The translations under genes were made by a program, and so were the position numbers. Of a stretch of DNA of 47,560 nt, positions 1 to 47,560 are shown one piece after another. The notes under the pieces are model-generated. The model worked only from the letters and a program-made list of their open reading frames with translations. It had not been told where the DNA came from and searched no databases. Numbering within the stretch: the stretch's first letter is position 1; each line of letters begins with the position of its first letter. This DNA is from Chloroflexota bacterium (lineage in GTDB: Bacteria > Chloroflexota > Anaerolineae > Promineifilales > Promineifilaceae): contig JAHDGV010000004.1 in assembly GCA_020631655.1 (NCBI GenBank), forward strand, positions 1 to 47,560, in the 5' to 3' direction.

Positions 1-361
1 AAATATTCCGGCCGATTTTTTGGCATCTAAAATCAGGATGAACACAGAACTCAGAACCGTAATAAAACTTCCCGGCCGGATCATGATTTTTAACGCACAG
101 CTCGCCTAAAACCTCACTTTCAGTTTCGGGCAAGTTTCGCCAGTCTAAATCGGTGAAGATGCCTGTTCCAAATCCCACAACCACTTCCCGCCTGCCGGCA
201 AGCAGCCCAACAATCGATCCTTCTGCAAAGATATCTGCCATTAGCTCTAAATCTTCAGGCACATACCTATCATCATCCGTCATATCAGGAAAACAGGAGT
301 TGATCAAATTGGCGACTGGCTCTGCCAAGTCGTAAGTTAAAGTGGTGTACCTGATTTCCAT
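1..361 (-). CDS. GNAT-like acetyltransferase-fold protein, paralog 3 of a tandem triplet (N-terminal ~120 codons only; the gene runs off the window start)
   Basis: My own reverse translation from the ATG at 361-359 gives MEIRYTTLTYDLAEPVANLINSCFPDMTDDDRYVPEDLELMADIFAEGSIV..VVGFGTGIFTDLDWRNLPETESE..YYGSEFCVHPDFRCQKIGR. This is colinear with the two upstream paralogs. It is absent from the ORF track because it is truncated by the window edge. Confidence 0.75.
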   Translation of the reverse strand, partial: MEIRYTTLTYDLAEPVANLINSCFPDMTDDDRYVPEDLELMADIFAEGSIVGLLAGRREVVVGFGTGIFTDLDWRNLPETESEVLGELCVKNHDPAGKFYYGSEFCVHPDFRCQKIGRNI

Positions 362-366
362 CGTCT

Positions 367-984
367 CTAGCCAGCATCTTCCGGGGTCCAAAGGATTAAT
401 GCGGCCCAATTGTCTGACCGTGGATAGGTGAAAAAATCTTTAATCGGCCGAATAATTTTAAAGCCGTTGCGCATCTGCATCGACAACGTAGGGTCAAACA
501 CCTCTCCAGCTTTCACCAAATCTAAGTAAGCATGCACGTCAGTGTTGTGTTTAAATTTTTCGTACCCGGGCAACACGGCCGCGGCCGCAAAGCCCACTTT
601 GCTATGCTTTACAACAACCGCTTTGCGCCGGTCATAAATCCCCCGGCCAATTCTTTGGCCACGGTAATCGGGATGCACACAAAAATCACTGCCATAGTAA
701 AAATCCCCCTGCGGATCATGCGCTGACTGTCCATCGATTTCGAGCAGTTCATTTTCAGTTAGGGGCAGATTATCAAAATCTAAATTCACAAAGATGCCAG
801 TTCCCATCCCCACCGGCCGATCCCCATCCAGCGCGATAATTGTCCCCTCAGGAAAAACCTCTGCCATCTCCTCTAAATCTTCTTCCCCATATTTATCGAT
901 GTCCGGCATGTCTGGAAAACAGATGTCCACTAGGTCAGCCACCGGTTTGCATAAGGCTTGATTGATTATGGTGTATGTAATCAT
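367..984 (-). CDS. GNAT-like acetyltransferase-fold protein, paralog 2
   Basis: Uses the ORF 367..1014. I chose the start at M11 (MITYTIINQALCKPVADLVDICFPDMP) by alignment with paralogs 1 and 3. That ATG (984-982) overlaps the TGA (983-981) of the upstream paralog as ATGA. The motif HPDYRGQRIGRGIYDRRK resembles GNAT motif A. The C-terminal block DPTLSMQMRNGF..RPIKDFFTYP.SDNW.ALILW is conserved. Confidence 0.75.
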   Translation of the reverse strand: MITYTIINQALCKPVADLVDICFPDMPDIDKYGEEDLEEMAEVFPEGTIIALDGDRPVGMGTGIFVNLDFDNLPLTENELLEIDGQSAHDPQGDFYYGSDFCVHPDYRGQRIGRGIYDRRKAVVVKHSKVGFAAAAVLPGYEKFKHNTDVHAYLDLVKAGEVFDPTLSMQMRNGFKIIRPIKDFFTYPRSDNWAALILWTPEDAG

Positions 985-1595
985 TCGGGTTTCCAGAGAA
1001 TCAAAGCACCCCAATTGTCTGATTTGGGGTAGGTAAAAAAGTCTTTAATCGGCCGCAACACGCTAAAGCCGTTCCGCATTTGCATAGACAGCGTGGGATC
1101 AAAAATCGTATATTCTCGAACCAATTGGATATAGGTATCGATATCCATTCGATGTTTTTCATTTTCGTAGCCGGGCAATACAGACACAGCCGCAAATCCA
1201 ACCTTCTGATGTTCTGTCACAATCTGTTTGCGCCGCTTATAAATCTGCCTGCCAATCCCCTTCATTCGGTACAGCGGATGAACACAAAACTCTGTGCCAA
1301 AGTAATATGAACCCTGCATATCATGTGCAAAGATATTGTCCGTATACAGCAGATCGTTTTCGGTAGGGGGCAAGTTGTCTAAATCCAAATCGAGAAAAAC
1401 GCCCGTACCAAATCCAACCGGCCGATCATCAACCTGTGCCACAACGCTCCCAGCCGGAAAATGATCAATCAGCTTTAACAGATCTTCCTCAAGATATTTA
1501 TCTTCGGGCGGCATGTCTGGAAAACAGGCGTCAACCAAATCCGCGACCGGCTGGCACAGCTCAGGAGATAATTTGGTATACGTGACATCTGACAT
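981..1595 (-). CDS. GNAT-like acetyltransferase-fold protein, paralog 1
   Basis: 204-aa ORF. It shares FPDMP, DRPVGFGTG, DNLP.TEN, FCVHP.YR..GIGR and DPTLSMQMRNGF..RPIKDFFTYPKSDNWGALILW with paralog 2. By eye roughly half to two-thirds of aligned positions are identical. Confidence 0.75.
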   Translation of the reverse strand: MSDVTYTKLSPELCQPVADLVDACFPDMPPEDKYLEEDLLKLIDHFPAGSVVAQVDDRPVGFGTGVFLDLDLDNLPPTENDLLYTDNIFAHDMQGSYYFGTEFCVHPLYRMKGIGRQIYKRRKQIVTEHQKVGFAAVSVLPGYENEKHRMDIDTYIQLVREYTIFDPTLSMQMRNGFSVLRPIKDFFTYPKSDNWGALILWKPE

Positions 1596-1622
1596 AAAGT
1601 TGAGCGTTTTTTGCCCAAAACA

Positions 1623-2468
1623 CTACTTGTTTTCGACTAATTTCCCATACGCATCCGGCCGACGTTGATTCAGCAACGGGAACAAATAGCGCCACTGTTC
1701 AAACAATTTTGAATCGAGTTCAGCAACCAAAACTTCTGTGGTATCGCGTCCCGCTTGGGCGATAATGTTGCCCATCGGATCACAGATAAAGCTACTGCCA
1801 TAAAACTCAACCCCTTCTTGACCGGTACGGTTGGCGGCCGCAATGTACACCCCATTAGCGATGGCTTGCCCGCGCATCACCGTTTGCCATGCTTCGGCCG
1901 TGTCTAATTCCGGGGCTTCTGGCTCAGATCCAATCGCGGTAGGGTAAAAGATAAATTCTGCACCATTTAGCGCACAAATTCGAGACATTTCAGGGAACCA
2001 TTGGTCATAGCAAGTTGGAATTGCCGTCTTTAATCCGGCCAAATCATGGATCGGATACTCGTTGTTGCCATTAAAATAGTAATCTTCGTAGTATCCAGCC
2101 CCCTGCGGAATATGAACTTTGCGGGTAAAGCCAATCAGATTGCCATCTGGGCCGCTTACAGTTGCCGTATCCCAATAATTGCCTTCGTCATCTTTTTCAT
2201 AGATGGAACCGATCAAGATAACTTTGTTTTCTTGTGCCAGCCGATTAAACACAGTCACACTTTCCCCGTCGTGCAACGATTCAGCCCGCTCAAAATTGAC
2301 ATCGTCTTTCACGCTGGCAAAGTAAGGGCACAGGGTAAATTCTTGCAGGCAGACAATCTGGGCACCTTTTTCGGCCGCGTCAGCCACCAATCCCTCAAGC
2401 TTTTTAATCATATCCGGCCGATTTCCGGCCCAATCTGTTTGGATAATTCCGATCTTTGTATTTTCCAT
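1623..2468 (-). CDS. aguB: Carbon-nitrogen hydrolase (nitrilase superfamily), resembling N-carbamoylputrescine amidase
   Basis: 281 aa. The Glu-Lys-Cys triad context is present: CLQEF, FTRKVHIP and IPTCYDQWFPE. The last closely resembles the CWDQWFPE block of N-carbamoylputrescine amidases. The actual substrate is not provable from sequence. Confidence 0.6.
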   Translation of the reverse strand: MENTKIGIIQTDWAGNRPDMIKKLEGLVADAAEKGAQIVCLQEFTLCPYFASVKDDVNFERAESLHDGESVTVFNRLAQENKVILIGSIYEKDDEGNYWDTATVSGPDGNLIGFTRKVHIPQGAGYYEDYYFNGNNEYPIHDLAGLKTAIPTCYDQWFPEMSRICALNGAEFIFYPTAIGSEPEAPELDTAEAWQTVMRGQAIANGVYIAAANRTGQEGVEFYGSSFICDPMGNIIAQAGRDTTEVLVAELDSKLFEQWRYLFPLLNQRRPDAYGKLVENK

Positions 2469-2482
2469 AAATTGCCCCGTAG

Positions 2483-2523
2483 GGGCGTAGCGCGCTACGC
2501 CCAGGGTCCAGCGCGCTGGACCC
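2483..2523. repeat. Twin perfect 20-nt GC-rich palindromes filling the junction between two genes
   Basis: GGGCGTAGCGCGCTACGCCC (2483-2502) and GGGTCCAGCGCGCTGGACCC (2504-2523) both have the form GGG-NNN-AGCGCGCT-NNN-CCC. They are bracketed by GTAGGGG (2479-2485) and CCCCTAC (2521-2527). The second palindrome abuts the stop codon of the agmatinase-like gene. Confidence 0.9.
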
Positions 2524-3444
2524 CTACATTAAATTTTTCCCCATGACCGACATCAATTCAAATGCGAGATTCGCACCCAAAATCGCGGTGATCGCTCCGT
2601 GGTCGTAATGTGGGTTAACCTCAACCAAATCAGCTCCAATCACGTTTAATCCAGCCAAGCCGCGCACCATGTGTAGCATTTGGAAGCTGGTAAAACCGCC
2701 CACTTCGGGCGTGCCAGTGCCGGGGGCATATGCCGGATCAATCGAGTCGATGTCAAGCGTGACATACACCGGCCGGTCACCTACTTTTTGGCGGATGTGA
2801 TCCACAATGGCGCTGGTCCCCATCTCAAAGCATTTTTCAATCGTCAGTACATCAGCCCCTAAATCTTCAGCCTCTTTAAGTTCACCTTCGTTTGATTGCG
2901 GACCACGAATGCCAACCTGCACATACGCACTTGTATCCACAAAGCCATCCCGTATCGCCAGATGAAACGGAGTCCCATGCTCCAGCTGTGGGATCACCTG
3001 ATAGCAGTCGGTATGTGAATCAAAGTGGACGAGGGCTACCGGCCCAAATTTTTCGGCATGAGCGCGCAAAAGCGGATAGGTAATCGAGTGATCCCCTCCC
3101 AGCGACATCACACGTACATCTTGCTTTAAAAGCTCCAAAACCCCGGCCGTGATCGCATCGGCCGACCGATCGATATTTGTAGGATCGCACTCAATATCAC
3201 CATAATCGATAAAGTTCACATCTTTGGTGGGCCAAATGCCGACATGCCGGTTATACCCCCACAGTTGCTTTGAGTTTTCGCGGATGCTACCGGGCCCATG
3301 CCGCGTGCCACTGCGCCAGCTGACCGCGCCGCTATCAAAGGGAATACCCACCACGGCCATATCTACATCGGTTAAATCACGCGTATGCTTGGCATGCATG
3401 AACGTGGAAATGCCCATGTATGCGGGGATAAATTCTTCTGTCAT
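2524..3444 (-). CDS. speB: Ureohydrolase of the arginase family (agmatinase / guanidino-acid hydrolase type)
   Basis: 306 aa with the arginase-family Mn-binding motifs HFDSHTD, GGDHSITYPLL and LDIDSIDPAYAPGTG. Agmatinase cannot be distinguished from guanidinobutyrase or guanidinopropionase by eye. Confidence 0.8.
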   Translation of the reverse strand: MTEEFIPAYMGISTFMHAKHTRDLTDVDMAVVGIPFDSGAVSWRSGTRHGPGSIRENSKQLWGYNRHVGIWPTKDVNFIDYGDIECDPTNIDRSADAITAGVLELLKQDVRVMSLGGDHSITYPLLRAHAEKFGPVALVHFDSHTDCYQVIPQLEHGTPFHLAIRDGFVDTSAYVQVGIRGPQSNEGELKEAEDLGADVLTIEKCFEMGTSAIVDHIRQKVGDRPVYVTLDIDSIDPAYAPGTGTPEVGGFTSFQMLHMVRGLAGLNVIGADLVEVNPHYDHGAITAILGANLAFELMSVMGKNLM

Positions 3445-3456
3445 GAAATGTCTCTC

Positions 3457-3529
3457 GTAGGGGTCGAAGGGTCCGGAACCAAATTGGCTACGAAGAAATT
3501 AACTATTTCCCGGACCCTTCGACCCCTAC
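3457..3529. repeat. Long inverted repeat with perfect 20-bp arms and a 33-nt loop, in a gene junction
   Basis: GTAGGGGTCGAAGGGTCCGG (3457-3476) is the exact reverse complement of CCGGACCCTTCGACCCCTAC (3510-3529). It has the same GTAGGGG/CCCCTAC termini as the 2479-2527 element. Confidence 0.9.
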
Positions 3530-3532
3530 ACC

Positions 3533-5122
3533 TTAGGCGGCCGCTTTTTCTCGATCACGCAAAATCTGCATCGAGGCGAGCTTGCCAGGTGCGCCGATCA
3601 CACAGCCACCAGGATGGGTCCCTGAGCCGCACTGGTAATACCCTTTGATCGGGGTGCGATATTGGTTCCAGCCAGGTGCAGGACGGCTGAAAAACAGCTG
3701 ATCTGCGAACAGTTCCCCATGGAAAATATTCCCTTCAGCAATGCCCACAATCCGCTCAATATCAAGCGGGGTCACCACTTCACGGTGTTCAACCAGATCA
3801 TTAAATCCAGGGAAGAACGAGTTGAGCGTCTCTTGAACCGCGTCTCCCAAATTGTCCCGTTCCGTGTCCCAATCGCTATCTTTTAGATGATAAGGGGCCC
3901 ACATCACAAAGTTAGACATGATGTGTTTGCCCGGCGGGGTCATGTCAGGATCAATGGTTGATTGAATACAGCCATCGATAAACGGCCGACGGCTAAAACG
4001 TCCTTCCTGTGCATCGGCAAACGCCTCTTCAAGGTAATCAAACGTTGGACCCACATTCAAAAAGCCACGGAATATTTCGGAAGAATATTCGTGGTTTGGA
4101 TGTTTGGGCACGTCACTCAGCACAAAGTTCACTTTGGCCGCTGATCCTTGGAATTTAAAGTCTTCGATGTGTTTGACCAGATCTTCTGGCAGTTCGGCCG
4201 GATCGACCAAGCGCAAAAATGTATTGCGTGGGTCAAGGGCCGACACAACAATATCTGCGTAGATTTCTTCACCGCTTGAGAGCTTCACACCAATGGCAGC
4301 ACCATCTTTGCGCAATACCTCATCCACACCGGCGTCACACAGTATGGTGCCACCAAACGCCTCAAACGCGCGGCCGAGACATTGGGTAAAACCACCGTTC
4401 CCCCCTTTGTGGAAACCCCATTCGCCAAAGATGCCGTCATACTCACCCATTTTGTGGAAGAGCCAAACCATCCCGCTTTCTTTTGAGCGGGGGCCGCACA
4501 TGCTACCGATAATGGCACTTGAAGCCAGCATTCCTTTGACAAGATCGTTTTCAAAATACTCGTCTAACACCTCGGCGATGCTACTGGTCCACAGTTTTTG
4601 CACCATGTCCTGCACATCGGGCGGCATCCCTTCCATAATGGCGTGGAATTCAGCCATCCGCTCAAGTTCTTCTGGCTCTTGGCTTTGGGGATTGGGCGGG
4701 ATCATATCAACCAGCGGTTTTAGGGCGTGGCAAACCCGATCCATGATGTGGCCAAAGTCGTGCATCGCTTCCGCATCTTCCAAAGATAGCTTGGCAATCT
4801 CGTGATAATTTTCGTAGCTGTCAGCACCCAATTTCAAGAATCGGCCGTCTTCAGCCGGATGGAAGTGGTTGGGCATCGGCAAGGTCATCATGCCGTGTTC
4901 CGGCAGATTCAGCTCTTGACAAATGTCCGGCCGGATCAGGCTCAACGCGTACGAGAAGGTCGTAAATTTATAGCCGGGCAACAGCTCTTCGGTAACAGCG
5001 GCACCACCGACATACGGCCGTCGCTCAAGGACTAGCGTGTTGAGTCCCGCTTTGGCCAAATAACCAGCGTTCACAAGTCCGTTGTGTCCGCCTCCGATTA
5101 CGATTGCATCATATTTTTTCAT
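3533..5122 (-). CDS. FAD/NAD(P)-dependent oxidoreductase, phytoene-desaturase (CrtI)/amine-oxidase-like fold
   Basis: 529 aa. The N-terminal dinucleotide-binding motif is KKYDAIVIGGGHNGLVNAGYLAKAGLNTLVLERRPYVGGAA. The C-terminal block GSGTHPGGCVIGAPG is typical of CrtI-like flavoproteins. Confidence 0.75.
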   Translation of the reverse strand: MKKYDAIVIGGGHNGLVNAGYLAKAGLNTLVLERRPYVGGAAVTEELLPGYKFTTFSYALSLIRPDICQELNLPEHGMMTLPMPNHFHPAEDGRFLKLGADSYENYHEIAKLSLEDAEAMHDFGHIMDRVCHALKPLVDMIPPNPQSQEPEELERMAEFHAIMEGMPPDVQDMVQKLWTSSIAEVLDEYFENDLVKGMLASSAIIGSMCGPRSKESGMVWLFHKMGEYDGIFGEWGFHKGGNGGFTQCLGRAFEAFGGTILCDAGVDEVLRKDGAAIGVKLSSGEEIYADIVVSALDPRNTFLRLVDPAELPEDLVKHIEDFKFQGSAAKVNFVLSDVPKHPNHEYSSEIFRGFLNVGPTFDYLEEAFADAQEGRFSRRPFIDGCIQSTIDPDMTPPGKHIMSNFVMWAPYHLKDSDWDTERDNLGDAVQETLNSFFPGFNDLVEHREVVTPLDIERIVGIAEGNIFHGELFADQLFFSRPAPGWNQYRTPIKGYYQCGSGTHPGGCVIGAPGKLASMQILRDREKAAA

Positions 5123-5267
5123 TTGAACTCTCAGTCCATTAACTATTCAGAATTAATTGTTCTTTATTAATTATTTTCGGCCGAGCGTTAAGCCAAAATC
5201 AAATCACTCGCCAAGCCCCGCTTGAAATAATTAATAAGGAATAATCAACAAAAAATAATTAACGGGT

Positions 5268-6488
5268 CTATTCTCTAGCCGTCTTCCGCGCCGGATTAAA
5301 GAACGGCAATTCAGCCACACGAGCTTTTACATTCACGCTTCGGCGAATAATACTCAACTCTAAATCTACTTCTGTCCCGGGTTCACACAGTTCAAGCGGC
5401 AGTTTTGCGATAGCGATGTGACTGCGCAACAGAGACGAGTACATCATACAGGTCGCATATCCACCGTATTCCCACGGGGTGTCGCTAATCTTGTAGATGT
5501 TCATCGTCCCTTCGTTAAACACCCCCTCAAGCGGAGGCATAATGCCCGCCTCACGATGTTTTTCTTGATAATCGTACCAATCGATAATGAGACCAACCGT
5601 GTTGTGGCGGCTGGTCCTGTTGGCGATTTCAGCCTCGATCGCTTCCCGGCCGATGAAAGCCCGATCATCTTTTGCCAGATTCTTGAACATCCAGCCCCAG
5701 CCCAGCTCATGCGCCGTGTCCTGTTGTGCGTCGGTCCATGCATAGCGAGACGAGTAGAAGTCAACATCAAGCAAAAGCAAGCCAGCCTCGATGCGAGCCA
5801 TTTTCAGGGCGTGTAACCCCATGGGGGTGATGTTGTAGCCGCTTCCGGCCGACATTAGTGCATCCCACACCGCCACACAGCTGTCTTTTGGAACCCAAAG
5901 TTCATAACCAAGATCCCCCGTGTAGCCGGTGCGCGAAATCACCACAGAGTGGCCGTCTAGTTTGGTGTGTGCCAACCGGAAAAAGCCAACACCGTTTAGA
6001 TCGCTGGTTAGCTCTTGTAAAATTTCGAGTGATTTTGGACCCTGCAACGCCAAAATACCATAGTCGGTTGTAATGTCATCAATTTGAACATCAAACCCTT
6101 TTTTGCGGGCGATTTGTCTAAAGTAGCGCAGGTTAGGCTCGGCCGCGGTGAGCCAATATTCTCCCACGCTCACATGCATAATAACCCCATCTTCAACCAC
6201 ATAACCGGCATCATCACACCAAACGGTGTACTGTGCTCGGCCGGGTTTGCACTTGCGGATATCCCGTGCCATGGCATGCATTAAGAATGCTTCGGCATCG
6301 GGTCCGCTAAATTTATATTTAAACAGGGGAGATGTATCTAACAATCCGGCCGAATTACGCACCGAATAGTATTCTGAAATTTCAGAGTGTTGATATTGAG
6401 GAGCCACTAAATAGCCGGCCCAGTTCTCCCAGATCTGGGGGTGATTGAGCGGTCCTGTCCGCGGGTGAAAAGGTGTTGTTTTGGGCAT
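5268..6488 (-). CDS. Aminomethyltransferase-family (GcvT-like, folate-binding) protein
   Basis: 406 aa. GLLDTSPLFKYKFSGPDAEAFL, GILALQGPKS, ISRTGYTGDLGYELW and ARIEAGLLL are the hallmark GcvT-fold blocks. Confidence 0.75.
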   Translation of the reverse strand: MPKTTPFHPRTGPLNHPQIWENWAGYLVAPQYQHSEISEYYSVRNSAGLLDTSPLFKYKFSGPDAEAFLMHAMARDIRKCKPGRAQYTVWCDDAGYVVEDGVIMHVSVGEYWLTAAEPNLRYFRQIARKKGFDVQIDDITTDYGILALQGPKSLEILQELTSDLNGVGFFRLAHTKLDGHSVVISRTGYTGDLGYELWVPKDSCVAVWDALMSAGSGYNITPMGLHALKMARIEAGLLLLDVDFYSSRYAWTDAQQDTAHELGWGWMFKNLAKDDRAFIGREAIEAEIANRTSRHNTVGLIIDWYDYQEKHREAGIMPPLEGVFNEGTMNIYKISDTPWEYGGYATCMMYSSLLRSHIAIAKLPLELCEPGTEVDLELSIIRRSVNVKARVAELPFFNPARKTARE

Positions 6489-6566
6489 TAGAGAAAAGAG
6501 TAGAGAGAAAAGAGTAGAGAGGAAAACACAAGTCTCTCCTCTCTATCTCTCATCTCTTGTCTTACA
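6489..6566. repeat. Polypurine/polypyrimidine mirror element containing a 14-nt tandem repeat
   Basis: GAGAAAAGAGTAGA occurs twice in tandem (6491-6504 and 6505-6518). It is followed by a CT-only tract (6533-6560) that is largely complementary to the purine tract. The element occupies the whole potD/gcvT-like junction. Confidence 0.85.
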
Positions 6567-7709
6567 TTAGTTGCCAGCTTTAACAGCGGTCCAGAGCTCG
6601 TCGTATGCTTGAGCACCTTCGTCGCTAGCTTCGGTTAACCAGTAAAGTTTTTCTTGAACATCAGCTGGTGGATAGATCGATGGATCTTCCAAAATTTCCG
6701 GCAAGATAAATTCTTCGGCCGCTTTATTAGGGCTACCGTAGTACACGTAGTTGGTGATTGCCGCACCGTTCTCAGCGTCGAGCAAGAAGTTCATGAAATG
6801 AACGGCCGTGTCATAACGCTCGCTGGTTGCCGTGATACAGATGTTATCCAACCATTTAACCGCACCCTCTTCAGGGATTGAGTAGTACCAGTTGCCATCT
6901 TCAGCTTCGTCATCATAGGTTTCGTAGTATGCCTGGGCAACACCACCGCTCCAGCCGTGGCTCAAAACCACTTCATCTGGCACCAACAGGGTAGATGGGT
7001 AGTCTTCACTGTTAAACGTTTTCCAGAACGGTTTAGCCGCCAACATGACTTCAAGCATCTGATCCATTTCGGCCGGATCAGTTGTATTAGCATCAAAGCC
7101 CAAGTAAATCGCGGCCGCCGCTGAGAGCTCACGTGGGTCGTTCAAAACGTTTACGCCACCATCAGCGAACTCAGCCAAATATTCTGGATCAAACAGGTAT
7201 TTCCAGCTGGTTGGTTCGTTGGCTTCAAAATATTCGTTGCCCGCACGGTAACCAATTCCGGTTGTACCCCATTGGTAAGGCACGCAGTGTTTGTTGTCTG
7301 GGTCAAACGGCGCATTCATAAACTGCGGGTCCATGTTGCCGATGTTTGACATCGTGCTGACATCGATTTCAGCCAGCAAGCCCTGATCGATCATGATCGA
7401 AACCATGTAGTCAGATGGGAAGATGACATCATAGCCCTCTGCACCTGCATTGAGTTTTGCCAGCAGGTCTTCGTTAGACGCGTAGGTGTCATAAATAATT
7501 TTGACCCCGTGCTCTTCTTCGTATTGTGTGAGCAATTCTTCGTCGATGTAATCGGCCCAGTTATAAACACTGAGTTCGGCCGCGAGCTCCCCATCACCGC
7601 CACCAGCACCAGCTTCTGGCCCACCACCGGGGCCGCCGGGTCCGCCACCACATGCTGCTAAAGCAAAAGCGGCGATCAATGTTGTGAACAAGATAAACTT
7701 TTTCAACAT
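6567..7709 (-). CDS. potD: Spermidine/putrescine-type ABC substrate-binding lipoprotein (PotD/PotF family)
   Basis: The start is moved to M43 of the ORF (MLKKFILFTTLIAAFALAACGG). This gives a lipoprotein signal with a lipobox, preceded by AGGAG at 7718-7722. A Gly-rich tether follows, then PotD-like blocks (VYNWADYI, IFPSDYM, VPYQWGTTGI). Confidence 0.8.
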   Translation of the reverse strand: MLKKFILFTTLIAAFALAACGGGPGGPGGGPEAGAGGGDGELAAELSVYNWADYIDEELLTQYEEEHGVKIIYDTYASNEDLLAKLNAGAEGYDVIFPSDYMVSIMIDQGLLAEIDVSTMSNIGNMDPQFMNAPFDPDNKHCVPYQWGTTGIGYRAGNEYFEANEPTSWKYLFDPEYLAEFADGGVNVLNDPRELSAAAAIYLGFDANTTDPAEMDQMLEVMLAAKPFWKTFNSEDYPSTLLVPDEVVLSHGWSGGVAQAYYETYDDEAEDGNWYYSIPEEGAVKWLDNICITATSERYDTAVHFMNFLLDAENGAAITNYVYYGSPNKAAEEFILPEILEDPSIYPPADVQEKLYWLTEASDEGAQAYDELWTAVKAGN

Positions 7710-7841
7710 GATTCTTCTCCTTTGAATATTGTCGATATAAAAAACGTGTTGCGTGGTACGTAGCAGTTGATTCGATCCCAACCAATACGCAATACGCATC
7801 ACGGTTTTAACATTTTTAATTGGGCTATTACCCAATCATGA

Positions 7842-8651
7842 TCACGTCCGGCGCTGGATCATGAGCGAGATGATCACCAACAAGGTTGATCCCATAAACA
7901 TCAGCGTCGAGATCACATTTACCTCTGGTGAAGCGCCAAAGCGAATTTTTGAAAAGATTAAAACGGGGAGTGTGGTTGAACCGGGGCCTGCCATGAAGAA
8001 GGTGATCACAAAGTCATCCAGCGACAGGGTAAACGCAAGCAGTGCACCTGCAACGATTCCGGGGAGCAAGAGCGGCACGGTGATGCGTCTAAACGTCTCC
8101 CAAGGATTTGCTCCAAGATCGGCCGCCGCCTCTTCAAGCGAAGCATCCATATCGGCAAGACGTGCCCGTACTACAATCGCTACAAACGCAATGTTGAACG
8201 CAACGTGGGCGATCAAAATTGTATATCGGCTCAAACTAATCCCCAAAATCACAAAGAACAAAAGCGTGGACAGCGCCATCACAATATCAGGGATGATGAT
8301 TGGCAGATACAAAATCGCATCGTAGGTGGCTTTGCCCCAGAACTTAAAGCGTTCCATGGCGATGGCGGTTAGCGTGCCTAAAATTGTGCTGATTACCGTG
8401 GACCAGAATGCGACCCACATGCTAACGCTAAAGGCGTTGCGTACCGACTCATCGTTAAACACTTCTGTATACCAACGTGTGCTAAACCCGGTCCAAACGC
8501 TGGCAAAACGATTGTCGTTGAAGGAATAGACGATCAAGATAATGATGGGCAGGTAGAGGAAGATAAACATCCCGATTGCTAACCAAGAGAGCGCCCGTTC
8601 GTTAAACGATTTTCGGATTTTATTGCGGGGGGTGATTGTTGTTGCCGCCAT
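7842..8651 (-). CDS. potC: Spermidine/putrescine-type ABC transporter permease (PotC-like)
   Basis: The start is set at M32 of the ORF (MAATTITPRNK). That ATG at 8651-8649 overlaps the potB TAA (8653-8651) as TAATG. The EAA-loop motif is LEEAAADLGANPWETFRRITVPLLLPG. Confidence 0.8.
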   Translation of the reverse strand: MAATTITPRNKIRKSFNERALSWLAIGMFIFLYLPIIILIVYSFNDNRFASVWTGFSTRWYTEVFNDESVRNAFSVSMWVAFWSTVISTILGTLTAIAMERFKFWGKATYDAILYLPIIIPDIVMALSTLLFFVILGISLSRYTILIAHVAFNIAFVAIVVRARLADMDASLEEAAADLGANPWETFRRITVPLLLPGIVAGALLAFTLSLDDFVITFFMAGPGSTTLPVLIFSKIRFGASPEVNVISTLMFMGSTLLVIISLMIQRRT

Positions 8652-9985
8652 TATTCTCTTGCACCTCCCACCCGGAAGTAGATCATGATGGCGAGGAGCA
8701 TGATGGCCATCATCAAGAAGCCGATGGCGGAGCCGAAGGGCCAATCACGCGCTGTCATAAACTGCTGCTGGAGCAAGTTGCCGAGCAAGGCTACTTTTCC
8801 GCCACCCAAAATGGCGGGGGTCACGTATGATCCCAGCGAGGGGACAAAGACGATGATGCCGGCCGCCACAATGCCGGGCATCGACAGGGGCAACAGCACG
8901 CGAATGGTTGTTTGAAAGCCGCTCGCACCTAAATCTGCGGCCGCTTCTAGCAATGACCAATCAAGTTGTTCAAGATTGCTGTAAATGGGCAACACCACAA
9001 AGGGGAAGAAGCCATAAAACAGCCCCATGAACACCGCCCCCTGATTAAACAGCAGGGGCAGTGGCTCGGCCGTGATGCTGGCCAACCACGCAAAAAACCC
9101 GCTTGATCCAGCCAGCATTTGCGCCTGCTCGTGCAGGGTAATGGTCCAAATATTATTGATCAGCCCCGTATCACGCAGAAGCAACATCCACGCGTATGTC
9201 CGCACCAAAAAGTTGGTCCAAAACGGAATCATGACCAGAAAGATCAAAATGTTGCGCCACTTCTCCGGCTTGCGGGCGATCCAGTAAGCAAACGGATAGC
9301 CAAACAGTAGACAAACGATGGTGTTTACCAAAGCTAGCCAAAACGACTTCCAGAAGATCCGCAGATAAATTAGCTGACCGCCAATGCGACTAAAGAAGCG
9401 TGCGTAATCATCAAACAGTGATAGAAAGCCATCTTCCAAAATATTGGGGTAGATGATGGTGCCGCGCGGCCCCCGTTCGCTCAGGCTGATGACGAAAACA
9501 ATCAAGTTTGGCAAAACAAAGAAGATAATGAGCCAAAAGGCGGCCGGATAGTTGATGGCCCACGCCGTTTGGCGGGTCAAGAGCAATAGGATCATCCCAG
9601 CTAGAGCAGCAAAAAAGATCGCCCCCATAAATTCATCGGCCGTCCACCAGTAGGCGGTTGCCAAGGCAATCAGGACGACGTTACGTCCGATTGCGGCCGT
9701 CTTTGCCCAGCCGATCTCACGTAAAATCGCGCCACCAAGCACCAAGTCAACGGCCGCACCTATCCCATAAAGCAGATAGGGTGTGATGCTAGGGAACTCT
9801 GACAGCACCGTTTCAAATTCAAACGGTTCCCAGCCCACAGAGCCAAAGGTGACCCAGCGGACCAATAGCAAGATCCAGAGCAAACCATGGCCCAGCAAAA
9901 ACCAAGCGGCCGTCCGCATGGTAGGATCCAATCCCGCCGCAAACGATGTTTCATCTTGTTTTAGAGATTCAAAAACTGTAGCCAT
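8651..9985 (-). CDS. potB: Spermidine/putrescine-type ABC transporter permease (PotB-like) with a ~150-aa N-terminal multi-TM extension
   Basis: 444 aa. The C-terminal ~290 aa are PotB-like, with the EAA loop LLEAAADLGASGFQTTIRVLLPLSMPG. The start at 9985 sits 1 nt from the potA stop codon (9987-9989), which supports the long form. Confidence 0.75.
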   Translation of the reverse strand: MATVFESLKQDETSFAAGLDPTMRTAAWFLLGHGLLWILLLVRWVTFGSVGWEPFEFETVLSEFPSITPYLLYGIGAAVDLVLGGAILREIGWAKTAAIGRNVVLIALATAYWWTADEFMGAIFFAALAGMILLLLTRQTAWAINYPAAFWLIIFFVLPNLIVFVISLSERGPRGTIIYPNILEDGFLSLFDDYARFFSRIGGQLIYLRIFWKSFWLALVNTIVCLLFGYPFAYWIARKPEKWRNILIFLVMIPFWTNFLVRTYAWMLLLRDTGLINNIWTITLHEQAQMLAGSSGFFAWLASITAEPLPLLFNQGAVFMGLFYGFFPFVVLPIYSNLEQLDWSLLEAAADLGASGFQTTIRVLLPLSMPGIVAAGIIVFVPSLGSYVTPAILGGGKVALLGNLLQQQFMTARDWPFGSAIGFLMMAIMLLAIMIYFRVGGARE

Positions 9986-9986
9986 C

Positions 9987-11081
9987 TTATTCTGCTAAAA
10001 CCTGTGCATTGTTGATACGCCACTGAACGTGAACTTCGTCACCTTTGTTAAAGGCGATGTCTTCCGGCCGGCCCAGATTCTGGACGCGCACAAAAAGTTT
10101 ATCTCCGGTAGGGATCACAACCTGATAGCGGGTATCAGTTCCGATGTAGATGATGTCCCGAATGGTCCCATCGAGAGTAATCGTTTCGCTATCTGTGTTG
10201 AGAAACCCGGTTTTAAGCGAAAGAACAATTTTTTCCGGCCGGATAGCGAGTGTTGCCTTATCTCCAACCGCCATTTTGACTTTAGATCGGCCGGCCAGCT
10301 TTACATCATCCGATTCAAGCACCGTGCTGTTGCTGTCAGAATCAACGACTGTCCCATCAATAAAGTTTGTTTCACCGATGAAGTCAGCCACAAACCGATT
10401 GTTGGGTTGCTCATAAATCTCACGAGCTGGGCCGATTTGTTGCACCTTGCCGTCACTCATCACCGCAATTCGATCCGACATCGTAATCGCTTCTTCTTGG
10501 TCATGGGTCACATAAATAAACGTAATCCCCAGCTCTTCTTGAATCTGTTTCAGCTCAAGCTGCATATTTTTGCGAAGCTTCAGGTCAAGGGCTCCCAATG
10601 GCTCATCCAAAAGCAAAACTTTTGGCCAATTAACAAGTGCTCGGGCCAAGGCCACACGCTGCTTTTGCCCACCAGACATTTGCGTTGTGCGACGTTCCCC
10701 AAAGCCAGACATTTCAACCAACCCTAGAGCGGCATCAACGCGTTTTTTGATTTCATCGGCCGGAACCTTTGCCATTTCTAGCCCAAAGGCGACATTCTTA
10801 GCCACAGTCATGTGGGGGAAAAGCGCATAACTTTGAAAGACGGTATTCACCGGCCGGCGATAGGCGGGAACCCCAGCAACAGGCTGCCCCATAATCGAGA
10901 TTTGCCCCATCGTAGGCTGTTCAAAACCGGCGATCAGGCGTAATGTCGTAGTTTTCCCACATCCACTGGGACCCAGCAGAGAGAAAAATTCCCCGTCTTT
11001 AATATCAATCGAGATATTATCAACGGCAACCACATCCCCGAATGCTTTGGTTACATCTGTGATCTGAACTGCAGATGACAT
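9987..11081 (-). CDS. potA: Spermidine/putrescine-type ABC transporter ATPase (PotA-like)
   Basis: 364 aa with Walker [10 protein letters not shown], signature [15 protein letters not shown], Walker [12 protein letters not shown] and a C-terminal TOBE-like domain. Confidence 0.85.
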
Positions 11082-11097
11082 AATTTGCTCGTTAAAC

Positions 11098-11586
11098 TCA
11101 ACTGGCGTTAAGCTCTTCCTTTTCTTCGTCTACGTGTAAGCTTTTTTCAACGTCTACTTCTTCCAATTTATAAGTATGAAGGACGAGTGTGGAAACGGTT
11201 TTTTGCACCCCTTCCACCTTTTGTAATTTATCGCGAATAAAATCGGCCAGATGGTGTCGGTCGCGACAGCGAACCTCTACCATCAAGTCATATTCGCCAG
11301 AAACCATCAGCAAATAGCTAACTTCTGGGAACCCTTTAATGGCTTGAGCAGCCCCATCTAAATGAGGTGGAGCAACGGTAACTTGGATGATTGCGGGGGA
11401 TTCGAAGCCTACTTTGTGTGGATCAACTAAACCGATGATTCGTATCACATCATCTTCAAGCAGTCGCGCGGCCCGTTTGCGCACAGTTCCCTCGGTTACC
11501 CCAATTGCACGGGCAATATCGGTGTAGGATTTCCGGCCGTCAGCTTGAAGATGTGAAAGTATTGAACGATCGATTTGGTCTAACAT
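11098..11586 (-). CDS. Lrp/AsnC-family transcriptional regulator
   Basis: 162 aa. The N-terminal HTH is [41 protein letters not shown]. The C-terminal part is a RAM/AsnC-type ligand domain. Confidence 0.85.
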
Positions 11587-11601
11587 GGCGAATCGGCCGG
11601 G

Positions 11602-11629
11602 ATTGTAAGACGAAATTCGGAATTGTCAA
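11602..11629 (-). promoter_or_regulatory. Sigma70-like promoter TTGACA-16 nt-TACAAT for the Lrp-headed operon
   Basis: The minus strand reads TTGACA (11629-11624), a 16-nt spacer, then TACAAT (11607-11602). Only 15 nt separate the -10 box from the lrp-like ATG at 11586. Confidence 0.6.
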
Positions 11630-11645
11630 ACCTTATTTTGCTGAA

Positions 11646-11683
11646 AACGTAAAAAGGGCTACCCGAGATTCGAGTAGCCCTTT
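11646..11683 (-). terminator. Rho-independent terminator of the giant gene
   Basis: A 10-bp stem pairs AAAGGGCTAC (11653-11662) with GTAGCCCTTT (11674-11683). On the minus strand it is followed by the T-rich tail TTTACGTTTT, whose first Ts overlap the stem base. It lies ~50 nt downstream of the stop at 11735. Confidence 0.7.
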
Positions 11684-11734
11684 CCGGAGTGAAACACTCT
11701 TTCCGGTTAAGTTTTGATAATTAGCAAGTCGCTT

Positions 11735-14700
11735 TTATGGCTCGATGATCTCAATATCGTCAACCGTGTAGCGAACCGGCAGGTTGCTTTGCGAAGATGC
11801 GGTTGTGAAGAAGAAACCAAAACCACCCGGCGCTTGTAATGCTGATTCAGAATCCGTTGCGCTAAACTGCCACTCGGCCGGTTCTGGGTCAGTTACGCGC
11901 CACATCTTTACATCAAACGTTGTAGGAGATGTGTCTGTGACCCTGACCTTGATGTTGTAATCGGTATCTGGTGCAAACGAGACATTCGATATCCATTTAC
12001 GAGGAGCGACCAGGGACCATGAGCCTTCGGCAGACTTTGCCAGACCCATGTACACCGCTCCGCCACCAAATACCCGGAATGAAACTTGGTATCTTGTGGC
12101 TGAATCGATGAAGCGAGGTTCGTAAATAAACTCGTGCCACGACTGCGGGGCCGTTTCGATATTTAGCACCATCGTCATTTCAGAGTTGGTTGCACTGCTA
12201 CCGTCAATAAACGTCCGGAGCTTTTGGCCACCAAACGATAAATCAACCGTTCCTTCTGATCCATCAACGCCAAAATTCGCATTGTTGGCACCTACATATT
12301 TGTACAATCCACCCGTCTCAGCACTGCCCCACGATTCTGATTCAGTCCGTGAAAACGAATCGGCCGCGTGAACGTTGCCCTGTGCAGGAACAGTTGGAGT
12401 TGGTGATGGGGTTGGCGTTGCTTCAGGAGCCTCAAGTTCTTTCAAGACTTGCAAGTCATCGATTGTAAACAGAACCGGCGGATTTGAAGTAGCTGACGAA
12501 ATTTGGAAGCGGAATCCAACTGCACCGGGCACCTGCAAAGATGCGGCCGAATCTGTCGTTTCGGCATGCCAAACATCAGGTTGTGCCTCCCCTTCAGCCC
12601 AAACGCGGGCTTTTAAGTTGGTTGGATTGGTTGATGAGGTCTGAACCCGAATGTTTAGATAGCTATCTGGCTCAAATGAAACCCCTGGAACCGTTATGTA
12701 ATTCTCTAGTCGGGACCAAGATCCGTTGTCGTATTTTTCAAAGGCGATCTGAACCAGTCCAGTTGAATAGGTGCGCACGGCCGTTCGATACATTGTGCCT
12801 GAACGCACGCGCCGGGTAATTACTTTAACTTCTTGCCAGCTGTTTGTGTCTTTGTCAGATTTGATTTTAAAGGTCAAATCTGAGTCAAGGGCTGAAACGC
12901 TCTGCAAAATCGCCTCACGGCCGATGGCTGAGGTTAGCACGATGTCAGCCGCGCCGTCATTCACGTCAAAGTCGTTGGCTGCCGCTGATCCCCAAAGATG
13001 GGTATATTCACCACCAACTTCGGCTGATCCCCACTGGTCCGTCTCCGTTCTTGAGAAGGAGTCAAACACCCAATAATCATCTGCGTTTCCAATCGAAGGG
13101 GTAGCAGTTGGCGTTGGAGTTGGGAACGTATCACTCACCAAATCAGTAACTGTGTAATCGTCAACCGACATTTGGATTGGCACATTGGTTGTGTTGCCGC
13201 CCACTTGGAACTTGAGGCCAACCGATCCAGCCTGTTGTAGAGCTGGCTCAGAATCTGTCGTGGTCAAATTCCACGCTGATGGTTCGTTAGCCGAAGCATC
13301 CCAAATCCGCACAGCCAGTTGGGTTGGAGAACTACCTTCTGTTACGACACGGACGTTGTACTCAGTATCAGGCAAAAACGTGAAGTTCGGGATGGTGTAG
13401 TTATTCTCAAGACGTTTCCACGAATTATTGACCAATCGGTCAAAGAATAGGGTAACTGACCCGTTGCTGTTGATCCGCACCACCGAGCGATACATGGTAG
13501 TGTTATTCATGCGGCGGGTATGAATCTTGACATCCATCCAGCTTGATGGGAGTTTGTCGGCCGAGAATATGAACAGAGTATCGCTATCAAGGGCGGAGAC
13601 TTCACCAAGGTTGGCTTCGCGCCCCATGCCAGCCGCTGTTAAATTAGCCAACCCTTTTTCCCCATCAACTTCAAACGTCTGATTGGCGGAACTGCCCCAA
13701 AGATGGGTATATGCCCCACCAGTGTCTGCACTATTCCAACCAGCGGCCGAAATTCGAGAGAAATCGTCAGAAACATAAACGGTTCCACCGACTGGCGGTG
13801 TAGCTGTTGGAGCCACTGTTTGGGTTGCCGTCGCAGTTGGAACGGCCGTATTTGTCGCGGTTGCCGTTGGCGTAGCGGTCTGTGTTGGAGTTGGGGTATT
13901 TGTTGCTGTCGCTGTTGGAGTCAGCGTTTGTGTTGCCGTTACCGTTGGAGTCAGCGTTTGAGTAGCAGTTGACGTTGGAGTCAGTGTTTGTGTTGCTGTT
14001 GCTGTCGGAACGGCCGTGTTTGTTGCCGTAGCCGTTGGTGTTGGCGCAACCTCACAATCTAGGTTTGGATCATTCCCAACCACGCCACAAAAATCTCCAA
14101 CAGCTAAAGCCCAATCTGATAGATCCAAGCCGGAAAGCTGTTGATTCTGGTTCGTGAGCGTACCTAGGAGTTTCTCACCCGTGATCGTATTCAGTGCCAC
14201 ATACGGGATAGAACTATCAGACATCCAAGTGAGATCAACTGATACTGAGTCAGCATTTTCTTTGTAAAAAATGGCCAACTCATCAGTCACAGACCGCAAG
14301 CAGACCCCGTCGGTCAAGCTGTTGCACCGTTCCATGTCTGCTCGGAAACGAGGAGACATGAAATCTGAGTAAGCCTTTATTTCGGCCGCGTTGGGGTATG
14401 CCCGCGAGCCCTCATCATACGATCCACCATCTTGGAACTGCATGTTGCCCCAGATGTTTGCCACACCACCGGCCATAGCTGAATGCCACATGCCTCGGCG
14501 TGTTTCTTCGAAGGTGTAATCTTTCACTGTAAAGGCTTGATTAATGCGGAATCTATCTTCAGAAAATGCAGGTTTATTCGGCCGGAAATTGATGGCATTT
14601 ACATACCAATCGTAATCAGGATTATGCTGTTCATAAGATGCATAGGATAAGACATCGGTGTACTGCATGATTTGGTTTTTAGCGCCGCGGGCACCCAACA

Positions 14701-17700
14701 AATGGTCCCATCCAGACTTGGTTTCAAAGTAGTTGAACCAAGTCTCAATTTGTGCGGCCGTAGCCCATTCATACACATCATAACCATATCCCATGCTCCA
14801 TCCGGGCATTGGTCCAAGGCGAGCGGCCAAGTACCGCTGCATCCGTTGATCAATGGTTCCATTGAGTCCCCACTGGGTCGGATTTTGAGTGCGCATATTG
14901 TCGCCATACATCCACAAATGGACCACACCGCCATTGGCATATGTGGTTGCAATAATGTCTTCCAGAACCTCAAATGTGTCGATATCTGGATTAGCATTAG
15001 CCGCCGAGATATTTTGACAAGAGGCAGGATAGTCGCCCGATGCGCCCAGTTCAAAGAAATGACAGTAGCCGCGTACGTGGAATCCGTTGAAACCATGTTG
15101 GTCGATAAATAGCGCAATATCGCTATCGATTTGTGTTGGGTCATTGTGGAAATTGGTTAAATCCCCCAGCATCACAAACTGGGGCACAAATACCTCTCCG
15201 GTTGCTGACCGAGACCATTTTGAGCCATTTGCTTCTACAAACCCTTTCGCGGTGGAAGAATCGATTTGAATCGTTCCACTTAACCCGTCTAAATCAGAGT
15301 CGCTACTACTGGTCGAATAGCTCCACAAACCGATGAGGTCGGCCGTAAATCGTGCTTTCCACTCATCGTTGTCGTTGTAGAACATTTCGGTTTGGCGCTG
15401 GTTGCCGGTTCCAAGATGAGTGAACGTAACAACGGCTTCAAGATCAAACGGATTTCCAGACCAAGTTGGGTTGGCAAACGCTATATCCAAATGGTTCAGC
15501 AATAAGCCGGTAATATCCGGTTGCGGGGTTGCAGTAGCTGTCGCAGTTGCCGTGGCTGTTGCAGTCGCGGTTGGGATTGGCGTAGCAGTTGGCGCAATGC
15601 TCTCTTCAACAGGGACACCGTTGGCAAACGCCTCGGCCCATTGGTCAATGAGCTGAGCCTCACCAGCCGCAGAGTGGTGTGTACCATCGGCCGAGAACCA
15701 AGTTGCCCCATCTACCTCAATGTTGCGACGATAGGTTGCATACAAATCAGGGCCCGGGATTAGTTGATATGTTGCGGCGATTTGATCGATGTCGGCCAAA
15801 ATTTTTGCTTTGGCCGTAATATCACCAAATCCACCTTGTGATTCATCTGTATCAGGGATGCGGGCGATAATCGGAACATGTCCGTAGCTCAACATATCTT
15901 GAATAAGCGCATCAAGCCGCTCATCATAAAGAGAGACATTTGAGTCAGCGAACGTTAAGCCAGTGGCTCCATCATTGCTGTCGTTTGTACCAATTCCTAT
16001 GGCCCAATAACGAATATCATCTTGATTCGCATCGAATCCAAACGCATCATAAATGTCAGACACGCTGGTGCCAGCCACAAATCCGTCAGAGTTTTTACCA
16101 GACAAACCAAACGTTGAAAGAATCAAGTCGTGATCAGTTCCACGCAGTGCTTTTACGTGGCTTTCAAACCCGGTATCCCCAATCGCATCAAAGGTGCTTG
16201 CAATCAGTGAATCGCCGTAAAAGGCAACAGTATCAGGCGCTGCGCTTGCACCAGAGACCGGTTTGAACACCTGAATCTCACGCATTTTAAAGTCGTTCCC
16301 TTGGGTCGCAGATTTGCTAAACGTCCCGTCGGTTACAACCATGCGTAGCCACGAATAGCCGCCACTAGGGATCGCAAGTTTGTGCATGCGGGTAACGCGA
16401 TCATTGCCGGTTACAGTTTGAACCGTTGTCCATGTTCCGTCTGTGCCGTCTGTAGAATCGGCCGAAACTTGTATCTCATAATCGGCCGGCAAACTGTCTA
16501 AGAACGACGCATTGGCGTACCAGTTGCTCCCGACAAAGAATTTGAACCAAACTTCCCCTTCAAGATCAACGCCTAAATCTAAAGCAATACTGCTGGTTGT
16601 TCCCAAGCTACTGTCAGCCGAAAATGTTGCATCCCCCACATTGTTTATCCCCTGAAAGCCACAGGTGTAAGTGGTCAAAAAGATCTCGGGCGCCACGCTT
16701 TGATTACTAGGTTGGCCAAAGCAGAATGAGGTTTCTAAGCCGGTTAACGTGGCAGGAATTCCTCTAGAAATCAGGGCCAACTGATCAGGAACCGTTTGGA
16801 ACGCAGGGTTGATCGTGTAAACGGTAAATGGATGGTCGGCTGATCGGCCGTCGTCCGTCGTGATCGTGACAACGCCGGTCCCATCAGCCACATTCGGGAT
16901 TACAAACTCGATAAAACCATCTTCCCAAGTTGTAACAGTGGCAGGTTGCCCGAGTACCGATATCGAACCGGCCGTTTCACCAAATTGGCTACCAAACAGG
17001 CTGGCCGAATAGCCAGACACACCACTTTGATTTCCAACTTCAATAAGTGGATCAGTTGAGTTTGTGGCGGTTGCTGTCGGGGCTAAAGTGTTTGTCGCAG
17101 TTGCTGTTGGGGGAATTGTCGGTGTGTTCGTCGCAACAGGTGGCGTACTTGTGGGAACAGGTTCCCCATCTGATGTAAGTGATGTTAGGGTTAGTGCTGA
17201 GTTGTCGCGGACCAAGAAGTAACTGGCGATGTGGTCTGATGGGGCTACCCAAACTTCGTTGGTGCCACCAGGGCCGTAGGTGTTGTAAACGTAGTCAACA
17301 ATCGGAGCATACCGCGCTTCGTTGTTGCCATGGCCTCCGGTGTTGTACCAAATATGCGTATCAGCATCTGAATTAGCGGCCGCCCAGTCAAAGGCGCTCT
17401 GAACAGCTTCAAATGTGTCATAGTCTCCACGCAAATCTCGGCCGATCGGTTCATCAAAATCTAAAAGCTGTGCATTAAACTGATAGTCACCTGAAGGGAC
17501 GGCCGTTGCGCCGGGATCAGCCACAATCATGTAGAAATTCCCAGACTCGTTATATTGAACCGTTGTATTCCCAGCATCTCGCATCCCCATAACCACAGGG
17601 TGATATTCTGCAATGAAGCAAGGGGCCGCAAAGCCGATGGGGAAATAGCCGGTCCGATTTGAGTCTACAATCACCTCGTTCAGTCGGTTAAATACAGCCT

Positions 17701-18337
17701 CAACGTCTGATTCAGATTGATCCACACACTGGGATTCAAATCCATGGGCCACAAGCGACCACCCTGTATTTAATCGTCGAATCGCTTCAGGTTTGTCTAC
17801 AATCCAACCTTCATCGCGGGTGTCGTTAATCAGGCTTCCAATCAAATTAATAGACCCTGTCCATCCCTTTGCGTCCCACAGATCCATAGACGGATGGATG
17901 TTTGTGTTGTCGTCGAAACCGTGTGACCAAGCCCACTTTTGATCATCTAGCATGACCGCTTTTTCAGCGGCACCAAAGTTCGCGCCGGGTGCGGCCGTGG
18001 TGACTGTCACGTCAAAGCTACTTGCATCCGTCGTGAATTGCACAATGCCCGATGCCGCATCATAGTCGTGGGTAATCGGCGTGCTGTTTGACGCAACCGC
18101 AATTCCAGTTGCAGAAGTTCCAACATCAACCTGAATGGTTAGGTCGTTAAAAGGCACATTCGGCACGTTGGTTCGATCTAGCGCGTAGCTGATGATGTAT
18201 TCACTAGAATCTTGAGCCGCAACTGATGTTGCACTCTCGCCTCCTAAAGTTATCATCAAGACAAACAGAGCCAGCAGGATACCTCCCGTTGGCAAAATTT
18301 GTTGGAATTTAGTATCTCTCAGTCTATTCGGTTTCAT
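11735..18337 (-). CDS. Giant secreted multidomain carbohydrate-active protein (2200 aa)
   Basis: Single uninterrupted ORF. Domain layout:
- aa 17-41: signal/anchor (cleavage-like VAA-QD).
- aa ~125-385: region with an HGFDDN motif, weakly NodB/deacetylase-like.
- aa 392-428: PT linker.
- aa 430-508: IPT/TIG-like (DNA 16814-17050).
- aa 510-692: discoidin/F5-8 type C-like (16262-16810).
- aa 700-905: SGNH/GDSL hydrolase with FYGDS, GIGTNDS and DGTHHS blocks (15623-16240).
- aa 912-938: (TA)n linker.
- aa 940-1425: DUF5060-like Ig domain plus a TIM-barrel glycosidase-like region (14063-15520).
- aa 1431-1515: PT linker.
- C-terminus: three ~210-aa repeats. Confidence 0.8.
11738..13783 (-). repeat. 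Three tandem ~210-aa protein-domain repeats (jelly-roll/lectin-like) at the C-terminus of the giant protein
   Basis: The copies are at DNA 13139-13783, 12440-13078 and 11738-12373. Each opens with D(D/S)FSR...WGSA(D/E).GG.Y.H.WG and closes with P(V/I)....(V/I)DD..V. They are separated by PT-rich linkers. The copies have diverged, so this is not a DNA-level repeat. Confidence 0.8.
13793..14047 (-). repeat. Coding nested tandem repeat (PT/TA linker)
   Basis: It encodes [75 protein letters not shown] 30-nt unit occurs about 3 times at roughly 13904-13993. A 17-aa block ([17 protein letters not shown]) is duplicated at both ends. Confidence 0.85.
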
Positions 18338-18568
18338 TTTTGGCCCACATCACAAAGGCGAACTCCCTCACCCCACTTAAATAAGGTGAAGAAATAGTCA
18401 GTTTATTCAGCATTTAACGCATTAATCCCTTAAACAGCGTCAAAAATTTATGCCGTCTCTATTAACCCAAATTGTTTCGCAGTTAACACAGACGGCATAA
18501 ACCACTAGACATTTTTACACCCAAACCTTGCACCTAAAGTTACAGGTAGGTTAATTTTTAAAAACGTT

Positions 18569-20182
18569 ATGAACGCAGATTTAATTATTTTTAATGGCTC
18601 AGTTTTTACGGCCGATGACGCCAATTCAGAAGCAGATTCAGTTGTGGTTAAAGGGAATAAAATCGTTTTTGTAGGGCCGTTTGAAACGGCAAAAACCTAC
18701 CAAAACCCCGATACAAAAATGATCGATGCGGCCGGTAAAACGGTGATGCCCGGCTTTATCGACACACATTTTCATGTTCTTTGGGGTTCCAGATCACTTG
18801 CATCTGCACAGCTAATCGAATGTAAAAACCTAGATGATTTAAAAGGTTGCCTGTTGGATTGGGCAGAAGCCCATCCAAACAGAGAGTGGGTGATGGGAAA
18901 TGGGATGTCGTACGCGGTTCCTTCGGCCGACATTGATTTGAACCGACACCATCTAGACGCCATCATCGCAGATCGGCCGGTCATCCTGTTTTCATTCGAC
19001 ATGCACACCGTTTGGCTCAACACGCTTGGGCTAGAAAAAACCGGCCTGCTCAACGGCCATCCACCACTGCCGGGTGATGCCGACGTGGTAATGGGAGATG
19101 ATGGCTTAGCCACAGGTGCGCTGGTCGAACCGGCCGCCTATAACTTGGCCGTTGAACAGCTACCCGAGCAAACTGCGGCCGAAAAGCTGGACGAACTTAA
19201 AAACGGGATGGCATACATCGCATCGCATGGGATAACCACGGTGCATGACATGGCCTGCAATGCAGAAGACATGCAAGTGTACGGGGCACTGCACGAACAA
19301 GGTGGGCTGACCGCCAGAATTTATGCCAATCAGCTGATCGAGCCGGAGCATAAGGTGGCGGATATTCAAAGGCTGGCGGTGCCGTTGCGAGACAAATACA
19401 ACTCAGACTTGCTACGGGTTGGGTTCATCAAGTTTTTTATAGATGGGGTGTATGAGTCCTTTTCGGCCGTGACCCTCAACGGCTATCCAGGGCGGCCGGA
19501 TCATCATGGAGAGCCGATTTTTAGCGCAGATCATTTTGCACAACTTGCGGCCGAAGCGGATCGCTTGGGCTTCCAAATCGCCGTTCATGCCTGCGGCGAT
19601 GGGGGTGTTCAGCTTGTACTAAACGGCTACGAAAGCGTCATCAAACAAAACGGAAGGCGAGACAGCAGGCACCGAGTTGAACACATCGAAATGGTGAGCC
19701 AAGCCGATATCGGCCGGTTTAAAGAGTTAGGCGTGATCGCCTCGATGCAACCGCTCCATGCCCCGATCGAAGCCGGGGATTCAGACGTTTGGGTCTCCCG
19801 CGTGGCCGAAGAAGAGTGGGACATGGCTTTTGCATGGCGTTCAATTCGGGATGCAGGCGTGCATATCTGCTTCGGGTCAGATTGGCCGGTGGTTCCCCTA
19901 AATCCATTTTTGAGCATACACGCTGCCCTAAACCGTAAACCGTGGAAGCCGGGTCACAACAGTCACAACCAAACGCTGACAGAAACCCTGATCAGTTATA
20001 CGCGTGATGCCGCTTTTGTTGAGTTTTCAGAAACAAAAAAAGGGCAGTTAAAAGCAGGTATGTTGGCCGATATTGCAATCCTTTCGGATAACATTTTTGA
20101 GGTCGACAAGGACAAAATCGCCACAATGAGCATAGATCTCACTATCATGAATGGAAACATCGTATTTCAGAAAAATCGCTAA
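18569..20182 (+). CDS. Metal-dependent amidohydrolase (Amidohydro_3 / YtcJ-like)
   Basis: 537 aa. The N-terminal part DLIIFNGSVFTADD...MPGFIDTHFHV contains the HxH metal motif. Further blocks are IAVHACGDG, HRVEHIE and FGSDWPV. Confidence 0.8.
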   Translation: MNADLIIFNGSVFTADDANSEADSVVVKGNKIVFVGPFETAKTYQNPDTKMIDAAGKTVMPGFIDTHFHVLWGSRSLASAQLIECKNLDDLKGCLLDWAEAHPNREWVMGNGMSYAVPSADIDLNRHHLDAIIADRPVILFSFDMHTVWLNTLGLEKTGLLNGHPPLPGDADVVMGDDGLATGALVEPAAYNLAVEQLPEQTAAEKLDELKNGMAYIASHGITTVHDMACNAEDMQVYGALHEQGGLTARIYANQLIEPEHKVADIQRLAVPLRDKYNSDLLRVGFIKFFIDGVYESFSAVTLNGYPGRPDHHGEPIFSADHFAQLAAEADRLGFQIAVHACGDGGVQLVLNGYESVIKQNGRRDSRHRVEHIEMVSQADIGRFKELGVIASMQPLHAPIEAGDSDVWVSRVAEEEWDMAFAWRSIRDAGVHICFGSDWPVVPLNPFLSIHAALNRKPWKPGHNSHNQTLTETLISYTRDAAFVEFSETKKGQLKAGMLADIAILSDNIFEVDKDKIATMSIDLTIMNGNIVFQKNR

Positions 20183-20306
20183 AGATTTAAGCCATTGGTG
20201 GTCCTAACAGCCTCTTTTTGTAAGGAATCCCTCTTTCCAAAGGGAAAAACGGTGGTTTACCAGAGAGAGGCCGTGTAAAAACTGTCTCATTTTTACGCCT
20301 CCTAAA

Positions 20307-20335
20307 TTGCTATTTGCCCCTCTGCTGGCTATAAT
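20307..20335 (+). promoter_or_regulatory. Sigma70-like promoter TTGCTA-17 nt-TATAAT
   Basis: TTGCTA (20307-20312), a 17-nt spacer, then TATAAT (20330-20335). It lies ~75 nt upstream of the GTG start at 20412. Confidence 0.55.
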
Positions 20336-20411
20336 CGGTTAGTTCAGAACAAGTAGGAGCAAATACCCTAACTACTAACTTTCAAATCCCCCTTTTATAC
20401 AGGAGAGCGAA

Positions 20412-21989
20412 GTGACACAGTCTCGGACAAGTGATCCAGAATACTGGACCGAACCATCCTTCAACATTACCGATTCGGATATTGAAGATCTCTATCAATT
20501 CCTGATCGATACAGAAGAGCCGCAATCTCTAGACACCCTTGTAAGGGCGATTATTGTTTCGCGCATCAACGCGGAGAAATTAGAGTTACAAAAACGTCTT
20601 GAGGGACGCACCGTTTATCAACCGGTTTTAAGCTACAAAACTGGCGACCAAATCATCTTCCCATCGATGCAATTTGCACACGGGGAAGTTAAAGAAATTC
20701 GGGATGCGCAAAATCCTCAATTTGGGAACTTTAAAGCGATAGAGGTTAGCTTTGCAACCGGCCGCACACGTGAATTTGCCTCTGAGCTTGATGTAGAGCA
20801 TCCGCTCAATTCTGGTGATGGGCTGTCGGCCGTTGCCAGCGATGAGCCAGATATCGAAAAACTTGTTGCCTTCTACGGCGAAAATGTTGCCACCGTTTTG
20901 CGGGCACGCTTAAACGAAAATGACGAATTTGTCCGCCTTGCGGATCAGTGGTTCATCAAATCGCTATTTTCAGAAGTAAATGTTGGTCACTTGCATTTGG
21001 CTGAAGCGATTTTAGACATGAACATGGGCGGGCCACTCACAACACCAACCATTCTGAACGATCTTGACATGGATTCAGGTGTTAAACCTTCTGTTCAAGA
21101 ATTTTCACTGAACTACAGCTTGCAACAAGACGACCGCTTTGTTGAGGTTGCACCTCCAGGCAAAGTAGAGTGGTTCTTGCATCGGCTAACGCCAGAAGCG
21201 GTTCAAACTGTTCCTGAACGTTTGAAATACGAAACGATTTCATTTGATCGTGCCCTGTTTGGCTCTCAACTTGTTCAAATTGAACGGGAAATCGACGACG
21301 AATGGTCATCGATCGAGTCGGCCGACATGAAGCAGACGGTCAAATTCCCAATCACCTATCCTCACCTAAGCAGTGGCACCTTGCCGCTCTCGTCACGCGT
21401 TCGCCCGCTCTTTCCGTTAGGCGTATCGCAAACGCAGCTTGTTACCATGATCGATGACATGAGCGGACAAGAGTTCAACGTGTGGGTTGTGGGGAAACAT
21501 CGCTACATAACCGGTTTAAAAGACTGGTTCGAAAGCAATAAGATTCCAGTGGGTGGATTCATTAATCTAACCCCAACCGATCAACCCGGCCGAGTTATTT
21601 TAGGCTGTGACCGCCGCCGCAAAGAGCGTAAAGAATATGTTCGCATGGCCTCGGTTGTAGACAACTCGATTCGCTTTGAACTGGTTAAGAAAAATATCGG
21701 GTGTGATTATGATGAGCTCATGATCGTAGACACCGAACAAGTTGCCGCGCTCGATACAATTTACAAACGCAGTAGCCAACGGCCGCTCAATGAACTTTTG
21801 GCCGAGGTTTTCCCTTATTTGATGAATGAGGGAACCCAACAAGCCGTTCATGCAAAAACACTTTACAGCGCGGTTAACATGCTTCGCAGAGTTCCATCAG
21901 GCGTTATTTTTGCAGAGCTGGTTCGTCAACCGGCCTTTATTTCGGTTGGAGATCAATACTGGCAGTTTGATCCAAATCGGATGCAATAA
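20412..21989 (+). CDS. Hypothetical protein (525 aa), no family recognised
   Basis: Long ORF with a GTG start preceded by AGGAGA (20401-20406). The N-terminus is acidic. I recognise no catalytic or binding motif. Confidence 0.7.
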   Translation: MTQSRTSDPEYWTEPSFNITDSDIEDLYQFLIDTEEPQSLDTLVRAIIVSRINAEKLELQKRLEGRTVYQPVLSYKTGDQIIFPSMQFAHGEVKEIRDAQNPQFGNFKAIEVSFATGRTREFASELDVEHPLNSGDGLSAVASDEPDIEKLVAFYGENVATVLRARLNENDEFVRLADQWFIKSLFSEVNVGHLHLAEAILDMNMGGPLTTPTILNDLDMDSGVKPSVQEFSLNYSLQQDDRFVEVAPPGKVEWFLHRLTPEAVQTVPERLKYETISFDRALFGSQLVQIEREIDDEWSSIESADMKQTVKFPITYPHLSSGTLPLSSRVRPLFPLGVSQTQLVTMIDDMSGQEFNVWVVGKHRYITGLKDWFESNKIPVGGFINLTPTDQPGRVILGCDRRRKERKEYVRMASVVDNSIRFELVKKNIGCDYDELMIVDTEQVAALDTIYKRSSQRPLNELLAEVFPYLMNEGTQQAVHAKTLYSAVNMLRRVPSGVIFAELVRQPAFISVGDQYWQFDPNRMQ

Positions 21990-22099
21990 TCCCTCGTATG
22001 GGGCAGGTTGATCTCTTCATCAAAAGAGTTTAACCACTTAAAACTAACAATCTGCGGCCGGTTTTAACACCTAGCTGCAATCGAGAACTTTTAATCACA

Positions 22100-22543
22100 A
22101 TGGCAGGCAGACCAAAAATCAACCTTCAAGGTAATAAAAAAGTAGATGCATCAACTCGATTCCACATCGACTATGAATGGTGGAATCGTTCAACGATGGA
22201 CCTGAAAGCCTACTTGGCTACCCGACTTCAAGCCTTGGGGATTAACGATATTCACTTTGACCCCGAAGTTGATGAAGTCGATATTGTGGACATGAACACG
22301 GGTGAGGTACGCCGCGTTGATGGGTTTCAGTATGTGGTTCACACCTATTTCCGTCAGTTACCAGAAGACTTTGCGCAAAAATCGTCTTTGGTTGATGCTG
22401 TATTTTGTGTGTTGCTGGCAAACGCCAATCAGCCGATGACGGTGGCTGAAATCTCGACCGAGATCGGCCGGACCCCAGACGTGGTCTTACGCACCATCGG
22501 TGGAACCCGCATTTATCAGGGCATTTCTCCCGTTGTAGATTAG
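22100..22543 (+). CDS. Hypothetical protein (147 aa), no family recognised
   Basis: ATG-initiated ORF on the same strand, 110 nt after the previous gene. The N-terminus is basic (MAGRPKINLQGNKK). No motif recognised. Confidence 0.6.
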   Translation: MAGRPKINLQGNKKVDASTRFHIDYEWWNRSTMDLKAYLATRLQALGINDIHFDPEVDEVDIVDMNTGEVRRVDGFQYVVHTYFRQLPEDFAQKSSLVDAVFCVLLANANQPMTVAEISTEIGRTPDVVLRTIGGTRIYQGISPVVD

Positions 22544-22575
22544 TGGGCGTTTGATAAAATTATTAAACAATTTAA

Positions 22576-22651
22576 GCCCCAGTAGCTCAATGGATAGAGC
22601 GCCGGACTTCTAATCCGTAGGTTGAGGGTTCGATTCCTTCCTGGGGTGCCA
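22576..22651 (+). tRNA. tRNA-Arg (anticodon TCT), CCA encoded
   Basis: Cloverleaf folded by hand. Acceptor GCCCCAG/CTGGGGT (G1-U72 wobble), D stem GCTC/GAGC, anticodon arm CCGGA-CT TCT AA-TCCGT (C27/U43 mismatch), T arm GAGGG-TTCGATT-CCTTC, discriminator G, then CCA. Confidence 0.9.
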
Positions 22652-22660
22652 TTAAAACAA

Positions 22661-22688
22661 ACCGTTGGTTGAATACCAGCGGTTTTTT
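22661..22688 (+). terminator. Rho-independent terminator after the tRNA
   Basis: Stem ACCGTTGG (22661-22668) pairs with CCAGCGGT (22676-22683), including one G-U pair. The loop is TTGAATA. A T run follows at 22684-22688. Confidence 0.7.
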
Positions 22689-22704
22689 GTTACCATTTTT
22701 CAAC

Positions 22705-24261
22705 ATGAAAATTTTCTCTGTTCAAGAAATGATCGAAGCGGAGCGTGCGGCCGATGCGGCCGGACACAGCTATGCAACCATGATGGAGATGGCGGGTGAG
22801 GGGCTGGCAAATGCTATTTTGGCTGAAACCGATGCGCTCAGCTGGCCCATCATCATTTTAGTTGGCTCTGGCAACAATGGGGGGGATGGGCTGGTAGCGG
22901 CCCGCATTTTGCATGAGGCCGGTGCAAAAGTTAGCGTCTTTTGCAATCGGAGCCGTGATCCAAATACAGATTCTAACTACAAACGTGTTCTTGATTTAGG
23001 GATTGAAACTTTCTCGTTTGAGGAGTTTGGCACAGTTGAAAAGTTTGAAAAGCAGCTGGTTAAGTGTGGGGTGATTGTGGATGCTCTGTTGGGCACAGGG
23101 CTAAACAAACCGGTCAAAGGGCTGTATACCACGATTCTGGATCTGGTTGCATCAGCAACTTCTAGAGACAAAAAGTTTATCGTTGCGGTTGATTGCCCAT
23201 CGGGCATGAACTGTGATACGGGTGAAGTGGATGATGTAACGCTCACGGCCGACCTGACGGTCACATTTGGAGGAGCCAAGCACGGCCATTTTCTGTATCC
23301 GGCCGCCGGTAAAATAGGCCGATTGATCCCGGTTGATATCGGCCTTGATCCCCTCATCACCGAAAAAATCAAAACAGAGCTGGCAACGGCCGATGTGATG
23401 CGTCAGTTGCTCCCGCAACGGCCTGCAAACGGACACAAGGGAACCTTTGGCAAGGTGTTAATTGCGGCCGGGTCTAACCAATATCGGGGTGCAGGGGTTT
23501 TGTCAGCCAAGGGGGCGTTTCGCACCGGTTCAGGGCTGGTGGCTCTGATGACGCCGGTGCTGGCCCGCCAGTCGGCCGTGGGGCTGTTACCCGAAGCAAC
23601 GTATCCTCATATTGACGATGAAGCCAAATTAAGTACAGCTGCAGCAAACTGGTTCAAATCATACATTTCCAACTATACGGCCGTTTTGATTGGCCCCGGG
23701 ATTGATTGGGTTGATCGCTTTGTGCAAACAGCCCTACAGCACATGAAAAAATATGCTACTCCGGGAGAAGGTTTGGTGCTTGATGCAGATGGCTTAAATT
23801 CATTGGCAAGAATATCTGCATTTCATACCCATCTGCCCAACGACACAATCTTGACACCACACCCAGCAGAGATGGCCCGTTTGTTAAATGAGCCCAGAGA
23901 TGTTGTAACGAACTCAGAACGGATTTCGCTCACCAAAGAAAAAGCGATTGAATGGGGGTGTGTCATTTTGCTCAAAGGGGCAAACACGGTTGTTGCCGCC
24001 CCAGACGGCCGGGTTGTGATTCTGCCGTTTGCCAACCCGCTTTTGGCCGTCGCCGGTAGCGGGGATGTTTTGTCTGGGGTTATCGTATCCCTGCTGGGGC
24101 AAGGGCTTGATCCATTTGATGCGGCCGTGCTTGGTGGCTGGCTCCACGGCACGGCAGGGGAACTGGCACGAGAGAAATTTGGGGATCGAGGCATGCTCGC
24201 TTCTGAGTTAGCAGATTTTATTCCGCTTGCAATTCAACAACTTCAGTCAGGTGGATCGTGA
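22705..24261 (+). CDS. nnr: Bifunctional NAD(P)H-hydrate repair enzyme (epimerase + ADP-dependent dehydratase)
   Basis: The start is moved to the ATG at 22705 (MKIFSVQEMIEAERAAD), because the TTG at 22669 lies inside the terminator hairpin. The YjeF-N block is GSGNNGGDG. The C-terminal carbohydrate-kinase block is HKGTFGKVLIAAGS...GSGDVLSG. Confidence 0.85.
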   Translation: MKIFSVQEMIEAERAADAAGHSYATMMEMAGEGLANAILAETDALSWPIIILVGSGNNGGDGLVAARILHEAGAKVSVFCNRSRDPNTDSNYKRVLDLGIETFSFEEFGTVEKFEKQLVKCGVIVDALLGTGLNKPVKGLYTTILDLVASATSRDKKFIVAVDCPSGMNCDTGEVDDVTLTADLTVTFGGAKHGHFLYPAAGKIGRLIPVDIGLDPLITEKIKTELATADVMRQLLPQRPANGHKGTFGKVLIAAGSNQYRGAGVLSAKGAFRTGSGLVALMTPVLARQSAVGLLPEATYPHIDDEAKLSTAAANWFKSYISNYTAVLIGPGIDWVDRFVQTALQHMKKYATPGEGLVLDADGLNSLARISAFHTHLPNDTILTPHPAEMARLLNEPRDVVTNSERISLTKEKAIEWGCVILLKGANTVVAAPDGRVVILPFANPLLAVAGSGDVLSGVIVSLLGQGLDPFDAAVLGGWLHGTAGELAREKFGDRGMLASELADFIPLAIQQLQSGGS

Positions 24262-25100
24262 CCATGCGCCAACTCTCCGTCAAAAAAATTGAGGCGGCTA
24301 TCTCTAATCTGATAGAGGAATCTGCGTACAAGCTTCCGGCCGACTATCTTGAAGCGATGCGCGCGGCCGAAGAGCGCGAAGCATCAAAAACCGGCCGGAT
24401 CATGCTCACCACCCTGCTCGATAACGCCAGCTACGCTGAAAGTGAGCAGATCCCCACCTGCCAAGACACCGGTATGGCGATTGTAATGCTCGAAATCGGG
24501 CAAGACGTACATCTGATTGACGGTAATCTGACTGATGCAATACATGCCGGGGTTCGTGCCGGATATGCAGATTTAAGAAAATCTGTGGTGTCTGATCCGC
24601 TTGAGCGCCAAAACACGGCCGACAATTCGCCCGCCATCATCCACACAGAGATTGTGCCGGGAGATAAAGTGACTATTACCCTTGCCATGAAAGGGTTTGG
24701 GGCAGAGCTGATGAGCCGGATGCAGATGTTTCCGGCCAATGCGGGGGTAGAGCGTGTTAAAGAGTTTGTCATAGAAACGATTGAACTAGCGGGGCCAAAC
24801 GCGTGTCCGCCAGTGATTGTAGGGGTGGGATTAGGCAGTTCGTTTGACGGTGTTGGACTACTCGCAAAAAAAGCCCTCATGCGGCCGTTGGGTCAGCCAT
24901 CCCCCAAGCCGCACTTGGCCCAGCTTGAGCAAGAACTGCTGAACGCGATCAATGATCTGGGGATTGGTCCACAAGGATTTGGTGGCACCGTCACCGCCTT
25001 GGCCGTGCATATCGAAAGTTACGCTACCCACATCGCTGCCCTGCCGGTGGCCGTTAACCTCAACTGCTCCGCTCCACGACGAGCAAAGATAGAACTCTGA
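24258..25100 (+). CDS. Class I (Fe-S) fumarate hydratase / tartrate dehydratase, alpha subunit
   Basis: 280 aa with IPTCQDTGMAIV and further Fe-S hydro-lyase alpha-domain blocks. The start is either the GTG at 24258 (overlapping the nnr stop) or the ATG at 24264. Confidence 0.85.
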   Translation: MTMRQLSVKKIEAAISNLIEESAYKLPADYLEAMRAAEEREASKTGRIMLTTLLDNASYAESEQIPTCQDTGMAIVMLEIGQDVHLIDGNLTDAIHAGVRAGYADLRKSVVSDPLERQNTADNSPAIIHTEIVPGDKVTITLAMKGFGAELMSRMQMFPANAGVERVKEFVIETIELAGPNACPPVIVGVGLGSSFDGVGLLAKKALMRPLGQPSPKPHLAQLEQELLNAINDLGIGPQGFGGTVTALAVHIESYATHIAALPVAVNLNCSAPRRAKIEL

Positions 25101-25135
25101 AACATCGGAAGTTTTAAAAACTTCCGATGTTTTTC
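25101..25135 (+). terminator. Perfect hairpin plus short T run (terminator-like) between the two fumarase subunit genes
   Basis: AACATCGGAAGTTTT (25101-25115) and AAAACTTCCGATGTT (25117-25131) are exact reverse complements. TTTT follows. Confidence 0.45.
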
Positions 25136-25146
25136 ACAAAACCAGT

Positions 25147-25701
25147 TTGACCAAAACGATTCAACTTCCTCTCACGGCCGAAAGTGTGAAACAGCTACAA
25201 GCGGGTGATGTGGTTCTGCTCACCGGCCGGCTTCTAACCGCCCGCGATGCGGCGCACAAACGGCTCATTTCTGAACTAGAAGCGGGGCTGCAACTCCCCA
25301 TCGATTTAAAAGATGAAACGATCTTTTACGTCGGGCCAGCCCCTGCAAAAGCGGGTCGGCCGATTGGTCCGGCCGGGCCCACCACCAGCGGCCGAATGGA
25401 CCCGTTTACCCTACCACTGCTCAAGCTGGGTGTCCGCGGCCTAATCGGCAAAGGGTATCGTAGTGATCGGGTGAAACTGGCGCTGATTGAGCATCAAGCG
25501 GTCTATTTTGGAGCGGTGGGCGGTGCGGCTGCCCTGCTGGCCCGACAAATCACATCGGCCGAAGTGGTTGCGTACGCCGATCTTGGCACCGAAGCGATTC
25601 GCCGTTTGGAGGTCGAAGATTTTCCGGTTCTTGTGGTAAACGATTGTCACGGTGGGGATGCATATTCGGCCGGGCGGGAAGAATTTCAAAAGGACAGTTA
25701 A
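25147..25701 (+). CDS. Class I (Fe-S) fumarate hydratase / tartrate dehydratase, beta subunit
   Basis: 184 aa. The block LQAGDVVLLTGRLLTARDAAHKRL is typical of beta subunits. The start is TTG and I see no Shine-Dalgarno sequence. Confidence 0.8.
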   Translation: MTKTIQLPLTAESVKQLQAGDVVLLTGRLLTARDAAHKRLISELEAGLQLPIDLKDETIFYVGPAPAKAGRPIGPAGPTTSGRMDPFTLPLLKLGVRGLIGKGYRSDRVKLALIEHQAVYFGAVGGAAALLARQITSAEVVAYADLGTEAIRRLEVEDFPVLVVNDCHGGDAYSAGREEFQKDS

Positions 25702-25705
25702 GGTT

Positions 25706-26845
25706 ATGAACGAAAAACAATTTTTAAGAGGCTTTTTGCCAGACGAAGATCCGCAACAAACCTTGCCAGAAGCATGTAATGACTGGGTGGCACTTGGCGC
25801 AGATTTGCGCAAACTGGTGCTCACACGCCATCTGCGGCCGATGGTGCGTGACCTGCCACCGTTTCCGGCGGGGTCTTTGTCTACCGACCGCGAAAAATGG
25901 CGTGCTATAAATCTTCTAGGCTACATCAACAGTCTTTACGTGTTGGGTTCACACGATGAACCGGTCAGCACGATTCCGGCAAATTTAGCCGTCCCGTTTC
26001 ATGCTTTAGCCAGCGAAATGGGTGTCCCACCAATTTTGTCATACGCGATTCAAGCTCTTTACAACTGGCGCCGAATCGATCCGGCTGGCCCTATCACCGC
26101 AGAAAATTTAACCCTTTTGCAAAACTTTGCGGGTGGGATGGATGAGGAGTGGTTTGTCACGCTCCACATCGAAATCGAAGCGGCCGCCGCCCCTGCAATT
26201 TTAGCCCTGCAACCGCTCAAACAGGCGGCCGAAGTACAAGATTTTGGAGCGATGACCCGTCATCTTGAAACAATTGGGAACGCGCTCGAGACTATGACGA
26301 CCATCTTGAAACGAATGCCTGAACGGTGTGATCCGTATATCTACTACAATCGGGTGCGGCCGTTTATGTTTGGCTGGAAAGACAACGAGATGTTCCCCGA
26401 GGGGGTGCTGTACGAGGGGGTGGAGGCATACGGTGGCAAACCGATTCAGCTCCGTGGAGAAACAGGGGCGCAGAGCAGTGTGGTCCCAGCCATCGATGCA
26501 ACGTTGGGGATTGGACACGAGCGGGATGAGATGCGCATTTATTTAATCGAAATGTTTGACTACATGCCAATTGCCGATCGGAATCTGATTTTTGAATTAC
26601 AAAAAGGGGCAGACGTGCGTCAAACGGTAATCGACTCTGGCTCCTCGTCCCTGAAAAACAGCTACAACTTTGCCATTGAAAAACTAAGCGATTTCAGGAT
26701 CAAACACATCGAATATGCGGCGATGTACATTTTAAAACCGGCCCAATCAACTAATGAGAGCGCGGGAGTTGGAACAGGTGGCACCCCGTTTACCTTTTAC
26801 CTGAAAAAGCACATCAATGAAACAAAGAAGCACTTGATCGACTAG
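25706..26845 (+). CDS. Indoleamine 2,3-dioxygenase (IDO)-family heme dioxygenase
   Basis: The start is moved to the ATG at 25706 (MNEKQFLRGF), 4 nt after the preceding stop. GETGAQSSVVPAIDATLGI parallels the animal IDO1 block GGSAGQSSVFQCFDVLLGI. FRIKHIEYAAMYIL....GTGGT parallels YHLQIVTKYIL....GTGGT, which contains the proximal His. Confidence 0.8.
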   Translation: MNEKQFLRGFLPDEDPQQTLPEACNDWVALGADLRKLVLTRHLRPMVRDLPPFPAGSLSTDREKWRAINLLGYINSLYVLGSHDEPVSTIPANLAVPFHALASEMGVPPILSYAIQALYNWRRIDPAGPITAENLTLLQNFAGGMDEEWFVTLHIEIEAAAAPAILALQPLKQAAEVQDFGAMTRHLETIGNALETMTTILKRMPERCDPYIYYNRVRPFMFGWKDNEMFPEGVLYEGVEAYGGKPIQLRGETGAQSSVVPAIDATLGIGHERDEMRIYLIEMFDYMPIADRNLIFELQKGADVRQTVIDSGSSSLKNSYNFAIEKLSDFRIKHIEYAAMYILKPAQSTNESAGVGTGGTPFTFYLKKHINETKKHLID

Positions 26846-26867
26846 CCACTTCATAACTTATCTAAAG

Positions 26868-26937
26868 CGTCATACCCGCGTAGGCGGGTATCCAGTGCTA
26901 GATTTGGCGCTGGATTCCTGCCTGTGCAGGAATGACG
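26868..26937. repeat. Composite three-hairpin palindromic element (REP/MITE-like)
   Basis: Hairpin 1: ATACCCGC-GTAG-GCGGGTAT (26872-26891). Hairpin 2: CCAGTGC..GCGCTGG (26892-26913). Hairpin 3: ATTCCTGC-CTGT-GCAGGAAT (26914-26933). The CGTCAT/ATGACG flanks close the structure. Confidence 0.7.
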
Positions 26938-27000
26938 GGTTCCAAAAGAAGTCTGCACGCATCTGCGGCCTGCAAACAAGTGCCAAAAGAGTCTAAGGTA

Positions 27001-28035
27001 TTAAGAATCACCTACTAAGGCTCGAATCACCTCAGATACCCCTGATAAATTCCGATCAAACTCGGTGTTGATATGGTCAGTCAGCTCAACATCCATCGCG
27101 GCGATGTTTTTCAGCGCCAGATAGTCGGGAGCGCTGCCTGTGATGGGGTAGCTAAAGGTTGTTCCCCCTTTTGCTGGGGGTAAATACCCAGAGCCGACTT
27201 CATATGCAAACAACAGTTGATCGGTCCAATCGGCCCGAATCCCTTGGCACTGTCCGGGATAGATGGCAGATGCCGCACTGTGATAAAAAATCACGGCCTC
27301 AGGATCCTGCTGTTCGATAAAAAAGCGTAGCGCTTGTGTTTCAATCTCTGATTCAGCAAATGCCCCGGCCGACACTTCTTGGCGTCGCCAAAATCCAACA
27401 GGCTCCCAATCACAATCCCAGTTTCGGTTTAAATCAACCTCGTTGGCATTAAACCGGCCGGAGTCGGTGTTGTACGGAACATCATCAGTGCTAAATCGGC
27501 CCGCACTACCGGTAATAAGCTTTAGCCCATCTGGATTCGCGACCGGAATAATCGAGAGGCGCATATTTTCAGGGACCGCGTCTGGGTTAGCCGTGTACCA
27601 ATCGATCATCTCATACATCAGCAAAACCGTATTCCACTCGTACCCACCATGAATCCCACCAATCAACATCAGATGGGTTTCACCCCATCCAAACTGGTGC
27701 ACATTGATTGGCTCACCTTGGGTTGAAAAGGCGGTTGCATACACAATCGTAAACGGCCGAGGAGTTGGTGTGTCGGTCACCGCAATGGTTGGCGTGGGGG
27801 ATGGCAACGGAGCCACAGTTGCTTCGAGCGTAACCGCCACAGTCGGCGTGGGGAACGGTGTGTTTGTGGGGATGCGTGTTGGCAAGGGGGCAGGTGTTGC
27901 CGTGGCAGGTGCTTCTACCGTTGGGATGTCATCGACAGTGACTAAGGCGGCAAGATCGACCTCCTCTGGGGCGGCGCAGGCTACAAACATCACTAAAAGG
28001 ATGATGAAATAAAGACTGAATTTGAGCTGTTTCAT
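27001..28035 (-). CDS. Secreted M14-family zinc carboxypeptidase (lipoprotein-type signal, PT-rich linker)
   Basis: 344 aa. MKQLKFSLYFIILLVMFVACAAP is a signal peptide with a lipobox. A PT-rich spacer follows. M14-like blocks are GGIHGGYEWNT, VDLNRNWD and IFYHSAAS. Confidence 0.7.
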   Translation of the reverse strand: MKQLKFSLYFIILLVMFVACAAPEEVDLAALVTVDDIPTVEAPATATPAPLPTRIPTNTPFPTPTVAVTLEATVAPLPSPTPTIAVTDTPTPRPFTIVYATAFSTQGEPINVHQFGWGETHLMLIGGIHGGYEWNTVLLMYEMIDWYTANPDAVPENMRLSIIPVANPDGLKLITGSAGRFSTDDVPYNTDSGRFNANEVDLNRNWDCDWEPVGFWRRQEVSAGAFAESEIETQALRFFIEQQDPEAVIFYHSAASAIYPGQCQGIRADWTDQLLFAYEVGSGYLPPAKGGTTFSYPITGSAPDYLALKNIAAMDVELTDHINTEFDRNLSGVSEVIRALVGDS

Positions 28036-28038
28036 TGG

Positions 28039-28064
28039 CTGTAGTTTGCCCTCTCAAACTACAG
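28039..28064 (-). promoter_or_regulatory. Perfect 10-bp hairpin with an SD-like loop immediately upstream of the M14 start codon
   Basis: The minus strand reads CTGTAGTTTG-AGAGGG-CAAACTACAG-CCA-ATG. The loop carries the only purine-rich SD-like sequence in this junction. Confidence 0.5.
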
Positions 28065-28086
28065 ATTGCAATAAACGTTTAGAAAC

Positions 28087-29217
28087 TCAAATAGGCAGTT
28101 GGATCGTGAACCGGCTTCCCCGCCTCAATCCCTCACTCTCGGCCGAAATTGTGCCACCGTGCGCTTCGATAACGGCTCGAGCAATTGCTAACCCTAAGCC
28201 ACTCCCACTCTCATCCGAATGGCGTTGCCGAGATGCATCTGCTCGGTAAAAACGGTCAAATACATGGGGCAGATGGTGTGGCTCTATCCCTTCGCCCGTA
28301 TCGCTCACTCGAATTTCGAGCCAATCCGGGATCTGTTCGGCTTGAACCGTAATCGTCCCTTTTTCGGGCGTATGGCGCATGGCGTTGCTGATTAGGTTGT
28401 TAACCGCCTGAGTCAGCCGTGTACGATCGGCCGAAATTGTTGGCAATTTGCCCAACAGCTCCGGCCGGAGCTCAATCTCTTTTTCATCTGCCAGCGGCCG
28501 GAATGCTGAGGCACAGGCCTGCACCATTTCAGCAACATTCACATCCTCAAAGTCTAGAGAAAGTTGATCTGCCTCTGCATTGGCCAGTTCATGCAGATCA
28601 TCCACCAGCCGGGTCAAATGTTGAGTCTGATCAAATAACCCGGCAACTTCTTCCTCGTTCATCGGGTAAACACCGTCGAGCATCGCCCGTAAATTGCCCT
28701 GAACCACGGTGAGCGGGGTACGCAGTTCGTGTGCCACATCGGCCAGCAGGTTTTTCCGCACCGCTTCTGAGTGCCTCAGCCGTTGGGTCATGTTGTTAAA
28801 TGCTTTGGCGACCGCCTCAATCTCTTGCCCCCCTTTTGAGTCATCGATATGCACATCAAGCTGACGTAGATTTAGGCTTTGCGCACCGGCCTCCAGATCG
28901 CTCAGCGGCCGGACCAAACGTCGACTCACCCAAATTCCAGCGATTACCCCCACAACGGCCGTAAAAATCGCCGAGCGAAAAATTCCGCCCGGGATATCTC
29001 GACGCATTGCGTCTTCTAACTCATTAAAAACCGCTTGTTGCTGTTCCTCAGTTAGATCAGTCTCTGAAAATATTTCAGACAAGTCATTTTCTTCAAACTG
29101 CCTGTCAACCACATCAAAGGCATTTAAAGTAATGAAGATACCAAATGGGACCAACACAAAAAGGATTTGCACAACGGCAAATGTCAGCGCGATGCGTATC
29201 CAGAGTCGGTTAAACAT
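28087..29217 (-). CDS. Sensor histidine kinase (2 TM, HAMP, HisKA, HATPase_c)
   Basis: 376 aa. The H-box is ADVAHELRTPLTVV. The G-boxes are DTGEGI and GSGLGLAIARAVIEAHGG. An acidic loop of ~50 aa lies between the two TM segments. Confidence 0.85.
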   Translation of the reverse strand: MFNRLWIRIALTFAVVQILFVLVPFGIFITLNAFDVVDRQFEENDLSEIFSETDLTEEQQQAVFNELEDAMRRDIPGGIFRSAIFTAVVGVIAGIWVSRRLVRPLSDLEAGAQSLNLRQLDVHIDDSKGGQEIEAVAKAFNNMTQRLRHSEAVRKNLLADVAHELRTPLTVVQGNLRAMLDGVYPMNEEEVAGLFDQTQHLTRLVDDLHELANAEADQLSLDFEDVNVAEMVQACASAFRPLADEKEIELRPELLGKLPTISADRTRLTQAVNNLISNAMRHTPEKGTITVQAEQIPDWLEIRVSDTGEGIEPHHLPHVFDRFYRADASRQRHSDESGSGLGLAIARAVIEAHGGTISAESEGLRRGSRFTIQLPI

Positions 29218-29219
29218 AT

Positions 29220-29915
29220 TTATTTCTCAAAGCGATAGCCGATCCCATACACGGTTGAGATGTGAGTCGGATTTTTAGGATCAGGCTCAATTTTTTTGCG
29301 GATATTTTTGATATGGCTGTCAAGCGTCCGCCCCATACCAGCATAGCTGTATCCCAGACCTTTCTCGATCAATTCGTCACGGGTAAATGCATAGCCAGGG
29401 CTATCCATGAGCAAGTAGAGCAGGTCAAATTCGGTGGGAGTGACATCAACCAACTCGCCTTCTACAAACAGTTGGTGAGCCCCTTTATCCAGCCGCAACC
29501 GGCCGATTTCGAGAATTTGTGACTCCGTTCCCCCTTCTTTATCGAGAGCAATGCGGCGCAGTTGAGCACGAACCCGTGCTACGAGTTCGCGAGGGTTAAA
29601 CGGCTTGGTCACATAATCATCAGCTCCTAGTTCAAGACCGATAATCTTGTCCGCATCGTCTACCCGAGCAGTCAGCATGATGATGGGAGTGGCGCGCAAA
29701 CTATCGTCTGCGCGTACAAAATTGGTGATTTGTAGCCCATCTTTATCGGGCAACATCAGATCCAGCACAACCAAATCCGGCCGTTCACTGCGGATCATCT
29801 GCTGAGCCAACAGCCCATTCCCGGCCGTCAACACCGTATACCCTTCTTGTTCTAGGTAACTGCGCACTAGCCGCACAATATTTGGATCGTCATCCACTAC
29901 CAGAATTCGGGACAT
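29220..29915 (-). CDS. OmpR/PhoB-family response regulator
   Basis: 231 aa. The receiver is ILVVDDDPNI...DLVVLDLMLPDKDG...MLTA. The C-terminal winged helix ends in VYGIGYRF. Confidence 0.9.
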   Translation of the reverse strand: MSRILVVDDDPNIVRLVRSYLEQEGYTVLTAGNGLLAQQMIRSERPDLVVLDLMLPDKDGLQITNFVRADDSLRATPIIMLTARVDDADKIIGLELGADDYVTKPFNPRELVARVRAQLRRIALDKEGGTESQILEIGRLRLDKGAHQLFVEGELVDVTPTEFDLLYLLMDSPGYAFTRDELIEKGLGYSYAGMGRTLDSHIKNIRKKIEPDPKNPTHISTVYGIGYRFEK

Positions 29916-29924
29916 AATTTACAA

Positions 29925-29945
29925 AGACGCGCCAGCGGCGCGTCT
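29925..29945. repeat. GC-rich perfect hairpin in the permease/response-regulator junction
   Basis: AGACGCGCC-AGC-GGCGCGTCT, a 9-bp stem. On the minus strand it is preceded by GTAG, echoing the GTAGGGG-type elements. Confidence 0.7.
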
Positions 29946-30006
29946 CTACTAAACCATCATCGGCCAATCAAAGGTTGGCTATGAAGCAAAGCGTCAAGCG
30001 TTAGCA

Positions 30007-31227
30007 TCACTCGTAACGTAGCGCCTCAATCGGCCGCAAGCTGGCCGCACGCCACGCTGGGAAGATGCCAAACACAATCCCGATTGTAATCGAGATACCG
30101 GTTGCTAAACCGATTGACTGTGGCGAAACAAAAGTGGGAATATCACCAAATTGTTCAGCCAAATACGAGATCAGATAGCCTAACCCAATCCCGATACCGC
30201 CGCCAACCAAAGACAACACAATCGATTCGAGCAAGAACTGAGTCAAAATATCTCGCTTGAGCGCGCCAATCGCTTTGCGAATACCGATCTCACGCGTTCG
30301 TTCAGTCACGCTAACCAACATGATGTTCATGATGCCAATACCGCCCACAACCAGCGAGATACCGGCAATAGCGCCTAGGAACACGGTGAGTAATCCCAAT
30401 ACGTTTCCAATCGTATCCAAGATCGAGGCATTTGAAAGAATTCGGAAGTCATCCTCATCGGCAAAAATAATATCGTGCCGCTCACGAAGCACTTCGGTAA
30501 GCTCTTCAGTTGCTGCGTCAATAACTTCGTCGCTTGCGGCAACGGCCGTAATTGTGTCAACCGCCTTTTCACCCCGTCGGGTCCGTTCAACACCCAACCG
30601 CTGTTGGGCCGTGGTAATCGGGATATAAACGGTCTCATCAGGGTTCGAGCCGGGTGCTTGCCCCTGCTCTTCTAAAACTCCAATCACTTCGTAGTTAATA
30701 TCCCCGATTTTGATCTCTTGCCCAACCGGAAACTCTTCACCAAAAAGTTCAGTAGCCACTTCTTGGCCGATCACGGCCACACGGGCGGCCGTATCAATAT
30801 CAGGTTGGTACAACCCATCACCGGCTAAAAATTCGGTCAGGTTATTAACGACCAAATAGTTGGCCGTTACACCCACAATGCTGGTGTTGTATTCACCGTT
30901 GCCCCACGTGACCAATTGCTGCCGATTAATGCTCGCCGCCACTTCAGAGATAGATGGTGCATTAAGCGGGTCAGCCAGCGCATCCACATCACCCAAAGTA
31001 AGAGACGGGTAGCCGCCGGAATTATCGCGATCTGTAAAAATGGTCAGCAGGTTCGAGCCGAGCGCTTCAAAGTCGGCCGTGACCGATTGCTGGACACCGT
31101 TACCAATCGAAACCAAGCCGATCACAGCCCCCACACCGATGATTACGCCCAACATCGTCAGCACAGAGCGCAACGTGTTGGCCCGCAAGCTGTCTAGCGC
31201 AGTTAAAAATGATTCTGTTAGATTCAT
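30007..31227 (-). CDS. MacB/FtsX-type ABC transporter permease
   Basis: 406 aa. It has an N-terminal TM segment, a large extracytoplasmic domain and a C-terminal FtsX-like 3-TM bundle (TERTREIGIRKAIGA). Confidence 0.85.
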   Translation of the reverse strand: MNLTESFLTALDSLRANTLRSVLTMLGVIIGVGAVIGLVSIGNGVQQSVTADFEALGSNLLTIFTDRDNSGGYPSLTLGDVDALADPLNAPSISEVAASINRQQLVTWGNGEYNTSIVGVTANYLVVNNLTEFLAGDGLYQPDIDTAARVAVIGQEVATELFGEEFPVGQEIKIGDINYEVIGVLEEQGQAPGSNPDETVYIPITTAQQRLGVERTRRGEKAVDTITAVAASDEVIDAATEELTEVLRERHDIIFADEDDFRILSNASILDTIGNVLGLLTVFLGAIAGISLVVGGIGIMNIMLVSVTERTREIGIRKAIGALKRDILTQFLLESIVLSLVGGGIGIGLGYLISYLAEQFGDIPTFVSPQSIGLATGISITIGIVFGIFPAWRAASLRPIEALRYE

Positions 31228-31922
31228 GATGCAACCTCTTTCTGATGGTTGATTTGCTCGTCACTCACAATCAAACCGTCTCGCAATGTTACGATTCGGC
31301 GAGCCCGCTCTGCCACCTCACGGTCATGGGTGATCATCACAATGGTAATGCCATCGTCATGCAGCTGATCAAAAATTTCCATCAGCTCTTCACCCGTTTT
31401 CGTGTCTAACGCACCGGTCGGTTCGTCGGCCAAAATGATGTTGGGGTTCACGGCCAAGGCGCGGGCAACCGCCACACGCTGCTGTTGACCACCAGACAGT
31501 TCATCCGGTTTGTGATGGGTACGATCACCAAGCCCAACAATGGTTAAAGACTCTTTGGCTCGTGCGTTCCGCTCTGAACGTGGGACGCCTGCGTACATCA
31601 ACGGCAACGACACCTGCTTGAGCGCAGAGGTACGAGGAAGCAAATTAAATTGCTGGAAAACAAACCCGATCCGCTGGTTGCGAATGCGTGCCTGATCATT
31701 GTCGCTCATATCGCTTACATCAATGCCATCAAGCATGTATGTGCCGGCCGTGGGTACGTCCAAACAGCCGATAATGTTCATGAGTGTCGATTTACCAGAG
31801 CCAGACGGACCCATAATCGCCACATACTCACCTTCGTCAACGTGCATGTTAACACCACGTAGAGCATGAACCACCTGGTTACCCATCTCATAAGACTTCG
31901 TAATATTGGTTAAATCCATCAT
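31224..31922 (-). CDS. MacB/LolD-type ABC transporter ATP-binding protein
   Basis: 232 aa with Walker A GPSGSGKST, signature LSGGQQQRVAVARAL and Walker B ILADEPTGALD. It overlaps the permease start by 4 nt. Confidence 0.9.
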   Translation of the reverse strand: MMDLTNITKSYEMGNQVVHALRGVNMHVDEGEYVAIMGPSGSGKSTLMNIIGCLDVPTAGTYMLDGIDVSDMSDNDQARIRNQRIGFVFQQFNLLPRTSALKQVSLPLMYAGVPRSERNARAKESLTIVGLGDRTHHKPDELSGGQQQRVAVARALAVNPNIILADEPTGALDTKTGEELMEIFDQLHDDGITIVMITHDREVAERARRIVTLRDGLIVSDEQINHQKEVAS

Positions 31923-31925
31923 GGC

Positions 31926-33587
31926 TTAATCGTCATCCCCCGGTCCGCCGATGTTGATTGTTGGTGGCGGAATATATCCAATCGCCACTTCATCCCCATC
32001 GTTCAGGCCGCTTAAAATCTGGGTGTTCGCACTGTCACGTAAACCGATTGTAACTTCAACTTCTTCTAAAATCGGTTCCCCTTCTTCATCCGTCCCAGTT
32101 ACGCGATCTACATAAAATAGACCAGCATTTCTATCTGCGCGGATGGCTCGGTTAGAAACTAAAAGAGCACCTTCTACCTGCGAAGTTAGCAAACGAGCTT
32201 CGGCCGTTAATCCGTTCAGAAGCTCAATGTCTGTCTCTTCAAGCGCAATGTTCACTTTGTAGTTAACCGTGCCAGTAGCGTTTGCCGTGTTAACCGGCGC
32301 AATCGACACGATACCGCCAAGTAATTCAACCCCGCGATAGGCATCAAACGTAATGGTTGCGTCTTGCCCAACTGAAACTAGACCGATATCAATTTCATCC
32401 ACATTTAGTTCAACTTCTAAGCTATTCATATCGATGAGAGACATCACAATACCGGTTCCAATTTCACCAGGCGTTACATTTACTTGGGTAACAATCCCAT
32501 CAAACGGAGCGGTGAGAACCGCTTTGGCCAGATTGTATTGAGCCCGTTCCAAATTGATCTTGGCCGTCTCAAGTGCTACTTCTTGGCGAGTAATGGCAGT
32601 GTTTGATGGGCCATCTTGCAAATTGCTCAGAGTTGCTTGGGCCTGGGCCACATTGGCCTCGGCCGCCGCAATTTGATCAGAAGTTGCTCCAGCAAGCAGT
32701 TTTTGATGGCGAGCCTCGGCCGCATCTAAAGCCGCACGTCGAGCCTGTACATTTGACCCTTGGGCCGCAACAGAGCTGTTGCTGGCGCCCGGTTGCAAAT
32801 TGCTCAATCGCTCTTCAGCCAGTCTTAAGTTGGCCAATGCCTGTTGGGCATTCGCCCGTGCATCAGGATCGTCAGAGGTGGGGTCACAGTCAAACTGGTT
32901 GGTTTCGCTGTTCCATGTACATTGATAGGTTGCACGGTGCGCTTCTTCCGCCAGCTTATAAGCAGCTTCCGCATCAGAAAGCTGTTTCTCTGCCAGCAGT
33001 ATCTCATCCGTAGATCCACCAGCCGCTACCTCGCTATAACGTGATGAGGCTGATCCCAAATCAGCTCGGGCCGCATTTAAGTTTGCCTCAGATGCCGCAA
33101 TGTCTGATTCTGACGGACCGGCCAAAAGATCGTCGAGTGCCGCTTGAGCGCTCGCAAGAGCCGCTTCGGCCGAAGCGATGTCATAGTCGGCCGCAGGCAG
33201 GTTAAGCTTGGCAAGATTTTGTTCTTGAACGGCAACCGCCTGTTCAGCTTCTAAAACAGCTCGTTCCAGCGAGGTAGTGTCGAGAACGACCAAGACATCC
33301 CCAGCCTTAACACTGTCACCAGCTTGAGCATTTACGGCCGCCACTGTGCCGCTTGTTTGCAATGCCAAATCAGCTTCACGCTGAGCAATCAACTGCCCAG
33401 CCGCTGTTGCCCCGGCCGATAAATCGCCCCGGAACACATTGGTAAAGCTCTCAATTTCTGTATCCGCTTGTTGTCCCGGCCGCCCTTGTGCTTGAGCATC
33501 ACCTCCGCCCGAAAACAGGCGGAAGCCAACGAAGCCCAGCACAGCAACCACTAAAACAATAATTGAATTACGTATCCATTTATTCAT
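31926..33587 (-). CDS. HlyD/MacA-type periplasmic adaptor (membrane fusion protein) with a very long Ala-rich coiled coil, paralog 2
   Basis: 553 aa. It has an N-terminal TM anchor, iterated ..DI..AEA.L..A.A.L segments and C-terminal beta-barrel/MP-domain blocks (LTAPFDGIVT, LLVSNRAI, VTIGLRD). Confidence 0.8.
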   Translation of the reverse strand: MNKWIRNSIIVLVVAVLGFVGFRLFSGGGDAQAQGRPGQQADTEIESFTNVFRGDLSAGATAAGQLIAQREADLALQTSGTVAAVNAQAGDSVKAGDVLVVLDTTSLERAVLEAEQAVAVQEQNLAKLNLPAADYDIASAEAALASAQAALDDLLAGPSESDIAASEANLNAARADLGSASSRYSEVAAGGSTDEILLAEKQLSDAEAAYKLAEEAHRATYQCTWNSETNQFDCDPTSDDPDARANAQQALANLRLAEERLSNLQPGASNSSVAAQGSNVQARRAALDAAEARHQKLLAGATSDQIAAAEANVAQAQATLSNLQDGPSNTAITRQEVALETAKINLERAQYNLAKAVLTAPFDGIVTQVNVTPGEIGTGIVMSLIDMNSLEVELNVDEIDIGLVSVGQDATITFDAYRGVELLGGIVSIAPVNTANATGTVNYKVNIALEETDIELLNGLTAEARLLTSQVEGALLVSNRAIRADRNAGLFYVDRVTGTDEEGEPILEEVEVTIGLRDSANTQILSGLNDGDEVAIGYIPPPTINIGGPGDDD

Positions 33588-33601
33588 GATCTTTGCTCTC
33601 C

Positions 33602-35194
33602 CTATTGGCCCGGGTCAGGTGGACCGCCACCTTGCCCTGGAACAATGACCGGTGCGCTGTAATTAACGACCAGTACGTCACCTTCGCTCACCCCATCAAT
33701 AATTTGAGTGTTTCGCGAATCCCGTAAACCAATTACGACCTCAACCCGTTCAGCCGTTTCTACACCCTCAGCGTCAGTTGTCTGCACATCTACAAAAAAG
33801 CGGCCGGAAGAACGATCCGAGGTAATTGCACGATTAGGCACCAGCAAAACCCCATCCCGCCTAGCGGTCAGCAAGTTTGCATTGGCCGTCATCCCGATCA
33901 AAATCGGTACATCGGCTTCAGCCAGTTCTAGGTGAACATCGTAGCTGGTAATACCCGTATTGGTAGAGCCTGCAGAGGGAGCAATTGATTTCACTTCGCT
34001 AGCAATCTCTTCATCCGGCCACGTTTCTAAGGTTACAACCGCCTCTTGTCCCAACGTAATCGACGAAATATCAATCTCGTCCACTTGGAGCACAATTTCA
34101 AGGTTTTTGTTGTCTGCCATTTCCAGCACTATGCCGCTGGCAACTTCACCCGGTGCTACATGGATGGCGGTTACCACCCCGTCGAATGGTGCCGAAACAA
34201 CAGCGCTGTCCAAGTTGTATTGGGCATCTTCAAGCGAAATTTCGGCCGACCGCACATTGGCTTCTGCAATGGCGATGTCCTCAGTTTTGGCGCTATCCAT
34301 CAACCCAGCCAAGCGGGCTTCTGCTGATGCAACGCTGGCTTGAGCTGCCGCTAAATCTGCGGCTGAAGCAGCCTCTTGCAAAGCGATCAGGTCTGCCTCA
34401 CTGGCAGATGCCCGCGCACTTGCGGCCGATACCGCCTGCTGTTGGGCGCCAACCGCGTTGGGATCAGCCCCGGCAAGGACCCGATCATATTTGGCTTGGG
34501 CCGCCAAAAAGTTTACTTTGGCACTTTCGTAGGCATCAGCCAGCCGTTGATTCGCAAAATCGCCAGCATCTTCAACAGCACGTTCTAATGATTCAAATTG
34601 ATTTTGGGCAATCACGAGTTCCGCTTTTGCAGATTCCACACTTGCCTCTGACACCGTATCAAAGGTAGCGTTTAAATTAGCCTGTGCAGAAGAGACTGAA
34701 GCCTGAGCTGAGCGCAGATTTGCTTCTGCAACTGCGATGTCAAACTCATCAGCACCGGTTTCTAGCGCCGCGAGCCGAGCTTGTGCGCTAGCAAGAGCGG
34801 CTTCGGCCGAAGCGAGGTCCGCCTCAGATGCTGGTTCTTGCAAATCAGCTAGCGCAGCCTGTTGATTGATTAAATTTTGCTCTGCACTGCGTACCGCAAA
34901 CTCCAACTCGCGCGTGTCGAATTCAATCAACACATCCCCCGTATTTACACTTTCACCAACGCGTACATTCACGCTTGTTACCAACCCCTGTAGGGTCACG
35001 GCTAATTCAGCCCGTGCCAGCGAATCGATCTGACCGCTAGCAGTTGCGGCCGAAGATACATCGCCAATCGTGGCAATCACAGTCTCTTGCTCAGCCTCTC
35101 CTTCTGGTGGGCCACCACACGCAGCCAGTACCAAAACAGAAAGCAATAAAAGCAGAGAGAACATTTTTTTCCAACCCGTTCGTTTGGACATCAA
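33602..35194 (-). CDS. HlyD/MacA-type periplasmic adaptor lipoprotein with a very long Ala-rich coiled coil, paralog 1
   Basis: 530 aa. The lipobox is LVLAACGG. The architecture and blocks match the downstream paralog (VSAPFDGVVT, LLVPNRAI, VVIGLRD). Confidence 0.8.
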   Translation of the reverse strand: MMSKRTGWKKMFSLLLLLSVLVLAACGGPPEGEAEQETVIATIGDVSSAATASGQIDSLARAELAVTLQGLVTSVNVRVGESVNTGDVLIEFDTRELEFAVRSAEQNLINQQAALADLQEPASEADLASAEAALASAQARLAALETGADEFDIAVAEANLRSAQASVSSAQANLNATFDTVSEASVESAKAELVIAQNQFESLERAVEDAGDFANQRLADAYESAKVNFLAAQAKYDRVLAGADPNAVGAQQQAVSAASARASASEADLIALQEAASAADLAAAQASVASAEARLAGLMDSAKTEDIAIAEANVRSAEISLEDAQYNLDSAVVSAPFDGVVTAIHVAPGEVASGIVLEMADNKNLEIVLQVDEIDISSITLGQEAVVTLETWPDEEIASEVKSIAPSAGSTNTGITSYDVHLELAEADVPILIGMTANANLLTARRDGVLLVPNRAITSDRSSGRFFVDVQTTDAEGVETAERVEVVIGLRDSRNTQIIDGVSEGDVLVVNYSAPVIVPGQGGGPPDPGQ

Positions 35195-35288
35195 AAACCT
35201 CTCAATTTACGTATTTAAAGACCCACTTGGTCTATCCATTGCATTTAAACAGCTTCGTCTTTTATTCGAATGGGGCAAGAGTATCCCC

Positions 35289-35310
35289 AAACTGTGGAGA
35301 AACTGTGGAG
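35289..35310 (-). promoter_or_regulatory. Perfect 11-bp tandem direct repeat, a candidate OmpR-family response-regulator binding site
   Basis: AAACTGTGGAG occurs twice back to back (35289-35299 and 35300-35310). On the minus strand this is CTCCACAGTTT x2. It lies 95-116 nt upstream of the first adaptor gene and downstream of the rbp terminator. Confidence 0.5.
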
Positions 35311-35348
35311 AGGCCTAAAAGATAATATGGTTTTTATGGGAGTTGGCT

Positions 35349-35394
35349 AAAAACAAAAAAAGCGTGGCCCGGAAAAATCCAAGCCACGCTTTTT
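35349..35394 (-). terminator. Rho-independent (potentially bidirectional) terminator after the RNA-binding protein gene
   Basis: Stem AGCGTGGC (35361-35368) pairs with GCCACGCT (35383-35390). An A run on the plus-strand upstream side gives a T run on the minus strand. TTTT follows on the other side. Confidence 0.7.
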
Positions 35395-35451
35395 GACCAA
35401 AGCCAGTTCGATTAGATCAATCTGACATTGGGTTTAGTTTTTATTTAATGA

Positions 35452-35841
35452 CTAGTAACGGTTGCCGCCACCACGGTTTCCACCGCCGTAACCGCCACGG
35501 CCACCGCCGCCGCCGCCACGACCGCCGCCGTAGCCACCGCCGCCGCCACGGCCGCCACCGTAACCACCACGGCCACCGCCGCCGCCGCCACGGTTTTCTT
35601 TTGGACGAGCTTCGTTAACGGTCAAAGAACGACCATCAACTTCTGAATCGTTTAGCGCTTCAATCGCTTTGGTTGCTTCACCGTCGTCAGACATTTCAAC
35701 AAAACCAAAACCGCGTGAGCGATTTGTCTCACGATCCATGATAATTACGGCTGAATCAACTGCTCCGTATTCTGAAAACAACTCAACAAGTTGATCCTCA
35801 TCCCATGCGTATGGTATACCGCCTACAAATAATTTTTTCAT
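35452..35841 (-). CDS. RRM-domain RNA-binding protein with a Gly/Arg-rich (RGG) tail
   Basis: 129 aa. RNP2 is LFVGGI and RNP1 is RGFGFVEM. The C-terminal ~45 aa are (GGGRGGY)n. Confidence 0.9.
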   Translation of the reverse strand: MKKLFVGGIPYAWDEDQLVELFSEYGAVDSAVIIMDRETNRSRGFGFVEMSDDGEATKAIEALNDSEVDGRSLTVNEARPKENRGGGGGGRGGYGGGRGGGGGYGGGRGGGGGGRGGYGGGNRGGGNRY

Positions 35842-35903
35842 TCTGATTAATCTCCTGATGGATGCATTCTAACTGCATCACCTATCTCTACTTACTAACT
35901 AAA

Positions 35904-36401
35904 TTAACTGTGATCAGCAGCTTCATTATGCGCATGACCATGATCAATTTCACCTGCCGTTGCCGACCGGATATTTACGATTTCAACCTTAAAGTGAAGG
36001 GTTTCACCCGCTAAAGGGTGATTGACGTCCAAAACAACTTCATCATCTGAAATTTCATGGACGAAGGCTTCCATTTCTTCCTCGTTGTCGTCTTTTAAAT
36101 GCAAAAGCATGCCGACTTCAAGTTCAAAATTTTCTGGGAACAACGAGCGATCTATCGTGTGAAATCCCTCCTCATCATATTCCCCGTAAGCTTGATTTGG
36201 TGGAATAACAGCATCAACTGAATCACCAATCTGCTTACCTTCTAGCTCTTTCTCTAAACCCGGAATTATGTTTTGATGTCCGTGTAAGTAAATGAGAGGG
36301 TCATCGGACGCAGTCCGATCAATTTCCTCGCCTCCATTTAACGACAGAACATAATTTAGGCTCACCACTTTGTCTTTGGAAATTATTTGGTTTAAATCCA
36401 T
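35904..36401 (-). CDS. slyD: FKBP-type peptidyl-prolyl isomerase, SlyD-like, with a His-rich tail
   Basis: 165 aa with LIYLHGHQNIIPGLEKELEGKQIGD and NHPLAGETLHFKVEIV. The C-terminus is IDHGHAHNEAADHS. Confidence 0.85.
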   Translation of the reverse strand: MDLNQIISKDKVVSLNYVLSLNGGEEIDRTASDDPLIYLHGHQNIIPGLEKELEGKQIGDSVDAVIPPNQAYGEYDEEGFHTIDRSLFPENFELEVGMLLHLKDDNEEEMEAFVHEISDDEVVLDVNHPLAGETLHFKVEIVNIRSATAGEIDHGHAHNEAADHS

Positions 36402-36755
36402 ATACGTGAAACGGCCTGGTTCTAAAACCGGATTCCATCCTCACACGATCTATTGTCTTGTTTTCTGGTGGAATTTGCTCTTTGCAGTGCTCTTGGGTGA
36501 GCCAGGCTGATATTGAGAAAGAAGTGTCTAAATAATTATCTTAAGGATAAGTAGTATTCGTCCAAGAAAAAATGATTAAACACTGCTGTGATCTTCATCT
36601 TCTAGCGGAGGCATTACCCATTACCTGAGTAGCATACTTTATTCAGATGCGCAGGTCAATGGGGTTCGATGATTTTGGTTGATATCAATTTGTATCTTAC
36701 GAAAGAACAATAGAGCTCACAGCAAATAGAACTAATTGGTTCTGCATTTCCTGTT

Positions 36756-38849
36756 TTAACCATCCACTTTTTGAGGACAGTCTTCCAAAGCTTGCTTTAA
36801 CTCGTCAATGCGTACAGGCTTGCTGATGTAACCATCCATCCCCGCCTCCAAATATGCTTCTTTATCTCCTACTAGCGCATTGGCCGTCATTGCTACGATC
36901 CAAGGCTGTTTATCTTTAGGCCAATCCTCTCTGATCTTTTTTGTGGCGGTCACGCCATCCATCTCTGGCATCTGAACATCCATCAAGACCAAATCATAAG
37001 TAGAATGGCGCAGCGCTTCGAGTGCTTCGATCCCGTTCCCGGCCGTGTTTGCTTTGTGGCCCAACCTCTTCAGCATATTTAACCCCACTTTTTGATTGAT
37101 CAAATTGTCATCAACCAGCAAAATTCGTAGATTCCGCTCAATATCTTGTGGCAGTTTAAACGAGAGCAAGCCCGTCTGTTTCAGAACCGGCGCGGCGTCG
37201 CTGAGATTCAACAACATAGCATTTAATTTTGAATAAAGTAGTGATGGCTTGATCGGCCGGCGAATCAGCGTCTCCCCTGTAATTTTTGTCCGGTCAGGTC
37301 GACGAAAACCGTAAGGAACAAGGCGAACAATATTTGAGATGCTTTTCTCTTGAATCAGTCTCACAGCATCAGACTCAAGCAAATCATGATCGATAATAAT
37401 TGCATCAAAATCAGCGACCGTAGACGGATCTAGAACTGGCAATGGAAAAGCCTGCACACCCCAGAAATCTAAATATTGGCAGATAATATTTTGCTCTTCG
37501 AGAAATGGATCTAAAACAGCAACTTTCAGCTCTTTTGTTGTTCCAATTCTAATCTTATGTGGCCCTGTTTTTCGATCTGCCAAAATCGTAAAGTGGAAAG
37601 TTGTTCCTTCTCCCTCGATACTTTCTACCCAAATCTCGCCACCCATCAGTTCAACCAGCTGTTTGCTAATAGCCAGCCCTAAACCGGTGCCACCATACTT
37701 GCGGGTTGTTGACGCATCAACCTGACTAAACGATTGAAACAAGCGGTTTAGCCGGTCGGCCGGAATACCGATTCCCGTATCCTGAATTGATACTTGGATA
37801 AACGAATCATCTCCCTTAGAGAGGTTTTTGGCAGAGATCTTGATGTAGCCTTCATGGGTAAATTTAACCGCATTCCCCACAATATTTACCAACACCTGTC
37901 GGATACGAGTGATATCGCCGAAAATCTTGTTTGGTACATCTGGATTAGAAATTGAAAGAAGGGCTAATCCCTTAGCCGCCGCTTTTGCACCCAGTAGATC
38001 AATCGCATCTTCCATCACGGTGCGGATTGAGTAAGGCTCATCCTCAAGCTCAAGTTGACCCGCTTCAATTTTTGAGAAATCTAGAATGTCGTTCAGGATG
38101 GTTAGGAGCGAGTCTCCGCTATTTCGGATCGTTTCGATAAAATCCTGCTGTTCTGGATCCAAAGGGGTGTCAATCATCAATCCCGCAAGGCCGATGATTG
38201 CGTTTAGAGGCGTTCGAATCTCATGACTCATGTTAGCCAAGAATTCAGATTTTGCTTGATTGGCTGCCTCGGCCGCCTCTTTGGCTTCTACCATCTCTTG
38301 TTCAGCTATTTTACGGCCGGTGATGTCTCGGATAATGGCGATATTCCGCACGTTGTCATCAATATCGCTTCGGCTAACGGTCAAATCGGCCGGAAATGGC
38401 ACCCCGCCTTGCCGAAGCCCCGTTATCTCACGCTGACCCAGCTGATACACAGCGTCGTTAGAGTTGGCTTCAAACAAGTCTGCAAAAGACATTCCTAACG
38501 CTTTGGATGCTTCAATTTTAAAAATTTCTTCGGCCGCAGAATTATAGGATTGGATGACGCCATCTTTACCAAACATCACAATGCCATCCAGAACATTGTT
38601 CAAAATCGATTCGAGCTTAGCATTTACAGCCGCAATTTGTTGCTGGGTTTTGTTCTGCAGGTCCTCGTACAGCTTGGTCATCTCATCTGAAGAGACAGCC
38701 AACGAGCGTTCGGTTAAATACCGATCTTGGTCCGTCTGCTCATACGCACGGCCGACACTCTCTAAGAGCCGTTTCCATTGAGCCTCGTTGGGAAGCTCCC
38801 CTTCTTTTAGACGTATTCGTTTGAGCTGGCGTGCGAGAAGTTTGTGCAT
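36756..38849 (-). CDS. Hybrid sensor histidine kinase (PAS, HisKA, HATPase_c, degenerate receiver-like region, C-terminal receiver)
   Basis: 697 aa. The PAS domain is around [24 protein letters not shown]. The H-box is [15 protein letters not shown] and the ATPase block is [19 protein letters not shown]. The C-terminal REC is [11 protein letters not shown]...[14 protein letters not shown]. The middle segment VAVLDPF...AIIIDHDL looks like a receiver lacking the acidic pocket. Confidence 0.85.
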
Positions 38850-38943
38850 TTGGACCGGTGATGAAGCGTTGCGCGACTAAAAATAAAAGTGACAAGCGGC
38901 AGTCAAAAACTACCGCTTGCCATCAAATCACAAAAACAAAATC

Positions 38944-40083
38944 TTATTTTTCCGTAATTGTTGTCAAGGTCATGGTTTGATTGTGCAGGTCGCAAGAACC
39001 AGACGCATAGGGAGAGATTTCGCCGTATGAATAGAAGCCAATTTGCTCTGATCCTTCTGGCAGGGCGTCCATTGTTGCTTCCAATTCTTCATCGGTTCGT
39101 TCACCCAAAACCAATCGTCGGCCAACACAGCTAATCGCGATCGAAAGAACTGGTGAATCGCTGTTAGCCGATTCAACCGTTTTCACGGCCGCATCGGCCG
39201 CTCCCTCGATTAATCGGTCAAAGTTAGCCTTCATCAGCTGAACCCGATGCCCTTCTGGCACATCCCCTGCAAACGTCATCGATTGATCTTCTTCATTTAC
39301 AGACAAAATAGTCCGAACAACGCTTTTCTCTGCACCGGTCTCTTCGCGAAGTGCAAGAGGGAATAAAAGCGCAGTTCCCGGTAACCCTTCTGCACGTTCA
39401 CCCAAATAGGTTTTATAAAGCTCCAAAGCTGGCTGTCCATCTAATTCGTACAGCACATTGTTTTTCGATTTTGTTACCTGACGCTCAGGGCCAAAAATGT
39501 CCCAGCCCCCTTTCGAACCATGTCCAATCGCAATTGAATCCCCATAAAAAGCAACCGCGTGGATGATGTTTTGCTGGATCCCCTCGCTATTTAAAACCCA
39601 CGTACTTTCAAACGCAGTACCGTCCCCAGCAAGGCCACCCGTGATGATCACATCGTTTGGCACAATGTCGTTTAGCCCCCGTACCAATTCAGATCCGTTC
39701 ACACTGGTCCCATCTGACAACACAAAAATTCCGGCCAAGTCATCACGCATCAGCTCTTTAGCGATCGATTGACCGGCCGCAAATGAATCTTCGCCTGATT
39801 GAGAAACGGCCGAAGCGGTTGCAATCTCTGTTTTTTCAAACTCCATCATCGCAATGCTAAGGCTGTCATCATAGATAAATGTTTCAAAAATTTCCCCCGA
39901 TGTAGAACACCCTGTAATTGTTGCCCCTTTACAGCTTGCCATCAGCTGTTGTAGCGGTTCAGAATCTGGCTTTATACCTGACCCTCCAAACACAACTACC
40001 AGCGTATTTTTATCATTTGCCTTAGGCAACTCGTCTGTTGTCCAGCCAAATTCTGGATCGTACATAAATGTCTTTAATTTCAT
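38944..40083 (-). CDS. FIST-domain sensory protein (FIST_N + FIST_C)
   Basis: 379 aa. Blocks such as GIFVLSDGTSVNGSELVRGL, ITGGLAGDG, GFYSYGEI and the overall length fit FIST proteins. A GAGGA SD sequence lies upstream. Confidence 0.7.
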   Translation of the reverse strand: MKLKTFMYDPEFGWTTDELPKANDKNTLVVVFGGSGIKPDSEPLQQLMASCKGATITGCSTSGEIFETFIYDDSLSIAMMEFEKTEIATASAVSQSGEDSFAAGQSIAKELMRDDLAGIFVLSDGTSVNGSELVRGLNDIVPNDVIITGGLAGDGTAFESTWVLNSEGIQQNIIHAVAFYGDSIAIGHGSKGGWDIFGPERQVTKSKNNVLYELDGQPALELYKTYLGERAEGLPGTALLFPLALREETGAEKSVVRTILSVNEEDQSMTFAGDVPEGHRVQLMKANFDRLIEGAADAAVKTVESANSDSPVLSIAISCVGRRLVLGERTDEELEATMDALPEGSEQIGFYSYGEISPYASGSCDLHNQTMTLTTITEK

Positions 40084-40333
40084 TGTTTGTCCTCAAATTA
40101 ATGTTTATTTTGCAGGTCCTAAACCAGATGCCGAAAAACAAACTGCACATACGCTGATCGCATAGGATTTCGGTTGAATAATATTTGAGGTTTATCGTAC
40201 CGATTAATGGGGCAAATGTAGATAGGGTAGAAGTCACAACGAGACTAAAGTCTCAGGGAGCTAAAATTTAGGTTTGGTGCCAAGCTCAGCACATATAAAT
40301 TGATGCAATCAAAAGCTCGACAAATTTCGAGCC

Positions 40334-40385
40334 TTGTCCGATAATATCGCACGACTTGGCTGATGTGTTGCACAAACACAACAAT
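40334..40385. promoter_or_regulatory. Composite operator-like module A (TTGTCCGA-box plus TGTGTT/AACACA palindrome)
   Basis: TTGTCCGATAATAT (40334-40347), then TGTGTTGCACAAACACAACAAT (40364-40385), which contains a 6-bp inverted repeat. Confidence 0.45.
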
Positions 40386-40447
40386 TACGTCAACCAAATA
40401 ACGAATTATGTAAAATTATTGACGGTTATATCGAACGTAGACAGTCT

Positions 40448-40509
40448 TTGTCCGAATATGAATCAAAATATTCAGTATTGTTGTGCTGTTGCAACAACAC
40501 AACAATACT
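40448..40509. promoter_or_regulatory. Composite operator-like module B (TTGTCCGA-box plus a 36-nt near-perfect palindrome)
   Basis: TTGTCCGAATAT (40448-40459), then AGTATTGTTGTGCTGTTGCAACAACACAACAATACT (40474-40509). The palindrome has 12-bp perfect outer arms and a GTTGCAAC core. It ends 33 nt before the iclR-like ATG. Confidence 0.5.
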
Positions 40510-40542
40510 TTTCAAACTAGTTGGTCTTACTAAGGCAAAATC

Positions 40543-41292
40543 ATGCTTGGAACCATAAAAAAAACAGGCGAAATTCTTCAGTTATTTGATCGAGACAGCC
40601 CAGAATGGGGAGTGAGCGAGGTTGCAGATCTACTCGGGTACGCAAAATCGAGCACACACGACCTAATGTCGAGCTTGGCTGAGATCGGTTTACTGCAACA
40701 AACGGACAAAGGGCGCTATCGATTGGGATGGAAGCTGGTCGATTTGGGGCAGGCGTTGGTTGCGACAACTGAGTTACGGGCGGTGGCCCGGCCGGTGCTA
40801 GAAGAGCTTGCGGCCGGATATCGTGAATCGACCCAGCTGGCCTTGATGGATGCCGGCATGGTGCTTTACCTAGATCGGATCAGCGGCACACAACCGATCC
40901 GGGTGGTGATGACCGACATGGGGCCGCGCGTACACCCCCACTGCACCGCGTTAGGCAAAATCCTGCTTTCAGCACAGCCTTGGTCACAGATCGAAGAGAT
41001 TGTCACCCGCAACGAGCTGATTCGGATGACAGAAAACAGCATCACCGATTTAGAACAACTGAAAATTGAAGTTGCCCGTGTACGAGAAGAAGGCTTTGCA
41101 TATGACCAAGAAGAAATGATGACTGACTTGTGCTGTGTGGCGGCCCCGGTCCGCGACTACACAAGCCGGGTTGTAGCCGCGATAAGCGTTTCTGTTCCTG
41201 CCTATCGTTTTCAACGCTCCCGCAACGAGTTACGGCGAGCAACCCTCGAAGCGGCCGGGCAAATTTCTCGTCGATTAGGCTACTACCGATAG
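40543..41292 (+). CDS. IclR-family transcriptional regulator
   Basis: 249 aa. The N-terminal wHTH is ILQLFDRDSPEWGVSEVADLLGYAKSSTHDLMSSL. The C-terminal part is an IclR effector domain (PHCTALGKILL, GFAYDQEE). Confidence 0.85.
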   Translation: MLGTIKKTGEILQLFDRDSPEWGVSEVADLLGYAKSSTHDLMSSLAEIGLLQQTDKGRYRLGWKLVDLGQALVATTELRAVARPVLEELAAGYRESTQLALMDAGMVLYLDRISGTQPIRVVMTDMGPRVHPHCTALGKILLSAQPWSQIEEIVTRNELIRMTENSITDLEQLKIEVARVREEGFAYDQEEMMTDLCCVAAPVRDYTSRVVAAISVSVPAYRFQRSRNELRRATLEAAGQISRRLGYYR

Positions 41293-41345
41293 CAACCTTT
41301 TAAACAAACTGGCATCCTTGACTGATGCATTTATAATCGCCAACT

Positions 41346-42035
41346 ATGCTAAAAAATATCAAAGAGCGCAGACTGTTCCCCACTCTTATTCTCATCACCA
41401 TCGCTTTTATTATTGTGCACCTCTTCCACACTTATTATGGGGTGCCAGCCAGCGATATGTTTGATCTGGAGATCGACAACAACTACCCGGAATTCTTTTT
41501 GTATCTACAAGAGCTGGCAATCGCGGTTTTACTCGTGCTTATGTACCGCCATTCAGGCTTTCTGATTTACTTGGCTTGGGGGCTAATTTTTACCTACATC
41601 CTGCTTGATGATTCACTGTTGCTCCATGAACGGATCGGGGTCTTTTTAGTTGATCAGTTTAATGTGCAAAATAACTTTGGTGTGCGCGGCCGGGACATTA
41701 CAGAAGTGATCGTTCAGCTATTTTTCGGCATCCCCCTACTAAGTTTTATGGCGTGGGCCCATTTTTATAGATCAGATGATTTTGGCCGCAAAGTCTCTAC
41801 GTGGCTCTTTGTCTTATTTGCCATCCTCGTTTCGTTTGCGATCGTGCTGGACTGGTTCCATGTCAAGATCATGATCATTGATCTAAAACCGGTTTTGGGG
41901 ACCATTGAAGACGGTGCAGAAATGTTCGTGCTAACCGGCATCCTTTGGTACGTGTTTAGGCAGTGGAAAAACCTAATCAACGGCGCGTTTGTCCCTACAT
42001 TTGACTCCGCCCCAATCCGCGGCGGCCGCAGTTAA
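41346..42035 (+). CDS. Integral membrane protein of unknown function (about 6 predicted TM segments)
   Basis: 229-aa ORF with repeated hydrophobic stretches. No motif recognised. Confidence 0.6.
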   Translation: MLKNIKERRLFPTLILITIAFIIVHLFHTYYGVPASDMFDLEIDNNYPEFFLYLQELAIAVLLVLMYRHSGFLIYLAWGLIFTYILLDDSLLLHERIGVFLVDQFNVQNNFGVRGRDITEVIVQLFFGIPLLSFMAWAHFYRSDDFGRKVSTWLFVLFAILVSFAIVLDWFHVKIMIIDLKPVLGTIEDGAEMFVLTGILWYVFRQWKNLINGAFVPTFDSAPIRGGRS

Positions 42036-42076
42036 CGGCCCAGCTGAACCTAGTTCTAGCTTAGCCTTGCTCAGCC

Positions 42077-42445
42077 CTATTCATCATTGGGTGTAGCCAC
42101 ACCGCTACCACGATTGATCGAGTCATCGGCGATGATAGACTGCCAGTCCGTCCCTTCTACCAAACGAACTTTATAAACCCCTTTGAAGTCGTCAGGATCG
42201 GCCGGTTTACCTTTGCGAATGATGTGAATGTAGCCCGCTTTAGCCTGACGCGCGGCCGTTTGTTTGATCCGTTTGAGTAAACTTTGCCAGTCAAAGTCTG
42301 CCAAAGCCTGCGCAATCGCGGCCGGGGTCACATTTTTTTCAGGACCCGCTTCCCCGCACATCTCTAAAATTTTATTATATAGGTCGTTATCAGAAATTCT
42401 TCTTGCCATAGTCGCTTCGCTTACGCGCAGAACTTCGTTCTGCAA
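42077..42445 (-). CDS. Small conserved protein, DUF3253-like
   Basis: 122 aa. VTPAAIAQAL....WQSLLKRIKQTAARQAKAGYIHIIRKGKPADPDDFKGVYKVRL resembles the DUF3253 pattern as I remember it. The start may instead be M13 (42409). Confidence 0.5.
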   Translation of the reverse strand: MQNEVLRVSEATMARRISDNDLYNKILEMCGEAGPEKNVTPAAIAQALADFDWQSLLKRIKQTAARQAKAGYIHIIRKGKPADPDDFKGVYKVRLVEGTDWQSIIADDSINRGSGVATPNDE

Positions 42446-42479
42446 TATTGAGTGATAGGTTGGTTGATCAAAATTGAGC

Positions 42480-43400
42480 TCATTCTTTCTCTGCTCTGTC
42501 TCTTAATTCCAACAGTTTATCAGGGTAGTCGGTGATCATACCATCAACCCCCATCTCCAGCAGAATTTCCATATCATTTTGATCATTTATCGTCCACGGA
42601 TGGACCAAAACCCCGTGGGCCTGCAAGTTTTCAACGAATCGTGGCGTGGTTACCGCCAATCCTGAAAAAGACTGGGGCACCTGAAACGCCGCGGCCGGAG
42701 GCGTCCACAATCGGTGTAACCCCAGCAAATTCAGTACGTAGAACTCAATCACCTCATTTTGCACCACAGAGGTTGGGACATCGGGGCACTCTGCCCGAAA
42801 CTCCTCGATCACGTCTTGATGAAACGAGGCCACAAGTACACGCTCAGGGCCGGTTCGGCCATATTTTTGTAGCAACTCGCAAAACGGGACAACAATACTT
42901 GGCTCCTGCTGTTTGATCTCGATGTTCATCGGCATATCGGGATGAGACTCAAACACCGCCTCCAAAGAAGCAATCCGGATCCCTTGTCCCCGATACGGCC
43001 GATCCGATCGGTGGCTCTCTTCTGCAAGCGTGGGCCAGTTGTAGCCTGCATCTAGCTGTTGAAGCTCAGCAAAAGTCATATCGTTGACCCGGCCGGTGCC
43101 GTCCGTTGTCCGGTCAACCGTGGCATCATGGATGGTTACCAGCACCCCGTCACTTGTGCTGTGAATATCCATCTCCAGCACATCAACGCCCAGTTCAACC
43201 GCATGGTCAAAGGCGCTCATCGTATTCGACGGCCGTAGCCCGTCTCCCCCCTGATGCGCAATCACCACAAACTCTTTAGATTGAAACTGCGGTTCAGACT
43301 GTTGCGCGCTGGGGAACACCCATGACAGCAAAAACAGCACCAAATAAACAATCAACAAAAGCCCCACTACCCACATAAAAAATCGGCCGATTAGTCTCAT
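42480..43400 (-). CDS. Membrane-anchored glycerophosphodiester phosphodiesterase (GDPD family)
   Basis: VIAHQGGDG...NTMSAFDHAVELGVDVLEMDIHSTSDGVLVTIHDATVDRTT plus the C-terminal VHPWTIND and DGMITDYP. The start is set at M11, because the longest ORF (43430) would leave only 8 nt to the divergent gene. The start remains uncertain. Confidence 0.8.
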   Translation of the reverse strand: MRLIGRFFMWVVGLLLIVYLVLFLLSWVFPSAQQSEPQFQSKEFVVIAHQGGDGLRPSNTMSAFDHAVELGVDVLEMDIHSTSDGVLVTIHDATVDRTTDGTGRVNDMTFAELQQLDAGYNWPTLAEESHRSDRPYRGQGIRIASLEAVFESHPDMPMNIEIKQQEPSIVVPFCELLQKYGRTGPERVLVASFHQDVIEEFRAECPDVPTSVVQNEVIEFYVLNLLGLHRLWTPPAAAFQVPQSFSGLAVTTPRFVENLQAHGVLVHPWTINDQNDMEILLEMGVDGMITDYPDKLLELRDRAEKE

Positions 43401-43438
43401 GCTGTAATTATATTGGAAGCGACTTTGCATGTCGCCAA

Positions 43439-44245
43439 ATGATAGCTAAACTCTCCCACGCTATGACCAAGGAAATCACTATTAGCGGACTATCGGCCGA
43501 AAAACAGGCCGGTTGGATTCCGCTCTCAGAAACAAATTGTTTGATTCTGGTGGGAGTGACCGGGGTGGGAAAATCAACAACTGTCGATGCGCTAGCTAAA
43601 GCCGGGTTATCTTTTTCTCTTTTACCCAATCGCCGCACCTTAACGGACCACTTTATGATCCGATTTTTGCAAGAACAGGCGGGGGAACCGGTTGTGCCGG
43701 TTCGTGACCGGGCCGACCGCTTCGACTACACGCGCCGCTATCGGGAGCAGTTTGCTGGGGGGATGGGGCACACCATCGCGACCCTATCAATTGATCCGCA
43801 AGAAATCACAACCGAATGGCTGATCTTTGACGGCCTGCGTGGCCAGAACGAAGTCCAACAGGCGGCCGAAGCATTGCCCAAGGCCAAATTTTTAATCCTA
43901 GAAGCGCCAGATACCGTTCGGGTTCAGCGTCTCCTAGGACGCAACGACTCATTCGATCAAATCAGCCAATCTGCTACCGGCGGTACAGATTTAGCCCAAT
44001 TCAGTCGCTTATTTGGTGAGGATGGGGTGAGCCAGCTCGAAGCGCTCGTTGATAGTGGTCAAGTTGAGCTAGACACCCTCATGAGCAAAATCACCATCGT
44101 TCAAAAAGAGCGGGAAAATTATGACCCATTCATGGCGAAAATGGCGCTAAGGCATGATGCACCAGAGCGGACGATCACGGTTGATACCTCGAAGCTCTCG
44201 GCCAAAGAAGCGGCTACTTTAACCTTGGAGAAACTTAATCGATGA
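43439..44245 (+). CDS. P-loop NTPase / small-molecule-kinase-like protein, family not recognised
   Basis: 268 aa. The Walker A motif is LVGVTGVGKST. The start may be M9 (43463). The stop overlaps the next gene's start. Confidence 0.6.
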   Translation: MIAKLSHAMTKEITISGLSAEKQAGWIPLSETNCLILVGVTGVGKSTTVDALAKAGLSFSLLPNRRTLTDHFMIRFLQEQAGEPVVPVRDRADRFDYTRRYREQFAGGMGHTIATLSIDPQEITTEWLIFDGLRGQNEVQQAAEALPKAKFLILEAPDTVRVQRLLGRNDSFDQISQSATGGTDLAQFSRLFGEDGVSQLEALVDSGQVELDTLMSKITIVQKERENYDPFMAKMALRHDAPERTITVDTSKLSAKEAATLTLEKLNR

Positions 44246-44703
44246 CAGTTACGATTCGCACGGCAACCCCGGCCGACGTTCCGGCCATGCTCCCCCATTT
44301 CCCACGTTTGTCAGATTTTGAACTACCCGCCAAGCGACAACCACACTATTTTTGGCAAACGGATGAAAAGGCGCTGAAAAAATGGGCGCGTGGGGAAGAC
44401 GAGTTGCTTGTGCAATTGGCTGAAGGTGACGGCCAAGTGTTGCTTGGCTTTACGATGACGCGCATGGGGGAAGAATTTTTGAGTTATGAGCCGAGCGCCC
44501 ACTTAGAGGTTTTGATTGTCACGCCTGAAGCTGAAGGGAAAGGGGTGGCTCGTAAGTTAATTGAAGCGGCCGAGGAAAACGCGCAGGCTCACGGGGCAAA
44601 AAGCATGTCGCTACACGTTATCGCGACAAATGTGCGGGCACGAGGGCTGTACCAGCATTTAGGCTACTACGAAGAAATAATTCGGAATATCAAGCACTTT
44701 TAG
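44242..44703 (+). CDS. GNAT-family N-acetyltransferase
   Basis: 153 aa. Motif A is LIVTPEAEGKGVARKLIEAAE and the C-terminus has GLYQHLGY. ATGA start/stop overlap with the P-loop gene. Confidence 0.8.
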   Translation: MTVTIRTATPADVPAMLPHFPRLSDFELPAKRQPHYFWQTDEKALKKWARGEDELLVQLAEGDGQVLLGFTMTRMGEEFLSYEPSAHLEVLIVTPEAEGKGVARKLIEAAEENAQAHGAKSMSLHVIATNVRARGLYQHLGYYEEIIRNIKHF

Positions 44704-44932
44704 ATGATCGTTGACCAGATCATCTAAGAAGGGTTTAGCCAGCAAGTACAACGTAAAGGCCCATCCACAGAGCCATTGCACCAGCCATTACACTAACATT
44801 GATTAAAGAGCATTTGTATTTTGGAGTCATAATGCTCATATTGTCGACTTTTGAACCCACTCCCACAATGGCGACGTTTAAACTTTGATTTAACCGTGTT
44901 TTGATTTTTTTTTCGTGCCTTAAAATTTTGAA

Positions 44933-44952
44933 TTAACCAAGGTTAAATTAAT
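44933..44952. promoter_or_regulatory. TTAACCAAGGTTAAATTAAT box (palindromic core TTAACC-AA-GGTTAA)
   Basis: It lies ~90 nt downstream of the ZIP gene stop. It is near-identical to the box upstream of the ZIP gene, in the same orientation. Confidence 0.45.
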
Positions 44953-45040
44953 CACTTCACTAACAAAGACCAGTCAGGTTTTTAGTAACTATTGCTCTAA
45001 GCACCAGAGATAAACAGAAACCTGACTGGTCTCTTAACGA

Positions 45041-45772
45041 TTAACCAATCAGCCATTGGAACAGCAACATTCCGGCCGTTGATATAACCAACATCGTCAC
45101 AACGGTTGACATCGGTACTTCTTCACGGGCCTCTGGCAACATTTCTGAAAAGACCATCCAGATCATCGCCCCGGCGGCAAGCCCTAGCCCTACGGCTAAA
45201 AACGGCCGAAACGCCAGCACAAACAAAAAGGCAGGCACCGCCATGATCGGTTGTGGCAGACTAGAGAAAATGCTCCATCCGGCCGCACGCCACACGGTTG
45301 AACCACGTGGGATCAAGACAAGTGCAATCGCCAAACCTTCTGGGATATTGTGGATCGCAATCGCGGCTGAGATCAATGTTCCGAAATCTTGCCCGTCTCC
45401 AAATGAAACTCCCACGCCGATCCCTTCAGCAAATGAATGAACCGTCATAATGCCGATCACAAGGAGCATCTTCATCGCATCAGCGTTCCCCTCAAGCTCC
45501 CCAATATCCGGTTCATGCTCTTCCAAAAAGTAACCAGCCACAATAATGAGCACAACACCCAACAGCATGCCGACCACCAGCCGGATAGGGTTAATCTGCC
45601 ACCCTTCATAAACTAGACCTAAGCTGGCACCCAGCATAAGCCCGGCCGCAGCTGCATTTGCCGCTCCCAAAAAGGTACCGCTAATATTTTTGACAAAAAA
45701 GAACGGAAGTGCACCTAATCCAGTAAAAATTGCTGTAATTAACGCCGCACCAAAAACGTACCAAACATCCAT
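45041..45772 (-). CDS. zupT: ZIP-family divalent metal (zinc) transporter, ZupT-like
   Basis: 243 aa, multi-TM. Contains HSFAEGIGVG and AIHNIPEGLAIALV, the ZIP signature helices. Confidence 0.8.
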   Translation of the reverse strand: MDVWYVFGAALITAIFTGLGALPFFFVKNISGTFLGAANAAAAGLMLGASLGLVYEGWQINPIRLVVGMLLGVVLIIVAGYFLEEHEPDIGELEGNADAMKMLLVIGIMTVHSFAEGIGVGVSFGDGQDFGTLISAAIAIHNIPEGLAIALVLIPRGSTVWRAAGWSIFSSLPQPIMAVPAFLFVLAFRPFLAVGLGLAAGAMIWMVFSEMLPEAREEVPMSTVVTMLVISTAGMLLFQWLIG

Positions 45773-45797
45773 AAAACTAACCTCTGTTACAAACAGG

Positions 45798-45818
45798 TTT
45801 AACCATGGTTAAATTATA
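45798..45818. promoter_or_regulatory. TTTAACCATGGTTAAATTATA box: a 16-bp perfect palindrome abutting a minus-strand TATAAT
   Basis: TTTAACCATGGTTAAA (45798-45813) is a perfect palindrome. The minus-strand TATAAT is at 45818-45813, 41 nt upstream of the ZIP ATG (45772). Confidence 0.5.
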
Positions 45819-45904
45819 TTTTAAACTCTCAACATTTGCACCTTTCTTAGACAATATTGACCATTTATCCTTGCAACTTAATGGCTTCCTGCTACCCTCC
45901 CCAA

Positions 45905-47317
45905 ATGACCCAATTACACTATACATCAGCCATAGAGCTAGCCCGGATGATCCGGGACAAAGAAGTCAGTGTTGTTGATGTGATGAAGGCCCATCTTGCC
46001 CGCATTGCAGAAACCAATCCACAAGTAAACGCCATATGCACGCTTCTGCCAGAAGATGATTTATTGGCCCAAGCGGCCGAAAAAGATGCCCAGCTAGCGG
46101 CCGGTCACACTCCCGGCCCCCTGTTTGGCTTACCCATCGCAGTAAAAGATTTGGCCTTGACCAAAGGGATTCGCACGACCATGGGATCCTTAATCTACAA
46201 AGATTTTGTGCCTGATGTAGACGAGCTTTTTGTAGCACGGATGAAATCGGCCGGAGCGATTATCATCGGCAAAACCAACACCCCGGAATTTGGGGCAGGC
46301 TCAAACTCGTTTAACAAAGTTTTTGGCATGACCCGTAATCCATATGACCTGAGCAAAGTAGCGGGTGGGAGCACCGGCGGCGGCGCGGCCGCACTGGCGG
46401 CCGGTATGGTTCCATTGGCAGATGGGTCTGATCTGGGGGGATCGGTGCGGAACCCGCCTGGGTTTAACAATGTGTTTGGTCTGCGCCCAAGCCCCGGTCG
46501 GATTCCTCGCGTCCCCAACATGCAACCGTGGGGATCGATGCCGGTATTGGGGCCGATGGGGCGCTCGGTTGAAGATGCGGGGCTGTTGCTTTCGGTAATG
46601 GCCGGTTACGACGGCCGTGATCCGCTCGCCTTGCAGGGTGATCCAACCATTTATGCACAATCACTGGAAGCCGACATGCGGGGCAAAAAGATCGCCTGGA
46701 CGCCTGACTTAGGTCGTCTACCCGTTGACCCTGAAGTCGTTCTTGTCCTCGAAAAAAATCTAGCCATCCTTGAAGAGATGGGCTGTATTGTGGAGCGGGC
46801 ACATCCAAAACTTGAAGGGGGAGAAGAGGTGTTCCAAACGATGCGTGCGGCCGGATTTGCGGCCGGACTTCTGGAAGATCTGAAAAAGCACGCCGACAAA
46901 ATGAAGAAAACGGTGATTTGGAATATCGAAAAAGGGATTCCGATGACGGGGATTGAAATCGCGGCCGCGCAGAAAAAACGTGGGGAGCATTTTCAAGAGA
47001 TGGTGGCGTTCATGAACGAGTATGACTATCTGTTACTCCCCACTGCGCAGGTTCCTCCCTTCTCTGTTGATGTTGAATATCCTACGGAGATCAACGGTGT
47101 ACCGATGGAAACCTACATCGACTGGATGATGATTGTGAGCCTGATCACCAACACAGAACATCCGGCCGCTTCTGTACCAGGCGGATTTACAGCTGATGGT
47201 CTGCCGGTTGGCTTACAAATTGTCGGTAAATATCGGGACGAGCTAAGCGTTTTGCAATTTGCCCATGCGTTTGAGCAGGCTACCAAATTTGGGGAAACAC
47301 GGCCGGAGATTCAGTAA
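45905..47317 (+). CDS. Amidase-signature family amidase
   Basis: The signature is GGSTGGGAAALAAGMVPLADGSDLGGSVRNPPGFNNVFGLRPSPGRIP, with the catalytic Lys context IAVKDL. The start is moved to the ATG at 45905 (MTQLHYTSAIELARMI). The ATG at 45881 is an alternative. Confidence 0.85.
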   Translation: MTQLHYTSAIELARMIRDKEVSVVDVMKAHLARIAETNPQVNAICTLLPEDDLLAQAAEKDAQLAAGHTPGPLFGLPIAVKDLALTKGIRTTMGSLIYKDFVPDVDELFVARMKSAGAIIIGKTNTPEFGAGSNSFNKVFGMTRNPYDLSKVAGGSTGGGAAALAAGMVPLADGSDLGGSVRNPPGFNNVFGLRPSPGRIPRVPNMQPWGSMPVLGPMGRSVEDAGLLLSVMAGYDGRDPLALQGDPTIYAQSLEADMRGKKIAWTPDLGRLPVDPEVVLVLEKNLAILEEMGCIVERAHPKLEGGEEVFQTMRAAGFAAGLLEDLKKHADKMKKTVIWNIEKGIPMTGIEIAAAQKKRGEHFQEMVAFMNEYDYLLLPTAQVPPFSVDVEYPTEINGVPMETYIDWMMIVSLITNTEHPAASVPGGFTADGLPVGLQIVGKYRDELSVLQFAHAFEQATKFGETRPEIQ

Positions 47318-47325
47318 CAAGTTTT

Positions 47326-47365
47326 AAGTATGAAGTGGGTTGATTACGCATCCCACTTCATACTT
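47326..47365 (+). terminator. Perfect 14-bp hairpin downstream of the amidase gene (terminator-like, weak T tail)
   Basis: AAGTATGAAGTGGG (47326-47339) pairs with CCCACTTCATACTT (47352-47365) across a 12-nt loop. It starts 9 nt after the stop codon. Confidence 0.5.
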
Positions 47366-47447
47366 TCTACCAAAACTTTCGCTTGCAGGGAGCACTGAGC
47401 TTGTCGAAGTGCGCTCTCGCATTTTCGAAAGTCCTAACACCTTCAAA

Positions 47448-47560
47448 CTATTCAACTAAAACGGCCGGTTCACTCGGCTCCTCTGGCTTGCGCCAAATGT
47501 TGCGTGCAAAGTAGCTGATCCCCAATAACACCCCACCAAATCCGCTAAACAGAATCACAC
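47448..47560 (-). CDS. C-terminal fragment of a membrane protein (gene enters from beyond the window end)
   Basis: My reverse translation gives ..VILFSGFGGVLLGISYFARNIWRKPEEPSEPAVLVE followed by TAG at 47450-47448. It is too short to assign a family. Confidence 0.35.
   Translation of the reverse strand, partial: VILFSGFGGVLLGISYFARNIWRKPEEPSEPAVLVE

Follow-up and report, generated by a model that had tools for sequence, protein, structure and literature searches.

The stretch of Chloroflexota DNA analysed here (47,560 bp, 49.4% GC; the window, taken as a whole) raises the question of why a single six-base palindrome, CGGCCG, should be so abundant in it, and of what kind of process could have written it there. 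The window contains 191 copies (4.0 per kb, with a mean spacing of 250 bp), where base composition predicts 10.7 and dinucleotide frequencies 14.1 (0.22–0.30 per kb). The first-pass annotation of this DNA, which assumed a chance rate of 0.25–0.4 per kb, came close to these values, and its counts of 16 copies in positions 1–3,200 and 16 in positions 45,001–47,560 are exact. Observed-to-expected ratios (O/E) in the window are 17.9, 13.5 and 6.6 at Markov orders 0, 1 and 2, respectively, the second of these showing that the excess survives a dinucleotide null. It also survives a shuffle of synonymous codons that keeps every protein and the codon usage of each gene: 300 such shuffles gave 29.1±5.0 copies with a maximum of 44, compared to 186 observed in coding DNA (O/E 6.4, z=31), and not the ratio of 1–2 that had been named as speaking against a genuine enrichment. 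Among the 64 hexamer palindromes the enrichment is unique to CGGCCG. The runner-up, ATCGAT, has 37 copies, and other GC-rich palindromes (GCCGGC 11, CCGCGG 7, CGCGCG 7, GGGCCC 5, GGCGCC 4 in the window) show nothing comparable, so that the effect is not simply compositional.

A compositional or codon-usage artefact, a longer repeat, a mobile element or an assembly artefact can be dismissed for practical purposes. Such an origin could appeal to the 4th-order Markov model, under which the O/E in the window is only 1.2. However, this null absorbs CGGCCG itself and is uninformative, because 79% of CGGCC pentamers sit within the CGGCCG hexamer. The synonymous shuffle and the completion tests described below, in which control palindromes reach fractions of 0.15–0.20 only, rule out an artefact; moreover, independently assembled sequences from several sources have copies in frame within conserved genes, and the sequence flanking the copies is unconserved. 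Since the bases beside the window copies are nearly random, the unit is the hexamer. A dispersed repeat of the REP or MITE type (unit of at least 20 bp, mainly intergenic) was also considered and rejected, as conservation stops at six bases and ORFs contain 186 of the 191 copies.

The word is found in 37 of the 38 ORFs of the window, on both strands. It had been noted earlier that all reading frames are used; this holds, but is incomplete, as 123 of the 186 coding copies are in frame nCG-GCC-Gnn, with 35 in CGG-CCG (Arg-Pro) and 28 in nnC-GGC-CGn. The O/E of each frame is nevertheless similar (7.1, 6.2 and 4.5, respectively). Copies had also been reported from some intergenic elements, and true internal intergenic DNA (3,398 bp, 40.6% GC) indeed holds 3 copies where 0.23 are expected. 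Together, the similar O/E in all three frames and the intergenic excess point to a cause at the DNA level. Density is 4.3 per kb in coding and 1.5 per kb in non-coding DNA when counted by ORFs, and about 0.9 per kb in the true internal spacers.

Lone copies are located in AT-rich intergenic DNA at 5178–5183, in intergenic DNA at 11594–11599, and at 22055–22060, the last of these intergenic copies being present at the same place in relative L001. Another, at 47462–47467, in the unassigned stretch that follows the last gene of the window, encoding an amidase, is separate from the three internal intergenic copies. At the other extreme are the back-to-back doublet CGGCCGCGGCCG, correctly placed at 576–587 by the first-pass annotation, and three copies within 38 bp (25357–25394) inside the fumarase beta-subunit gene, which is the densest gene with 12.6 copies per kb. 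The longest stretch free of the word (35555–37039, 1,491 bp between copy starts) spans an FKBP gene (41.6% GC), the sole ORF without a copy, and a 354-bp spacer. Copies are spaced more evenly than a random draw from synonymous opportunities, albeit in a modest sample (CV 0.88 versus 1.02±0.06, P=0.003). A possible inverted repeat at 26869–26937, hinted at by a reverse BLAST match, was not confirmed on checking.

The extent to which synonymous opportunities are taken up can be seen from the amino acid contexts that allow the word. In the window, 35 of 42 Arg-Pro dipeptides (83%) are spelled CGGCCG, as are 123 of 196 [STPA]-Ala-[VADEG] and 28 of 51 x-Gly-Arg contexts. For a more general measure, places were collected that agree with the word at five bases and have a synonymous codon position at the remaining one, and the fraction carrying the motif base was taken as completion. 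Completion reaches 87.5% (976/1,116) in the enriched clade and 74% in a second enriched cluster, compared to 28% in non-enriched relatives and 15–20% for four control palindromes in the same genomes; it amounts to 83–96% at each of the six positions of the word. At every synonymous position, each of the three other bases is depleted. Those that do survive are most often T in place of C and A in place of G (position 5: T 27, G 17, A 13; position 2: A 19, C 10, T 7), and CGGCTG is the commonest unrealised variant. One-off words with a transition at positions 1/6 and 2/5 exceed expectation (O/E 1.3–1.55), while those differing at the central positions are somewhat scarce (O/E 0.4–0.9). The force at work acts on the complete hexamer, in all three frames and in non-coding DNA, and its scaled coefficient, i.e. 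the log odds ratio relative to the relatives, is about 3. It also leaves a footprint on protein sequence: in modest samples, motif-compatible tripeptides are found at 1.34–1.57 times the amino acid expectation in the clade, and at 0.74–1.08 times outside it.

Enrichment extends to L001–L004, L037, L177 and L178, across independent assemblies from NCBI, Logan and JGI. Enriched assemblies include GCA_020629055.1, the JAHDEN assembly, GCA_045105475.1 and GCA_047613795.1, while GCA_039029935.1 and a 6.1-Mb genome in ERZ25067879 belong to relatives without enrichment. The trait is common to the Promineifilaceae-like clade and to a second related cluster, and is absent or depleted in intervening relatives, one neighbouring lineage appearing to avoid the word. 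The first-pass annotation spoke of a genome-wide process. Enrichment both here and in relatives is consistent with this, but its genome-wide character is extrapolated from the window, about 110 kb of closest-clade DNA and about 40 kb from the second cluster. Individual sites are conserved, as had been proposed for checking: relative to L001, 45 of 64 (70%) are kept, whereas hexamers in general, taken in the same frame, are kept in 30% of cases. Within motifs, 85%, 81% and 75% of four-fold degenerate sites match the ortholog, as opposed to 48%, 37% and 30% of background sites. Sites are thus held in place even though the other synonymous sites of these relatives are nearly saturated. Such conservation may represent true retention or repeated re-creation at the same permissive positions, the two not being separable here. 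New copies are still arising, with about 11–12 gains and about 6 losses since the split between the window and L001. Excesses of other palindromes in distant relatives (CGATCG in high-GC contigs, AGGCCT) are largely explained by dinucleotide composition (O/E 1.0–1.9). A scan of viral contigs for three motifs within 80 bp returned high-GC viruses only, in which the word is compositionally common, with no phage of the clade and no methyltransferase.

CGGCCG is therefore a highly iterated palindrome of the HIP type, with a new word and in a new phylum, and the likeness to HIP1 with a different word suggested initially has been strengthened by the null models, the frame and strand distribution and the conservation of sites in relatives. 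It is a short palindrome far above composition and low-order Markov expectation, dispersed in coding and non-coding DNA without being embedded in a longer repeat or mobile element, and it is common to related genomes with individual sites conserved beyond background. All of these features are shared with HIP1 (GCGATCGC) of cyanobacteria, as are the central positions that deviate least and a distribution that is more even than random (PMC4390886, PMC5861425). It is not HIP1 proper, however: the word is CGGCCG rather than GCGATCGC, with 6 bp instead of 8 bp and no GATC core, CGATCG has only 12 copies in the window, and the host belongs to the Chloroflexota. The density of CGGCCG (about 4,000 per Mb) exceeds that of HIP1 (300–2,700 per Mb), whereas its O/E (18) is below that of HIP1 (55–228), because a hexamer is expected more often. 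HIP1 is associated with the orphan methyltransferases DmtA and DmtC, unlike CGGCCG, for which none was found in the window and about 150 kb of enriched loci. Literature searches of incomplete coverage found no report of CGGCCG over-representation or of HIP-like words in Chloroflexi, Anaerolineae or Promineifilaceae, although one may exist.

Similar in form are the alternative HIPs of single cyanobacterial genomes, i.e. GGCGCC in Calothrix PCC 7103, RCCGGY in Oscillatoria PCC 10802 and GCSGC in Cyanothece PCC 7822 (Elhai 2015, PMC4390886), which are GC-rich palindromes of 5–6 bp found at 500–2,500 or more per Mb, each matching the specificity of a resident methyltransferase. They contain a GC dinucleotide able to carry G-m5C, as does the centre of CGGCCG. 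Yet they are sporadic, whereas CGGCCG is kept throughout a clade whose synonymous divergence is saturated, and is found in a second cluster as well. Over-representation, rather than avoidance, of a methyltransferase or restriction-modification target is also known for CCWGG (Dcm/Vsr) in E. coli and CCGG in Helicobacter (Kr ~1.4–1.5 for the latter, PMC4687349), but these effects are less than 2-fold, compared to 13–18-fold for CGGCCG, whose variant spectrum does not fit T:G repair.

No candidate enzyme had been seen in the window by the first-pass annotation, and Pfam scans of all 38 ORFs agree, with no DNA methyltransferase, restriction enzyme, Vsr nuclease or transposase; an NCBIfam scan of the window ORFs of unknown function gave no match. 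When all enriched loci were searched by regular expressions for m5C and N4/N6 methyltransferase motifs, the single match was an HpcH/HpaI aldolase. Overall, neither the window nor the roughly 150 kb of enriched loci contained a gene for a methyltransferase, a restriction enzyme, Vsr or a MutH-like protein. The explanation that we favour, and to which we would give about an even chance of being right as a whole, is that of a HIP-type word under a lineage-specific directional force at the DNA level, coupled to methylation. Such a force would write CGGCCG wherever proteins tolerate it and then hold the sites. The word would be recognised by a cytosine DNA methyltransferase with EagI-type specificity but no effective cognate restriction activity, and complete methylated sites would be favoured over every one-off variant. 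Our best guess is that this is probably whole-site selection or conversion, coupled to methylation, and two routes may be envisaged. Methylation could guide the choice of strand in mismatch or heteroduplex repair, as in the G-m5C model of Elhai (PMC4390886), methylation of the inner C of CGGCCG being expected to create G-m5C; a point against the proposal is that Elhai's repair ratchet predicts saturation at about 1 site per kb, not 4 per kb. Alternatively, methylation could confer an advantage in DNA uptake or recombination.

The second of these routes borders on a rather unlikely competitor, namely an uptake or recombination signal spread by transformation and recombination through molecular drive, whether methylated or not, in the manner of the USS of Pasteurellaceae and the DUS of Neisseriaceae. 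Preference for the whole site over all one-off variants fits this idea. So do the degree to which permissive coding positions are saturated, the footprint on proteins, the even spacing and the lineage-specific word, the last four being likenesses to USS and DUS, for which a neutral drive is plausible as well. Known uptake sequences, however, are 9–12 bp long and asymmetric instead of palindromic, occur about once per kb and are often found as inverted pairs in terminators. CGGCCG is palindromic, 6 bp long and present at 4 per kb, mostly in coding DNA; it has no extended flank and is rarer per kb in intergenic DNA (1.5 or ~0.9 versus 4.3). In addition, Pfam scans detected no competence machinery or sequence-specific receptor in the window. 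Further encouragement comes from HIP1, which when methylated raises transformation efficiency up to 100-fold (bioRxiv 10.1101/2024.09.10.611283), a finding that also suits the methylation-coupled route, and which has been argued to be an uptake sequence (2026 preprint).

It is improbable, in our view, that the word serves to bind a dimeric protein, whether a chromosome organiser or another DNA-binding protein, with selection acting on the density and spacing of sites irrespective of methylation. The palindromic form, the evenness of spacing and the conserved sites could be read in this way, and a role in nucleoid structure has been proposed for HIP1 (Xu et al. 2018). A scaled coefficient of about 3 every ~250 bp is nevertheless hard to justify for redundant structural sites. 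No candidate protein is known, and palindromes of six bases are what type II methyltransferases and restriction enzymes classically recognise. Very improbable is very-short-patch repair, in which an m5C methyltransferase and a Vsr-type nuclease would correct T:G to C:G in one-off words and thereby raise the number of complete ones, as Dcm and Vsr do for CCWGG in E. coli. CGGCCG is a typical m5C methyltransferase target, and the scarcity of central one-off words would be compatible with such repair. Instead of a specific depletion of T:G-derived variants, however, all three alternative bases are depleted, and not T or A alone; it is the T and A variants that survive most often, CGGCTG foremost, and transition one-offs at positions 1/6 and 2/5 lie above expectation. 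Simple T:G repair is disfavoured because of this spectrum, and the effects known from very-short-patch repair are less than 2-fold, not 18-fold.

CGGCCG is a second, and it would seem independent, case of the HIP1 phenomenon. It is tempting to conclude, with slightly less than even confidence, that HIPs are not peculiar to cyanobacteria, and that Promineifilaceae-like Chloroflexota independently evolved a CGGCCG system denser than any HIP1 (4 per kb), occupying about 87% of synonymous opportunities, persisting across a deep clade, with a neighbouring lineage apparently avoiding the word. The function of HIP1 is still unsolved after decades of study (PMC4390886, PMC5861425). Both this question and that of its origin date back to the 1990s, and having essentially a single lineage to work with has slowed the field. 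The second case adds another word and another phylum, comes with sister lineages that are clearly enriched or not, and has a strength that can be measured; it therefore allows a comparative question: which methyltransferase, repair and competence genes co-vary with the word in both phyla? If the mechanism is shared, be it G-m5C-guided repair or methylation-dependent recognition of self DNA in uptake or recombination, a shared gene set could be found by comparing enriched and non-enriched genomes across the two phyla. EagI-type enzymes are predicted either to shred CGGCCG-rich DNA or to be fully blocked by methylation. The word also serves as a compositional marker for binning the Promineifilaceae-like lineage. 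Finally, the drive distorts codon usage, CGGCCG accounting for 123 of the 464 GCC and 35 of the 191 CGG codons of the window, and shifts peptide composition.

The hexamer palindrome CGGCCG occurs 191 times in the 47,560 bp window (4.0 per kb, at a GC content of 49.4%), and the partial counts of the first-pass annotation (16 copies in 1-3,200 and 16 in 45,001-47,560), as well as its doublet at 576-587, proved exact on recount. It is the most frequent hexamer of any kind in the window, those ranked 2 to 7 all overlapping it, and exceeds expectation under models of base composition (10.7 copies expected, observed/expected ratio (O/E) 17.9), first order (14.1, O/E 13.5), second order (29.0, O/E 6.6) and third order (59.2, O/E 3.2). 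The fourth-order O/E of 1.2 was rejected as a valid test: because 191 of 356 GGCC tetramers lie inside CGGCCG and G follows 79% of CGGCC pentamers, this null is built out of the signal itself. The second-ranked of the 64 hexamer palindromes, ATCGAT, has 37 copies. As to the simple compositional effect considered in the annotation, none of the other palindromes made up only of G and C exceeds expectation (GCCGGC 11, CCGCGG 7, CGCGCG 7, GCGCGC 7, GGGCCC 5, GGCGCC 4). Bases flanking the motif are near background, and the unit is therefore exactly six bases.

The excess persists when coding constraints are retained. Synonymous codons were shuffled 300 times within each of 38 genes from the ORF list (91.6% of the window), keeping every protein and per-gene codon usage, a conservative procedure since the retained usage already contains the motif's own codons. 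Coding copies numbered 186, against 29.1 +/- 5.0 in the shuffles (maximum 44; O/E 6.4, z 31). The motif had been described as present in all reading frames and on both strands, and its O/E is indeed alike throughout: 35 copies versus 5.7 expected in frame CGG-CCG (6.2), 123 versus 17.4 in nCG-GCC-Gnn (7.1) and 28 versus 6.3 in nnC-GGC-CGn (4.5). True intergenic DNA (3,398 bp, 40.6% GC) holds 3 copies versus 0.23 expected, all lone hexamers amid AT-rich sequence. The force behind the excess thus acts on DNA, not on translation. The sole ORF without CGGCCG, an FKBP-type isomerase gene of 41.6% GC (35904-36755), forms with the 354-bp spacer after it the longest motif-free stretch, perhaps because it was acquired recently or is under other constraints.

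Two Chloroflexota metagenome-assembled genomes retrieved via the window's amidohydrolase gave loci L001 (79% amino-acid identity, 4.1 copies per kb) and L002 (70%, 3.2 per kb), and further relatives were found with a marker gene, that of the alpha subunit of class I fumarase. O/E is 15-27 in L001, L002 and L003 (the latter two both from GCA_020629055.1), L004 (GCA_045105475.1, labelled 'Anaerolineae bacterium'), L037, L177 (GCA_047613795.1, labelled 'Candidatus Promineifilaceae bacterium') and L178 (a Logan assembly), hereafter the clade; Promineifilaceae belong to Chloroflexota, Ardenticatenia, Promineifilales (NCBI taxonomy). A metagenome scan with fumarase alignment yielded a second group with O/E 3-11 (L010, L009, L015, L021, L040, L044, L046, L013, L041), in which the pattern of frames and saturation is the same. 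Recurrence in independent NCBI, Logan and JGI assemblies rules out an assembly artefact. The non-enriched loci L005 (O/E 1.5), L006, L007 and L008 fall between the two enriched groups in a single-gene neighbour-joining tree, which speaks only weakly to the history of the trait, either old with losses or acquired more than once. L006 (a 6.1-Mb contig, ERZ25067879), L007 (GCA_039029935.1) and L008 together have 1 copy in 43 kb versus 7.4-8.5 expected (P ~0.002-0.005, post hoc). This neighbouring lineage may avoid CGGCCG, which a past or present EagI-type restriction system in it would lead one to expect.

Most peptide contexts of the window able to hold CGGCCG without protein change do so: 35 of 42 Arg-Pro dipeptides are spelled by this one codon pair among 24 possible, and the motif is carried by 123 of 196 (S/T/P/A)-Ala-(V/A/D/E/G) tripeptides and 28 of 51 x-Gly-Arg contexts. 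Among ~43,600 pooled clade codons, we scored the base used wherever five of six bases matched and the sixth was a third codon position. The motif base was chosen in 976 of 1,116 cases (87.5%), with 83-96% completion at each of the six positions. The completion fraction is 0.74 in the second enriched group, 0.28 in non-enriched relatives, and 0.15-0.20 when the clade genomes are scored for four control words (GCCGGC, CCGCGG, GGCGCC and CGCGCG). The log odds ratio of completion between clade and relatives is ~2.9; by a standard mutation-selection-drift argument, the scaled selection or conversion coefficient would be ~3 per site.

The annotation had proposed examining individual sites in related genomes. 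Where 15,796-30,216 aligns to L001 (81% nucleotide identity), 45 of 64 window copies are kept in place, against 30% for arbitrary same-frame hexamers. At four-fold degenerate sites of codons that share their first two bases with the ortholog, identity inside motifs versus background is 85% versus 48% with L001 orthologs, 81% versus 37% with L003, 75% versus 30% with L004 and 55% versus 35% with L002; CGGCCG is thus retained, or recurrently created anew, amid neutral sites that are nearly randomised. Polarised with L003 and L004 as outgroups, differences between window and L001 comprise ~11-12 gains and ~6 losses since their split, and the branch that both share adds 7-8 gains; several of the gains took multiple substitutions or altered an amino acid. 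In the clade, tripeptides compatible with the motif occur at 1.34-1.57 times the frequency that amino-acid composition predicts (0.74-1.08 in non-enriched relatives), and the force therefore nudges protein sequence too. Once mutually exclusive overlaps are removed, realised copies are spaced more evenly than equal-sized random draws from the synonymous opportunities (CV 0.88 versus 1.02 +/- 0.06, P=0.003). TAGCTG in the window (22079-22084 region), adjoining the intergenic copy that is conserved at 22055, is matched in L001 by another CGGCCG; the two differ by three transitions, all at the word's CpG cytosines.

It is the complete hexamer that is favoured over all its neighbours. In the clade completion data, all three alternative bases are depleted at synonymous positions; among the few unfinished sites, transition products (T at C positions, A at G positions) are commonest, and CGGCTG ranks first among unrealised variants. 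One-off words that arise by transition at the four outer positions slightly exceed expectation, and variants at the centre are the rarest (O/E 0.4-0.9), a pattern like that of HIP1, the highly iterated palindrome (HIP) of cyanobacteria (PMC4390886). T:G to C:G correction by a very-short-patch repair (Vsr) nuclease would delete exactly the transition variants, yet these are the commonest survivors, and would leave an equilibrium between the motif and its transversion variants, yet all alternatives are depleted. We therefore disfavour such correction as the drive. A preference for the whole site fits two mechanisms, both involving methylation, a link that we infer from the kind of word CGGCCG is, a classic type II target. 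In the first, methylation would guide which strand is chosen when mismatches or heteroduplexes are repaired; in terms of Elhai's model (PMC4390886), a methylated inner cytosine would give G-m5C. In the second, methylation would confer an advantage during uptake or recombination. A repair ratchet predicts ~1 site per kb (PMC4390886), below the 4 per kb of CGGCCG. Such a methylation-dependent advantage in uptake or recombination has been reported for HIP1 in Synechococcus PCC 7002 (bioRxiv 10.1101/2024.09.10.611283), and an uptake role has been argued from phylogenetic correlation (2026 preprint). On Elhai's own argument that persistence of a HIP points to function (PMC4390886), so does the clade-wide persistence of CGGCCG.

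The likeness to HIP1, with a different word, drawn in the first-pass annotation is borne out: CGGCCG has every testable defining feature of a HIP save word and host identity, and is thus a HIP-like word distinct from HIP1. Its density (~4,000 per Mb) is higher than that of HIP1 (300-2,700 per Mb), and it persists clade-wide, unlike the sporadic alternative HIPs of cyanobacteria (PMC4390886). The features of uptake sequences, of a Vsr drive and of REP/MITE repeats that were tested are lacking in CGGCCG. In a survey covering thousands of genomes, restriction-modification sites were seldom over-represented, and then modestly (Kr ~1.4-1.5; PMC4687349). A full-text literature search of incomplete coverage returned no report of CGGCCG hyper-abundance or of HIP-like words in Chloroflexota; the case is apparently undescribed, and that coverage keeps us from claiming priority with certainty.

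Other palindromes are over-represented elsewhere. The viral contig L076 (IMGVR_UViG_3300036770_004863, 13.85 kb, GC 56%) carries 44 GAGCTC where dinucleotide composition predicts 3.9, and 0.69 of its synonymous opportunities are completed, making GAGCTC another HIP-like palindrome, alongside 33 CGGCCG; none of the three ORFs checked is a methyltransferase. In more distant relatives, the NGGCCN palindromes TGGCCA (26 versus 7.3 expected, L020) and AGGCCT (34 versus 17.5, L019 and L033) are modestly over-represented, with completion of ~0.43-0.45, far below the CGGCCG effect.

As had been noted, the window encodes no candidate enzyme: DNA methyltransferases, restriction enzymes, Vsr nucleases and transposases are absent, and none was found in the other enriched loci searched. 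Its genes are ordinary metabolic, transport and two-component genes, with one tRNA-Arg. A 2,200-aa ORF (11735-18337, minus strand) holds 22 CGGCCG copies, its sole Pfam match being one DUF5060 (residues 950-1011). Adjacent 525-aa and 147-aa ORFs (20412-22543), without Pfam or NCBIfam match, are followed by tRNA-Arg(TCT) (22576-22651); they are the best conserved of the locus (96% and 98% amino-acid identity to L001, 80-93% to L003/L004) and in every locus of the clade lie syntenically upstream of the fumarase genes. Directly downstream of class I fumarase alpha and beta lies a bacterial indoleamine 2,3-dioxygenase homologue (PF01231, E=5e-89; whole region 24258-26845), an arrangement kept across the clade (L003, L004, L177).

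Follow-up and report, generated by a model that had tools for sequence, protein, structure and literature searches.

We favour, with moderate confidence, reading the gene cluster at one end of a 47,560-nt stretch of DNA (the window) from an uncultured Chloroflexota bacterium, obtained from an algal sample and sequenced as algae metagenome, as a lineage-specific composite operon. It would scavenge and degrade agmatine-type and polyamine-type amines, and its three modules are also found separately elsewhere. By gene content and conservation, the predicted operon is mosaic in structure, with three modules that can be separated, and not the one dedicated stepwise pathway put forward in a preliminary description of this DNA.

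Results

All long open reading frames between position 11586 and base 2 are located on the minus strand, and 12 co-directional genes run from the promoter-like site at 11602-11629 to the window edge (Table 1). Pfam and NCBIfam matches gave the order Lrp/AsnC, PotA, PotB, PotC, PotD-type, GcvT-like, flavoprotein, arginase-family, CN-hydrolase and three GNAT-like genes, which confirmed the order and co-directionality described before. The 5′ boundary is clean, with a terminator-like hairpin (inverted repeat with 14-nt arms, 93% complementary, and a 3-nt loop) and then a promoter-like site. On the minus strand, the sequence directly after the hairpin is TTTTTACGTTTT. The TTGACA-16-TACAAT element has 11 of 12 matches and was the top promoter-like site in 12 kb. 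The 3′ end is outside the window; in relative L083, which is 90% identical, the cluster runs on into a GabT-like aminotransferase gene.

Table 1. Features of the predicted operon and its surroundings.
Feature	Position	Strand	Evidence and remarks
Amidohydro_3 amidohydrolase, 537 aa	18569..20182	+	PF07969, 3.5e-96
Hairpin with T-run	11653..11683	-	Intrinsic-terminator-like end of upstream 2200-aa gene; 5′ boundary of predicted operon
Sigma-70-like promoter TTGACA-16-TACAAT	11602..11629	-	Consensus match only; ends 15 nt before Lrp ATG
Lrp/AsnC-family regulator, 162 aa	11098..11586	-	PF13404 and PF01037
PotA-type ABC ATPase with TOBE domain	9987..11081	-	TIGR01187 potA, 413.9 bits > cut-off 355.6
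PotB-type permease, 444 aa	8651..9985	-	N-terminal extension of ~150 aa; PotB model covers residues 150-439 only
PotC-type permease, 269 aa from ATG 8651	7842..8651	-	PotC model, 262.9 bits
PotD/PotF-family lipoprotein binding protein	6567..7709	-	PF13416; polyamine-type pocket
GcvT-like folate-type aminomethyltransferase-like protein, stand-alone	5268..6488	-	PF01571, 1e-59
CrtI/COG1233-type FAD oxidoreductase, 529 aa	3533..5122	-	PF01593 and PF13450; partner of GcvT-like protein
GC-rich palindrome	3457..3529		Perfect 20-bp arms; flavoprotein/agmatinase junction
Agmatinase-family (arginase-family) ureohydrolase, 306 aa	2524..3444	-	NF002564, 322 > 302; TIGR01230, 227.7 > 174.3
Two back-to-back GC-rich palindromes	2483..2523		Fill agmatinase/CN-hydrolase junction
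CN-hydrolase, nearest N-carbamoylputrescine amidase (AguB)	1623..2468	-	TIGR03381, 258.7 bits < cut-off 410.25
GNAT-like paralog 1	981..1595	-	Weak PF00583 match; clade I, long branch in tree
GNAT-like paralog 2	367..984	-	Clade I; start overlaps paralog 1 stop (ATGA)
GNAT-like paralog 3, truncated by window edge	2..361	-	Aligns best with second L083 copy

The palindromic junctions noted earlier are real, at 2483-2523 and 3457-3529, and none of these palindromes has a T-tail. A polyamine-oxidase (PAO)-type gene takes the place of the agmatinase/CN-hydrolase palindromes in L083. Terminator-like sites were not in excess in the region (14, versus 13.6 in shuffled sequence). The junction hairpins could divide the cluster into several transcription units. 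The PotC start is most likely the ATG at 8651, with a 1-nt overlap with the potB stop, because of the translation and the 269-aa orthologs in relatives, and that of the binding protein is most likely at 7709 (MLKKF..., lipobox LAAC). A tblastn search of the 47.5-kb window found no homolog of agmatine deiminase (AguA), polyamine oxidase, class-III aminotransferase or aldehyde dehydrogenase (ALDH), in agreement with the previous statement that the deiminase is absent from it.

The cluster recurs in seven relatives, all Promineifilaceae-type Chloroflexota (Table 2 lists six clusters that include the flavoprotein). PotABCD, GcvT-like, flavoprotein, CN-hydrolase and GNAT-like genes form one co-directional cluster in the window, L083, L090, L025 and L033; L089 keeps this set minus the CN-hydrolase, and the L036 record ends before the CN-hydrolase region. 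The expectation that the neighborhood would be co-conserved in the lineage was thus borne out. Between the conserved blocks there is gene turnover, with PAO-type, small GNAT, DUF4178, WD40 and M10-like inserts. A PAO-type flavoprotein, an ALDH and class-III aminotransferases are part of the cluster in L025, L033 and L036; the ALDH was matched best by the aminobutyraldehyde dehydrogenase model, with a score below its cut-off. The L083 aminotransferase scored 504.7 on the GabT model versus 506.65. A genuine AguA is present in the homologous clusters of L025 and L033, and that of L025 passes both models (514.6 > 381.8 and 517 > 483). The agmatine deiminase described as missing is therefore absent from the window and present in homologous clusters.

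Table 2. Gene order in related clusters.
Relative	Flavoprotein identity	Gene order
L083	90%	Lrp, PotABC, M10-like, PotD, GcvT, FAD, agmatinase, PAO-type, CN-hydrolase, GNAT x3, GabT-like
L090	81%	Divergent Amidohydro_3; AsnC, PotABCD, GcvT, FAD, agmatinase, small GNAT, CN-hydrolase, GNAT
L089	76%	AsnC, PotABCD, GcvT, DUF4178 x2, FAD, GNAT, GNAT
L025, L033	64%	PotABCD, ALDH, PAO-type, aminotransferase, GcvT, FAD, CN-hydrolase, two aminotransferases, AguA, GNAT
L036		As L025/L033 up to FAD, where record ends

The transporter module consists of Lrp, PotABCD with a long PotB, tandem GNAT-like proteins and a class-III aminotransferase; agmatinase or AguA and an amide hydrolase are optional members. 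This module occurs in L087, L088 and L091 without the GcvT-like/flavoprotein pair and without the AguB-like CN-hydrolase. Aminotransferase, GNAT, Lrp and PotABC(D) genes are also found in the distant loci L134, L149, L152 and L163, the first three of which include an agmatinase-family gene; L149 has divergent DAO and amidohydrolase genes too. AguA adjoins a GNAT gene in L097, L098 and L101. An AsnC-type gene is first in the orthologous clusters of L083, L088, L089 and L090, and the long PotB (438-455 aa) is kept in L025, L033, L036, L083 and L087-L090. The Amidohydro_3 gene, divergent from the predicted operon and separated from it by a 6.6-kb gene (2200-aa protein), has homologs in L090 (65%, divergent from AsnC), in L087 and L091 (potD/aminotransferase interval) and in L040, the last three at 47-49%. 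Although encoded outside the 1-11629 segment described before, its product belongs to the conserved set of the transporter/GNAT module.

The binding protein scored 221.9 bits on the PotF model and 200 bits on the PotD model, both below the equivalog cut-offs. Its top PDB matches are PotF variants with PotD-like pocket changes, and the pocket residues taken from that alignment (W-A-D-Y, S-D-Y, D..E, W, W-x-D, Y) are those of the PotD/PotF aromatic-acidic pocket. This pocket is kept across 15 orthologs, where only position 247 varies, and, that position aside, it does not differ between clusters that have the GcvT-like/flavoprotein pair and clusters that lack it.

The metal motifs of the ureohydrolase (GGDH, DxHxD, DxDxxDP) align. 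The protein is a putative agmatinase whose agmatine specificity is no more than a prediction, because the scores were nearly equal for structures of agmatinases, guanidinobutyrase, guanidinopropionase and proclavaminate amidinohydrolase. The best PDB matches of the CN-hydrolase are 6mg6, an unnamed carbon-nitrogen hydrolase, and 5h8i, a plant N-carbamoylputrescine amidohydrolase, with LQE, RKxHIP and CxDQWFPE aligned. Its L025 ortholog, which is 71% identical and shares a cluster with the genuine AguA, belongs to a cluster type (L025/L033) where the AguB model score is similarly low (243 bits).

The tandem GNAT-like proteins are an old paralog pair, clades I and II. The tree included the second L083 copy (a clade I sub-branch) and the window paralogs other than paralog 3. 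A Foldseek run with the AF2 model of paralog 1 (pLDDT 93.8) showed that the fold is nearest to the GNAT-like decarboxylase domains of PKS and not to polyamine acetyltransferases. However, the GNAT-like proteins have an invariant Gln at the position where SxtA has His.

The GcvT-like protein fell below the GcvT cut-offs; in NCBIfam and in the PDB alike, the THF domain of TMAO demethylase matched it best. The flavoprotein is far under every carotenoid-enzyme cut-off; beyond the N-terminal FAD-binding fold, its sole PDB relative is CrtI (1.5e-12). Over 80 genomes, which bear eight phylum-level labels, the flavoprotein family has 61-75% identity, and in 77 of them the GcvT-like gene is adjacent upstream on the same strand. 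The gap between both genes has a median of 16 nt and is no longer than 150 nt in 71 genomes. Such strict pairing backs the earlier reasoning on an aminomethyltransferase combined with a flavoprotein. We take the pair as a self-contained two-gene unit of wide conservation, inserted into the predicted operon. We know of no precedent for a role of this pair in a polyamine context.

Discussion

The GcvT-like/flavoprotein pair could be a general-purpose unit that is merely co-located with the cluster, possibly under its own transcription signals, and acts on a substrate unrelated to PotABCD import. We regard this as improbable, although the pair almost always lacks polyamine genes nearby. A PotABCD cluster of the window type was found only in L025, L033 and L036 among the 80 flavoprotein-anchored genomes; besides these Chloroflexota, what lies near the pair in about eight Acidimicrobiia-type loci is limited to distant Pot-like and aminotransferase homologs, and the other contexts are unrelated. 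Co-location would also fit sister genomes having the transporter module without the pair, as well as the unusually long, hairpin-bearing junctions in the window (78 nt upstream of the pair, 145 nt within it and 88 nt downstream of it) versus the short internal gap elsewhere. However, the pair remains in the cluster across relatives down to 64% flavoprotein identity, and in Acidimicrobiia-type loci it is separately associated with a Pot-like importer, class-III aminotransferase, Rieske oxygenase and acyl-CoA dehydrogenase. In addition, there is no coding-strand promoter-like site ahead of the gcvT-like gene; on the minus strand, the matches nearest to it (6940-6912 and 6079-6052) fall within coding sequence.

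The preliminary description held that the genes fit no canonical polyamine pathway. Its underlying observation was confirmed, and lineage co-conservation and the logic of the pair were supported; the non-canonical substrate was not. In its full form, the whole operon would be one undescribed pathway for an N-methylated, guanidino, carbamoyl or acetylated amine, with enzymes acting sequentially on one imported compound and plain agmatine or polyamines not being substrates. The conserved co-directional cluster, from which L089 lacks just the CN-hydrolase, is consistent with this proposal, as are a CN-hydrolase under the AguB cut-off, a ureohydrolase equidistant from several guanidino-acid hydrolases, a pair that implies a C1-bearing substrate, and the algal origin of the sample. 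Algae make N-methylated long-chain polyamines. In the window as in L083 and L090, agmatinase is accompanied by the AguB-like gene but not by AguA, and a plain pathway does not explain why the AguB-like gene is kept there. We nonetheless consider a single pathway unlikely, since the three modules are found independently of each other, genes turn over freely between the conserved blocks, and the clusters of relatives include canonical AguA, PAO-type, ALDH and GabT-like genes. Moreover, the window ureohydrolase passes agmatinase cut-offs, and clusters without the pair have the same transporter ortholog with, bar position 247, the same pocket; the L087 and L091 binding proteins (78% identical to that of the window) are even closer than that of L083. 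Judged by sequence, the specificities are largely the plain ones for putrescine, spermidine and agmatine, and to that extent the proposal is refuted.

How the favored composite operon may work, with each substrate and reaction step, is deduced from what was read directly, namely which genes are present, their families, the limits of the modules and their conservation. PotABCD, with its PotD/PotF-type binding protein, would import agmatine, and the agmatinase, as the agmatine-converting enzyme of the window, would produce putrescine and urea. Putrescine would then be transaminated by the product of a gene expected just past the window edge. One amino group may go through a cycle of acyl protection, in the manner of the gamma-glutamyl (Puu) route, carried out by the GNAT-like proteins together with the amide hydrolase of the transporter module, which in the window would be the Amidohydro_3 protein. 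The AguB-like CN-hydrolase would convert N-carbamoylputrescine to putrescine; its substrate could come from an agmatine deiminase encoded elsewhere or from uptake from the algal host. The GcvT-like/flavoprotein pair most likely oxidizes an amine N-methyl (C1) group, the carbon being passed to tetrahydrofolate. Since the window shows neither an aminotransferase nor an aldehyde dehydrogenase nor an agmatine deiminase, the flow would draw on genes past the contig edge or at other sites of the genome. This weighs against the favored reading, as do the junction hairpins, the AguB-like gene kept beside an agmatinase without AguA, the nearly equal ureohydrolase scores, the PKS-like fold of the GNAT-like proteins and the unprecedented polyamine context of the pair.

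The chemistry of the region thus appears largely canonical, namely agmatine, putrescine and spermidine scavenging plus two uncharacterised add-ons. For this Chloroflexota lineage, the region would represent a patchwork of reusable parts and not a single new pathway.

Results

The minus strand carries twelve long ORFs from position 11586 to the window edge, and ORF calls and profile searches bore out the gene order and shared direction proposed for them in the preliminary description. The PotC start is most likely an ATG that overlaps the potB stop codon by one base, giving 269 amino acids as in the orthologs, and the binding protein most likely starts where a lipoprotein signal is found. The 5′ boundary of the operon is clear. 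The upstream gene, coding for a 2200-amino acid protein, is closed by a hairpin with 14-bp arms and a T-run, and a TTGACA-16-TACAAT sequence follows this hairpin. Gene spacing and direction suggest that the operon is co-transcribed. All sequencing runs found to match the region are of DNA, none of RNA, and come from the source sample, an algae metagenome; the closest relatives are Promineifilaceae-type Chloroflexota. An exact look-up of the first GNAT-like protein returned only two contigs (2.7 and 2.5 kb), with nothing beyond the window content.

Features of the operon and its surroundings
Feature	Coordinates	Strand	Basis
Lrp/AsnC regulator, first gene of the operon		-	PF13404, 6.9e-16 (HTH); PF01037, 1.1e-20 (ligand-binding domain)
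PotA-type ATPase		-	TIGR01187, 413.9 bits, above the potA subfamily cut-off of 355.6
PotB-type permease	8651-9985	-	444 aa; PotB match confined to residues 150-439
PotC-type permease	start most likely ATG 8651	-	profile match to PotC
PotD/PotF-type binding protein	start most likely 7709	-	profile match
GcvT-fold protein	5268-6488	-	profile searches
Junction between GcvT-like and flavoprotein genes	5123-5267		145 nt, AT-rich inverted repeat
Amino_oxidase/CrtI-like flavoprotein	3533-5122	-	profile searches
Arginase-family protein		-	above both curated agmatinase cut-offs: NF002564, 322 against 302; TIGR01230, 227.7 against 174.3
CN-hydrolase		-	top model AguB (TIGR03381), 258.7 against a cut-off of 410.25
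Three GNAT-like paralogs	2-1595	-	third truncated by the window edge
GC-rich palindromes	2483-2523; 3457-3529		bounded by GTAGGGG...CCCCTAC
TTGACA-16-TACAAT	11602-11629		
Hairpin and T-run	11653-11683		14-bp arms
Amidohydro_3	18569-20182	+	537 aa
Indoleamine 2,3-dioxygenase-like ORF	25652-26845	+	397 aa; PF01231, 5e-89

The GC-rich palindromes fill two gene junctions. They were considered as intrinsic terminators and rejected, since they have no T-tails and terminator-like structures were as numerous as expected from shuffled sequence. The palindrome at 2483-2523 sits where one homologous locus from another genome (L083; such loci carry L-numbers) has a polyamine-oxidase-type gene and another (L090) a small GNAT gene; therefore, these REP-like elements mark a spot of gene turnover.

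The neighborhood comparison showed that the cluster is co-conserved in relatives down to 64% flavoprotein identity. Apart from the paired GcvT-like and flavoprotein genes, conservation of the operon is confined to close relatives.

Gene content of related clusters, with the identity of their flavoprotein to that of the window
Locus	Identity	Genes in order
L083	90%	Lrp, PotABC, small M10-like, PotD, GcvT, flavoprotein, agmatinase, polyamine-oxidase-type flavoprotein, CN-hydrolase, three GNAT-like, GabT-like aminotransferase (504.7 against a cut-off of 506.65)
L090	81%	divergent Amidohydro_3, AsnC, PotABCD, GcvT, flavoprotein, agmatinase, small GNAT, CN-hydrolase, GNAT-like
L089	76%	AsnC, PotABCD, GcvT, two DUF4178, flavoprotein, two GNAT-like; without agmatinase and CN-hydrolase
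L025, L033	64%	PotABCD, aldehyde dehydrogenase, polyamine-oxidase-type flavoprotein, aminotransferase, GcvT, flavoprotein, CN-hydrolase, two aminotransferases, PAD_porph protein, GNAT-like gene(s)
L036	64%	L025 order up to the flavoprotein, then a WD40-type gene, where the record ends

To define the distribution of the pair, species-representative genomes were scanned with the flavoprotein as anchor, which gave 80 loci with flavoproteins 61-75% identical to that of the window. Eight phylum-level labels occur in their record titles (Chloroflexota, Actinomycetota, Planctomycetota, Gemmatimonadota, Acidobacteriota, Verrucomicrobiota, Proteobacteria and Latescibacterota). A same-strand homolog of the GcvT-like protein was present in 77 of the 80 loci, at an estimated distance from the flavoprotein gene of -14 to 148 nt in 71 of those 77 (median, 16 nt), and in two of the three loci that lack it the flavoprotein gene lies at a contig end. 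Clustering of the ORFs found no further gene family in more than 18 loci. Given this pairing and the lack of any other widely common family, the pair is a self-contained two-gene module. The junction between its genes has 145 nt in the window, against the median of 16 nt in the 77 other genomes, and contains an inverted repeat with 41-nt arms that are 76% complementary; the corresponding junction of L089 holds a pair of inserted DUF4178 genes.

The GcvT-like protein is a GcvT-fold protein and not GcvT: it scores 142.4 against a cut-off of 235.85 (TIGR00528) and 186.3 against 300 (NF001567), and neither GcvH nor GcvP is among the genes annotated in the operon. The "phytoene desaturase" label of its partner is unsupported because the flavoprotein is far under every carotenoid-enzyme cut-off (TIGR02734, 89 against 238.1; CrtO, 261.3 against 1000). 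No carotenoid genes lie near it, its conserved partner being the GcvT-like gene. The closest relatives of the GcvT-fold protein are GcvT and the tetrahydrofolate (THF) domains of dimethylglycine dehydrogenase (DMGDH), sarcosine oxidase (the alpha subunit) and TMAO demethylase. Folate-coupled demethylases consist of a flavoprotein and a GcvT fold, and the GcvT-like protein of the window is likewise obligatorily paired with a flavoprotein. However, while in dimethylglycine oxidase (DMGO), DMGDH and sarcosine oxidase a DAO domain is joined to the GcvT fold, the window flavoprotein is of the CrtI/COG1233 type (Pfam Amino_oxidase) and a separate polypeptide, which places it outside the DAO-type folate-coupled demethylases. 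Literature searches found no paper describing a GcvT/phytoene-desaturase pairing and no demonstrated demethylase activity for PYROXD2, a human orphan flavoprotein whose function is described as largely unknown in one paper (PMC8777681). The AF2 model of the flavoprotein, built on a 12-sequence alignment, was too poor for a fold search (pLDDT 58.6).

In four Acidimicrobiia-type loci (L054, L057, L072 and L075), the neighbors of the pair are a Rieske/ring-hydroxylating-type oxygenase, an acyl-CoA dehydrogenase, a Pot-like ABC importer and an aminotransferase of class III; here the pair has another amine-catabolic context. In the polyamine supercluster of Ca. Leptofilum (L025), the flavoprotein gene is followed by one whose 1194-aa product contains many WD40 repeats (11725-15309), and a related, cut ORF of 1111 aa from the same sequence cluster occupies this position in L036 (11767-15099).

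Another group of loci contains the importer and GNAT-like genes. L087 and L091, which have no GcvT-like, flavoprotein or CN-hydrolase gene, carry PotABCD with a long PotB, Amidohydro_3, an aminotransferase and GNAT-like genes of the two clades described below (I and II). L088, which also lacks these three genes, has AsnC, PotABCD, two GNAT genes, three aminotransferases, an aldehyde ferredoxin oxidoreductase, an aldehyde dehydrogenase and divergent DAO and AAT-family genes. Among more distant loci from metagenomes, the genes run aminotransferase, GNAT II, Lrp, PotABC(D); L134, L149 and L152 also contain an agmatinase-family gene, which L163 lacks, and L149 has DAO and amidohydrolase genes in divergent orientation. 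AguA (agmatine deiminase) adjoins a GNAT gene in L097, L098 and L101. Homologs of the GcvT-like, CrtI-like and CN-hydrolase proteins were found in none of 80 GNAT-anchored loci. A second module, separate from the pair, is thereby defined; it connects the GNAT-like proteins with this importer, with aminotransferases and with enzymes that convert agmatine.

In relatives, Amidohydro_3 accompanies the Lrp-PotABCD-GNAT module as a conserved partner. The window protein is 65% identical to the product of the gene divergent from AsnC in L090, and 47-49% identical to those of the L087 and L091 genes between potD and the aminotransferase and of an L040 gene downstream of the flavoprotein. In the window the gene is again divergent, and between it and the operon lies the 6.6-kb gene of the secreted 2200-aa protein, apparently an insertion. 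Further along, an ORF with a strong match to indoleamine 2,3-dioxygenase, a family uncommon in bacteria, adjoins two genes, of which one encodes a subunit of a class I fumarate hydratase and the other a fusion protein for NAD(P)HX repair.

A profile search with the GNAT-like family retrieved 831 relatives, and all matches with a named source were from Chloroflexota or unclassified. The tree has two deep clades, I and II (support 100/100), and tandem pairs on one contig typically combine one member of each. Copies 1 and 2 of the window belong to clade I, and the best alignment of copy 3 is to the second of the L083 copies, also of clade I; a clade II copy is therefore expected just beyond the window edge, like the third copy of L083. 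The tandem pairing suggests a heteromeric or two-step enzyme. Copy 1, whose branch is long (0.9 changes per column), looks like a fast-evolving additional duplicate.

These proteins match PF00583 (26.8 against a cut-off of 20.7) and have an invariant acyl-CoA-binding motif A, V-H-P-x-x-R-x-x-x-I-G-R; the AF2 model of copy 1 has the GNAT fold (pLDDT 93.8). A plain sequence search of the PDB with copy 1 gave nothing meaningful, and profile and fold searches were informative. The top PDB sequence-profile matches, thialysine and diamine acetyltransferases, are short and weak. Along its entire length, the copy 1 model resembles the GNAT-like decarboxylase domains found in CurA, GphF and SxtA (TM of 0.80-0.83 in both directions), whereas its match to ordinary N-acetyltransferases, PaiA and EctA among them, is confined to the core (TMq of at most 0.66). 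Residues 11-189 align with the SxtA domain in a profile alignment (E = 0.011) that includes a C-terminal D-P-x-L motif, D-P-T-L-S-M-Q-L-R-N-G-F in the GNAT-like proteins and D-P-I-V-G-F-H-V-S-G-G-A in SxtA. The His of the SxtA DPIVGFH motif, catalytic together with a Thr, aligns here with an invariant Gln172, and the catalytic His of the PKS decarboxylases is thus not conserved. The window proteins also differ from these PKS loading-module domains (CurA GNAT_L, GphF and SxtA) in being free-standing, in forming tandem paralog pairs and in sharing only 15-18% identity with them. Sequence and model together indicate acyl-CoA-binding GNAT-fold proteins of a distinct subclass, for which the label "GNAT acetyltransferase" may name the wrong chemistry.

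The importer has the four-component architecture of E. coli PotABCD and PotFGHI. The permeases and the binding protein have PotB, PotC and PotD/PotF as their top-matching families and are not equivalogs of these (PotB, 227 against 348; PotC, 262.9 against 326; PotF, 221.9 against 636; PotD, 200 against 582). The window importer differs from those of E. coli in a conserved additional N-terminal membrane region of about 150 aa in PotB and in having a lipoprotein as binding protein. PotB has 438-455 aa in every orthologous Chloroflexota transporter (L025, L033, L036, L083 and L087-L090), and the PotB-like permeases beside the pair in Acidimicrobiia-type loci have 306-327 aa. Between potC and potD, L083 has a 221-aa ORF (6727-7392) with a weak Peptidase_M10/M57 zinc-motif match, and the window has a 132-nt non-coding gap.

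The best PDB matches of the binding protein are PotF variants with PotD-like pocket changes (224 bits), ahead of wild-type PotF (214 bits) and PotD (189 bits). In the alignment to these variants, W37, D39, Y40, S85, E185, W244, D278 and Y314 (PotF numbering) are kept. The result is an aromatic/acidic, polyamine-type pocket, conserved in 15 orthologs, that is a PotF/PotD hybrid with PotD-like Y, D and W at 87, 182 and 276, A at 38, G at 247 and an additional Asp at 86. Except for the variable position 247, the pocket is identical in the 15 orthologs, with or without the GcvT/flavoprotein pair, and the L087 and L091 binding proteins, from clusters without the pair, are 78% identical to that of the window (that of L083, 74%). 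A binding protein specialized for a methylated ligand was therefore rejected, as a pocket that does not change when the pair is missing argues against such an importer. The same constancy, together with the independence of the importer-GNAT module, leaves some weight to the less likely view that the pair sits in the operon without a shared function. A true link between the pair and the imported amines is nonetheless suggested, because the cluster retains the pair even in the 64% relatives and because in Acidimicrobiia-type loci the pair separately accompanies a Pot-like importer, an aminotransferase, a Rieske oxygenase and an acyl-CoA dehydrogenase.

The ureohydrolase has the binuclear-metal motifs GGDH, DSHTD and DIDSIDP, which align with 4dz4, 3nio and 1gq6. 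Its PDB scores are close to each other: 240 bits for the agmatinase 4dz4, 227 for guanidinobutyrase, 221 for proclavaminate amidinohydrolase, 220 for a second agmatinase (7lol) and 210 for guanidinopropionase. By default, agmatine would be its substrate. The CN-hydrolase, with AguB as its closest named match, contains the stretches LQE, RKvHIP and CyDQWFPE, which align with 5h8i, a plant N-carbamoylputrescine amidohydrolase, and with 6mg6, and which presumably hold the Glu-Lys-Cys triad. The argument that this enzyme is not AguB since its score is below the cut-off was rejected. The L025 ortholog, 71% identical and located beside a genuine AguA, scores as low (242.9), and the low score is thus a property of the lineage and no evidence of a different function; the cut-off of the model may miss the enzyme of this lineage.

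No homologs of AguA, polyamine oxidase, aminotransferase or aldehyde dehydrogenase were found in the 47.5-kb window, in agreement with the preliminary description as to AguA. The homologous L025/L033 clusters, however, encode AguA as the PAD_porph protein, above the cut-offs of both agmatine deiminase models (514.6 against 381.8 and 517 against 483). In the window, L083 and L090, agmatinase replaces AguA and the AguB-like gene is kept. In Pseudomonas, the agmatine-to-putrescine routes are followed by SpuC/KauB/GabT-type steps. As in the SpeB and AguA-AguB routes, the window has an agmatinase, by model, and an AguB-like CN-hydrolase, and the relatives add AguA, an aminobutyraldehyde dehydrogenase-like enzyme and a GabT-like gene in the homologous clusters. 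The window differs in pairing agmatinase with an AguB-like enzyme without AguA, and in an AguB-like clade that scores 243-259 bits against the cut-off of 410. Genes for gamma-glutamylation (Pau/Puu) were not seen.

Discussion

What is new in this operon is two uncharacterized modules on a largely canonical core, not a single new pathway. The preliminary description had proposed one dedicated amine pathway away from plain putrescine or spermidine use. Its expectation of co-conservation holds within the lineage (L083, L090, L089, L025, L033 and L036), and the demethylase logic that it assigned to the pair is upheld by the same-strand pairing and the THF-domain relatives. The part that pointed away from ordinary agmatine and polyamine use does not stand, given a ureohydrolase above the agmatinase cut-offs, the canonical AguA, aldehyde dehydrogenase and GabT-like genes of the relatives, and a PotD/PotF-type pocket that is shared, apart from position 247, by clusters without the pair.

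The operon is a mosaic of three modules. The first, a conserved set of genes, would import agmatine and polyamines under Lrp control, convert agmatine to putrescine and pass the amino groups to aminotransferases. One amino group could be protected by the GNAT-like pair and later deprotected with the help of an amide hydrolase, much as in the gamma-glutamyl route. The second, the AguB-like enzyme, would free putrescine from N-carbamoylputrescine, which could come from an AguA encoded elsewhere or from uptake; this compound is an intermediate of putrescine synthesis in plants and maybe also in algae. The third, the pair, probably oxidizes an N-methyl group and transfers the carbon to tetrahydrofolate, to judge from the GcvT fold and its relatives.

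Diamine catabolism through acyl protection occurs in the Puu gamma-glutamyl pathway of E. coli and in the eukaryotic N-acetylputrescine route. Beside this polyamine importer, a transferase-fold protein that binds acyl-CoA recurs together with either a flavoprotein oxidase or an aminotransferase, and with an aldehyde dehydrogenase plus an amide hydrolase; this set would fit the same logic of protection, oxidation and deprotection. Unlike in those routes, the hydrolase family differs by locus (Amidohydro_3, Amidohydro_1, AAT/Ntn-type or CN-hydrolase). A literature search on bacterial N-acetylputrescine catabolism found nothing directly relevant.

A more specific proposal, which we regard as unlikely, is an undescribed route for N-methylated polyamines or agmatine-type amines from algae. 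These would enter by PotD-like import, the GcvT-like protein and its flavoprotein (here termed CrtI/PYROXD2-type) would demethylate them to tetrahydrofolate, and a new acyl-protection cycle of GNAT-like I/II and Amidohydro_3 would feed the aminotransferases. If true, this route would provide the first substrate class for the widespread GcvT/CrtI-like pair.

Three annotation practices are questionable here: the "phytoene desaturase" label, the AguB cut-off and the "GNAT acetyltransferase" label. The use of polyamines by Chloroflexota and other uncultured bacteria of the phycosphere and wastewater is little understood. The analysis defines a recurrent, uncharacterized set (Lrp, PotABCD with a long PotB, GNAT-like I/II, class-III aminotransferase, amide hydrolase and an agmatine enzyme) that is probably an alternative to the gamma-glutamylation route, and the presence of the pair inside a polyamine operon gives it a physiological setting and narrows its candidate substrates.
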